Shown here: positions 1-64,000 of the stretch, piece after piece
How positions within the stretch are numbered: the stretch's first letter is position 1
Layout: every line of letters starts with the position of its first letter
DNA from: Okamejei kenojei
Taxonomy: Eukaryota
Assembly (NCBI GenBank): GCA_035221665.1
Contig: CM069155.1
Location: 27,466,001 to 27,530,000, forward strand
Reading direction: 5' to 3'
DNA length: 64,000 nt
Position numbers and translations under genes: made by a program
Notes under the pieces: model-generated
Database searches by the model: none
What the model was told of the DNA's origin: nothing
What the model saw: the letters and a program-made list of their open reading frames with translations, nothing else

Positions 1-229
1 GTGTCCCACCATTCCCAGCACCACTGCCCTACTGGAGGTTTACTGCGGGCCCTGCTTTCTGTCGACCCAGCTATGCTGACTTATCGCCCTACGATTGCCC
101 TCATTAACACACAACCGTGCTGACATTTCTCCACACTGAGAAGGGGGAAACCAGGCAAGGTCCCAGTCTGCAATCACTCTTCACGTGGACATCAGACATC
201 ACGTTACCACACCCCCGATCAATTGTTTT

Positions 230-530
230 TACCTCTTCTTCTCAACTCCTCAGCTCCAGGGAAAATAGACCTAGACTCTCCAATCTCTTCTCGTAATTGA
301 AACACTTCATCTCTGGTAACATCCTGATGAATCCCCTCTACCCTCTCCAGTACAACCACATCCATCCTATAAAGTGGTGACTAGAACTGCATGCAGTACT
401 CCAGCTGAGTCTGACCATTTTTTTAAATAAACTTGGTGTATAACCAACCTGCTCAGGTATTCCATGCCCGGACGTGAAGGCCAGCATCGCATATGCCTTC
501 TTAACCAGGTTATCTACTTGCATTGTCACA
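230..530 (-). mobile_element. CR1-type LINE fragment
   Basis: Minus strand reads QVDNLVKKAYAMLAF...LFKKMVRLSW, a degenerate CR1 ORF2 C-terminal region; boundaries approximate. Confidence 0.6.
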
Positions 531-799
531 TCTTCCCAAAGGCACTTTTACATCTTCAACCCATCAATTTTATTTTTCCTTTTAAAATCACCTTAGTTTT
601 TAAGATGCCTTTTTCCCAAGGTTTCTCTTGACCAAACTGTTTTGGATCTTCTCGCTGCTTACCTCCTCACCTCCCCCCCTTAACCCCCCCCACCACCCAC
701 AATCTTGCCGTACCACTGTCTTGTCAGACATTAAAAGGGAGGTGGGGATGAGTTGAGCTGAGCCTGGCTTGCTTTCTATATGTGGTGAAGATCATCCTC

Positions 800-1880
800 C
801 CCTCAGTGGAGACGGCTATGTTGTTAAGACATCCAAGATGTTCTTCTCCTTGAATAAATGTGGTTTCCCCCCTGCTGTTGTGGATGGATCCCATATCCAT
901 GTCTCCTCAGTGTCCAGTAGCTCTGTTCTCGTTCCTCTGCCTTCAAATTTGGAACAAGGATAGAGGTCCCCTGGTCTTTTCACCACAGCAGCTTCTGTGT
1001 CCAACACATTATTCTCTGGCATTTCTGCCACCTTCAATGTGATCCCACCCCGGTCACATCCTCACATCCCCACCGCTTTCTGTTGAGACCATTCCCTCTG
1101 CAACTCCTTAGTTCATTCACCACCTCCCACCCAAACCGCCCCCTCCTACAACCCTCAGAGATGTAAGACTTGTCTCTACATCTCCTCCTCACCTCCATCT
1201 AGGTTCTTCAGCAGCCCTTGCAGGTGAGACAGAGGTTCACTTGCAAACCTCGTCTACTGCATTCGGTTGGTATTCCCAATGTGGCACCTCAGCCAGACCA
1301 AGCGAAGACTTGGCGACCATTTTGTTGACCACGTGCGCTCAGTCCACCAAGGCTTGCTGGATCGCCTGGTTGCTAACTCACCTTCCCATTTCCATGCCAA
1401 CCTTCTGTCATGTGCTTCATCCATTGTCAGAGTGAGCCCACAGGCAAACTGAAGGAACAGCACCTCATATTCCGCTTGGGTAGCTTACAACCCAACGATA
1501 TGAACATTTAATTCTCCAATTAATGGTAACACCCCCCTCTCACTTTCCTATATGGCCCCACCCATCTCAGTGTATACCCATTTCTTCCGCTATTCCTCCA
1601 CTCACATCCCCCCATTCCACCTATGTCTCTCCCTCAGGCTTTACATTTGACTCCCTTCCCTTATCTGACTCCCTTTTGTGTCCTTTTCATCTCTAGCCTT
1701 TGTCTACCCACCTGACCATCCCCCACCTACCATTTGCCAGACTATGTCCAACCCTCAAATCCTTTCCAGCTTTCTCAACCCGACCCAAGAGGTTGCCTCC
1801 ACAGATGCTGCCTGACCAACTGAGTTACTCCAGCACACTGTGTTTTGATCAAGATTCCCGCACCTATGGTTTTGTTTGTC
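800..1880 (+). mobile_element. Degenerate Penelope-like element (GIY-YIG end and terminal repeat)
   Basis: Remnants GFPPAVVD, QTKRRLGDHFVDHVRSV and EQHLIFRLGSLQPNDMNI, then a pyrimidine-rich UTR and the cagatgctgcctgacc...gagttactccagca terminal unit. Confidence 0.75.
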
Positions 1881-2324
1881 TCATAATTGGACTAAACTGG
1901 TCAGATACTTGGGGCAGCACAAGCTTGGTGAGCCAGCTCCAAGCCTGACCTCGATGCTGTCTGTGTGGATTTTCAATCTTCTCCCTGTGATCCAGTGGGT
2001 TACTTTCGACGATAGTTTAGTTTATTGTCACATGTACTGTGATACAGTGAAAAGCTTTAGTCATCAAGAAACTCAGTACTTTAATGAGCTGCTTTATACT
2101 GCCCCCAGGGTAGAGGGAGTGGCAGGAAAATCAGAGCATTGATGAGCAATGGGAACGTATGTGGGTGAACGGGATTGTTGTAATTATTCAAAGAGCTGGC
2201 ACGGACACGGTAAACTAATGGTGACGTACTCACATCCCTGGAGCATGTTCAATCTGCAGCTTCCAAAGGGAACTTACTGCATTGCTGTAAAATTGACCGT
2301 TGCTTTGTGTGAATCTTTGTGCAG

Positions 2325-2433
2325 AAAATGCTGGATGAGCAGCTGATTGTTCACGCCTTTGGGGAATCCACGCGGGCTTTTGTGTACGGTTTCTACCTGT
2401 ACAGACTCCTCTCGGACAAAGACACAGAAAAAG
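2325..2433 (+). CDS. DEPDC5: DEPDC5 (GATOR1 subunit) internal exon, end of DEP domain
   Basis: tgcag| acceptor, |gtaac donor; translates KMLDEQLIVHAFGESTRAFVYGFYLYRLLSDKDTEK, matching remembered human [29 protein letters not shown]; phase 0->1. Upstream exons lie outside the window. Confidence 0.93.
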
Positions 2434-2962
2434 GTAACGGGGTACTCGAGTGAAGCCATTCTGTAAACTGATGTGTTGACGCAACCTTTGCCTAAGGCAC
2501 AGGAGAACGTCTTCAGCGTGTACACATCCTCACCATTAACCAAAATGCTTCTGAACAAAGGAATTTCTGGTTGATGAGTGGTCACCGCTGCTTTGATGGT
2601 AGACATGTTATTGTCTGTGCACAGAACACTCACATAACCGGGAGACAGAGTCATACTTTAATGGTTATGGTTGAGTGGTAAATATTAGTTGGGAGAGTGA
2701 ATAGCAGTACCCTGTTTTTTTCCAATAGATTTAGTAATATTGCATTTGGTAGTTGTTGATGCCTGACTTCACTCTGGTGGCTGTTTTTTGATCACCACAT
2801 TTTGATGATGAAACTTGGTTGAATGTCATCGTCTGTGGCTCAGTGGTTGCACTGTCATCTCTCCATCCACCCTAGGGATGAAAACAACAACCCACAACGC
2901 CACAACTTGGCCTCCAGTGCTGGATCAGACAAGTGCAACAACCTTCCAGGTCAATGTAACAA

Positions 2963-3200
2963 GTTTAGTTTAGTTTAGAGATGCACCTTCAGGTCCATGC
3001 CAACCAGCAATCCCCGTACACTAGTTCTATCCGATACTCTAGAGATGACTTACAGAAGCCAATTAACCTACAAACATGCATGTCTTTAAAATGTGGGAGA
3101 AAGCCAGAGCACCCGGAGAAAACCCATGCAGTCACAGGGAGAATGTACAAACTTCATACACATACTTGTAATCAGGATCGAACCCGAGTTTAGGCAGCAA
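2963..3200 (-). mobile_element. tRNA-derived V-SINE/HE1-like SINE
   Basis: (GTTTA)n tail and core tgtgggagaaagccagagcacccggagaaaacccatgcagtcacagggagaatgtacaaact; further copies at ~9320-9560, 12630-12900, 30270-30520 and 49516-49720. Confidence 0.75.
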
Positions 3201-3433
3201 CTTGCGCCACTGTTCCTGTCACTGTGTTCCAGAAATGTTTTTGCCATATTTCAAGTTCTCAGTGCAGAGCATGACCACCTGTGGCGGGTGATGTGATGGT
3301 GTTGCATGTGTTCCTTATGTTGGGATGTATACAATTGTGCGTGATGCTAACTTGTGAGAGTGTTGTCTGTGCATTGAACGTCTTCAAAGTGACTCTCTTT
3401 CGCTCCCACCCTCCACCCCGCTCCTCTCTGCAG

Positions 3434-3658
3434 GGATTGTGCAGTCTTCCACTATCTGGTACACTTCCACAATGGACGACCTGGCTGCATTCCAGCGCAA
3501 GTGGTTTGAGGTGGCTTTCCTCACGGAGGAACGACTTCACATCGACATCCCTGCTTTCCTGTTACCGTGGTTACCCAGTAGGCCAGCATCCTATGCAAGT
3601 AGGCACAGTTCCTTCAGCCGCAGTTTTGGAGGACGAAGTCAAGCCGCTGCCCTACTAG
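3434..3658 (+). CDS. DEPDC5: DEPDC5 exon
   Basis: ctgcag|...|gtagat; [75 protein letters not shown]; phase 1->1. Confidence 0.95.
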
Positions 3659-4759
3659 GTAGATGCACACCACAGGCATCTCCGAGGAACAGTCTCCAAG
3701 GGAATGAGGTCATGTGGACAGTATTTGTCTCCTCCCATTCTGCACATTGGCTGCTCACACTATTTATTTGTATCCGTCTATGGTGTCTGTTTCTGAAGGC
3801 AGGAATCCCCTCTTTGATCAGAGCTCCCCGAAGCCCCACAGCCTGTCTTTATAAAAACTCAAAACCACTTCTCATAAAGGTCATACCAGGAATAAATAAG
3901 ATGCCCAGCTTGTTTAATGAGGGACATAGTCTTGGAAGTGTCATATGTTCTGTTCAAATTTTAACTTTTTCCTCTGCGTTGTCTCAAAAAAACAACACAG
4001 ACTGTGATTAATTTGGCATCTTCAGCCGGTGTGTGGCAGTGTTTTCAGTGCCAAGCGAGTCCAGTGCTCTGGCTGGCATTGAAAACAAATACAGCCTCTG
4101 CCTCCAAGTGCTTTGCTTGCCACAATGGCCAGGCATGAAGAAGGTGCTTTGAACAGAGTAGCCCGAACACTTCCAAACTAGTTTCACATTGAAAGGAGCC
4201 AAGCATCTTAAATTCAACTTCAGTGTAACTTCGAGTTAACTAGTCTTAATTTTGGGAGGATATTGTAGAGGCCCTGGCCATAATTTTTGTTTAGTTTAGA
4301 GATAGAGTGTGGAATCAAGTCTGCGCCAACCAACGATCACCTATACACTAGTTCTATCCAATCTTCAAGTTTAGATTTAGATTTATTAATATCACATGTA
4401 ATAAGGTACAGTGAAAAGCTTTGTTTTGCATGCTATCCAACCAGATCAGATATACCATACATTAGTACAATTAGTTCAAACTCAAGTACAATAGATTAAG
4501 TGCAAGGGGGAAGATGTAGAGGGTAGAATATAGTTCTCAGCATTGCAGCACATCAGTTCCTTAAAGTCCACTGTTTTCAACGAGGTAGAAGTAAATTGTA
4601 ACTTGGCTCATGGAAGAACCCACATAATCAAAGACTTGTCCCACCCTAGACATTCCTCCTCTCCCTGCTCCTGTCCGGCAGAAGGTTCAGAAACTTGAAA
4701 ATGTGCTCCACCAGACTCTTCCCCCTCTGATATCAGGCTTCAGAACTCTGAAATTCCTA

Positions 4760-4965
4760 GCAGTCCTGCGCTCCCCTTAAACTTGTCTGGGCCCCATTTC
4801 CCACATCCCTTTTAAACTTCCCAGGACCCCTTTTCCTGCACTCCCTTTAAGCTTGCCAGGGCCCCATTTCCCACACTCCCTTTGAACCTCGGTGGGGCCG
4901 CATTTCATGCCTTGCTTTAAACTTGCAATGCCCATTACCATGCAACATTTCCCATGCTCCCTTAA
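4760..4965. repeat. Diverged ~35-bp tandem repeat
   Basis: Recurrent tttaaacttgccaggg(c)cccatttcccacactccc units (~5); a related array lies at ~29130-29350. Confidence 0.65.
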
Positions 4966-7679
4966 AATTAATCTGATTCACTGTAAAAAAAAAACAAAAA
5001 CATTTTTGTGTAACATCTTTCAAAGTAAAAAATGAATTTTTAGTGTCGGGTAATCTGCCAGTCTGAAACCACCAAAGTCATAATGTGGCGGATTATCAAA
5101 ATTATATTTGACTGGAAAATGATCTCCATTCTAGCCGGTAATTGTGTTGTCTGTGTGTCATTAAGAAAAGCTATGAATTAACCTAAATTTGGCTAAGTAT
5201 AAACAACTGGCCCTTCTATTCCGCACAACGAGTTATCTACAAGGCCTTGTAATCAGAAGTGGGGACTGCCTGGTGAAACAGAATTAATGAATTTCTTCAA
5301 CCTATTTTGACCAATAAGCTTTACTAACCATGTGCGCTCAAATGCTTATTGTGACAAAACACTCTTGCTTTCAAGCAGAGATAGCCAATGGCTATTGAAA
5401 TATACGTGGTCGCTCTTCGCAACCAAGCTGTTAAGTTGACCTCATGTATCTGTTCCATTTCTGGCTTCTGATTACTAGCTATTGTCCATTAAGCCTTTAC
5501 TAAATCTAAACTGTCCACATGACCTCATTGGTTCCACACTTGGACGTCATTGTCTGATTCCCGACGTGAAGCCTGTGATGTGGAACTGTGTGTGTGATAG
5601 AGCTCAGGAACAAGCTCAAACTCCCTAAGATCAATAACCGTTTTACTATACTCGGGTCCCAATAATCTGCCCAGATTATCCTGCATGCTTCCTCCCCCCT
5701 TTTGACCTCAGTGTGTTAAATTTGGGTGCATGTTTTTGCAATGTATTTGGAATAATTTGAAGGTTGCAATTCTTGGGTGATAAAGACTCCTGATTTGGTG
5801 CTAACTCATCTGGGATGATCCCACAATCTGCCTTGAATGAGCTGTTGATTTTACCAGGGAAGGGCATTGGGAAGAATTGTGCCAGGTTTGCAAATGGAGA
5901 AATAATCCCACGTTCCCTTTACTGATCGTCATCAACCCACCCTTCCTGGAAACAAGGTGAGGTTCATTTGCAATGCCTTTCAGTCAAACTTCCATGCACG
6001 CCAACTGCCTAGATTCCCACAAGAAGGGCCACAAGGTAGTACATACGTTCGCACTTGGTCGGCCATTGGTCACTTCTATGAATTGTTCTCCAGAAAAGGG
6101 GAATTAATTAGAGATAACAATAATCTCAGTGGCTGTTGTTGCAATGTTACTTTGTTAGTGTGTTCATTTTCATCAGCATAGTTTGATTTATTGGATGTAC
6201 TCAAGTGTACTCACTATCTTATGTTGGTTTCTTCTCCCCATTCACCACCTTCACCACCACACACCAGTTACAGATGGTATCACATCACTTTAAGTGCTGT
6301 CTGATCTGCTGACCAGTAGATTTCTCTCAATGCCCAGTGTGAGAAATATGTAGCCATTCTTATCTTTGACTTTATTGTTTGGTATCTAGGTGATACTGGC
6401 AATGCCTTTGATGCCCATCCCAAATTAGCCTTGGCAAGGTGATGGTGAGCTGGCGACTTGAACCGCAGCAGACCTTCTGGTGAAGATGGTTCCCCAGTAT
6501 TATATGGGGGAGATCTCCAACTTTAGACCCAGTGATGATGGGGGGGGGGGGATTGGCGACATATTTCCAAGTCAGGATAGTGGGGCACCTGCAGGTGGTG
6601 GTGTTTCCCTGTTCTGCTGCTCTTGTCCTTCTTGGTCGGAGAGGTCACGTGTTTGGGAGGAGAAGCTTGGGCATTTTGTAGTGGGAATTGAACATTAATA
6701 GGTAGTTAATATGTCAATTTTAAGGAATGTTAATGGGACCACCAGTAAGCAGGTTGCTTTGCCCTGGATGAGGTTGAGCTTGTGGAGCTGTCGGCACTGA
6801 ACTCGTCATGGAGAATATTAGTCGGAATTCCACAGTTTGTATAAAACCCCTCTGAATCACTGTTCTTAAACATTTGGGACTAAGATAGGCTTATTGCGGT
6901 CCTTGTGCCTGATGAGTTATGTAGACTGGAAACGCTCCACTATGTCAATATGATAGTTTTATCAGGTAGTAAGAAGCATGGCATTCTATTCCCAAGGGAG
7001 ATTGCTCTCTTGGGGCAGGGATAACATCAGCCAAGGTCTCTGCATGTAACCATCCCTGCCAAAGGAGCAAGTGTGGACACTGGGAGAGGGCAGAATCAAC
7101 ATCAAACACCCTTCTTCACCCAAAATGGTAGACTACCACGAAACACACAGTCTAGATCTCTTGGGTACGGTCCCTCAGAGTTGAAGAAGACTTGCTTTCA
7201 CTCTGATTTTTTGGGATTGTGAGATGGCTGATAATGTCAATGTTGGAATTCCAGCCTCACCCACAGGTGGGGCATTAGATAGCTAATGGGGTGGGTGGGT
7301 AGTTTGTGAGGTGATGCATTCCTTCAGCTGATAATGCAGGGCTTCTTTGAGCTCCCTACTCGAAAGCCCCTTCTTCACCTTCAACGGTCATGGACCCAGG
7401 GATTCCCAGGATGGACATGTTGTAATTCTTGAACTAAACTTTCAATCCTTGAATCTTCTCTCTCCACCTCGTAAACTCTTCCCGGGATAGGCCTCGGATT
7501 TCAGGAGCGTATGAATGAGCATGGGCATGTGAATGATGCGACCTGCCCAATAGAGCCAGCTGAGGGTAGCTAGAACCTCAGTGCTGGGGACATGACTGAT
7601 GTTAAATCACTTGTCCTTCCACCGGAGGATTTTATGGAGTTAGCATTGATAGTATTTTTCAGTGCCTTGAGATGCTATA

Positions 7680-7866
7680 TGTTTGGGACAAAGACAACAT
7701 CATTTATTTATTTGCCTCTGTACTCCACAATTTGAGATTTGTAATAGAAAAAATCACACATGGTTAAAGTGCACATTGTCAGATTTTAATAAAGGCCATT
7801 TTGATACATTTTGGTTTCACCATGTAGAAATTACAGCTGTGTTTATACATAGTCCCCCCATTTCAG
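7680..7866 (+). mobile_element. Tc1/mariner-like terminal fragment
   Basis: atgtttgggacaaagac...tacatagtccccccatttcag resembles the inverted-repeat region of fish Tc1 elements (from memory); the partner end was not seen. Confidence 0.5.
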
Positions 7867-8802
7867 AGCTCTCTGCATAAAACAGCATTTAAAGATGTTA
7901 GCTGGCGTAACTAAAAAGCAGCTTCTCACAGACATCATGTGCATCATTATATATCATGTTAGCATCATTATCCCCTCGTTGGTCTATGCTTTACACAGCA
8001 ATTATCTGTACCTTCCTGATCACAACAGTGTTTATTGTTGCTGACTTTCTCTGTTTCTTGCTTCACCTTCAGAACAGTTTTCATCCTTTGCCCTTTTTCC
8101 TGATTGTCATCTAAAGAGTGCCATAAACAGTACCTCGTGATATTTCCCTTAGTTAATCATCTTTTATGAATCATTGGAGTTTATTTCTAGTACTTGTCCT
8201 ACTGAAATGTATGTCCTTTCTTGGAAGCGCTCGTGGTCTGCATAGAGTTGACTCCTAGACCCCTGTATTGATTTGTACAGTAATCTAAGCCAGGAGTGCT
8301 GGAGTCATGTCCACTCACAGACTGACCCGGTTACTTGGTCTTGTGTGTGTTTGTTTCTTCTTCAGATAGTGTTTCGTGCCGTGCTCTGATTTGGATCATT
8401 TTAACAGGGTTATGGTTGAGGTGTACAAATGAAGCCAATCCTGCTCTGGAGTGTCTTATTTCCCTCTGTCTCCTGCCCTACTAAAACCACCTTCCTTCTC
8501 TGTAAATGGGGCCTCCTGCCCTCCAGCCGAGTTCAAAAGGTCAGATGTCTTTAAACATCCAGACTTGCTAACAAATTGGAATGTTTCGGCTCCACGTTAG
8601 AAGCATGCACCCACCAGGGAATTCAGTGGAGCGTATTTTAGAGGTCACATTTCCCCTCAATAATCAGATCCAAGGAAGCGAGCCTAATGCTGAAAACAGA
8701 GCTTGTCCCTTTAGTATGAAGAAGGAGTTAGAAACGAATAAGAAATCCCTCCGGTTTTAATTTGCTCCTGACTGCGTTCTTGTAATCCCTTCCCTCATGT
8801 AG

Positions 8803-8972
8803 CTGCCACAGTCCCTGAACAGAAGACGGTGACGTTGGATGTGGATGTGAATAACCGTTCAGACCGTGTTGAGTGGTGCAGCTGTTATTACCATGGGAAC
8901 TACTCACTAAGTGCTGCATTTGAAGTCAAGCTGCACTGGATGGCAGTCACATCAGCCATGCTGTTTGAAATG
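8803..8972 (+). CDS. DEPDC5: DEPDC5 exon (C-terminal domain)
   Basis: atgtag|...|gtcggt; [57 protein letters not shown]; phase 1->0. Not in the ORF track; read manually. Confidence 0.95.
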
Positions 8973-10391
8973 GTCGGTACACCAGCCAATTAAGTTGTGC
9001 CTTAAAACCAGAATAGTAGTTTGTCCTGACATCCAACAGTGTCCTGCAGCGTAATGGCAATTTCTGCCAGTCAGCACCATTCCCTGAGAGACAGAAATTA
9101 ATCTAACGTAAACCTGCCAGAACACAACGTGCTGGAGGAAGTTAGCTGGTCAGCCAGCATCTAGGGAGGGTTTGGATCGCCAACGCTTTGGTTCAAGACC
9201 TTTTTCAGACTCAGAATCTGAAGTTCGGGCCCCGATCCAAGACATCACCTGTCCAGTCCCATCCCAGATGCTGCCTGACCCACCGAGTTTCTCCAGTGCT
9301 CTGTGTTTAGTTTTGTTTAACATTACAGGGTGGAAACAGGCCACCAGGTCCACCCCAACCAGCGATCACCCGTACTCTAGTTTTATCCCACACCCTAGGG
9401 ACAAATTGCAGAAGCCAATTAACCTACAAACCTGCACGTTTTTGGAACGTGGGAGGAAAGCGGAGAAAATCCATGCAGTCCACAGGGAGAATGTACAGAC
9501 AGCACCCGTAGTCGGGATTGAACCAGGGTCTCTGGCGCTGTGAGGCAGCAACTCCACTGGTGTTTTGCTCAAGATTCCTGTGTCTGAAGCTTCTTGTGTC
9601 AAAACAGGGAGGGAGCTGGGTGGCAGGGAGCTGAGGTGTGGGTGTATGTGCGAGGGCAGAGACAGTGGGGCAGCAGTAGATATTGTGGCCTCGCAGCTCA
9701 ATGGACCTGGGTTCGGATCTGGTCTCAGGTGTTTTTATATTTTTCCCGTGACCACCAGATACACTGGTTTCCCCGAACATCCTATGGCAGCTGGCAGGGT
9801 TATTGGCGACTGCGAATTACCCCTCTAGTAGGTAGTTGTCAAAAGGAGAGTCGATGAGAGAAAAAAATAAGTTGCTGAATCACAAGGAAATTCAATCATG
9901 GGGACTAGGGCTGAAGGGATGGTTTTGTTGAGAGCAAACATAAAACTGATGGGCCAGCCACATAGTCTGTGTCTGTCATATTATGTACTGTAAGTCAGTC
10001 ATCCGCCATACTCCTAGAAGAGCTGTTTCAAGTGGTTTCTCTGGGGAGTTCACACACAGCACTTATCAGGATGTTTTATTTTCCTAGACAGCATGTGAAG
10101 GGTGGAGCTTGCAAAGAGCAGGTCTTGACATGGTAAATGATTAGCCTTGCGGCTGATGGTTGGCAGGTGAGCTCTGGAGCAGTGGGTAGGGCAAAAGCTG
10201 GGAGCTATAAGTTGCTTGTATGTTGAGTGCCTTAGCTCTCGGATGTTTGGAGATGTCCTCCCACTAGGTCAGGGATGTTCGAAGACTGTGCTGCTGTGTG
10301 TGAGGAACCTCCATCAGACCAATGGTCAAACCACCCAGGAACTATGCTCCTGCTCACCAGATGAAAGATGGAAGGTTTCAGGTGGCGATAA

Positions 10392-10640
<249 letters not shown>

Positions 10641-12936
10641 TAGCTCACTGAACTGCACGGGGGAGGGAGCTTAGATCTGGAAAGGTGCTGGCTGCAGCTA
10701 CCAGTTAAGCTAGCCTACAGAGAAGTGGGATACGTCCTTCCATTCAACCTGTGGTAAAGGTCCCAGAAGAGGAGTTGGTATGTTTACTGCAGTTGTGTTT
10801 GGGGAGGCTTTGGGAAGCAGTGATCGCTGAGTGTGTGGGTGCTGAATGGCAGTGGTTTGATGAATTGACATGTCCTTTACCTTAAGGAGATGGGTTCAGC
10901 TTCTTTATGCACTGCATTGCTGTTCATTCTGACAAGTGTTTTCATGAGTTTTAGAAGTTTTTAAAATTCCCATTGTTTATTTTAACCAATTCCTTATTTG
11001 CTCGGTTCATTAATGGAATGAGAGGGAGGTGAATAGACCATCGGATGTAGAAAGGTCAAAGCCAGAGGAAATGTTTTTATGTCTTCCAAACGCTTTCTGC
11101 AAGTGGAATCGCACCTGGGCTGGCAGCCAAATATTCTGTAAAATATAATGAGAACACATTATCAGTTGTTTGTTTCTTTGTAGCACCAGGCTGTGAAAAT
11201 CAACCGAATGCTTATGAAAGCTGGTGTGTGGTTAGTTTTGTTTTCAATGCCAATGCTTTTCTTTTCTGTGTGATACTTCATCTTCTTGACAAAAAATAAA
11301 ACCATCTGGCATTCATGGAGCAGCAATAGTGTTGAATTATCCAGTTTTCGTGAAATTTCTTTGGTGTAAGAATAGCAGGCTGGAAAGATCACACCATGGG
11401 CTTTTACACTCGCGAATAGCCACTCACAGCCCTTCCCACGTTTCATGCCTTTTATGTTCAATCTTCATGTTCTTGCGTTTGATTCCAGTTTGTGCTGTGA
11501 TGATGTATTGAATGTTTTGGGCTCGGAATGAGGATGTTGCTGCTGAGAATTGGAGCTGGCGACATTGCTTGTCACTTTATAACTGACTGGACAATGCAGG
11601 TAGCCACCGAGAGGCTCTCTCCTCTCATTCTCCAGCCTTGCAGTTGTGGTGCTGATGTCCTTGAGTTCAGGAACAAGAACTAGTTAAATACCCAGGGTTC
11701 TGACAAGTCTAACTCCCTGGGAAGTGTGCTTGGGTCTGTGGATGGGATCGGGCATCCCTGAAGCTTTGGAACCCCTGCTAATGCAGGATGAATGTCAACT
11801 CCACTTGTTTACAGGAGCTCGCAGCCCCTGAAGAATTGTGCCTGAGCCTTATTCTAATTCCGCTGTGACTCCTAGAGCAAATCTTGAAAAATAACAATAA
11901 CAAAAACTGTTATATAAAAGACTTGGTGTGGGGGGGGGGGGGGGGGGGGGGGAAAATTTTCACCACAAATCGGCAAGAAGTGCCATCGCATGTTTGTATT
12001 ATATTAAACAAGATTCTCACATAACAACCAAAGATCATTATCACAATTCTTTAATGTTATAATTAGTTCAGTCATGCGATTTTTAATAAACTAATCATGA
12101 TTAATTGCAACCTAAGCACTGTTCAAATAGCATCAGCAACAACCGTGGGAGACTGACATTCTTGAACAGTAGAAAAGAAGAATGATGTGCTTTTAAGTTT
12201 AGGATGTAAGAGGGGATGAAGGAGGGGGAGAAGGAAATGGGATGGAGGGCTCGCACCTTCCAAAGCTTCTCTCAGTCCCTCGTTTACCTCCCTTTCTCTC
12301 CATAAGCGTTACCTTCCCAACTCTCCCCCTCCACTCCAGGCTCCATGCCCCCCTTCCCATCTCGGCCACTCTTCCCCACCTCTCTCCCTCACCTCCCACC
12401 CTCACCTCCTGGCTGACTTCCCCGCTTCCGATTCTCTTCCCCACCCATGTATCAGAAAATTGGCTGGCTAACAGTAAACAAAGTGGGCTGATTTACAAGC
12501 TGTAAGAGTGCATTTGGCACTAGGGAGAATGCAACTTAATTAAGGAGTAATTATGAGGGTTTGAAAGCAGAGCTCACTAAACTGAACTGGTAAATTAAAT
12601 TATTTTAATATATTTCCTTTCGACATTGAAACAGGTCATTAGTCCACTCAGTCTATGCCGGATCTCAGCAATCCAGTCAGTCCCATTCCCAGTTATTTTC
12701 CTGTAATGCTCACATTAATTCCGCACTGATTCTCTTTCCACCCTCATACCTCAGCCTGACTTTGGAGTGTGGGAGCATTCCAGAGCTCCCGGAGGAAATC
12801 CACGCGGTCACAGGGAGAACATGCAAACTCCACACAGACAGCATCAGAGCACAGGGTTGATCCCAATTCACCGGGGTTGTGAGCTAGCAGCATCACCTGC
12901 AGCACAATGTACTGCCTGGTCAATCTAGTTTAATGT

Positions 12937-13262
12937 TCATAAGGTCAGAAGGAATAGGAGTAGAATTAGGCCATTCAGCCCATCAAGTCTACTCCGCCAT
13001 TCAATCATGGTTGATCTAACCACGTTCTCTTGCCTTCTCCCCATAACTCTGAGATGTACTAATCGAGAATCTATCTATCTCTGCCTTAAAAATATCCATA
13101 GACTTGGCCTCCACGGCCTCTGCGGCAAAGAATTACACAGATTCATCACCCTCTGACTAAATACATTTCTCATCATCTCATTCCTAAAATAACATCCTTT
13201 CATTCTGAGGCTATGACCTCTAGTCCTCGACTCTCCCACTAGTGGAAAAATCCTCTCCACAT
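12937..13262 (-). mobile_element. CR1 LINE 3' end
   Basis: ERIFPLVGESRTRGHSLRMKG...FSQRVMNLCNSLPQ (ORF 13075-13260) plus the CR1 3'UTR. Confidence 0.85.
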
Positions 13263-14189
13263 GTCTACGGCTAATGTCTGAGAATATCTCTCAGAACACA
13301 CAGAATAGATGCTTCCCAATATGAAAGAGAATCTCCTAGAGGAGGATCCATATAAAAAAATGCAGCAATTCGCATTTAGGAGTATAATAAACAAGGGAAA
13401 AATTAGAGTACCAGATAAAGCTAACACTATATAAATAGTATAAATACAGTGTACATTTCTAAAGGCAGTTTGGAGAATGTTATCAGATTGAGTATTGGAC
13501 CAAAAGAAAGTGAATCTGGGGAATTGATATGGAAAGCTAGGAGATGTCAGATTAATTGGCCGGTTAAATTGCTCGCAATGTGCAGATGAGTGATAGAATT
13601 CTTGAGGGGAGTCGATGGGAATGTGGGGAGGGAAAAAAATGGGATTGGTAGGATTCGTGAAAAATGGGTGGTTGATGGTGCAGAATTGGTGGGCTGAAGG
13701 GCTTGTGACCTTGCTGCATCTCTCTATGGCTGTGTGTAGCAGGTCGCTTTCTCACAGGTTTATTGTGAGGGTCCATCCATCCTGCAACATTTACTCTTCC
13801 CTTAATGGTCTTGGAGTCAGTTAATAAACAGCTCAGAGCCCCGGTATTTGAACAGGGTGCTGTGACCAGTACTCTTTCAGCACAGAGCACAGGATGCCTT
13901 TCGCTGCCTACCTCTCTGCCCTAGCACCAGTTGAATGGGGAAAGTGCAGCAGCAGGCAGCTGTATGAATGATTGCAGTTGAGATGGCAAGCTCCGTCTGA
14001 TTCTCTCTGCACTCTGAGGTGCTGCGTTGTGGCCAATGCAGCAGTGGCTGGCTGGAAACGTAGTTGGCGAGGTTATACTCTCTAACTTGCATGGGTAAGA
14101 GTATTGTCGACATGGTATGGTAAATCAATGTGGCTGGGGTCTCGAACCTTCACTCCTGGGACCCTTGTTGTATTAGTAAATTTGCAGAA

Positions 14190-15060
14190 GACATGGATGG
14201 TAATGGAGTTATGGGTGGCGAGGAAGGGTGCCTAAGACTACTGATGTGGATCTTTGTGGAACGTTGAGTGGAGCATTAGTAGGTGGAACTTAATCCCGAC
14301 AAGTGCAAGCTAATGCATTTTGGGAAGACAATGGGTATACAAGAAATAGCAGGGCACTAGAGAATATTAATGAACAGAGGGACCTTGAGGTCCAATGCCA
14401 AAACATCCTGGAAGTGGCAACACTGGTGTTAAGGTGGTGTAGAATGCTTGCCCACATAGGTGGGGGCACAGTATTTAAAATTTAAGATATTATGCTGAAA
14501 CTTTGCCAAACACTAGTTAAACTGCACTTTGAGTATTGTAAGCTCCGCGCATCCCAGGAAGGGTGTAGTTGAGCTGTAGCTAGTCAGAGGAGATTGACTA
14601 GGATGTTGCCTGAATTGGAGGCCTCTAGTTATATGGAGAGATTGGACGGAATAGACTGGGGTTGTTTTCTCTGGAGCAGAGGAATCTCAGGGGTGACCTG
14701 ATGGACCTGTATAAAATTATGAGAGGCATGGATAAAGTAGTTAATAAAAATATTTTTCAGAGGGTCAGGATATCAAAAACAAGTGGGCATAGGTTTGAGG
14801 AAGGAACTAATGAGGATTTGAGGTAAAGGGTTTTATTTACACAAAGGGTGGTTGATATCTGCAACATGCTTCCAGCTGAGTTGGTGGAATCAGATACAAT
14901 AACTTTCTTCTGGGACAGTTAGACAGGCACTCAAATACGCCAAGCATAGATGGATGCGGTACTAGTGCGGGCAAATGGGATTAGTGTGGGTGGGCAAAAG
15001 GGTCAGCATCAACATGGTAGGCTGAAGGGCCTATTTCTGTACTATACGACTATAACTATC
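14190..15060 (+). mobile_element. Old CR1 LINE fragment
   Basis: Decayed CR1 ORF2 C-terminus (…LGLFSLEQRNLRGDL…YKIMRGMDKV) ending in a gggctgaagggcct tail; a second piece at ~15360-15630. Confidence 0.75.
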
Positions 15061-15277
15061 ATAAATGGGGATCAACAGATTATAATCTGAACAGAGAGAT
15101 TAACAGGGCAACTAACAAGGTTAAGGAATGGACAGAACATTGGGGGTGGGGAGAATTGGGTGGGTGAAATTGGGGGAGGTGGGGTCAGTCCTGTGAGGTT
15201 TGGTGACTGATGAGAACAGTCCCTGTCGCCCTTCATCCTGTTCCCTGGTTAATGTCTCTGTTGTGTTGTTCTCCCAG

Positions 15278-15338
15278 GGTTTGAGCCTGAGACGTACTGC
15301 GATCGGATGCAGCTTTTTCAGGAGGCCATTCTTGCCAG
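15278..15338 (+). CDS. DEPDC5: DEPDC5 exon
   Basis: tcccag|...|gtatgt; GFEPETYCDRMQLFQEAILAR; phase 1->2. Confidence 0.94.
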
Positions 15339-15716
15339 GTATGTCTCTACTCCTTCCCAGAGGTTTAAGATGAGAGGGGAAAGATTTAATAGGAATCTGA
15401 GACAACGTTTCCACACAGAGAGTGGTGGGTATATGGAACAAGCTTCCGGAGAATGTAGTTAGTGCAGGTACTATAACAGCTTTTGATAGGCATTCGGACA
15501 GGTACATGGATCGGAGTGGTTTAGAGAGATATGTATCATATGTGAGCAAATAGGATTAGCTTAGATGGGCATCTTGGTTGGCATGGGTGAATGGAACCAA
15601 AGGGTTTGTTTCCATGCTGTATTACCTTGTGACATGCACACCCCATTTCTGTATCAAAACACTGGGTAATGGTATAGACTTGTGGCGTCACCTCCACTGT
15701 GATGATCTGTTAATAA

Positions 15717-15950
<234 letters not shown>

Positions 15951-16176
15951 TAGTGAACGGGCAGCGGGTGGGCAGGCGTGGCCAGTCACCCTGAGCAGGG
16001 TCCCCTCTGTCAGCTGGGTTAGTGCTCACCATTCTTTAGTTGGGAAAGGATTGATAAACAACCAAGAGCCTGTCATTATTTTGGTGAAAATGATAATGTT
16101 AAAACCCCAGATATGTCGTGAGTTACTCGTGTGTCCTTGCATTGATGGTGACGTGATAGTTCTTTGTTTGCTCCAG

Positions 16177-16472
16177 GTACCGTCTTTCTCCAGCTGCCGT
16201 ATTCCAAGCGCAAGTTAGCGAGTGGGCAGCAGAGGCGGAGGAGGAACTCCACCAGCTCCAGCACCCAGAGTCTCTTTGGCGAGGAGAGGATTGGCTACAA
16301 CTGGGCTTACAACACCATGCTGACCAAAACGTGGCGATCCAGTGCCACTGGCGATGAGAAATTTGCCGATCGTCTGCTCAAAGACCTTAATGACTTTTGC
16401 TCTAACAAGGACAACCGGCTGCTCAACTTCTGGGAAAGCTGTCTGGACAAAATGCATTCCAGCGCACCCTGA
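16177..16472 (+). CDS. DEPDC5: DEPDC5 terminal coding exon
   Basis: ctccag|; [28 protein letters not shown]...[29 protein letters not shown]...KMHSSAP-TGA, matching the remembered human C-terminus (KMHASAP). Confidence 0.97.
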
Positions 16473-18033
16473 GACGGGCAAAGCCATGTCCGTGGGACAC
16501 GTATCTGCCCTAGTCATGGCTCACACTAGTCATGGCACACATAGCTATCCTACACCTGATGGATGGTCATTGCTGCCCATGGTACATGCACCATTCTCTG
16601 CCCGTCAGAAGGATAATCGTGCCCATCGGAAGGATGGTCAATGTCCATTAGCAGAGCAATCAATGTCCATTGGTGCATACGTCCAAATGGTTCCCATTGG
16701 AAAACTGGTCAATGCCCGCTGGTGTATATATATACATCATTCTTTTTTCCCACTGGAAGGATAGTCAGTGCTCATTAATACAAACATATAATTGTTTCCC
16801 ATTGGAAACACATGGAAAACCCTTTGTATACTTTGGTTGAGTTGCAAAGACACCCGTCCCCATCGCTTTGCTCACGCCACCTCTTGCAGCTCAGCTGAGA
16901 TTTCTTGATGATGGTCCCTTTACTGTATCACCTCCGCTGTCTTGGTGACCATTACGATACGTCTGATTATACTGACATTAAATGCAGATCTATATCTCAT
17001 CTAACAGCCTGTCATGGAATACCTAATGAACCCGATTAGGCCGAAAAAGAGAAGGTTCCTGAGATTTAATATAATGAGGGTTTGGAGCGGAGTTCAGAAA
17101 CTCCAAGGGATAATGGCTTCATTGGCTCCCACATCTCGTGGTAAATGCAACATGCAACAGGCACCTCCTTTCCCAACAGCTAATGATTAGTTTGTATGGT
17201 TTCAGCACATTGCAAACCTAATTAACATGGTCTCCACACTTGTCTTTGCCTTTCACTGTGCTGTATTACAAAGTCCATCATTTTACTATTGACTATTTAC
17301 CTGAGTTTATTGTGTATTGAGATATTTCCTTCTGTTGGTGAGGGGGAGGGAATGGAAAGACTCGACCAGCTGCAAGTGAGAACATTTGTGCCCACCCAAG
17401 GCACAATCCCCACCATCTCCTGTTTCTTTTTCTTCACTTTGGCTTCCATAATTTTCACTCCTGCTCTCCCTCTCTCAGATACCTACACCCTACCCAGGGG
17501 CCTGCATCTTCAGCTGGTCTGAGGGGGCAGAGGTCGAGATCCACTGGAAATCCATTGAGTGACTGGGTGCACTGAAGACATCCCGATCTTTTCTGTCGAA
17601 TGAGTCCCAAAACTGAACTCAAATGTAACTTTCTTCAGGGCATTTATTATTTTACACAATTTATAGAAAATGAAATAGCACGAGTCTGCACATGGATCGG
17701 CTGAGGTGGGCAAATATGGATCAGCTGGTTTCCCACCGGCTTGTGTTGGACGTATGGACCCAGAACTGATGATGAACTGTGAGGGGTAAAACTTGCTATT
17801 TTTGACTTGTACAAAGCGCATCATCTCAGAGTAGTCATTGGCTTCACTAAATATGTGGACACTATATATTTGTTAGGCCATGTACTTGTGCAATGCCTTT
17901 AAATCCTCTCCATTAATTATTCCCACAGCCAACAGATCTGTACACCTCAGTTGTTATGCAGCTGTGGAACAGTTGGTGACTGATGAGGGCACCATGAAAA
18001 TGCCCATTTTCCCCAACATCCCATCTTGTAAAT

Positions 18034-18242
18034 CAGGGGTTCCCAACCTTGTTCGTCCCGTTTACCCCTGGCAACTTTAACAGCACATAACAATGTCATT
18101 TCACTTATTTATGAACAACTAATGATGAACAGATACCAGAACCAAACACAGTCAGTCAATGAGAAAAAATATGTACAGAATCAACAAATTTAGGCGAAAT
18201 TTACCCCCTGGGGGTAACTATACCCCATGTTGGGAACCCTTG
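18034..18242. mobile_element. hAT (Charlie-type) MITE, 209 bp
   Basis: TIRs CAGGGGTTCCCAAC / GTTGGGAACCCTTG; perfect 8-bp TSD TTGTAAAT at 18026-18033 and 18243-18250. Confidence 0.9.
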
Positions 18243-18301
18243 TTGTAAATGCAAATCTGCACCATTGACTCTTTCTCAGCTCCATATAATTTGAATTAAA
18301 A

Positions 18302-18307
18302 AATAAA
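18302..18307 (+). terminator. Candidate DEPDC5 polyadenylation signal
   Basis: AATAAA (with ATTAAA just upstream) followed by a T/GT-rich tract; implies a ~1.85-kb 3'UTR. Confidence 0.5.
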
Positions 18308-20074
18308 AAGAGAAAAAAGTCCTTGTTTTATTTTGTTTAAGAAGGAACTGCAGATGCTGGAAAGTCGTGACCCGAAACGTTGCCTATTTCCTTCGCTCCA
18401 TAGATGCTGCCTCACCCTGCTGAGTTTCTCCAGCATTTTTGTCTACCTTTGTTTTATTTTATAATTTTTTTTGACTTTCTGAACAGTAAATTGTTGGGCT
18501 GTGCGTCGTTAAAGCCATTGGGCCAAGATGAAAACGTCTCCTCAAAGAATTTTCACAAAGTTTCTCTTCCTTGCATTGAGATGTCCCAAAGCCACTAAAA
18601 ACCCAATGATGCGGGGCGGTTGGGTGCTCTTTGTTCATCCATTTCACTTCACACTTTGGCCAAATTTCTTGTCACTCTATCTCCTTCAGTGGCTCTCTGT
18701 CGAATGAAGTCAGATTCTCCTCCTGTGAGTAGTTTGTGTGTTTTACAACATTAAAAACACCAAATAACAGGGATTCACTTCCGCAACATCACCATCCATT
18801 GAAGAAAAACAAGCAACGTAAGGCCTACTACAGACTTGAGGAAGAGCACCCCATCTCCTTTCTGGGCACCTCTCGGGTTTGTGGACTCAGTACTGCATTC
18901 TCCAACTTCTGATAACTCCCTCTTCCTGTCAGTTCAGAAGCAGCTAACTTGGTCAAAGCAGCCATTTCTGCTGCATCTGGGCTCTTGGTCATGTTTTTCT
19001 CTCCTTTACAAAGAGTGACCTCTGGGGCATGTCTCACAGCTCTGCATTTTGCAACATTTTAAGTGCCTTAGTTAATAATTAAGACACTCCCTTTCCCCTC
19101 ACTCTCCTCTCGCTTTAAGGCTATGCCCTCTAACATTGAACACTTCCACACTTTTCACATATCTACCTGTTCCTTAAAAATATTATCTTCCACAAAGGAC
19201 AGTGGAACTAATCTAGTAAACCTTCACTAAACTGATTCCAATGGAGTAATATCCTTCTGTAAATAAGGAGACACAGCACATAAGATGTGGTGTCTGAGGC
19301 ATAATCTCCCTACCTATGTATTTGATACCCTACCAATAAATGATAACAGGAAACAAGTGTCCTTACCCAAAACGTCACCTGTCCATTCTATCCACAGATG
19401 TTGCCTGAAACCACTGAATTCCTACAGCGTTTTGTGGTTTGCTCAAGATTTCTGCGTCTGCAGTTCCTTGTGTCTTCAAAGGTAACATTCTGTTAGCTCT
19501 CCTATACCTACACCTTTTCCATTTGCCAAATATACCCTAGGGCATTCAGATCCTCCGGCATTTCAGAAAGATACAACTTTTTCATTTTACCTGCCAAAAT
19601 AGATAAACGTACATTTTCTCATGTACTCCATTTGCCCGATCTTGCCCACTCACTAAATCTACTCGTATCCCTTTAGGGCCTGCCTCATGTCAACTTCACA
19701 CCTCTGCCTTTGGACATTTCCAATTTGTAAGGAAGTAGTTCAAATAATCCATGTAGCACAAACTTTTATTTCATTGGGATGGGAAAGGAACATTCTTCCC
19801 CGGAACACAGGTGATATTTTCTAGTGTATAAACAGAATTAAAAGACTGCAATTTACACATAGTTATATAACAAAGCATGAGGCAGTCCACATTTGTGTGT
19901 GTTGCCCTTGGGAAGGAAAGGCTTAACCAGTCTGGACTGGTACAGTGCATCCAGTTGATCACAACAGAAATTAGTGTAATGTTTTGAGGATAGCAGGGAT
20001 GGGTAAAGAATGGCATGTCAGAAAAGGGCCTGCCTGGTCTTGAGAAATAATTTGGAATTATCTTGATCATTCTT

Positions 20075-20620
20075 GTCCAAATGCAGAATTGCCTCAATCT
20101 CCTCATGGAGTAAGTAGTCTTTGGTGTCCCTTCTTGGCTGTTGCTTCAATGATCCACAACAGGTCATTGGTAACATTAACGCCAAGGAATTTGAAGCTCT
20201 CAGCCATTTCCACTTCTGCACGATTGACACTGATTGGCGCCTGTACACCATGCTTTTTGAGGTAAGCAATTGGCTCCTTTGTTGTGCTGACAGCGAGGGA
20301 GAGGTTGACAAAGAAGGTCGACAAAAGTGCTGGAGAAACTCAGCGGGTGAGGTAGCATCTATGGAGCGAAGGAATAGGTGACGTTTCGGGTCGAGACCCT
20401 GCTCCAGACTTGAGGGAGAGGTTACTGTCTTGATACCATGTTACTAAGTTCTCTATCTCCTTCCAGTACTCCATTTAATCGTTGTTCCTGCTTCGGCCAA
20501 CCACAGTGATGTCGCCTGCAAACAACCAGTCGAAATTGGCCGTGTGTGTGGTGTGGAGTACAGTGCGGGACTGAGAACACATCCCTGCAGGGCCCCAGAG
20601 AATTGCAATGGAAGAGATGT
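20075..20620 (-). mobile_element. Rex1/Babar LINE fragment interrupted by a Penelope terminal unit (~20306-20410)
   Basis: APISVNRAEVEMAESFKFLGVNVTNDLLW...AKKGHQRL (ORF 20103-20324); gagggagaggtt recurs on both sides of the inserted unit. Confidence 0.7.
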
Positions 20621-21229
20621 CCTCACCTACCTCACCCCACCTCTATCTAAATCTAACCCCTGTGACTACAAATAAACCATGAGGAGGGAGTGTTACTCTG
20701 TTTCAAACTTGCGGTGTCCGTACCCTAGAGAGCCAGTCTAGGCAGAATTAATTTGTTTCCACACTTCGAGTGTAGACTTCTTCGAACTTCAAACATGCAG
20801 ATGTGCTGGAAGGTATAAATTACCCGACCTCGACCTCGTTGCATCTTATTCCGATCCGCATTTTCTCTGTATATATTCCGCACAGCTATATTCTGCACAG
20901 TTTATTTTCTCTTGCGCACTGACTGGTAACATTTGCCTGGATAGCAGGCAAAACAAAGTGCGGTTTTTTTTCTCACAGTTTTCCCTTACACGAGAAAAAA
21001 CCTGCACGACACATGTAAAGGAGGACAGAAAATGCCGGGAAACACTCAGCGGGTCAGGCAGCGAGTGTGGGGAGAGAAGCAAGTCTGGTCGCGGCCAACT
21101 GGGAGTCACGTCTGCGCGGAGGGAGAGAGTGGCCGCTTACTCCTGGTGGGGTGGTCCTGATACTGACCCACTGGCACTGAAGTGACCTTTAGAGCGCTCA
21201 CCATATATTTATACACACATAGACCTTGC

Positions 21230-21510
21230 ATCTAAATGTCCCGCTTCACGTTTTCACCCGCTCCACAGGTCGGAGAGATCTAAAGTTGTTCAGTCCCGCT
21301 GTTTACAATTCTCCTTGGAGGGGAGGAGACGGGAGGGAGGGAAGGAGACTGGAGGGAGGGAAGGAGACTGGAGGGAGTGGGGAGGGGGTGTCAACGCGCT
21401 GAAGGACCGTGGATGATCCCCAGGGGTTGGCGCTCTGGCGAGTGCCCGCCAGCCCCCGGTGAGTCGGTCTGACAATCGCTGGCGCGGTTCAGAAACCATC
21501 CACGAGGCCG
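21230..21510 (+). promoter_or_regulatory. CpG-enriched candidate promoter / non-coding first exon of the ANHX-like gene
   Basis: Local CpG enrichment and a consensus donor ccg|gtgagt at 21458/21459; the next acceptor ttccag| at 22248/22249 precedes the ATG. Confidence 0.5.
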
Positions 21511-21514
21511 GGCT

Positions 21515-22175
21515 GATCCCTCCCTCCACCCTCCCCCTTCTTCTCACACCCACCCCTTCCCCTCGGACCCTCCACTCATCCCTAGCAACATCCTCCCACG
21601 TTCCTTGTTGCCTCACATCCTCGTTCCAACCCTTTCCACCCCTCCCTTCCTCACACCCTCCCCTCTTCCCTTCCCCCTAACACCAACCACTCTCTCCTTC
21701 CTCTCACACCTTCCCTCCACTCTCCCTCATACCCTCACACGCTCATTCCCTCACCAACTCCCTTCCTCAATCTTCCCATTCCTCCCCCCCCCCCCCCTCA
21801 CATTCTACAATCCGTCACCCATTTGATCCTTTACGCCCCCATCCCCCCTCACTCCTCACCTCCCATCACAACCTCACACGTTCCCTCACACCCAGTCCAC
21901 AGTCACTCCATTTCTCCCTCACCTACACCATCTTCCTCTTCCTTCCCCCTCCCCTACATCTCCCAGTCATTCCTCAATCTCACTCCTTTGCCCTTTCTTC
22001 TCATCCCCACCATCTCCTCCCCTCTACCTTTCTGTCCCTCTTTGCTCTTACTCCCTTTCCCATTCCTTCCCCCTTCCTCACTCCCTCTCCCGCTCCTCCT
22101 CTTCCCCTCCATCTCCTCCTCCTCACCTTCTCCCCATCTCCACTTCCTCCTCCTCCCCTCCATTGCCCCCTCCTG
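21515..22175. repeat. ~660-bp C/T-rich low-complexity tract
   Basis: Almost G-free pyrimidine-rich sequence; source of several spurious Pro/Ser and Gly/Arg ORFs. Confidence 0.9.
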
Positions 22176-22281
22176 GTTTCACTGGGCTGTAACTTGGCCC
22201 AGTGAGGAGGTGGGCCGAAGCTCACTGTCTCTTGTCCCCTGGTTCCAGGAGCTGCTGGAAGTGTGAAGAGAGGCCGAGAGG

Positions 22282-22395
22282 ATGGAGGGGAGTCAGAGTC
22301 GACGAGGAGTTCCAGACATGGCTGAGCAACTGCGAGCGGAGGTCTGGGAGCTGCTGAGGGGGCGGGAGTATGACAGAGCCTCTGCCCTGCTGGAG
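22282..22395 (+). CDS. ANHX: ANHX-like homeobox gene, first coding exon (partial SIX domain)
   Basis: In-frame TGA at 22264-22266 precedes ATG 22282 (second ATG 22318 in gacATGg context); MEGSQSRRGVPDMAEQLRAEVWELLRGREYDRASALLE|gtaaac; phase 0; aligns to the SIX-domain segment ending ...ELYKILE. Confidence 0.75.
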
Positions 22396-23169
22396 GTAAA
22401 CCAGCCCGTGACTGCCCATCCCGCTGCCCCTCATTTCATTGACCCTCCCGTTCAACTGACGTCGGCCCGCTCCTCTCTTGCTGATCACTGTGCCCTCCCA
22501 CTGACCACTATACCCCCACCTCTCCCACTGCCCACCAGACCCCAGTTTCCCACTGAACACTGGACCCACCCCTCGCACTGACCACCGGACACTGGCCTCC
22601 CCTCTCCCTGACCTCTGGCAACTCCCAATTCTTACAACTCCATGTGCTTGATATTTCCCTCTCCACAGACACTACCTCATCTGCTTTCTGTTTTCATTTC
22701 AAGCTCTCAGCCTGTGCATTTCGTTTTGGTTTTCCAATGTAATTTCTATCTCTCTGCTGGGATCAGTAGTCCCCTGGCTGCAGGGTAACCATTGTAGCCC
22801 AGTTTTGACCTTCCCCAAAGACTGCAGCCGTGTGCCATGGAGATGGTTGACTGTGGTGAAGTGTGTGAGGTAGGACTAATTCCTCTGGCATTGAGGCTAA
22901 TTGCAGCAGTACACCCTCATTCACATCTTGTGTGGAAAGTATCGACGGGCTGCACAGCTTTGTGGCATCTTTCATGAGAAAGTGCAACCTCTACACATAT
23001 CTTCCAATTATCCACCAACTTCACCAGAGGCCGTCGGTCGGCCTGTGTCCTGGTGCCCTGTATGTTGTGCAGTCTCACCTGCATTGTCACAGATATATTC
23101 ACTTTAACTATTTTGCCATTGTGTATGCTTGTTCTAGGAGTTGCCGCTAGACTCTGCACTTGGAGACAA

Positions 23170-24530
23170 TAGTTGGGTCCGTCACGCAGCATGGAACCAG
23201 GCCCATCATCCCCACCAAGATGCCCATCTACACCATTCCTGTTTGCTCACGTTTGACCAGTATCTCTCAAAACCGTTCCTATCTAAATACCTTTGAAATG
23301 TCTAATCTGCATCAACCATTTCCTCAGGCAGTTTGTTCCACATACATTAGATGCTCGATGTGAAAAAGTTGTCCCTAACATACTTTATCCTCTCACATTA
23401 AAGCTATGCCTTTTAGTTCTTCATTTTCCAGTCCTGGAAAAAAGACAGTGCATTCATCGTATCTGTGCCCTTCCTGATATTGAACACCTCTATACGGTCA
23501 CACCTCCACCTCTGATGCCCTAAGGAATAAAGTCCAAGCCTTCTCAACTTCTCTTTTTAACACCATCTATCAAGTCCTGGGAAGATCCTGGTAAATCTTT
23601 CCTGCACTTTCCAGCTTAATTATATCTTTCCTATAGCAGGGCACAATATTAAAAATGTGGATTCACAATCGTCTTGTAATATAACGTCCCAACTTCTACA
23701 CTCATTGTGTGAGAAGAAACTGCAGATGCTGGTTTAAACCGAAGATAGACACACATCTGGACAGGCAGCATCTCTGGAGAGAAGGAATGGGTGACGTTTC
23801 GGGTCTGAAGAAATAAAAAGGTCTTGACCCAAAAGGTCAACCATTCCTTCTCTCCAGAGATGCTGCCTGTCCCGCTGAGTTACTCCAGCTTTTTGTGTCC
23901 AGCTACTGTACTCATTGTCCTTACTGATGAAGGCTTGTGGGCCAAAAGCCTTCCTCACCTGTCCACCTGAGGCTCCATTTTCAGGGAATTAAATATCTGC
24001 ACTCCTAATTCCCTCGGTTCCACAACACACCCAGGGCCCTATCTTCCATTGTGAAAGTCCTACCCTGGTTTGACTTCCCAAACGCAACACCTTACCTGAA
24101 TTAAATTCTATTTGCCATTCTTGAACCCACTTCCTCAGCAGATAAAGACCCCCCTGCAATTCTTGATAGCCCTCGTCACTGCCTATGATACCATCTAATT
24201 TAGCATAATCTGCAAATTTACTAACCACATCTTGTACATTAACATCCAAATCATTAATATAGATGAGAAATAACAGTGGGCCCAGGACTGATCTGTGCGG
24301 CACATCACCAGTCACAGGCCTCCAGTCTGAAAAACAACCTTCTACCATCAACTGCTTCTTACCATCAAGCCATTTTATGTATCCGATTCAGTAACTCTCC
24401 CTGGATTCTATCTGATCTAACCTTCCAGTGTAAAGTACCATGTGGAATCTCATCAAAAGCCTTGCAGAAATCCACATGGACTACGTCTCCCGCATTGCCC
24501 TCATTGACCTTCTTGGTTACTTACTTCTTC
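23170..24530 (-). mobile_element. CR1 LINE fragment with a nested inverted Penelope unit (~23707-23900)
   Basis: ORF 23989-24351 SDWRPVTGDVPHRSVLGPLLFLIYINDLD...SKFADYAKL is an RT core. Confidence 0.85.
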
Positions 24531-24687
24531 AAAAACCGAAGTTACTATAAGGAATTGAATTGAGAGATCGCTGCAATAAGGCAGAATACAGGTGCTACAC
24601 TGTAAATAACTCCCAGAACATTGTGCTACTGTGGTGAGGGGGTATGGAAGAAATCTTGTGTGTTACATCATACATTGTTCTCATTAG

Positions 24688-24812
24688 ACCTGCAGGATTA
24701 AAGAGAAGGATGTGGTCAGATCTCTGTGGTATGAAGTCCAGTACATGAAACTGAAAGAACAGCTTGGAAAGAGCAAGTTGACGGCAGTGCAGCGTTTCCG
24801 CTGCAGAAAGAG
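24688..24812 (+). CDS. ANHX: ANHX-like exon, SIX domain C-half
   Basis: cattag|...|gtacgc; TCRIKEKDVVRSLWYEVQYMKLKEQLGKSKLTAVQRFRCRKR, compare remembered human ANHX LWNDIHY...LTPVQKFRCRKR; phase 0->2. Not in the ORF track. Confidence 0.88.
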
Positions 24813-25055
24813 GTACGCACGGAGATTTTAACCTGCCTGGCCGGACCCAGAGCACAATAACAGACAGGCAGATCTGCTGAGGCAAGAGGCTGCACATGCT
24901 GGAACCTGGAGCAACGATCTGTTTGAAGAACACAGTGGGACGAGCAGCATCTGTGGGTGGAAAGGAATGCTCGACATAGCTCGAGTGAGTTTGTTGACCA
25001 CTTCCTCCTCCCACTTTCCCTACTGATGCTGCTCGAGCTACTAAGTCCCACCAGA

Positions 25056-25362
25056 GGCAGCACAGCGGTGCAGTGGTAGAGTTGCTGCCTTACATTGCCA
25101 GAGACCTGGGTTGGAACCTGACCATGAGTGCTGTCTGTACGGAGTTTGTACGTTCTCCCTGCGACCACATGGGTTTTCTCCGGCTGCACCGGTTTCTTCC
25201 CACACTCCAAAGACATACAAGTTTCTAGGTTAATTGGCTGGGTAAAATTGTAAATTGTCCCAAGTGTGTAGGATAGTGTTAGCGTACATGGATCGCTGGT
25301 CGGCACGGACTCGATGGGCCGAAGGGCCTGATTCCACACAGCATCTCTAAAGCTAAAAACTA
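25056..25362 (+). mobile_element. Full-length V-SINE/HE1-like SINE
   Basis: tRNA-like head (gcggtgcagtggtagag...ggttggaacc), core gtttgtacgttctccctgcgaccacatgggttttctccgg and CR1-like tail gggccgaagggcct...tctctaaa. Confidence 0.85.
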
Positions 25363-25682
25363 AGCAGCGTATTGAGGCAGACGTGCCTAGATGTCCCTTC
25401 ACAGCACAGCTGTGACACACCAGCAGATAGATGTTGCTTCAATCGATGGCCACAGGCACACATGGCTGGAAATTCACCGGCAGCATTCATGTCCCCCGAT
25501 GTTACGTCGCAAAATCCGTCACGAATGGGGCAACAACAGCATTTCACGCCATGTGGCAGATTGAGCTGCGCTCTGCCAGTTTGGTCCCACGCAGGCTGTC
25601 CCCGTGTCAGCACGTGGAAGGACTGGAGTATTGTGGTCGAAGGTGGACCACACCGTCCCAAAGAAGGTCACTGAGAGACAAT

Positions 25683-25866
25683 GTAGACAAAAGTGCTGGA
25701 GAAACTCAGCGGGTGCAGCAGCATCTATGGAGCGAAGGAAATAGGCAACGTTTCGGGCCGAAACGTTGCCTATTTCCTTCGCTCCATAGATGCTGCTGCA
25801 CCCGCTGAGTTTCTCCAGCACTTTTGTCTACCTTTGATTTTCCAGCATCTGCAGTTCCTTCTTAAA
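25683..25866. mobile_element. Fold-back insertion of the Penelope terminal unit
   Basis: Perfect 74-bp inverted arms 25683-25756 / 25758-25831; flanked by cactgagagacaat (25669-25682) and cactgagagataat (25867-25880). Confidence 0.9.
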
Positions 25867-26508
25867 CACTGAGAGATAATCCTGGATAACCAGGATTCCC
25901 TGGGTCACGGTTCAATGTTATTTCACGTAATTTACTTCAAGATGTCAGTGAGCTCCCCACCCCTTGCATTAACCCCCAACCCCCCCATTCCCCACAATCA
26001 TCAGGCAGCTCATGACCCCACCCGTGACTCCCTCAATACTATTCCTGATTTCCTCTCTCTGCCTCCTCAATGAAAAGATCCTCTACCTGCAATAGCAATA
26101 TAGCAGTTCCCACTCATTTCCCAAACCCATACAACACGTCCCTGTTCCTGATTTCTTGCCCCTCTGCTAACCTGTCTGGTTGGACCCCAGACCCACATCT
26201 CGAGACTGCCTTGTACCTTCCTCAAACACTTTGCCTGGCAGCTTGTTCCAGTTACTCACCACCCTCTGTGTGGAAAAAGTTGCTCCTTGGGTCTAGTTCA
26301 AACCTTCCTCCTCTCACCTTACATCTAAGCCCTCTAGTTTTAGACTCTCCTAACATGGAAAAAAAGACTGCAACCATCCACCTTATCTGTTCCCTTTGTG
26401 ATTTATATTCCTCCATAATGTCACTGCGAGAGTGAAGGTGAGGTACACGATGGAGGACATCTTTGGCTGCCCAATAGGTCTAACAACGGTGCTTCATGTA
26501 CCTTCCAG

Positions 26509-26632
26509 GAACCCGCTGCCCTGCTCTCTGCGTGTGGAGGAATTCAAGACCAGGACCCTGCCTCTGGAGGCCAGAGAACAGCTAAAAGCCTGGGTCAGAG
26601 GAAACAGTGCAAGCCCTAGTATGGCAGAGAGG
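26509..26632 (+). CDS. ANHX: ANHX-like exon, linker and homeodomain helix 1
   Basis: ttccag|...|gtaagg; NPLPCSLRVEEFKTRTLPLEAREQLKAWVRGNSASPSMAER; phase 2->0. Confidence 0.9.
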
Positions 26633-27590
26633 GTAAGGAGAGCCCTGATTAGTACGGATGTCAGAGGCTATGGGGAGAAGGCAGGAGAATGGGGTAAGGA
26701 GCGAGGGATAGATCAGCCATCATTGAATGGTGGAGTAAACCTGATGGGCCGAATGGCCTAATTCTGCTCCTATCATATGATCTTAGGACCTGTGTGACCA
26801 CATCAGGACTGCAGCCTATGAAGTCATTCTAATGAGGAATCAGTGTGGTATAATAACCATGGCAACCAGTCTGCACATAGCAGGCTCTTACAAAACCAGA
26901 TTTTATTCTAATTGTTAACGTGGGTGGAACCAGGGAGAAGCAGGGGCGAATCCCATCTCTCCTATGTCCTCCCTTCAAGGTGCACACTAATTTCCATCAC
27001 CATCCCATCAATCTTCCCCCCCGCCCCTCCCCTGCCCCCTTCCACCTATATTCCTGCCTCTGACTTTACATTTCACTCAATTTTTTAACTTATTTCTTCG
27101 GGTTGTCTTTTCATCTCCAGCCTTTCTCCACCCATTTGCCAATCAACCTCCCCCACCCCCCCCCCCCCCCCCCCGCCCGTATCCACCTATCACTCGCCAG
27201 GCTTTGTCCTGTCCCCACCTCTTTGTCAGCTTCTTCCACCCTCTACAATCAGTCTGAAAAAGGGTGCCAACACAAAACGTCACCATCCATGCCCTTCAGA
27301 CATGCTTCCTGACCCACCGAGTCACTCCAGCACTTTGCACTTTACGCAAGATTTCAGCATCTGCAGTTCATTGTGTCTCCTCCTATTTTCTCCCATTTTT
27401 TTTGTTTGAGTCTGCTCTTGTTGTCCACGAGGCGAGTGACTCCTGGTGTAGAGTGGTTATTGGGTGTATGGAGAATGAGTGGAATGAATTTGTCGTGTGT
27501 TCCCGCTCCCTGAGCCAGAACATTGGCAGCGACCCACGGGTCCCACCCTGAGACTTAGTGAAAGCCTGACCGGCCCGTATCTCCCTACAG

Positions 27591-27786
27591 GACAAGCTGA
27601 TGGTGGGGACCCGTCTGAATAAGCAGCAGATCTGCAACTGGTTTGCAAATTACAGGCGGAAACTCAAGAAAGCCGCCAGCCAGCAAGAGCGTGTTGGAGA
27701 GTTAAATCAGAGCCCGGGATCTCCCCAACATTCGATGAGAAGTCCGCAGATCACTGTCGGGGGCAGCGGCTGGCCGCCTGTCTCAG
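27591..27786 (+). CDS. ANHX: ANHX-like exon, homeodomain helices 2-3
   Basis: ctacag|...|gtaact; DKLMVGTRLNKQQICNWFANYRRKLKK...; WFANYRR is the ANHX-type recognition helix; phase 0->1. Confidence 0.92.
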
Positions 27787-27949
27787 GTAACTCCGCAACT
27801 CTAACATTCCCTATCAATATGTTCTCTCTCCCGGTTCATTCTCCACTTCTGGCTTTTTCTCAGTTTATTTCCCACTGATCCCGATATTCTGTATCCTGGT
27901 TCTTGGCTGGTTTTCATTTGATTTGTCAATGCTAGGACTGTGTGCACCA

Positions 27950-28230
27950 GTTCTAACCCATCCCCTTCCATCAATGCCGCATTCCCAATCAGGAACTCTC
28001 CCCTGGTGGATTCCCCATTCCCGACCGCCCCCTCCCCTTGGTGGATTCCCCATTCCTAACCTTTCCTTACTCCTGTAGGATTCCCCATTCCCAGCCTGCC
28101 TTTCTCCTGGTGGATGAGCCATTCCCCAAATTCCCTCTCCCTTGGTAGATTTCCCATTCCACACCTTCTCACTCTGGTGGAATCCCATTCCCCACCTTCC
28201 TTGTCTGCTCTGAATTCTCCATTCCAACAA
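27950..28230. repeat. Diverged ~30-35-bp tandem repeat
   Basis: Repeated ggtggattccccattccc motif, ~7 copies. Confidence 0.7.
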
Positions 28231-28474
28231 TCCATACTAAACAAAACACAGAATGCTGGAGTAACTCAATGGGTTTGGCAGCATCTCTGGAAGACATGGA
28301 GAGCTGACATTTCAGTTTGGGACGATTCTTCAGATGAAGGGCCCTGACTTGAATCATCACCTTCTTCATGTATTCCAGAGATGCTGCCTGACCCACTGAC
28401 TTTGCATTTAAAAAAAAACTGCATCTGCTGTTCCTTGTGGCCACATGTTCCTTCTCAATTCCAATTCCCAACCT

Positions 28475-29115
28475 AGATTTAGGTATATTGTTGTCACATT
28501 ACCGAGATACAGTGAAAAGCTTTGCTTTGCACATTATCCAAGCATCTCAGATATACTATACCTAAAAAACAATTGTCAAAATCAAGTACAGCAAATAGGG
28601 TAATGGGGAAGAAACAGAGTGCAGAATATAGTTCTCTTCTTTTCGTGTCTATGTTGTTACAAATGTTACGTTCGTCCTGAAAAAGACGGAAGCTTCCGGC
28701 GACAACCAGTGGAAGCCATCACCTGCCACATTAGTTGATGGTGGTGGCAGAATTAGCTCAGGATACTTCCAGTTTCCAGCCCTGCAATGTGGACGCTTCG
28801 GCTGTGGGGCCAGGTTCTCATCGTTTAAGTGCACAGGTTCCATAGACAAAGTCCAATGTCCACACTCGTACAGTATACTAGTTCATGGAAGGACCATTCA
28901 GAAGTCAGATAACAGAGGAGAAGAAACTTATTCCTGAGTTTGGTGGTGCACGCTTTCAAGCTTCCGTACCTTCTGTCAGGCAGGAGCAGGAAGAAGGAAC
29001 GACTGGGGTGGGACCAGTCTTTGATTATGTTGACTGCTCTTCCGAGGCAGTGTAAAACATAGATGGGATCAATGATGGGAAGTCTGGTCTGTGTGATGGA
29101 CTGGGTCACCACTTG
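28475..29115 (-). mobile_element. Rex1/Babar LINE 3' fragment
   Basis: ORF 28825-29118 CLGRAVNIIKDWSHPSRSFFLLLPDRRYGSLKACTTKLRNKF; 3' tail shared with copies at ~4370-4740 and ~2010-2060. Confidence 0.75.
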
Positions 29116-32100
29116 CAACTGTGTGCAATTTTCCCTGCTTCCTTTAACCTCACCCAGCTCACACCCCCATATTCACGTTATCCTCACTGGGGGCCCTTTT
29201 CCCGCACTGTCTTTAACCTCTCCAGTTCCCATTCCCGCACAGCCTTTAACTTCTCCAGTTCCCATTCCCACGCTTGCTTTAACCTCACCGGAATCCTGTA
29301 CCCATGCTCCCTTTGACCTCACTGGGATCCTGTTCCGACACTTCCTTCAACCTGCATTAAAAAAATCAACTCAAAGTGGTGTGATTGACGAGTAAAATTC
29401 TATACTCCAGAAAACCTGGTGACACAAAAGGCTGGAATCTGGAGCAGAAAAACCCAAAGTGCTGGGGAAACTCAATGGGTCAGGCAGCATCTGCGGAGAG
29501 AAATGAACAGATGGCGTTTCAGGGTGGGAGCTTTCTTCAAGACTTCCATTCACCAGTCCCAACGTTATTGGATTGTGGGGGTTTTATGGTCTATATATTT
29601 CCCCACAAAGGGAGATCGGACTAAAACATAGTGTACCAGATGTAGTGTCACCAGGACTCCATGTAATTGGAGCAGATGTCTCTACTGAAACTCTTTTGCA
29701 CTGTTTGTAATTGCTAATTGGTTGCTATACCTCTCCGCATTCAACAAGGCTCTGAAAACAACTTTGAACCTTGAATTCCTATCTACAGCTTTGAATCTAA
29801 CCACACGCTGAATAAAAAATTCTTCCTCGAGTCACCACTGGTTCTTTGGCCAATGACTTTAAATCCGTCGCGTCTCACTATCGAGTCTTTTTTTCCTGCA
29901 TTTTGATTGTTTTAACAGCTCCATCCAATCTCACCCCTCCAATCTCTCTTCCAGGAAAACCACGTCCCTCACACTATTGTGCAGAGTCCCTGGCTACCTT
30001 GCCTGCCCATTCAGCTACCTGTTATACTCCTGCTCATTGAATCATCCACCTTGGTATTATTCACAAACTTGTCAGTGCTTCAGCGAGTTTAAAGGGAGCA
30101 TGGGCGCGGAGCTTCTGCAGGTTTGAATTAGTATGTGCTGTATGCAAGTCCATTTCACCTCCTTATCTGTTTGGGCATTCCCTTAATTTCCACTCCAGTT
30201 CTGTGGCTTCTGAAGTGACTGATGTGGGTCCCACAGACTCTGCCGCAGATAGGGTGGGTAGAGAGAGAGAGATGCAGCACGGAAACAGTCATCTTATACT
30301 AATCACATTTTTGTTATTCTCCTCACATTCTCATCAACTCCCCCGGAGTCAACCTACACACTTTACAGCAGCCAATTAACCTACCCACCCATGCCTCGTT
30401 TGGGACGTGCGCCATGCTGTCACGGGGAGAATACGCAAGCTACACACACAACACCTGAGGTCGTGATTGATCCCTAGTCTCTGGCACAGTGAGGGAGTGG
30501 CTCTACCAGCTGCCTGACCGTGCTGGACAGTTTGTAAGAAACCCTGTTCTTTTTGCTATTTATGCAGGGCTTTAGTGTGGTCAGGAATCAAGTTCTCATT
30601 GCCTTCGTGACAGCTGCTTATTCACCGTGAGTGGCTGAGGGCCAGAATTCGCCTGGGGTCACTGGCGATGATTGAACTTTTGCCCCATCTGCCCAGTAGT
30701 CTCTAACCACGATGAACGTCGGAACACAATTCTATCCGGTGTCCAACTTGGAAGCACCGTGGGCTGTAATGTGTAACTCTCTGAGCTGTGCTTTTTCAGA
30801 CTGGCAGGATCTGGGTCCCAGCCACTCTGCCTATGGGGTACCTTCCCCCCTCCATATCAGGCACGTCTAAGCTCCTTGCACAGGCTCGCTCAACTTTCTT
30901 GTTGAAGTGTAGTCACTGGGAAAAATCCAGATTATCCTTGGCACGTTCCCAGAACACAGCCAGTTAAATGATCTGTCATGCAGTGATAATGGCTGAGACA
31001 GGAATCTCGGGCAGCAGAGTTGTGCAGCAGGTAGTGCTGCTGACCTCAGGTTCCCGTCTTGTGTGTTAAGTTTGTACGTTCTCACTGTGGCCTCGTGGAC
31101 TTCTCCCACGTGCTCCAGGTTCCTGGTAGGTTCACTGGCCACTGTGAACTCAGTGCACTGAAATGGCAAAGGAATCAAAGAGGAATTAGTGGGCATGTGT
31201 GTGGGAGGGCAAGTGGGCAAGTGCCCCTGGACGCTGGCAGGCTTCAATCATGCAGAGGTGTCAGCCTGAATCGTGCCCAAGGCTGTGGGCTGTGCCAACG
31301 ATGTAATCCTGGCACTGAGCACAGCTGAAGTGGATGATTCCTATCAGCACTAGACTGCCCGCTCACTGCCCTGTTGGCTCATTTAGGAATAGGTCTGGGT
31401 TGTGTGGGAAGCTATGGACTGTTCTGCTTTGGCACCGTAAAGACTGGTGGCTTGTAAAAACGGTGTCTTAGCATCATATAGCACAGAAACAGACGCATTG
31501 GCCAAGCTTATAGATGCCAACCAAGATGTCCCATCTACACTGGTCCCACCTGCCCGCGTTTGGCCCATATCCCTCTAAACTTTTCCTGTGTGTTCAATAA
31601 AACCAGAGTATTTCTGTAAACTGTTATGCATAAGGCTCTGTTCTTTCCCCAGATAACTATACTGCCGAGCATTTTGAATGGATTAAAAGTGAACCACAAA
31701 CTAGTGTGATGGACTACACAGCTGCCACAAGACCAGGACTGTCCATCCCACAGTAAGCGACCCAAGCCTTTGTGAATAGCGTAGTGTCAGTGATTGAGTG
31801 GGGAAGACGGAGATACTGTGTCTATCCACAGCAGCAGGTGGTGGAGGCAACTATTTATTTCCTGTCGGGTGAGGGTCACCCTCTTTGGGGCCACCTTCCC
31901 CATGAACAGGCCATGTTGAATCACCTTGCTGCTAAATGCCAAGCCAGGTCTTCATTTCAGTTGAAGGGAGTGACTAGGGTGAGATTTGTATTCATTGGCC
32001 AGTTAGATAACATCTCAAGTTAAAATATTGGCTGCTTGAGAAGTCTTCTTTGGTTTTTTTTTCTCACTAAAGGTTGGGCATAAACCCCAACTTTGGACAG

Positions 32101-32687
32101 TTCCCCACTGATACCTCCGTCCAACAAGGCCCGACTCCATCCCGGTTGCTGCCTGTTATCCTTTCTCAGTGGCGCAGTTGGTAGAGCCACTGACTCTCTG
32201 CGCTGGAGACCCAGGTTCAATCCTGATCTCCGGCATGTTTTCTGGAAGCTCCGGTTTCATTCCAAAAACATGCGGGTTGTTGATTCATTGCCCGTTGTAT
32301 ATTGGCCCCTGCCCTGGAGTGTAGAAGAGTGGTAGAGTCTGGGGGGAGTTGGTGGGAATGCCGGGGAAAATGAAAATGTAGGATTGGCGTAAATGGTCAT
32401 CATGGATTCGACGGGCCAAAGGGCCTCTTTCCACACCATATCTCTCTGTGAATATATGACAGTGACCGGGACTGGGCACACGGAGCGTGAGAGAGAGATT
32501 GAGAGATGGTGGGAACTTGAACTGAATTTTCTGTAATCAGTCTGTGACCCGTAGTACCAGACCTGGCAAAATGTGTCTGTCTCAGTTTCAACATTTCTGA
32601 AATTGCTTCCTCTTTCTCACAGCCTCTTGGGGGGAGGTTTTTGGGTTTCTCTCCTTTGTGTGAAGCTTTCAGGTGAAGTGGGAGACT

Positions 32688-32817
32688 GGGGGGAGGGAAG
32701 GAGGGGGAGGGGAGGAGGGAAGGGAGGGGAGGAGGGAAGGGGAGGAGGGAAGGGGGGGAGGGGAGGGGGGGAGGGGGGGAGGGGAGGGGGGGAGGGGGCG
32801 AGGGAAGGGGGGGAGGA
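32688..32817 (+). repeat. Pure G/A-rich tract (GGGAGGG-type)
   Basis: ~130 nt of G-runs separated by A, with essentially no pyrimidines. Confidence 0.9.
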
Positions 32818-32917
32818 ATATTCTGTGTGTTGCTGCGACTGATGCGAGTGTCTTGTTTGATGACCAGGTGCTGTATCTCGGGACCACCCTCCCACCAGCT
32901 CTTCCTCCCTGATACAG

Positions 32918-33436
32918 ACCCTGCCACCTTGCTGAACGCAGCCTCGGGTTACTGGTGCCAGCCGGCGGAAGCATCCCACAGCCTCGCCCAGCCGCACCTG
33001 CCCCTCTGCCCCTGCATGTCGATGGCCTTGAAACTTGAACAGACCCCGCCGTTGATGGTGACCTCCCATTCGGCCTTTCCCCACAGACTCCTCGAGACGG
33101 CTCTCTGGTCCAGCGGGCAGTTTGAGAGTGCAGCAGGTCTCGAGCAGTTCTACCCAAGCCAAGATCTCCTCCGTCAAGGCAGCTGGAGTCCGTGCAACAG
33201 GGGCCATTTGTCACCGCCTGATGCCAGCCCCTTCCACCCGTTCAGTAACCTCTTCCTCACTAACGTACGGCAGTCGGACGTCAGAGCACTCCTGAGGGAG
33301 GAAATGGTTAATGGCAGCTATCTGCACATGATGTGCCCGGATATTGGCAATGCCAGCCAGATACTGCTGGACGGGAGCACTAAGGAGGATTCCAGCTGGC
33401 CAGGGCTCTTGCCCAGTAGTGCCAGCCATTACCAAG
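32918..33436 (+). CDS. ANHX: ANHX-like large Pro/Ser-rich exon
   Basis: Within ORF 32827-33555; pyrimidine tract + acag| at 32917/32918 (phase 1) and strong caag|gtaagg donor. An alternative acceptor at 32868 is possible. Confidence 0.7.
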
Positions 33437-33607
33437 GTAAGGACAGGTTAGATGTTGGTCTCATGGGCTCTTTGGTAAAGGTATTGTTTGATGCGAAGGT
33501 GAACAACCCCAGTCGATGCTGGACTATTGTCATCTCAGTCAGTAAAGCGCAGTAGGGGCTTCAACAGGTGAATCTCCACCCCACACTCACCAACCTTGCT
33601 CACACTT

Positions 33608-35084
33608 GTAGCAATGTTACAAAAATTTGAGATTTTAAAAATCAAGTCTGCAATTTATCCCATCAGATAAAGCATAAAAAGTTGAATTTAACACCTAAAT
33701 TCACTTTCATATCTTCAGTATTAAAAAAGTTATGGCCATTTTCATACTCAGAAATTAGCATCTTGTTCCCTATTGCTTTTGCATTGACTTAACACAAAAG
33801 CTGTGATCGAGGTCATTCAAAAGCCCATAACTTTGTTAAAAATTAAGATAACTGAAATTAATTTTCAGTTATTATAGATTGAAACATTCTGAAACAAATA
33901 TGAAACAATCTTACTTGGATGACCTGAAATTAAAGCATATAATTAGTTAGTTACCCAATTGTAGCTAATTACAAAATTAAATTACTAGATCTAAACATCT
34001 ATCCATTTCTTAAGAAAAATTAACATTTTTAAATAGCCCAATGTCCAAATAATTCACAATATAACATGATTTTTAAATCTCATTGTCATGAATTTATAGG
34101 CCAAATGGAAGGAATTTAGTGTTTAATTCCTGTAAATTAATGGCCATTTAAATCATCTTGCGAGCGGGATTTTGTGGAACGCAATCGTTTGGAACGTTGC
34201 GGTTGCGGTGAATTTAAACCCCATATCGGCAGGAAAAATACTGCCGGTTCGTATGGGGCCTAAATCACCTTTTCGCAACGTAAAATGTGGATTAAGGTAA
34301 TCCTAAGAAGCACGTGTCGGAACTGAACGAGGAGGAGGACACAAATGCAGGCTCAGACGTAGGGCAGATCTGTATTCAGAGTTTAATCGGTCCAAGTCGG
34401 TACACGGGTAAGCAAACACTGAAGCAACAGTAATCTAGGAGCAGGCAAAAACAGTGGTCGAAAAACAGGCCGTGGTCGAGCACACAAAGTCACAATATTT
34501 CTAGAGCTGGAACGAGGTGATACCAGGTAGCATACACAAGGAACTGGCAAAGAAACCTAAAACACAAAGGCTTAAATACAGACTTAACAGGGGATAACGA
34601 GACACAGGTGAAACACATCAGGGAGGGGTCAACAATCACAGGAAATGGCACCTGAAACAAGAGGGGATGTGAGGCACCAAAATAAAACAAGAATGCAACC
34701 TCAAATACTCAACACCAATAAGGAACAGAAACTAGATTAAACGCGAGACCTGACAGCACGTTTATATGTAAAATAAACGGCTTTCCTTTAGCTGTCCTGT
34801 ACCTGACACCCGTCCCCGTTGTCGGCGTTGACGGCATTAGAAGCGGCTTTTTATTTTACTCCAGCGCTGAAATTGTCCCTCGATTTAAAAAAAAATTCAC
34901 AGAACGGCTGTCGGAACAAATCTTCAGCATTTGCTCGCTCCCCGAGAAAATCTATCCAGGACAGGCGGTAGAAAACCGCATTTTAGCCCCGCCCCCCCCC
35001 CCCCCCTCAAAGGCACCAAAGTCGCGCACACGGCCAGTGGCAGAACTGCAGCGCCGCTGAAGGTACGTTTTGTAACATAACTAC
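33608..35084. mobile_element. Non-autonomous TIR DNA transposon, superfamily unassigned
   Basis: 17-bp TIRs GTAGCAATGTTACAAAA / reverse complement GTAGTTATGTTACAAAA (2 mismatches); 5-bp TSD CACTT at 33603-33607 and 35085-35089; AT-rich, no transposase ORF. Confidence 0.8.
34315..34755 (-). mobile_element. Solo LTR (probably Ty3/Gypsy), 441 bp, nested in the TIR element
   Basis: TGTC...GACA termini; 5-bp TSD GCACG at 34310-34314 and 34756-34760; minus-strand TATTTAA (~34572-34578) followed by ATTAAA (34382-34387). Confidence 0.85.
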
Positions 35085-36389
35085 CACTTGCCTCTTCTCT
35101 CTGCAGAACCTAATGCAATGGTAGCAGCACCACCATGATTGGTACAATTGAAACGTTTTAGAAACATCAGGACTAGAAGCATCTTCTCTGCCATTCAAGG
35201 GAATCGTGCTTGATCTTTTATCGCTGCACCACTTCCTTGCACTAACCCCATGTCCATCCATTCCCTTAATAAATAAACATCAATCCATCCCTTCCTTCCA
35301 CATCCCTCAGTGTAGAATATAATGTTACAGCTACAAAGTGCAGATAAAAGAAAGAGTGCATGGACTGCATGAGGTAGATTGAGGGATCGGGTCAAAAAAA
35401 AAAACGCAAGTACAAAATGTGCTGGAAATACTCAGCAGCTGAAGCGGCATCTGCGGTGGGAGAACAGTCCGTTTCAGGTCAGTCGCCTTTCCCCGGTCTT
35501 AATATGAAGGGATAAAGGAGCAAATCAGTGGACATTTGGCCAATACAGAAACATACAGCCCTGGAGGAGGAGACCGGCAGCGGTGTAAAGGCAAGTGGGG
35601 TCCAGGCAGATCAACATGGTGAGGGAGCAGATCAGCCATGAAGGCACGGAGAATGAGACGGACTGACCCTTGTCCCAAGCTCCAGTCTCTGCGGCAGGAA
35701 CCAACCAAAACAATGGCAGGAGGGGGCCCGTTCAGCCCCTCAAACCTGCTCTTCCTCTAAATGACCAGGAGCAGGAGCCTTGGTTATCACCATCAGCAGT
35801 GTGTCTGCCCTCTGTGACATTGACAATAGACAATAGGTGCAGGAGTAGGCCATTTGGCCCTTCGAGCCAGCACTGCCGATAAGCGGAGCTAAACCTTCGG
35901 AGCTAAACATCAGAGCTAAATCTTCCTCCTCTCTCCACTGATGGAGCAGAATGGTTGGAACCTCCTGGTAGTAACTAGTGATCTCTGGCACCATAGCACC
36001 TCATCCACATTGTTGGAAATATCATTATTAATTGTACTCCCACCTCTATCCTGAGCATCCTCAGCCCTCGGAAACTTTGATTCCTGGTATACTTTTGTGA
36101 GGGTGACAATTGTTCTGTGTGTTTGGTCCATCAGCTCCTTTACTCGATGGAAGATTCCTTGCACCTGGAGGGTTTGGTGGTCCTGAAGAGAGTGAGGCAG
36201 GGTCTGGGGGGATGCCGCTCTGTGTAGATGGAGATGGACCCAGGAGCTACAGAGGAGGTAGAGTGTGAGAATGTTTGTGTTCCCGGTTTACCTTTCAACC
36301 GGGATTTCCACGTCAACATAGAACACGATGACTGTAACAGCCCTTTGGTATTGATGGAAGATCCGAAGTCGATTAGTTGCGTTCATTGG

Positions 36390-36970
36390 TCATACAGTCA
36401 TACCACATGGAAACAGGCCCTTTGGCCCACTTTGCCAGGCCTATCAAGATGGCCATCTACCCCATCTACACTAGTCCCACCTCCCCGCCGCGCCTGGCCC
36501 ATATCCCTTTAAACTTTTCTTATCCATGGTACCCTGCCTGTTCAGGCACTGAGCCTCATGGATCATGTTTTTCCCACTAGTTTTAGACTCCCCTGCCATA
36601 GGAAAAGACTGTGGGTATTCACCTTATCTGTACCCTTCATGACTTTATAAACCTTTATAAAGACACCCCTCAGCCTCCTACGCTCCAGGGGGAAAAGACC
36701 CAGCCTAGCCAACCTCTTCTTATAACTCCAGATCCAGAAACCTCCTCGTAATTTTGTTTCTACACCCTTTCGAATTTCATGACATCCTTCCTATAGTAGG
36801 GCAACCAGAACTGTACACGGAGCGTCAAATGTGGCCTTACCTACATCGTGTACATCTGCAACTTGTCCCAACTCCTGTACTCAATGCACTGACCAACAAA
36901 GGCAAGCATCCATATACAGCTTCTTCACCTCCTTATCTACCTGCGTCACTACTTTCATGGAATTATGTAC
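36390..36970 (-). mobile_element. CR1 LINE 3' fragment
   Basis: CR1 tail (acaggccctttggccc...ttggcccatatccc) and decayed ORF2; similar pieces at 46030-46360, 46670-46900 and 52720-52915. Confidence 0.7.
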
Positions 36971-37267
36971 CTCACAGAAATTGATGTGTGATGCAAAGCC
37001 AGGCCTTTGCAGTGGAAGTGATGTCCCCACGTCCGTCACTGCTTAGACTCCTCAGAGCTGAGCTCGCCTGTAGCTCCCCACCAGGGATGACGTCGTAGTA
37101 AGCTCAGACTGTGGAGAGCATCGGAGCTAAACCTTTCTCCTCTCACCCTGATGGACTCTCAATGCAAAAGCCATCAGATTCAGGCTGATGACCTCACTCC
37201 CAACGATGAATGAGCTTTTCTAGTTCGGGGGTCCCGAGGCTAATTATGTTTTCATATATTTTTCCAC

Positions 37268-37575
37268 GGGCAGTCTCGGTGGTTCAGCGGTAGAGTTGCT
37301 GCCTTACAGAGAATGCAGCGCCGGACACCCGGGTTCGATCCCGATTACGGGTGCTGTCTGTACGGAGTTTGTACGCTCTCCCCGTGACCTGCGTGGGTTT
37401 TCTCCTAGATCTTCGGTTTCCTCCCACATTCCAAAGACGTACAGGTTTGTAGGTTAATTGACCTTGGTAAATGTAAAAATTGTCCCTGGTGAGTGTAGGA
37501 TAGTGTTAATGTGTGGGGATCGCTGGTCGGCGGGCTGAAGGGCCTGTTTCCATGCTGTATCTCTAAACTGAAAAT
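37268..37575 (+). mobile_element. V-SINE/HE1-like SINE with intact Pol III boxes
   Basis: A-box-like ggtggttcagcgg, B-box GTTCGATCC 37333-37341, V-core and CR1-like tail; siblings at 45281-45580 and 61480-61750. Confidence 0.85.
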
Positions 37576-37776
37576 AAATATGAGCTGAGCTAAGACCTGT
37601 TAAATCAATGCAGGGTGAGAATAGAAACCTGCTCTCTGCTGTCAATGGTTCAATGCAACTTTCACCAAATAATGCAGAAACAGCTTTTACTGGCTGGTAT
37701 TTGATGAGCAACGAACAAAACACAAGGGCCAGAGGGTTTATTGTACTGGGCTGTGCAGTGGTTTATTTTTCTACAG

Positions 37777-37942
37777 GGTATGCCATGGATGTGGTAGTTA
37801 ACTCTGGTCATTGGATGACTGATTGCCCTAATGTAACACTTCACGCAGGTTTAAATCAGCCATCACAAGCAACCCTTGGAGAATGCTCTGAAGACTGCAG
37901 TCCACAAAGCAACGTTGATGGTGTGAAGATAGATTGCAAGAG
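37777..37942 (+). CDS. ANHX: ANHX-like exon
   Basis: ttttctacag|...ag|gtaaga; GYAMDVVVNSGHWMTDCPNVTLHAGLNQPSQATLGECSEDCSPQSNVDGVKIDCKR; phase 1->2, compatible with neighbours. Confidence 0.6.
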
Positions 37943-38776
37943 GTAAGATGAGGTTGTGGACAAAGGAAGGCATGGAGCTTCTTTGAATTTGTTTTTCCTG
38001 TGGATTACTTTATCGAAGTGAAAAATCTGATTTTAATTAATATTTTTCATTCTCAAAAAATACTTTTTTAATACAAGTAGAGATGAAGTCATTAGGTCGA
38101 TCTTCACTCACCATTATCCATCACTGAAACTTGCCCCCTCCAGTCTGCTCTGCCATTCAGTGAGATCACTTTCTTGTTCCCCACAACAGGGTGGTACTGA
38201 ACCTAATCTTCGGTCTTGAAGAAGGTCTTGGGAGACGGGGGCAGGGATCTGTGCTGGTGCCTTGGAAAGACACTGTGGCTTGGAAGCTGTGAATCAATGT
38301 GACCTGAACCTTTCGGGTGGGAGCAGTCCAGGAACAAGGCAGCCAACACAGATATCAGCCAACACAGATATATCTCTCTGCTGCTCAGGTGCTGGTTGAA
38401 TTGTTTTGTGTTTAAATGACACTCGTTAAGGAGTCAGCCTTCTTCCTGTAATTGGCAGAAGTTTCTTCACATTGTACAGCTCATCTCCTTCCTATTCACC
38501 CTGTATATTCATCTAACAAAAGCGACACATCAGGTGGCGTTGCTGAGCTCTGTCCCAGTGAGGCTGGCTGACGCCACTCATTCATTCACCCATCTTCAGC
38601 ATTTTTATTCCATCACAATCTTCATAAACTCTCTCTTGTCTGTTTCCATCCAGACTTCTGGTGTTGAAAGTACCGAGCCAGTTCAGCACACTGTCATCTT
38701 GCTCCCGTTTTATGGAGAGTGGGTGGAATTTCAGGGGGCAGTAACTATTTGACTTGTTTTTCTCTTGTGTGTGCAG

Positions 38777-38831
38777 GCTGACGTACGTAAAGGTTGAGAC
38801 GGAAGTGTGGTGCCTTCCCCAACACAGCCAG
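38777..38831 (+). CDS. ANHX: ANHX-like short exon
   Basis: gtgcag|...cag|gtccgt; LTYVKVETEVWCLPQHSQ; phase 2->0, exactly bridges the flanking exons. Confidence 0.5.
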
Positions 38832-40387
38832 GTCCGTGGATAAGCTCATCTCTCCCCCCCACCCCATGATGTTGCCTACTTCACACGCTGTATTGTTCAC
38901 GTCACGAGCTGGACACAGAGGCAAGCTCTTCCCATTATAAACCCTGTTAGATCCTGCACTCCATTAATAATAATACTCCTTATTCCAAAAAATAATGCCT
39001 TGTTTCTTGACCTTACACTGCCTTAAATCACGAGACCTGCCTCCTCCCTCCTCACCTTGAAACAAGTGCAGAGCGCTCGGGGTTTTTTTTGCCACAAACC
39101 TCAGACCTGTTCGTCCAACTGCCTCTGTGCTCTCTCCCTTTGCCTCACCCCAGATCTGCCCTCAAAGCACCCTGAGTTGGATGATCAGCCATGATCATAT
39201 TGAATGGCAGTGCAGGCTCGAAGGGCCGAATGGCCTACTCCTGCACCTATTTGCTATGAACTCCTCTCTTCTTTCCCTGTGTTCTCTTTGACCCCATGAG
39301 GCACCTCCAGCTCTCTACACCCTTCTGCGTCAAACTTAATGCCAAGAAACCTCTGCCCCTGTCCAATCAGTTCCATTACTCGTACCAAATCCCTCGGCCC
39401 CAGCTAAGCATTTTTGGTTTAATTTATCTCTCCTAATATGAGAGTCCCCACTGTTAATTAATGTTCTGAGTTGTGGTTGAATTGGTCGCACTGCTGCTCC
39501 CGGAATCAGGAAACTGTTTGTTCACATTCCGCTCCAAAGACTTGAGAACAGATGGTTCACCCACTCTGGTCAGCACTGAGGGCCTGTCGAAGTAGGTGTC
39601 TTTTACATCAGAACATAAACCAAAGCCCCCTCTGCTCTCAGGAGACTGAAGGGTTACCTGGGAAAGACACAAAATGCTGGAGTAACTCAGCGGGACAGGC
39701 AGCACCTCTGGAGAGAAGAAATGGGTGACATTTCCGGAAGGAATGGGTGACCTTTGAGACCCGAAGAAGGATCTCGACTCAAAACATCACCCATTCCTTC
39801 TTTCCAGAGATGCTGCCTGTCCTGCTGAGTTATGCCAGCATTTTGTGTCTTATCTTCGGTTTAAACCAGCATCTGCAGTTCCTTCCCACTCCAGGGTTAC
39901 CTGGAAGTGCTTGGAAGAGTGGTGGAGTTTGTTTGTTGTCCCAGCCAATATTTCCAAGTCGACCAGACCACTGAAGCAGACTTACCGAGCGGTGTTTGCT
40001 CGTTCTCCCTTTGAGCCTGTGGGATTTCCCCACACACGCCCGTTTCCTCCAATATCCCAAAGACATGTGCGTTCACAGGTCATTTGGCCACTGTGTGTAG
40101 TTGAATGCTACAATCTGGGGAGAGCTGATTGGAATGAGGGCAGAATGATATGGGATGAATGAAGCAGGCTTCAGCAGGGAATCAATAAATGCAAGCTTAA
40201 TGGTTGGCACAAACGCAATGGGCTGAAGGGCCTGTTTCCGTGTGTACGACTCTATGACATTGAGGGTGGGCTGGTTTGTGATCCCTGCCGATACCCGCTG
40301 TCGCTCTGCATAGCTGGAATGGACCCACGCAGGGACTGGTGTGGGTCAGTGACATGCAGAATGATGTTCCTGTTCTGTGTCTTCCAG

Positions 40388-40516
40388 GTTCAGCAGGACA
40401 CTAAACTGGACATAGCAGCACAGGCCCTGATCCAGCTCTCCCAGATACCCACCGGCAGCCTTTCGACACCAGACGGCACTGCTTCCACAGACTGCCAGAG
40501 AACATGGGAGTCGTAG
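40388..40516 (+). CDS. ANHX: ANHX-like terminal coding exon
   Basis: cttccag|; VQQDTKLDIAAQALIQLSQIPTGSLSTPDGTASTDCQRTWES-TAG; the AAQALIQLS helix resembles the remembered ANHX C-terminal GARMLLEFS. Confidence 0.65.
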   Translation, partial: VQQDTKLDIAAQALIQLSQIPTGSLSTPDGTASTDCQRTWES

Positions 40517-42646
40517 GAACACTGCAAGCAATGCCCTTTATCTCAGCTCCCTTGGTAGTCAGGAGAGCTTTATCTGTGTGAGGCAACGGTCCATTGAGAA
40601 CACAGTCAGCAAGCGAGTGGGGGAGGAGGGCATCAGTCTGGGTTCACTCTAACTGGTTGGCCGTAGAGCAGACGATCTTCGATTTACATGGCAAGCAGAG
40701 CCCATTTAGCGAACGGAGGAGCCAGAACTTATGACGGTAAATGCAGAAGGTTTCCCATTTAAACGCAGCAGGATTTGATTTGATTGATTGTGAGAATAAT
40801 TACCCACAGTAGCCGTTCAGAAAAACAATCGCAACGCCTCAGCAAACTGGTCACTGGGCTTGAGCACCAGTGGAGTTACCCAACACACCAGCTCCAGTTG
40901 GGACAGTATTGTCTAGAGGGAGGTCATATGGCACATTGTCCCCCATGTGGATTCCTTTAAAGGCACTGTCATGTTCTTCTCCCTTTATCTCCATGATCTT
41001 GCAATTTTTTTTTTTACCATTCCTTTTTAGGCAGGGCCATTTCAAACATAACACCTAAATCCTTGGGGAAAAAACACTCTTACCGTTTCATTTGGTTTAC
41101 CCATAAACACCTGGGGCTCGCGTACAGATCTTCCTTTTCAGTGCACCCTGCGCACTATTGAAGCTGACGCAGCCCCTCCACAGTGAGCCCATCTACGAGG
41201 CAAGCCGATGCTCAGATATCTATTCACACCCTGTAGCATTCTTGTGCCGATCCCCACATTCACCTACATTATGGGGCCTTCGTGCAGAGCCCGCTGTGGG
41301 TCTCAACTCTGGCCAGGGATTGCTTGTTTTGTTTTCTTGTTTCGCATTTCATTTGTTCGGTACAGACACATATTCAAAGATGACAACTTATCCTCATATC
41401 AATTTCTGCACTAGATAGGTTGCTCTGGTTTCAAATTCCATGCCCCAGTCTACCTCAGCAATTGAAATCTCTTCAACTAGCCCACCAAAATGTTAAAATC
41501 TCTGCCAAATACCATTTGCCTTCTGTATTAGTGAGAATAGAGGCACAGTCCAAGCAATCTCCCCTTGTATTTATGTCCGAGGATGGCTGGTGATAATTTG
41601 GTGGGTTTGTACAGTTGTGCTCCCAGCCCAGTAAACCTTGCTTCAGGTATGGTGCCCAGAACCTTGCATGATAATCCAGTGGTGACTTCAGGGTTTAGTG
41701 TGATTGCAACAAAACATCTTTGTTATTCTGGTCCTGTTTGATTTTTATCCTTTATTTGTATGTGGCTACTCAATTTAATATTCTGTAGAAACAAGCAACT
41801 GCAGATGCCGGTTTACAAAAAAAAAAGACACAAAGTGCTGGAGTAACTCATCGGCCAGGCAGCATCCCTGGAGAACATGGATTGCTGATGTTTGGGATTG
41901 GGATGCTTCTCCAACACGTTGTGTCTTTTCTACACTAATGTATTGTCTACTTAGACTCCCCATATCTCTTTGGACTTCCAAGAATCTTAGCTTTTCAACC
42001 TTTGGAATAATTTCCTGAATTTCCAAAATGAATGAACCAATGCGAATCTGTGTGGAAACACAGCTGCCACAGATCTTCCCATTCACTTCATCCATCCGTC
42101 GTTTTACGATCTGGGTGCTTTGTGTATCATACAATACTACTCATGTACAGCAACAGGCAACTTGGACTTATAATGGCACATTAATTCTGAGGCTAGTTTC
42201 CGAGGACAGAACTTAGTGGGTTTCGATTGTTAGTTTTACACGTTGTCACACAAGTTAACTTATGTTTTAAGTATGTTTGCTTAACGTTGCTTAACTTTTA
42301 AGATACATCAACTCTCAACTTTTAAGATCCATTTTCATTGACCAGTATTTGGCGTGTCTCTTTGGCACAGAATGAGTGTAGACAAGAGTGAATCTATTTG
42401 TGTGTTTGGAGTTTAATTCTCTCGTTGCAGAATGAGTGGGTGGTGGGAGGGAGCTGAGGCTGAACATGGCTGTTTCCCATTCACCGTGGATGGACACGCT
42501 CCAGAACTGTAGGTACTAGTCCCAGGGGTCCACCCACCTACCTCATGACGGCTTGTTATTCATGGCAGAAAATATATATTTTAAATGTTCTGAATTAACA
42601 TTTTGTATTTATAAGTGTTTTCCAAACCTTATTCTGAGCCTATGTT

Positions 42647-42652
42647 AATAAA
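42647..42652 (+). terminator. Candidate polyadenylation signal of the ANHX-like gene
   Basis: AATAAA in an AT-rich 3'UTR-like stretch ~2.1 kb after the stop, followed by GT-rich sequence. Confidence 0.55.
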
Positions 42653-44326
42653 GTTATTGAAGGCCTCAGTGTGGTTTTGAAATGTCCTCAAACTTCACCT
42701 GGAAAACTTTGATTGATTTGCCCCGTTCCTTCCACATGTCGCGTGCTGTCCCATGTGGAACCTACCCAGTCCTTTGCAATTGGTGAGAGGTTTTGAGTTT
42801 ATCCTGCTCCCAGTCATGTTTCCATCCGGAGCACCCAGCTCTGTTCAGAAATTGTGCACTGGGCCTTCTAGATGCATTTCCTTAGTCAGAAGGTTTCATT
42901 GTCTAGGAGCTTAGAGTTCTACAGCAGGGTCCAACTCATCCATGCTGACCAAGGGCTGATGCGTCCATTCCTGCACTCTGACCTATGTTCTATGTCTACA
43001 TGCCAACATAGTGCACATTGTCATATTTACTTCTTATGGCTGTTGAATGGGAAGGGTCTTACACCATTTGTAGGGGGTTGTGTGGGATGCTGACTGCTAT
43101 TCACTCTACAGTGGCAGAGAGTGGAAGAGCAGAGGTTGACCATGGATTGCTGGGGTGAGGAAAGAGTATCAAGCAAGGCTCGGGGTAATCTGGGGCACTC
43201 GGGGGATGGGATCATGCTTGGGCAGGGTTGGGAGATGAAGGTGGGCGAGTTGGTGAGACCTGCTCAGGTGGTGGTGCCGGTGCTGGCAAACACTGGGCAG
43301 GGTCCACTGAGCTTCGGCTGGGGCCTAGTGTTGGGTTGGTACCTCAGGACATTTGCAGTGTGAGGAGAGGTGGAGTGGGATGGAGTGAACAGCTTTCAGC
43401 AGGTCCTACTTGAAAGATGATGGGTGCCTTAAACCCCCTGCCAGCGTCTGGGTAGAGGTTGCATCCTCTTTAGCTGATGCAAGATTTGTGCGGTTCTTGG
43501 GCTTAGATTATGCAAGTGAGTGCAAAATGTACACGGTCTCATTGTGTAGGTATAGCCGACACATGGTCTCATTGTGTAGGTTTACTTCCACACACAAAGA
43601 GGACCCAAGTCAAACCATGGGGACACATCCTACTTATCTACAAAGGAAAGGAGGTCAGATTGCAGTATTCAGGTAGTACACAAAATGGTTGTCCCACAGG
43701 AGGGATGTCCTGTCCCTCCGCCCTGTTGCTGCTGAAGCTAACACGTTGAACTTCCCACTCTGCAATGGTGCTTTCATTTGAACCAATCCTGACAAAATGG
43801 CACAAGGGGCACATGTTGCCCAGGAAGGTCCACGTTAGATTATTGACCAGTGCCGTTAGTTACGCTGCAACTGGCTTTTTTTCTCCTGAACTACAAAAAG
43901 GAGGAATTATCCTGATCAGCATTCAGTTTGCTTGTCGAACAGCATGGGGTACGTTGTGTCAGGATCAGCATCTTAGCATGATCAGTATGTTAGCCTCACC
44001 ACACCAGCGATCCAGGTTCAATCCTGACCTCTGGCGCTATCCACATGGATGTCCTCCGGGTGCTCCAGTTTCCATCCTCATCCGAAAGAGGTGTGGTTCA
44101 ATCGTTTAATCAGCCAGTGCAAAATGATGCCGGTGTGTGGGTGAGGAGTAGGCTGTGGGGGGGGTGGGGGTGGGGGTGGGGGGGGTGGGTGGGTGGTTGA
44201 TGGAAATATGTGGAGAATAAAATAGAATGGGAGTTTGGTGGTCAAGACCGAACGGCCTGTTTCTGTGCTGCACGTATGAAGTCTTCTGCAGGAAAAGTGA
44301 CTGCTGAGTTGTGGCTACCAGTGCAG

Positions 44327-47300
44327 TCACAGCTCTTGGACATCAATTCCAGGCATTGACTGCATCGCACCAATGGACAAATTGATTGCCCAGGATCCAG
44401 ATAAGGACCAACTGATCAATCGGCATTTTAAATAATTCATCAAAGTGCAGCAAAGGCTGGCAGGAACCGCTGCCTGAGGATGAGACAACGTGAGGCTCAG
44501 CAAAGAGTGAAGAAAAATAAATAAAAGGGAATGATTTCACTCATTTTAATAATGTGAGGATTCTAAATTCAGGGCCCCACAGTGAAATGACACCGCAGAG
44601 AAAATTATAATAATTGTAAATGGGAAATTCTATTAACTGCGTCAATCTCCAGCCAGAGAACAGTGGGGTAAATAATAAATTGTGGTGGAAGAGAGGGATC
44701 GGGGAGGACAGGACGCAATCCGCAAAGGCTGTAGGGCTGGGAGATAATGTGAGCAAGACATTGCAGAAGAAATCGGCCTTCTGCAGTCAAGCATAGAATA
44801 TAAAAGCAAGAAGGCCACGGTGGATCAGTTGGGTAGCAGTTTGTACAGAACTTGGGCACCAGATCACAGGCTGGTTGTGGAACAAGGGCAGCAGGGACAG
44901 AGATTTATGAAGCTATTGCCAGGGCTGGAGGATTACCTGTGAGAACAGGCTCCCCTGGCTGGGGTTTCTACGGAAAACATCTCCACATGGCCACATGGGG
45001 CATGTATTGATCAAAAACAGAGAAATGTGATTATTCCTAAATAGCTTATTTTAGCCAGTATGGACACAGTGGGCGAATGACCTCATTCCGTGTCATTGAT
45101 TCAGGAACATCAAATTATGAGAGGCCCATGATGGGTATCAGAAAGGAATGACATCTCTGGGCAACGATGTCAATAACTAGAGGACACTGCCAAACTGTAT
45201 GTAACTGATAAAAGGATCAGAACAAGAGCATTGGCTAACAGGTGGTAGCAGAAACATCCCCACATTGGAAGTGTGTGCAGGTGGCACAGCAGTAGAGTTG
45301 CTGCCTTAAAGCGCTTTGCAGCGCCAGAGACCCGAGTTTGATCCCGACTATGGGTGGTCTGTACGGAGTTTGTACGTTCTCCTCGTGGGTTTTCCCCGAG
45401 ATCTTCGGCTTCCTCCCACACTCCAAAGACGTCCTGGTTTACAGGTTAATTGGCTTGGTACAAGTATAAATTGTCCCTAGTGCGTGTAGGATAGTGTTAG
45501 TGTGCGGGGATCACTGGTCGGTGCGGACTCGATGGGCTAAAGGGCCTGTTTCTGCTCCGTATCTCTAAACTAAACTAAACGTGACGTTATTCCTGAATAG
45601 CTTCTTTGGCTCAGTATGGGGACAGAGGGTGAAAGGCCTCGTTCCTTGTCATTGATATCTATGCTTCAAACAGGAAGTTCAGCTGAATAATGCTTAATTA
45701 CAGTTCTCTTGCTTACGTTTTCCCACCGATGGCTCAATCATCATGCCTCACCTTTGGCTCCTGGTGCAGGCAGTCTGCAGATTGTCCATAATCCAGTGGG
45801 TGCAAGGGCCATGACTCTCCCTGGCAGCTGCCAAAATGTTCCATGTATATCCAAGTGATTCTTCTCCCTTCAGCAAATAACTAAAACAAAGGAAGATTCG
45901 GACCAGCTTGGCAGCAATGGCAGGTCGGTGATGTTCAGAGTCAATCTCAAAAACAAGGCTAGGCCTTGACAATGGCTCCATACTTCCCATGTGTCGTGCA
46001 CTGACAGATGCTTTGTGTGTGGTCCAGAGTCAATAGAGTCGTACCGTACAGAAAAATGCCCTTCGGCCCAGCTTGCCCATGCCAACCACAATGCCCCATC
46101 TACACTCGTCCCACCTACCCGCATTTGGCCCATATCCCCCTAAACCTTTCATATTCATTTACCTGTCAAATGTGTTTTAAATGATGTTAGAGTACCAGCC
46201 TCACTGACCCCTTTTGGCAGCTTGATCCATATACCTAACACCCTCTGTGAAAAAATGCCCCTCAAGTTCCTATTAAATCTTTCACCTCTTACCTTAAACC
46301 TATACCCTCTGGTTCTGAATTCCCCAATGGGTAAATTCACCCTAATCTATTCCCTTCATGGCTTTGTAAACAAGAGTGATATCATTCCTCGTGTAACATT
46401 TAAAAAAAATGAAAACATCTCCATACACTAGAGATCTGAAATAAACAGAAAATGTTGGAAAAGCTTAGCAGGTCAGGTGCGCATCTTTGGAGAGAGAAGC
46501 AAAGTTAACATTTCAGGTCAAAGACTTCAACAAATCTAGGCAATAGAAAAGGTCGTTTTGACTTTCAGAGAAGTTGCGGTGGAAGTGATGAATGGAACAA
46601 GGGATATCTATGATAGGATGCAGCAGATATTGTTCTGAGATGAGTTGTAGACTTCATCTAGTCAAATACATAGATAATAGGTGCAGAGGTAGGCCATTCG
46701 GCCCTTCGAGCCAGCACCGCCATTCAATGTGATCATGGCTGATCATCCACAATCAGTACCCCGTTCCTGCCTTCTCCCCATATCCCTTGATTCTGCTAGC
46801 CCTAAGAGCTCCATCTAACTCTCTTTTGAATGCATCCAGTGAATCGGCCTCCACTGCCTTCTGAGGCAGAGAATTCCACAAATTCACAACCCTCTGGGTG
46901 TATAAGTACTCAGACTTGCCTATTTTAATGGTTTCTGCTGCAGGCTGTAAACTAACATCGGTCCAATCAACCTGAAGTCCAATAAAATCCCACCATGGCC
47001 AACATTTAGTTAGTCAAATTTGCCTTCCCAAAGAGTTTATACACAATACTAATCATATCCTCTACCCAGAGCCTCTTGGTGCTGGTCATGCCTCAGTCAG
47101 AAGAAATCTCAAGTCAGAGTGTGTGGGTTTTGGGCCGAGTAGACAAACATTACAGAGACTCCGTCTTCTGACTACAGGAGTAATAAACTCAACCCTTTCC
47201 TACTTTCACTGATGGACGTGAAAGATCCATTGGCATTGTTTGGAAGAAGAGCAGTGCGATTATCTCCAGCAGATCACAGTTAAAGTCCCTGAAGCAGACT

Positions 47301-47565
47301 CAATGGGACTGAGCTCCTCTTCTGTCAATGGTTCCGTGGGGAACCATGAGCTGACTGCATGTGTGCAGCACGATCTAATGTCCACATATACACACATTGC
47401 AAACTGGGGGTCAGGCGTGCAAAAATACAGCTTCTCGCTCCACCATCGAGGTCAGGGGCATTCTGCGGTGCACTGGGCTGAGGGTGGATGCACTTCATAC
47501 CTGGCCCCACAACTTTACACCAGCAACTGACACACACTCATTCATTTCAACTGCATCACACTCTT
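44327..47565 (-). other. Tentative minus-strand spliced gene (exons 47565-47501, 45880-45752, 44473-44327)
   Basis: Three non-repetitive segments with pyrimidine tract+AG acceptors, GT donors (gtatga, gtgagg) and compatible phases (1->0, 0->0, 0->stop). No start exon identified. Confidence 0.3.
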
Positions 47566-47729
47566 CTGGAAATAGGTAAGTGAAATAAAAGTTTGATTAT
47601 TAGCAGATTATGTAAATTAATGCATCTTAAATAAATAAATTTTAATTTGTTATTAATGTTCTTCAAATTTAAAATAAATATTTTCTTATTTCGCAGTTCT
47701 AAGTGAATCTGTCTGCAGCCCATCCCATC

Positions 47730-48600
47730 CTTGGACGTGAATGTAGACGGGTTGGTGAGTAAGTTTGCTGACGACACCAAAATTGGAGAAGTTGCAGACG
47801 GTGTGGAAGGCTGTCTGGAGATACAGTGAATTATTGATCAGCTGCAGAATTGGACAGAGAAATGGCAGATGGAGTTTAACCTGAGCAAATCTGAGGTGTT
47901 GCACTTTGGGAGGTTGAATGTAAGGGGGAGAGTATCCGGTTAATGGCAAGACCCGTAACACCATCCAAGTTCATAGCTCACTGAAGGTGGCAGCGCGAGT
48001 AGATAGAGTGGTAAAGAAGGTGTATGGTTTGCTAGCCTTAATTGCTAGAGGCGTTGAGGCGTTCAGAAAGGCAGCTCTATAGGACTTGGGTTAGATCGCA
48101 TTTGGAGTGTTGCATGCAATTCTGGATGCACCATTACAGGATGTCAAGTCCTTGGAGAGGGTGCAGAGCAGGTTTAGCAGAATGCTGGCTAGATTAGAGG
48201 GTTGGATAAATTGGATAAACTTGAATTATTTTTTCTGGAATGTCGGAGCTTGATAGAAGTATATACATTTATGAGAGGAATAGGTTGGGTAGAACGTTTT
48301 ATCCCAGGATGTAAATGTCCAACACATAGCTGGACATATGGGCATAGCTATAAGAGGAGGGGAAAAGTTGAATGAAGATGTGCGGGACATGTGTTTTTAC
48401 TCAGAGAATGGTGGGGCCTTGACGTGTTGCCAGGGATATGATATTGACATTTAAGAGGCTATTAGGCATGTGGCAGTGCAAAGGATAGAGGGGTATGTAT
48501 CATGTCAGGCAGATGAGATCAGTTTAACTTGGCATCATGTTCAGTGCAAACATTGTGGGCCAAAGTGCCCATTCCTGTGCTGTACTGCTCTATGTTCTAG
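47730..48600 (+). mobile_element. CR1 LINE fragment
   Basis: [19 protein letters not shown]...WQMEFNLSKSEVLHFG followed by a decayed C-terminus and tail. Confidence 0.8.
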
Positions 48601-49719
48601 TCTGTGGGTGGGATCTACATGTCTACCATCTGCAGGCTAGATGTAGCCCATTGACCACTGGGTGGATATTGGGCGCTTTCGTGGCTGTGGGCATCTCATG
48701 TTTGGTGATCAGATTGAGCACTCGCTGGTTGCTGTTATATGGATCCTGTTTGTTGGACCTGGTGGTACGGATATTGGCCGCTGCATTTCCCACTGCATCA
48801 GTGTCTGCAGCTCAAATCGGTGGTCTGCTGATATCCTGGAATCACAAATTGTTCCGCACTATTCTAAGATTCTTTCTTTAGTGGCGGGTTCAGCTCACGG
48901 AGAGCGTGGAGCCTGAGAAACCAAGACTTGCATTGGCTGGGTTGTAACCATGACACCCAATAATGTAGACTGCACCATGTTATAAAACCTGTGTAGAATC
49001 ACTCTGTACATTATGTAGTTATCTGGTCCATTGTGGCTTTGCTTCCAATCTGTGTTATGTTCCTGCTCTTTGTGCATAGTAATACAAATCTTTGTTTTTT
49101 TTTAAATGTCTGGCTCCACTATCTTCTCCATTTAGGTAGATCCTCAGGATTGAGGATGATTTGCTTCCACTCTGCTTCTGTGTTGGGCCTGAGGTGGAGG
49201 ATGATGCCAATGAGACTGATGAGACTTTTTAATTCATTCAAGGGATGTAAGCTTTGCAGACCGAGTCAGCATTCAATTGCCCTTGAGAAGGTGGTGGTGA
49301 GCTGTCTTTGTGAACCACTGCAATCCTTGAGATATGGGTTCACTCACAGGGCCTTTGTAGTGGGAATTCCAGGACCTTGATCCAGCAACAGTGAAAGAAC
49401 AGCAATATATTTCAGTCAGGATGGTGTGTAGCTTCGAGGGCAATATGGTGCTAACCCCCTCCTTTTCCCGCCTTGTCCTTCTTGCTGGTCGAGGTCATGC
49501 ATTTGGAAGGTACTTTTAGTTTAATTTAGTTTTGCTATAGTGTGGAAATAGGTCCTTTGGCCCACTGCGTTTGCACTGACCATACACTAGCACTATCCTA
49601 TACACTAAGGTCAATTTACAATCTTTACCGAAGCCAATTAATTGACAAACATGGACGTCTTTGGCGTGTGGGAGGAAGCCGGAGCACCCGGTCAAAACCC
49701 ACGCGGTCACGGGGAGAAC

Positions 49720-51620
49720 ATAGATAGACATAGAAAACATAGAAATTAGGTGCAGGAGTAGGCCATTCAGCCCTTCGAGCCTGCACCGCCATTCAATATG
49801 ATCATGGCTGATCATCCAACTCAGTATCCCGTACCTGCCTTCTCTCCATACCCCCTGTTCCCCTATTAGCCACAAGGGCCACATCCAACTCACTCTTAAA
49901 TATAGCCAATGAACTGGCCTCAACTACCCTCTGTGGCAGAGAGTTCCAGAGACTCACCACTCTCTGTGTGAAAAAAGTCTTTCTCATCTCGGTCCTAAAG
50001 GATTTCCCCCTTATCCTTAAACTGTGACCCCTTGTCCTGGACTTCCCCAACATCGGAACAATCTTCCTGCATCTAGCCTGTCCAACCCCTTAAGAATTTT
50101 GTAAGTTTCTATAAGATCCCTCTCAATCTCCTAAATTCCAGAGAGTATAAACCAAGTCTATCCAGTCTTTCTTCATAAGACAGTCCTGACATCCCAGGAA
50201 TCAGTCTGGTGAACCTTCTCTGCACTCCCTCTATGGCAATAATGTCCTTCCTCAGATTTAAACTTAACATTTGCCCACTCACCCAGCCTATCCAAGTCAC
50301 CTTGCAGTCTCCTAGCATCCTCCTCACAGCGAACACTGCCCCCCAGCTTAGTGTCATCCGCAAACTTGGAGATATTGCCTTCAATTCCCTCATCCAGATC
50401 ATTAATATATATTGTAAATAGCTGGGGTCCCAGCACTGAGCCTGCGGTACCCCACTAGTTACTGCCTGCCATTGTGAAAAGGACCCGTTTACTCCTACTC
50501 TTTGCTTCCTGTTTGCCAGCCAGTTCTCTATCCACATCAATACTGAACCCAATACCGTATGCTTTAAGTTTGTATACTAATCTCTTATGTGGGACCTTGT
50601 CGAAAGCCTTCTGGAAGTCCAGATATACCACATCCACTGGTTCTCCCTTATCCACGCTACTAGTTACATCCTCGAAAAATTCCACAAGATTCGTCAGACA
50701 TGATTTACCTTTTGTAAATCCATGCTGACTTTGTCCAATGATTTCACCACTTTCCAAATGTGCTGCTATCCCATCTTTAATAACTGACTCTAGCAGTTTC
50801 CCCACTACCGATGTTAGACTAACTGGTCTGTAATTCCCCGTTTTCTCTCTCCCTCCCTTCTTAAAAAGAGGGGTTACATTTGCTACCCGCCAATCCTCAG
50901 GAACTACTCCAGAATCTAAAGAGTTTTGAAAGATTATCACTAATGCATCACTATTCCTGAGCTACTTCCTTAAGTACTCTGGGATGCAGCCTATCTGGCC
51001 CTGGGGATTTATCGGCCTTTAATCTATTCAATTTACCCAACACCACTTCCCGACTGACTTGGATTTCACTCAATTCCTCCTTTGACCCACAGTCCCCTGC
51101 TATTTCAGGCAGATTATTTATGTCTTCCTTAGTGAAGACGGAACCAAAGTAGTTATTCAATTGGTCCGCCATATCCTTGTTCCCCATGATCAACTCACCT
51201 GTTTCTGACTGCAAGGGAACCTACATTTGTTTTAACTAACCTCTTTCTCTTCTCATATCTATAAAAAACTTTTGCAGTCAGTTTTTATGTTTCCCTGCCA
51301 GTTTTCTTTCATAATCTATTTTTCTTTCCTAATTAAGCCCTTTGTCCTCCTCTGCAGGTCTCTGAATTTCTCCCAGTCCTCTGGTATGCTGCTTTTTCTG
51401 GCTACTTTTTGTACGCATCATACTATCCCTGATTTCCTTGTTATCCCTGATGCACTACCTTCCCCGATTTTATTCTTTTGCCAAACTGGGATGAACAATT
51501 TTTGTAGTTCATCCATGCAGTCTTGTCTTCCATTGTATATCCACCGTCAACCCTTTTAGAATAATTGCCAGTCAATCTTGGCCAATTCACGTCTCATACC
51601 TCAAAGTTACCTTTCTTTAT
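49720..51620 (-). mobile_element. Relatively young CR1 LINE with frameshifts and an internal deletion
   Basis: ORFs 50951-51214, 50455-50940 (PEDWRVANVTPLFKKG...NYRPVSLTSVVGK...YLDFQKAFDKVPH), 50173-50436 (YINDLD...FADDTKL) and 49802-50053; (CATAGAAA)n tail at ~49720-49745. Confidence 0.95.
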
Positions 51621-52150
51621 ATTGCTGTTGGTTCGTTGCTGTGGTGCATCCTGTAGATGGTGGATGCCCTGTATCGACCTTAGACTGTGGTTGATTACTG
51701 ACCAGTGAAGAGTATTACAGTCTTGAGCCTTGTAGTTTGGGGAGCTAGGAGGTGAGTACTTGCTCAGGATTCGCTCGGATTTAGATATGGCTACACAGTT
51801 GAGGCATGGATATTGCTATCATCGCCTGATATATATGGGTGGTGTGAATGTCATTTGCCACCTATCATCCCAGGCTTGGATATTGTCCGGGCCTTGCTGC
51901 ATTTGGATGTGGACTGTTTCATTATCGGAGAACTTGTGAATATTGCTGATCATTGTGCAATTGTCTCCCCTAGTCCTGACCATACCATTGAAGGGAAGTC
52001 ATTGATGATGCAGCTGAAGGTGGTGGTGCCGAGGACACCATCTCGAGGAACTCCTGCAGGGATGTCATGTGGATGAGATGACTGACCTCCAACCACTACA
52101 ACCTTTGTGTTCCCTATGATTCCAAGCAGCAGAAGGTGCTCCATATTCCC
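51620..52150 (-). mobile_element. Old non-LTR retrotransposon RT fragment (L2/CR1 group)
   Basis: VVVGGQSSHPHDIPAGVPRDGVLGTTTFSCIINDFPS resembles the GVPQGSVLGP...INDLP motif. Confidence 0.6.
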
Positions 52151-55100
52151 ATGATGGTCCTGCACACTCCGTGCATGAACCAGTGTCACCGCCACCCAGC
52201 ACACATCTGCATCCATGCAGTGTAAACACTGCAAGCTGTAAATGACAAATTGCTCCAAACTCCGTACATTAATCTTCAGCCCCTCCATCCCATTCACTGG
52301 CAGCTTTTGCTTCTGCACAGACAATACTGCTTTTTATTTTTTTTCCAAATAAAGTAATCAATATTGCTCATAGCACCATAGTGTCTTGTGTAGCCTTGAT
52401 TGCATCAGTGCCCACTGGAAACATGAAACTGTCAATGAAGTAGTTGAATGTCCTGCTGTTGCATCATATTTAATTTAGATACGTTCACAGGAATATCATC
52501 TGGAAACCTCTAATTATTGTGTGCACCACATTGGCATTGATTCATACATTTCCTTGACATGAGCAGGTTTCCTCTCTATCTCAAGCCAATGTTTTTTTAT
52601 TCCTGGGATGTCTCTTGAGATTGAGGATGGTTTGTTTCTGCCCTGATTCTATGGGCTTTGGGGCTGATAGATCCATGGTGAGATCCACAGACTCTTGCAC
52701 AGATAGGCCAGGTTATAGTCATAGAGTCATACAGTGTAGAAACAGGCCCTTCGGCCCAACTTGCCCGCATCAGCCAACATGTCCCACCTCCGCTAGTTTT
52801 GCCTGCCTGCATTTAGCCCATATCCCTGTAAACCTGTCCTCTCCATGTACCTGTCCAAATGTTTCTTAATGATGCGATCATACCTGCCTCAACTACCTCC
52901 TCCGGCAGCTCGCTCATCGTAAATCGATCCGCTTGGTTATGTGAATTAATTGTGGACAATTTTAATCATTGGTAAAGTGATATGAAGCTCATAGAGTGAT
53001 GGCTTTACAGCCAGCCACCAAGACAGTAGGGTATAAAAATCAAAGATCAACATTTGGAAAATGAACCCAATTACATCACCTGTGTATTTGCAAAGAAGCT
53101 CTAATGCTGCTTTAGAAATTGGATCCCCTTGGCCATCTTGGAGTTCATGCTTATTTTTTGTAAGCTGTACATAGAATGTTACATATTGTTGTTTTCCAAA
53201 TTATGTGGAAGACCACATGCCTTCCACATGTGTGGAAGATCTAACATCCGTGTGGCTTAAATCCTAGATATCAGAGCATGTTGGAACTGAGTTAATTGGA
53301 GACCAGTATAGCTGATGGAATATTTTTCAAAGCTATATTTTTGTGAAGACAGGTCAAATTGCCACCTTCCAGTCCTTATAGCAGGCGATTGCTGGCAGTC
53401 CTGGTGGGAATGGAGCTCGCTGTGCACTCCAAGGGGGTGGTCAGGTCAGTAACCCTGCTGGCAGTCAGTGCTACGGGATCCTGCACATGAACACAAGGCC
53501 CTTCCGCTGCCAGCAACTCCTCGCTCAGTGCAGGGTAACCGGGGGAATTGGCCTCTGCGCCCAGACTAGGGTGACAAAGCTCCCACAGCCAGACCACCAT
53601 CAGGTGACAGGACTGCCATCACTCGTGTCCGACCACTGAAGCATTTCCGACTGTAACACATATGAAAAATCAGGCAGGTGGGACTAGTGAGGATGGGGCA
53701 CCTTGGTCAGCATGGGCAAATTGGGCCCAAGGGTCTGTCTGTGCTGCCTGACCCGAGTCACTCCAGCTTTTTGTGTCTGTCTTTGGTTTAAACCGGCATC
53801 TGCAGTTCATTCCTACACATTTTGTCTGCTCCGCTGCGAAATCCCCTCAAGGTATGTCTACTTTGAAGAAGTTCTGCCCGCTCCGATGAAAGTTCTGCAA
53901 CATCCTCTCTCGCTGCTCTGTGTATATACAGACACTGACCTTTTTTTCCCTCTTGTTTATTATATTGTTTACAGTGTGCAATGTTTGCATATTCTACTGT
54001 TGCTGCTGCACGTAAGAATTTCAATGTTCTATCTGGGACATATGACAATAAAACACTCTTGACCCTGTGATCTCCAGTTTCCCTCTCCCGTGACACTCAG
54101 TCTGAAGAAGGGTCTCGACCCGAAACATCACCCATAGGTGCAGGCGTAGGCTATTCAGCTCTTCGAGCCAGCACTGCTATTCACTGTGATCATGGCCTAT
54201 CATCCACAATTGGTACCCCTCTCCTGCCTTCTCCCCATATCCCTGGCTTCCGCTATCTTTAAGAGCTCTATCTAACTCTCTCTTGAAAGCACCCAGAGAA
54301 TTGGCCTCTACTACCTTCTGAGACAGAGAATTCCACAGATTCACAACTCTCTGGGTGAAAAAGGATTTCCTAATCTCCGTTCCAAATGGCCTACCCCTTA
54401 TTCTTAAACAGTGGCCCCTGGTTCTGGACTCCCCCAACATCGGGAACATGTTTCCTACCTCCAGCGTGTCCAATCCCTTAATAATCTTATATGTTTCAAT
54501 AATATTCCCTCTCATCTTTCTAAATCCTTCTAATATCCCCTCCCATTCCTTCTCTCCAGATATTCTGCCTGTTCCACTGAGTTACTCCGGCATTTTGTGT
54601 GTATCTTTGGTTTGAATCAGCCTCTACAGTTCCATCCTACACGCTCTGGGCCGCATGTGTCCCACTCTGTGAGGAGTCTCCGGCGGTCGCCACTCCGCGT
54701 CAATCACAACTGCTCCTCCCCCTCTGCCAGTGCACCAATGACAAGCGTCTCTCCACCTGCCGGCCTCCACCAATTAGGCGCAGCCCCAATCACAATCAAG
54801 CTATACCTCTGCGCCAAGCTCTATTCCAACCAATCAGCATTGCGCTCTCACAGCCACGCCATTCTGCACCAATCACTGTCGTGCTCTCTCAGACACGTTG
54901 TTTTGCACCAATCACCATTGTGCTCTCTCAGCCGCGCCATACCAACCGGCCGGCAGCAACACGCCTGCGCACTCGCCACCCGCCAACTGCTCATCGCATT
55001 AACGGGCGCGCCCCCCCCCCCAGCGAGTAACCCTCCCTCTCCCACCCTAGTTCTCTGACGTAAATTGGAGGAACAGCACTTCATATTTCACTTGGGCAGC

Positions 55101-55719
55101 TTACAACCCAGCGGTATGAATGTTGACTTTTCTAACATCAAGTAGCCCTTGCTTTCCCCCTCTCTCCCCACCCTCCCCTTTCCCAGTTCTCTGACCGACC
55201 TCCCGATTACATTTTATCTCTGCTTTGTTGTCACGTTCTCCTAGCTAACAATGATCTATTCTACATAGAAACATAGAAAATAGGTGCATGAGGAGGCCAT
55301 TCGGCTCTTCGAGCCAGCACCGCCATTCATTGTGATCATGGCTGATCGTCCCCAATCAATAACCCGTGCCTGCCCCTAGAGCTCTATCTAACTCTCTCTT
55401 AAATCCATCCAGTGATTTGGCCTCCACTGCCAAATCACTGCAGGGAATTCCACAAATTCACAACTCTCTGGGTGAAAACGTTTTTTCTCACCTCAGTCTT
55501 AAATGGCCTCCCCTTTATTCAAAGTCCATGGCCCCTGGTTCTGGACTCGCCCAACATTGGGAACATTTTTCCTGCATCTAGCTTGTCCAGCCTTTTTATA
55601 ATTTTATATGTTTCTATAAGATCCCCCTCATCCTTCTAAACTCCAGTGAATACAAGCATAGTCTTTTCAATCTTTCCTCATATGACAGTCCCGCCATCCC
55701 AGGGATCAATCTTGTGAAC

Positions 55720-56270
55720 CGTGGAGGAGACCTCCCGGTGGCTCAGCACTTCAACTCCCCCTCCCATTCCGTATCCGACCTCTCGATACTGGGCTTCCTC
55801 CAAGGCCAGAGTGAGCAACACCGCAAGTTGGAGGAACAGCACCTCATATTCCGCTTGGGGAGTCTGCATCCTCTAGGCTTGAACATTGAATTTTCTCAAT
55901 TCTATTAACCCTTCTGCTGTCTCCTCCCCTTCCCACCTCTCCCTCCGCCCTCGGGCCCTGGCATTCCCTCTCTCTCGATCTCTCCCCCACCCAAGTCGCA
56001 CTAGCTTCTCATTTTCATACCACAAACAGCTTACAATGGCCTGTTTCCTTTATCATCGATACTTTTTTGCATATCTTTCATTCATTGTTCTTTATCTCTC
56101 CACATCACCGTCTATATTTCTCGTTTCCCTGGTCCCTAACCAGTCTGAAGAAGGGTCTCGACCCGAAACGTCGCCTATCTCCTTCACTCCTTAGATGCTG
56201 CTACACCCACTGAGTTTCTCCAGCCTTTTGTGTACCCTCGATTCTCCAGCATCTGCAGTTCCTTCTTTAA
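55720..56270 (+). mobile_element. Penelope-like element 3' end: GIY-YIG C-terminus, UTR and hammerhead-bearing terminal repeat
   Basis: ORF 55714-55908 GDLPVAQHFNSPSHSVSDLSILG...RKLEEQHLIFRLGSLHPLGLNIEF; then CTGAAGAAGGGTCTCGACCCGAAACGTC at 56145-56172. Confidence 0.85.
56141..56176 (+). ncRNA. Minimal type I hammerhead ribozyme-like motif
   Basis: CUGAAGA, extra A, stem II GGGU-CUCG-ACCC, GAAA, loop-less palindromic stem III (ACGU) and GUC cleavage triplet; stem I pairing is only ~2 bp, so activity is doubtful. Confidence 0.55.
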
Positions 56271-57030
56271 CCCATTGAGATCATAATCTGCCCCCTTGTT
56301 TTTGCCACCAAAGTGGATAACCTCACATTTATCTATATTATACTGCATCTGCCACGCTTCTGCCCACTCACTCAACCTGTCTAGGTCACCCTGCAACCTC
56401 CTAACATCCTCTTCACAGTTCACACTGCCACCCAGCTTTGTGTCATCCACAAACTTGCTAGTGTTGCTCCTAATTCCCTCTTCCAAATCATTAATATACA
56501 TGGTAAACAGTTGCGGCCCCAACACCGAGCCTTGCGGCTCTCTACTCGCCACTGCCTGCCATTCTGAAAAGGACCCGTTCACTCGAGGTTTCCTTGAACC
56601 TCGCCCCCTTCGATGTCTCGTTTTCACACCTCACACTTCCATTTCTCTGTGTCTACCTCTTCCCTGACTGTCTGAAGAAGGGTCTCGACCCGAAAAGTCA
56701 CCCATTCCTTCTCTCCAGAGATGTTGCCTGTCCTGCTGAGCTTTTTGTGCCAGCTTTGATCTATCATTTTCACACCTTACCCTTCCACAGATCTCTGTTT
56801 CTCCCTCTCCCCTGAGAGTCTGAAGGAGGGTGTCTCTCTTCAGACATGTTGCCTGTTGTCTGAAGAAGGGTTTCGGCCCGGAACGTTGCCTATCTCCTTC
56901 GCTCCATAGATGCTGCTGCACCCGCCGAGTTTCTCCAGCATTTTGTGTACCCTCGATTTTCCAGCATCTGCAGTTCCTTCTTTAACAACATGTTGCCTGA
57001 CTGGCTGAGTTCCACCGGCATTTTGTGCAT

Positions 57031-57206
57031 ACCTCCCAATTCCCCCCCCCCCCCAACACCACCCAATCCCCCAACACCTCCTAATCCCCCCCAACACCAC
57101 CCAATCCCCCCCCCCCAACACCACCCAATCCCCCCCCCCCCAACACCACCCAATCCCCCAACACCTCCTAATCCCCCCCAACACCTCCCAATCCCCCCCC
57201 CCCCCC
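57031..57206. repeat. C-rich minisatellite abutting the YWHAH promoter
   Basis: ~8 units of AACACC(A/T)CC(C/T)AAT followed by C-runs of variable length. Confidence 0.9.
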
Positions 57207-57637
57207 GGTGACGTCCGGCGCTCATGCCTGGCAGCGCTGCCATGGCAACCCTTTCCTCGCGCCCGCGGGAGCGCGCGTCGGTCGACGTACCCCGGCGCGC
57301 GAGATCCCGCCCTCGGAAAAAATCCGCAGTTGTTCTAAAATTAGCAGGTGACGTCACCGTTATATAGAGCGAGCGGGCGGGCTGGGCCGCGGGCCGCAGT
57401 GCGCATGCCCGACTGCGGCAGCGCGGGGCCTTGTGGGTGGGCGCCGGGGCTATGAGAGCGCGCGGCGGCGGGGGCGGGGCCGATTGCGGAGCGGGCGGAC
57501 GGACAGACAGACAGACGGAGACGGAGGCAGGAGGAGGCGGGCGGGCAAGGCAGGGCAGGCAAGGCAGTGCAGGCAGGTGGCGGGCAGCGAGTCCGCAGCG
57601 CCCGGAGCCTCGCACCTAGCGCACACCGCCTCCGACA
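57200..57637 (+). promoter_or_regulatory. YWHAH CpG-island promoter / 5'UTR with CRE, TATA-like and GC boxes
   Basis: Palindromic GGTGACGTCACC 57347-57358 (CRE TGACGTCA 57349-57356), TATATA 57361-57366, near-CRE TGACGTCC at 57209, GGGGCGGGGC 57471-57480; very high CpG density extending to ~58200. Confidence 0.8.
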
Positions 57638-57724
57638 ATGGCAAACCGAGATCAGCTGGTGCAGCGAGCCCGGTTGGCCGAGCAGGCCGAGCGCTATGAT
57701 GACATGGCGGCGGCCATGAAGTCG
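57638..57724 (+). CDS. YWHAH: 14-3-3 eta, exon 1
   Basis: acaATGg; [29 protein letters not shown]|gtgagt; the 29-codon first exon is typical of eta/gamma; QRARL and DEPDC5 adjacency favour eta. Confidence 0.93.
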
Positions 57725-60700
57725 GTGAGTGGACGGCCCTTTCCCCCCCCCCCCCCCCGGGAGGCGGCTGCTGTTCCCCCGGGGCCTCGAGTGGGGAGGA
57801 TCGGCTGTGAGGGACCAGGGGGCCGCCCCCGGGGCGAGGGGATCTCTCCTTGCTCGCAAACACATCAAGCGGCCGACCCCGCCCGATCCATTTGGCCGCC
57901 GGCGTCCTCCAGTCAGACATTTGTTGGGCAGGTGTCTGGAGTCTCCCTTGCCCCGGGCCGGAGGTAATCCAACCCCGCCCTGTAACCGGGCACCGGCGGG
58001 ATCTGCACCGAGACCTCCCCCCCCCCCCCTCCGCTTCAACCACAACAGCGGGTGAATGGCTCGGTATCGCCCCCTTGTATGTAGGGGGTGGGTGGGCACC
58101 GAGTCCCCTTCAGCCTCCCGGTGGGAGACGGATACTCTCGTTTCTCGGTGGCGGATCGGGCGCGGAGAAGGGCGTGCTGATTGACGAGCTCGGTGTCTAG
58201 TAGGGCGGTGTCGTGGCCAAGGTGTCCGAATAAAACTGGGGCCGTATGGATATAGATTATAGGAATCCTAGTCTTTCGATGCAACGTTTCATTCGTCCCA
58301 GTCCCATTCCTTATGTCCGATGGTGTGGCTTAATAGCTGACATGGTGCCAGCAGTGTGAGGAATGAGCTATTTAAATGTGAACGGGCATCGACCCGTGGC
58401 GGGTACGATGCCATTGTCGCAGCTCACAGTACAATCAATCGCAGGGGGCTTGCTGCCATCTATACGGTGCATCGCTCTAAGGGGGTTTATCTTGTAGAGA
58501 AATATGTTCCACTGCGTGTAGATATTTCAGCCGTGGGTGGGTGATGAAGCGGGTGGTCTGGAGATTGGGCGGGGTTGCTGCTGGGGCGAGGTTCTTGTTG
58601 AGGCTATTGTGTGGGTAGACAGTGGGAGCCGAGAGTGGAGCCAGGCAACAGACAGCGAGCGCTCTGCCGACCACCTCCCGGCCGTGTAATCTCAATAAAA
58701 TCTCAATTCTTCCCGTGAATACATTTTGGGCGCGCTTTTTGCGCCTTGTATGACCACAGTAGGTAGATCCAGTTCAATTAGGCTCTTCGAGAGCTGGACT
58801 ACTGCCAACAGGGGCTGCATGACGCAGATCGATGTTCACTGCAGGGTTCTGTGGCTGGACAGATCAGAGTAGGTGGCATTAAAGAATGTCATTTTTTCCT
58901 GGAGACCTTCTGCAGGACCTTGAGCAGAAAATAAAAAGCTGGAGAAACCGAGCGTGACGGGTAGCATCTGTAGAGGGACATGGGTAGAATATTTTGGTTA
59001 AGGACCCCTCAAGACGTAGCATTTTTTTTTTGTTCTGCAGCTTCCATTGGGAATATGCAGTAGCTGGGATAATATGGCTGTTGAGTAAAAACTCGCAATC
59101 GATTTCATGTAGTTGTTTAAGTAGAATCTAATGTTGAGCTTTGGCCAGTGGTGTGCTGATTAAATGGTTTGCACCCAAATCTGGACTGGCTGAGATTCCT
59201 TTCTCAGGCCATAATTACAGGGAAATTAAAAAATATATATATTTCAATAATTAATAGTTATATTGCTTGTTTGCTTCTTTCGTCACAAGTGTGTTAAGGT
59301 ATCTTGCTGCTTTTGTATAGGCCTGTCATGAGAGTGCACCTGTAATATTGTGAGCAGGTTTGGTCTTCCCACCCAAGCATGAAGGGGGAGTGTAGTAAAG
59401 GTTTGCCAGACGAACGTCTGGCTCTATGAAGATATGCTGAGACATGACCTGTCACTTAAGTGTTGTAGAATGAGGTGCTAGCTGGTTGTACTAAGGGAAA
59501 TGATTACCCACTATCTCATTAAATGGAACAGACATGTGATGCTGAATGATCTTCCTAATTTGGTACAATTTTAAAAAAAAAAATCTTGTTTGGGGTGGGA
59601 GTGAAGGTAAAGCTTTTGAGTTGGGGTTGTATTTTTTTATGTACTTTAAATGAAATGTAGGAGTAGCAGCAGAGGGATAATTAATGGGATACATTTCAAA
59701 GATCAGTGATAATAGGGTGAATAGTTTGTGCTGTGTGGTAATATCATTAGCCAATTGGAGGAAGGGGGCTTCCAAGTTGAAAAATGAAAGGAAGGTTTGA
59801 GTAGGTTAATGGACCTCATGTCTGTATGGAAAATTGGTTGGTAACTAAAGGTCATGATTGAAGGAGTTGGTCATTTTGTGCTTTGAGCCTGTTCCACCAT
59901 GCGATAATGTAATGGCTAATCTGTGAGGCAGCTAGCTCTGCCTACCTGCCTTTCCTTTGTCCAGGAAGTGAAAAAACACATGAGGAATTCAGCAGATCTG
60001 AGAGCATCTGTCGAAGGGCTCCAACTTGAAACTGTTTGTCAATTTCCCCCCACAGATACTGCCTGACCCGCTGAGTTCCCCAGCAGTTGTCTTTCACTAA
60101 AGATTCCAGCATCTGCAGTGTCTCATCTCCTCATCCATTAATATAATTGAGATTTTTTTTGTTCAGCAGTTTCAAATGGAAGTAGCAATTGACTTAGCAG
60201 TGGATAACTTTTGTAGAAATCACTGCACCCCCAGTGTGCGGACAGTGGGGGTGTCTGAAGAGGAAATTTAAAAAAATAGACTTGCTGGGCTGGAGGGCAA
60301 TGCAAATTGGTCACCTTGAGCCAGCTTGTTTCCTTGAGACAGTGCTGAAAATAATTGACCCCTTTAAGAAGGTACATAATGTTATGTGGTGGAAGGGTGG
60401 GGCTGTTGAAGGGTGGAGTTGTAATGCCTGAGTAAATGAAGGGTGTGATGATTTATTGTAAAACCACTTGAACTTTGGGTTTCTAATTTTTTTCTGGGCT
60501 GACAGTGCTGCAGAATAATTGTTGTAATGGCCGTACTGCGGCAATTTAACAGCAATGGGCAACAAAACCTCCATCTTCTAGCCTCTTGGGAGCTGAATTT
60601 GCTTGTCAGTTAACAGCAAGTTATTTGTCTTGTTGGCTAATGCTGTCTGTCCACTTCCCCTCACTCCTACCAATACTCTGTTACAATACAAGATGTTACA

Positions 60701-63700
60701 CTATTTGTAGGTTGGACTGGTTGTGTAATTTTAGTCATTTTAATTTGAGCATTGGTGTAGCAGATGAGACTCCCTTCTATCCACTGTCCCACCCACATTC
60801 TTTAGCAGTTATAGGTAGGTCTGTTATAACACAAATTGGATATAATGTGAGTGGTGAATTAGGGACCACTATTTTCATTACATGGGTCGAATTGGTTGTG
60901 GCATGATTTTGAATTTTGATTTGGAACTGGAGAACTGCTTTGCAGGCTTAAATAAAGCTGTCATTGATTTGAGCAGTGGAGGGGGGGGGGGGGGGAGAGA
61001 CCTGCTTGCATGTAACCGGACACCATTCTCCATAGAACACAGCTGCTGCATTAACCACGGGAGGCTATTAAAATTGAAAAGCAATCGCTTCCATTGATAC
61101 TTATGCAGTCATATTCTATTAAGAAATGTAATATACGCTCTTTAGAACTTAACTTGCAGTAACATAACATATTACTATTGAAAAGACCTTTATTTTTAAA
61201 AATTCTGCTTGCTAACCTCAGTCCCCACTGACGCAATTATTTTTATAGCACTATTTTCTATATTGGTTTTCGTAGGACTGCATCTATTGCATTATAGCAG
61301 AACTGCCTGGATACACATGTCTTGTCCTTCCCAACCTACTGCCTTCTCTATCTTTTGCCCTTAATCCACAGTCTTTGGATCCACTAGTGTCTATTCATTG
61401 TCCACACCTCTCTTCTAACAGCTTGCATTGGGTATCTGTTTAAATGATGCTTTTCTGCATCTCCCTGTGGAACTGTATCAGTTGCACAGCTGGTAGAGCT
61501 GCTGTCACAGCACCAGAGACCAGGTTCAATCCTGACCTCTGGTGCTGTCTGTGGAGTTTGCATGTTCTCCCTGTGTCCACATGATTTTCCTCCCATTTCC
61601 CAAAGGCTTGTAGGTTAATTGTCCTCTGTAGTTTGAGTAGTGCGTGGAGAGTGAATGTGGGATAACATGGAACTATTGTGAACATGTGATCGATGGTTGT
61701 CGTGGACTCATTAGGCCAAAGGGCATGATTCCATGCTGTATTTTTCAGTTGGACCACAACCCTGTTGGCCATGGCTCCATTCATATTGGACGCATCACAT
61801 TATTTTGATAATTTGCTTTTTGATTCCTGGGGCTATTTTGCCATTGAATCGAGTCTGTAGAGTATCGCCATGTCCTTGTCTGATTTCCGTGTGTCCATGA
61901 GAGCATTTGAAGTGTTGATCTGTGAGTGGTGATAGGTTGTTCTCCATTGACCCCCTCCTATGGAAGCCAATTGTAACATTTCCTGGTTGGGTGCAGCTGT
62001 GTGCTGAGATTCCACCTATGACCTCAGATATCTTGGTCTATCTACATATGTATGCAAGGACCACTTTCATGTTGTCATAACTGCAGAACTAATCACAAGG
62101 GTAATTTTTAAAATTGTTTGCACCATTTGCTTTAAAGTGGACTGCAGCAAGACTACTCAATGATTGCCCCCGAGTTCTCCTTTGATCCTCATTTTATGAA
62201 AAGCAACGCAGCTTTACATTATTTTTCACTGGAAGTAATACTAACTTGTGGGACATAACCCCCCCCCCCCCCCCCGTCTCTTTGTATGTTTTTAAAAACA
62301 AGTTTTTATCCAGGAGTGATCTGAGGTAATATGACCTGATTGATGGAGGAATCTAATCCCATCCCATCCCATTTTGCCCTCCTTTGCAGTGAGTTCCTGC
62401 TCCTATTGTCTGAGTGGCTCAGCTTGTTAATATGCTGAGTTGATCTGTTTTCTAGCTTAAATGGAAAATGTTGGAGCTAGAAGCCTCTTGAAAAGCAGCT
62501 GGAGTATCATGGCCCCTCTCTACTGAGATGCTCTGCAAGATCACTGCTTTATATGAACAGTAGGGCCCAAGGGCAGTTAGCAATGGTCATAACATTTCCT
62601 CCTCATCACTCAGTTCTGTTCTCTACATCCATTAGTGGCCATGTACAGTGCCAGCACAATATTTGGTTGCTTTCTATAGTATTATTGAAAGCATGACTGC
62701 TCTGGGGCCTACATCTTCTTCCTGATCCGACATGATACTGGACGTCTGGTGTGGTTACGCGTAAGGCCGAAGTGTTTTTAGTTAGTGCATCTTCTGATGT
62801 TGTAACTCTGTTACCAATTTGATAAGTTTAGTGTATAGGCAGATCAAATGCAACTGTTTTTTAACATAATTTGAAAATGGAAATGCCACAATCCTACACA
62901 ATTGTTTCTATGACTATTGTCTGCTCTCAACCTTTTGTCCAGTAGCTCAGTACAAAGTGCCAATGTGCCTGCTTATATGTTACACTGGGAAAGGGCTGTC
63001 TTGAGCCTAATATACAAGTCTGATATTTTTGGCTGCATGTGTTTGGTCATTTAAGAATTAGTCATTTGGTTAAGTTTTTTGTTCATTCTTTATTGGAGAG
63101 TGTAATTTTAAAAGTAGCTGGGTTGCTATTAGTTATTGTGAAAGTATCCATTCAGGAGGATAGTTATGATAGCCTTGGATTCTTTTTGAGGCAGAAGGAT
63201 GTGAGATTTAATTATTGTCTGAAACTGGTAAATACTACATGCATACTTCCCATTTATTTCATATAATTTAGGGTGTTCCAAGACGAGGGGGCATGGTATG
63301 AGGGGTCAGAAAGATATGGTGGGAATTCACAAGATAGTTTTGGGGGAATGGGACTTCCTGCCTGAAGAGGTGGTGGGGGAAGAAGCTCTCAACACTTAGG
63401 AGTTGGACTTGCAGGGATATGATCAAGGCTGGAAGGTGGGGTTAGACTGCGGAGCCTTTAACCGGCACAGATACAATGGTCCAATGGCCTTCAGTGTTGT
63501 CAATGTTCTGTATTGCCCATCTGCAAAGTGATGCAGACTTGTGAAAGAAATGGAATTGACCCTTTTGTGGTGTGAATGTTTGCCTACCATTTTCAGTGGG
63601 CACAGGTCCACTTTGAGTTTTTGTAAATGGGGATTTGACTTGTGGTTTTGAACCCAGGAGGCACTTGTTTGCTCACACTTGTCGGTCTCTTTCCTATTAT

Positions 63701-63711
63701 CTTACTTGCAG

Positions 63712-64000
63712 GTAACAGAGTTGAATGAGGCGCTGTCCAATGAAGATCGCAACCTGCTTTCGGTGGCCTACAAGAATGTGGTGGGGGCTCGCAGGTCTTC
63801 CTGGCGGGTAATCAGCAGCATCGAGCAGAAGACCTCTGCTGATAGCAATGAGAAGAAGCTGGAGATGGTGCGTGCCTACCGGGAGAAGGTGGAAAAGGAG
63901 CTGGAGGTAGTGTGTAGTGACGTGCTGGCCCTGCTTGACAAATTCCTCATTAAGAACTGCAACGAGTCCCAAATAGAGAGCAAAGTCTTCTATTTGAAAA
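63712..64000 (+). CDS. YWHAH: 14-3-3 eta, exon 2 (runs off window end)
   Basis: ttgcag|; [96 protein letters not shown]. Not in the ORF track on +. Confidence 0.95.

Follow-up and report, generated by a model that had tools for sequence, protein, structure and literature searches.

Homeodomain proteins of the SINE class carry a SIX domain (SD) of about 115 amino acids N-terminal to the homeodomain, and those of the TALE class have three additional residues between homeodomain helices 1 and 2 (PMC2211742). V17 in helix 1 of the SIX1 SD is required for EYA binding (PMC7063838). The anomalous homeobox gene ANHX, represented in our amniote reference set by human LOC647589, lizard XP_053135800, turtle XP_042697563 and tarsier XP_008061242 among others, was recorded in a published survey as a gene of placental mammals that chicken and frog lack and that could not be classified (PMC3141429). 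Databases already name ANHX across amniotes: birds, reptiles, marsupials and monotremes. None of the titles and abstracts listed in literature searches reports a fish ANHX, though paywalled articles, supplements or the orthology tables of NCBI/Ensembl may already include one.

Exploring 64,000 nt of contig CM069155.1 of the skate Okamejei kenojei (the window, within which all positions are numbered), we found a gene that, from its sequence, is very probably ANHX and not a canonical SIX gene. The model, backed by RefSeq homologs, lies on the plus strand and has ten coding exons totalling 1629 nt, which encode 542 amino acids with zero internal stops (Table 1). A preliminary description had proposed an intact gene of eight exons, 1428 nt and 475 amino acids; the gene itself stands, and the exon number and length give way to those of the ten-exon model. 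No combination of these exons, whichever ATG is used, yields a 475-amino-acid product, and a brute-force search for two extra exons past exon 6 gave five arithmetic solutions, none with boundaries supported by RefSeq homologs. At the two junctions singled out earlier, 24812/26509 and 26632/27591, the intron ends are canonical (GT/AG) and the phases compatible. The SD motif LTAVQRFRCRKR was found in the exon 2-3 junction region and WFANYRR at 27639-27659, with Ala at homeodomain position 50 encoded by 27645-27647, as originally described. Two further candidate exons were rejected: that at 30800 offers no frame-preserving donor, and in the Leucoraja model 27786 is spliced straight to 31653; the candidate at 38654 is used by none of the homologs.

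Table 1. Features of the ANHX locus and its neighbours in the window
Feature	Position	Strand	Phase	Evidence and remarks
DEPDC5, last exons	2326..16471	+		Pfam PF19418 (DEPDC5_CTD) at 8805-8972 and 16179-16469; exon frames
TATA-like box (putative)	21204..21213	+		sequence; upstream of putative start site
Putative non-coding exon 1	21230..21458 (about)	+		sequence only; GTGAGT donor
Coding exon 1	22249..22395	+	0	ATG 22282; in-frame stop 22264-22266 upstream
Coding exon 2	24688..24812	+	2	SIX-domain C-terminal helices
Coding exon 3	26509..26632	+	0	linker, homeodomain helix 1, one-residue insertion, helix 2 start
Coding exon 4	27591..27786	+	1	homeodomain helices 2-3, WFANYRR, Ala50
Coding exon 5	31653..31752	+	2	tblastn with skate RefSeq models, 87-92%
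Coding exon 6	32868..33436	+	1	Pro/Ser-rich, predicted disordered; ortholog pLDDT < 50
Coding exon 7	36135..36257	+		123 nt; in-frame skipping possible
Coding exon 8	37849..37942	+	2	skate RefSeq homologs
Coding exon 9	38777..38831	+	0	skate RefSeq homologs
Last coding exon	40388..40516	+		ends TAG; contains AAQALIQLS at 40415-40441
Putative poly(A) signal AATAAA	42647..42652	+		sequence only; sole canonical one in 40301-43500
14-3-3 eta/gamma gene, probably YWHAH	57638..64000	+		ATG 57638; exon 2 from about 63711; window end cuts gene

Coding exon 1 holds what remains of the start of the SD and matches the electric ray Narcine at 24/38 residues (tblastn E 9e-9). Coding exon 2, 74% identical to Narcine and 50% to lizard ANHX, matched Pfam SIX1_SD at E 1.8e-4, by itself under the curated cut-off. 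Coding exon 3 matched an HMM of amniote ANHX at E 2e-5 and Narcine at 25/41 residues; coding exon 4 scored 27.9 bits with Pfam Homeobox_KN, above the cut-off, and matches Leucoraja XP_055511614. Each of the three skate RefSeq models includes coding exon 7 (identity 76-90%), and both Narcine isoforms lack it. Support for the 5' junctions comes via Narcine only, the skate RefSeq models beginning further downstream. Around the putative start site (20900-21500) the CpG observed/expected ratio was 0.69 vs 0.43 in 30000-40000, and with the putative poly(A) signal in use the 3' UTR would measure about 2.1 kb. An Rfam search of the window gave no match. The tandem repeats of the window are simple or low-complexity arrays, all outside the ANHX coding exons.

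To assign the gene, we compared it with ANHX, SIX1 and TALE proteins. With an HMM built from amniote ANHX only, three of the four core exons were the best three among 3123 six-frame window peptides (E 3e-11, 1e-5 and 2e-5; the next peptide had E 3). HMMER, queried with exon sequence only, returned three matches from 1.84 billion representatives, namely the Narcine protein, a squamate-like fragment and lizard ANHX, and no SIX protein at E <= 1e-3. At the protein level the match to the squamate-like genomic ORF extends exactly over coding exon 2, both ends included, suggesting that the two intron positions may be the same. The window protein scored 75.9-109.6 bits against amniote ANHX-family proteins (119/119). 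With SIX1 (PDB 4EGC) as the only SIX comparator, the Narcine protein scored 88.5-116.1 bits against amniote ANHX-family proteins and 36.1 against SIX1, and turtle ANHX reached 96.9 bits with the window protein and 41.2 with SIX1. The top Atlas cluster was 'ANHX protein' at 0.90, a value that counts as a lead only, with 'SIX homeobox 9' third at 0.83; single-exon searches of Atlas and PDB gave nothing usable for coding exons 2, 3 or the last exon.

The skate SD and homeodomain core aligns ungapped to sauropsid ANHX, the sole gap in the skate-amniote core alignment being a mammalian one-residue insertion, and shares with ANHX FRCRKRNP, the one-residue loop insertion and WFANYRR with Ala50 and Tyr52. 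Ala50, Tyr52 and the spacing from SD to helix 3 were identical in 117 of 121 sequences, the remaining four being dropped by the pattern, and WFANYRR was invariant in 38/38 sequences of a set that includes those four; as an ANHX hallmark, WFANYRR derives from the present alignment and not from a published definition. The window protein keeps 39 of the 63 positions conserved in at least 90% of amniote sequences, and its median identity to amniote ANHX in the best local alignment is about 39%. By eye, the homeodomain is identical to that of human ANHX at 25/60 positions without gaps and to that of SIX1 at 18/60 with one gap. Like other ANHX proteins, the skate protein has a long, disordered tail with a short hydrophobic motif at its end; it differs in lacking about 55 N-terminal residues and in a tail that is not alignable. 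Reciprocal scores, diagnostic residues, the ungapped alignment, the top Atlas cluster and the apparently shared exon give good support to the ANHX identity first proposed.

SIX1 and the skate protein share an SD N-terminal to the homeodomain, an equivalent of SIX1 R110 and, in the helices present, the same fold; in the fold model, four helices make up the SD and three the homeodomain, and the tail is disordered. Unlike SIX1, the skate protein has Ala50 for Lys50, Tyr52, and a homeodomain of 61 rather than 60 residues, and lacks equivalents of W122 and Y129 as well as EYA-binding helix 1; its SD, as seen in the ortholog, is partial. Three introns divide the skate SD and homeodomain, which in SIX1 lie in a single exon. 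It is highly improbable that a canonical SIX gene (SIX1/2-like or six9, for instance) has diverged here and converged on ANHX-like residues. SIX1 (4EGC) was the sole PDB match at E <= 1e-3 and the best solved structure by sequence and by fold, but these searches returned no competing ANHX structure; the third-ranked Atlas cluster and a helix 1 Trp shared with SIX1, where amniote ANHX has Phe, also point that way, yet ANHX scores exceed SIX1 scores by 50-80 bits, Lys50 is missing, and the protein has the loop insertion, FRCRKRNP and Tyr52 in common with ANHX. Literature matches listed for six9 were fungal namesakes only, and six9 together with six7 and zebrafish gave none.

The skate protein resembles the TALE class in that Pfam Homeobox_KN is the best model of its homeodomain and TGIF1 the best PDB match of helix 3 alone. 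Unlike TGIF1, MEIS and PBX, it carries an SD, and its helix 1-2 loop has one additional residue and not three. This loop is one residue longer than in SIX1, in agreement with the preliminary description, and two shorter than in TGIF1, as measured on the Narcine ortholog, to which the window protein aligns there without gaps.

RefSeq models cover the locus in three skates and in the electric ray, and every one is named 'uncharacterized', where the preliminary description had expected that an automated pipeline could say SIX-like. The only full-length one is that of Narcine bancroftii (XP_069789716/XP_069789717); the three skate models are truncated, without the SIX domain and without most or all of the homeodomain. 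Identity of the window protein is 88-90% with Leucoraja and with Amblyraja and 82% with Rhinoraja, marking its host as a Rajidae-like skate. The Narcine protein is 41% identical over the full length and 61-74% in the core, has a similarly truncated SD and, in isoform X1, the same C-terminal motif; it differs by about 32 additional N-terminal residues and has nothing matching 36135-36257. Skate and Narcine agree at 31/42, 25/41 and 18/27 residues in core exons and at 55/165 in exon 6, indicating purifying selection on the core.

This contrast bears on whether the gene, though a true ANHX ortholog, is decaying or functionally reduced in skates, with 5' exons poorly expressed or selection on the homeodomain relaxed, which we consider unlikely. 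Such a reading is consistent with the start of all three skate models downstream of the SD, with the lost first third of the SD and with two upstream ATGs in putative non-coding exon 1, both out of frame. Among skates, moreover, exon 6 (167/189) is no better kept than intron read-through (35-36/39), and the window protein has a terminal branch of 0.54 vs 0 for Narcine in a tree that is unrooted, holds ANHX-family rows only and has long batoid branches. However, a 1629-nt frame stays open across ten exons with canonical splice sites, the skate-Narcine comparison argues for selection on the core, and expression confined to the germ line would likewise be expected to leave truncated models.

Skate and ray proteins both lack the N-terminal third of the SD: the Pfam SD match spans positions 42-112 of 113 in Narcine and begins at 7 in lizard. 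SIX1 V17 aligns to this missing part. An HMM of the amniote N-terminal part found no match in batoid proteins or in the six frames of the window (best E about 1), where no hidden exon for the missing N-terminus was found. We treat the missing third as a batoid loss and not as disproof of ANHX orthology.

As first noted, ANHX sits on the plus strand between the 3' end of DEPDC5 and a 14-3-3 gene. The latter had been called YWHAH; that it is a 14-3-3 gene holds, and sequence leaves eta vs gamma unsettled (168.4 vs 167.4 bits for exon 2), eta being favored because the gene adjoins DEPDC5. Human ANHX, in contrast, lies among zinc-finger genes at 12q24.33. In human, DEPDC5 and YWHAH adjoin each other on chr22 and ANHX is on chr12; genes that accompany DEPDC5 and YWHAH on chicken chr15:9-10 Mb map to 12q24 in human. 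Distal HSA12q and central HSA22q were parts of a single chromosome in the eutherian ancestor (PMC2681463), and the chicken chr15:9-10 Mb gene list includes DEPDC5 and YWHAH, with ANHX absent by name from this 1 Mb (PMC7402339). None of the papers retrieved on DEPDC5 or YWHAH mentions ANHX. Taken at chromosome scale, the level at which support exists, DEPDC5-ANHX-YWHAH may be the ancestral neighbourhood.

The differing neighbours could also mean that the skate gene is an ancient paralog from an early vertebrate duplication, in which case ANHX would still be old and the loci would differ. We regard such hidden paralogy as very unlikely. It would accommodate the lack of significant similarity to amniotes outside SD and homeodomain, and the lack of intermediate taxa: ANHX of shark, chimaera, bony fish or amphibian was not among the 120 listed of 266 matches. 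However, no second ANHX-like lineage was seen among these 120 either, the core aligns without gaps save the mammalian insertion, and in human ANHX and DEPDC5/YWHAH occupy segments that were once joined in a single chromosome. When residues 1-40 of the Leucoraja model were used in a word-based search, nothing was matched; this carries no weight as a negative, because even Narcine was missed. If the skate gene is an ortholog, ANHX arose at or before the jawed-vertebrate ancestor. The age proposed earlier follows, given orthology, which is the best reading. The skate copy thus suggests that ANHX is as old as jawed vertebrates.

The last-exon motif AAQALIQLS does not differ between skates and Narcine X1, in contrast to exon 6 with only a third of its positions in agreement. 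The Tet1 SID requires small-x-x-small-Leu-x-x-Leu spacing (PMC6168491), and a SID-type pattern, devised after seeing the sequences, occurs in 5/6 batoid proteins and 154/20000 shuffles. The strict pattern was found in 0/119 amniote ANHX tails; a relaxed, post hoc one fits the skate tail and 73/119 amniote tails. Similarity of the skate motif to the amniote C-terminal motif was not significant: an HMM of the latter missed the skate motif, and a profile placed it third, a score that 59% of shuffles equalled or exceeded. A PDB search with the skate motif gave no match. AAQALIQLS has no bulky residue at the second position of the SAP25 pattern, and it departs from the PAH2 pattern at several positions. 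The motif is a candidate Sin3-interaction helix.

The encoded product combines a partial SD, a homeodomain and a long disordered tail. As in homeodomains generally, helix 3 would contact DNA, and with Ala50/Tyr52 in place of SIX1 Lys50/Arg52 skate ANHX should read a target site other than that of SIX1. Without the EYA-binding helix, it should not recruit EYA co-activators. The last-exon helix, which fits a Tet1/SAP25-type pattern of Sin3 PAH1 binding, might recruit Sin3-HDAC and so repress. Human ANHX marks spermatogonia (PMC9713473) and increases the yield of oogonia-like cells (PMC11850904), and germ cells (oogonia, spermatogonia) would be the site of action. The likeliest function of skate ANHX is that of a repressive transcription factor of the germ line that acts independently of EYA, the mechanism itself being tentative. 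A fuller scenario, in which a separate SIX-derived lineage with a germ-line role existed in the first jawed vertebrates, batoids lost the EYA helix and kept a Sin3-recruiting repressor, and the DEPDC5-YWHAH site is original with the mammalian copy moved, is doubtful as a whole.

The result dates a known gene and defines no new kind of system. A batoid ortholog pushes the origin of ANHX back to when cartilaginous and bony fish diverged, and in the RefSeq batoid models examined the gene goes unnamed. Human oogonia-like cells are made with five factors, ANHX among them; the function of ANHX is uncharacterized, and mouse and rat have reportedly lost the gene. The deep ortholog points to residues that matter, namely WFANYRR, FRCRKRNP and possibly the C-terminal helix, suggests that the protein can do without SIX-domain helix 1, and provides a model for ANHX in skate embryos.

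Splice sites and tblastn with the skate RefSeq models resolved the candidate into ten coding exons (1629 nt, 542 aa) that carry no internal stop and are separated by GT/AG introns of compatible phase; the eight-exon, 475-aa model of the preliminary description could not be reproduced. The donor of exon 7 at 36257 was picked from four trial donors because the GT site there agrees with the homologs. Nearest to the candidate are 'uncharacterized' RefSeq proteins from Leucoraja erinacea (90% identity), Amblyraja radiata (88%) and Rhinoraja longicauda (82%), which makes the host a skate. These three skate models begin only at coding exon 4, 5 or 6, and the 5' junctions are supported by the electric-ray model of Narcine bancroftii (XP_069789716/XP_069789717), which is colinear with the window protein over all of them. 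An upstream non-coding exon, a TATA-like box and a poly(A) signal are putative, read from the sequence only.

Coding exons of the candidate and flanking genes (window positions)
Feature	Position	Strand	Basis
Coding exon 1	22282-22395	+	splice sites and homologs
Coding exon 2	24688-24812	+	splice sites and homologs
Coding exon 3	26509-26632	+	splice sites and homologs
Coding exon 4	27591-27786	+	splice sites and homologs
Coding exon 5	31653-31752	+	splice sites and homologs
Coding exon 6	32868-33436	+	splice sites and homologs
Coding exon 7	36135-36257	+	splice sites and homologs
Coding exon 8	37849-37942	+	splice sites and homologs
Coding exon 9	38777-38831	+	splice sites and homologs
Coding exon 10 (last)	40388-40516	+	splice sites and homologs
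DEPDC5_CTD matches in last DEPDC5 exons	8805-8972 and 16179-16469	+	Pfam DEPDC5_CTD matches
14-3-3 gene	start 57638	+	

The beginning of the first coding exon (22249-22281), read in a frame other than that of the main ATG, bears a weak likeness to Narcine residues 19-27, and a longer N-terminus was perhaps lost in the skate through a small frameshift there. All three skate models include exon 7 (123 nt, in-frame) and neither Narcine isoform does, a difference that could reflect skate gain, ray loss or alternative splicing. The frame of exon 6 meets no stop in the first 39 codons of the intron (33437-33555), as is also true of three skate-like genomic ORFs, and this read-through may provide an alternative short C-terminus or be due to chance. 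Among skates exon 6 is identical at 167 of 189 positions, no better than this read-through (35-36 of 39), and the skate branch is long in a 25-row tree. Decay of the skate gene seems unlikely, because identity to Narcine is 61-74% in the core, i.e. the SIX domain (SD) and homeodomain, versus 33% in exon 6.

Coding exon 2 alone, searched against 1.84 billion representatives, gave three matches: Narcine, one squamate-like fragment and a lizard 'anomalous homeobox protein'. The fragment groups with squamates, and its similarity begins and ends where skate coding exon 2 does, which suggests that the intron positions at both ends are common to the two. A follow-up profile search of proteins of at least 238 aa gave 266 matches; the 120 listed were Narcine and 119 amniote proteins (110 named ANHX at source), none of them from a shark, chimaera, bony fish or amphibian. 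Since lizard ANHX (XP_053135800) was part of the profile, the list is biased and was used solely as a sequence source, and pairwise comparisons served as the unbiased tests of identity. The window protein scored 75.9-109.6 bits against all 119 listed amniote proteins, Narcine scored 88.5-116.1 bits against the same proteins and 36.1 against SIX1 (PDB 4EGC), and for turtle ANHX (XP_042697563) the scores were 96.9 bits with the window protein and 41.2 with SIX1. With an amniote-only HMM, coding exons 2, 4 and 3 were the top three among 3123 six-frame window peptides, coding exon 1 falling outside the top seven. Homeodomain residues Ala50 and Tyr52 and the spacing from SD end to helix 3 were identical in 117 of 121 sequences, the other four being dropped from this count on failure of one anchor pattern; the helix 3 motif WFANYRR was invariant in a 38-row alignment that includes these four. 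Of 63 positions strongly conserved in amniotes, 39 are kept in the window protein, which has no significant similarity to amniotes outside the core. Together, the pairwise scores against ANHX, far above those against SIX1, and the concordant HMM, residues and spacing give good support to the ANHX-type identity proposed earlier.

Counted by eye against the PMC3141429 supplement, the homeodomain shares 25 of 60 residues with human LOC647589, since renamed ANHX (PMC5094009), and 18 of 60 with SIX1. SIX and TALE classes were taken as defined in PMC2211742, and ANHX is placed among SIX-class examples in PMC5928047. The Atlas protein cluster search ranked an 'ANHX protein' cluster first (score 0.90), which is a lead only; its third rank was a chordate cluster, 'SIX homeobox 9', of 263 members. 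The 25-row tree, chosen from ~120 sequences, without outgroup and with long batoid branches, sets batoids apart from amniotes, recovers most amniote groups and is silent on monophyly versus SIX.

The window holds three plus-strand genes, the candidate being flanked by the last exons of DEPDC5 and by a 14-3-3 gene. Human DEPDC5 and YWHAH presumably lie close to the end of the 22q segment at 17-30.8 Mb, and genes listed beside them for chicken chr15:9-10 Mb belong to human 12q24. Reading frames at 50109-50961, 23989-24387 and 56184-56630 (all minus strand) resemble LINE reverse-transcriptase fragments. Many short interspersed repeats recur across introns; a G/A-rich low-complexity array (32688-32817) ends 50 nt before the exon 6 acceptor, and a C-rich one (57043-57204) lies immediately upstream of the 14-3-3 CpG island. 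The flanking order described earlier stood. The 14-3-3 exon at 63709-63999 is intermediate between eta (168.4 bits) and gamma (167.4 bits), a near tie; the gene is probably YWHAH, a name based on DEPDC5 and YWHAH co-occurring in gene lists of pig (PMC10734178) and chicken (chr15:9-10 Mb; PMC7402339). ANHX is not named in the chicken list, and such lists skip many unnamed loci. In human, ANHX lies next to zinc-finger genes at 12q24.33, and in cow, pig, dog and horse it maps to chromosomes 17, 14, 26 and 8, respectively (Zhong and Holland, PMC3141429). Given that the smallest ancestral eutherian chromosome was made up of distal HSA12q (107-132 Mb) together with central HSA22q (17-30.8 Mb) (PMC2681463), the human chr12/chr22 split does not argue against orthology, and the three-gene order may be an ancestral one.

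The AlphaFold model, of the Narcine ortholog, places four helices with confidence in the SD (46-112) and three in the homeodomain (131-190); its N-terminal helix is of low confidence and its tail disordered (mean pLDDT 57.6; 112 residues at 90 or above). In the PDB, only SIX1 matched this model at E 1e-3 or below. The Pfam SD profile is matched from position 42 onward in Narcine and from 7 in lizard, and no hidden exon for the missing part was found in the window. EYA binding by SIX1 depends on V17 in helix 1, and DNA binding is linked to W122 and Y129 (PMC7063838). V17 aligns with the part absent from batoids, and Lys50, W122 and Y129 are not conserved in the Narcine alignment, from which we infer that batoid ANHX would read a DNA site unlike that of SIX1 and would act without EYA recruitment. 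The last-exon motif AAQALIQLS, identical in skates and Narcine isoform X1, matches the Tet1 Sin3-interaction domain spacing, with Ala where I894A is tolerated (PMC6168491), and matches the SAP25 and PAH2 patterns only partially (PMC7948954). Because the Sin3-type pattern was written post hoc, is present in 154 of 20000 shuffles and in strict form occurs in 0 of 119 amniote tails among the matches listed (relaxed form, 73 of 119), we offer repression through Sin3, via a candidate interaction helix, as a hypothesis. Human ANHX is a spermatogonia marker (PMC9713473), is expressed in oogonia and raises induction of oogonia-like cells (PMC11850904); by analogy, skate ANHX may have a germ-line role.

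ANHX names already exist in RefSeq for birds, crocodilians, turtles, squamates, marsupials and monotremes, the gene being scored absent in chicken and frog in PMC3141429, and the full-length Narcine protein is in RefSeq without a gene name. Mauremys mutica has three ANHX-like records on a single 24.1-Mb contig (contigs with ANHX measure 30-35 Mb in most other turtle assemblies listed), possibly a local duplication. No fish ANHX was reported in the paper titles and abstracts listed by our literature search. The candidate is an intact, real skate ANHX not named before and adds to a known family. It probably places the origin of the gene in the first jawed vertebrates, and its batoid-specific SD truncation merits follow-up.
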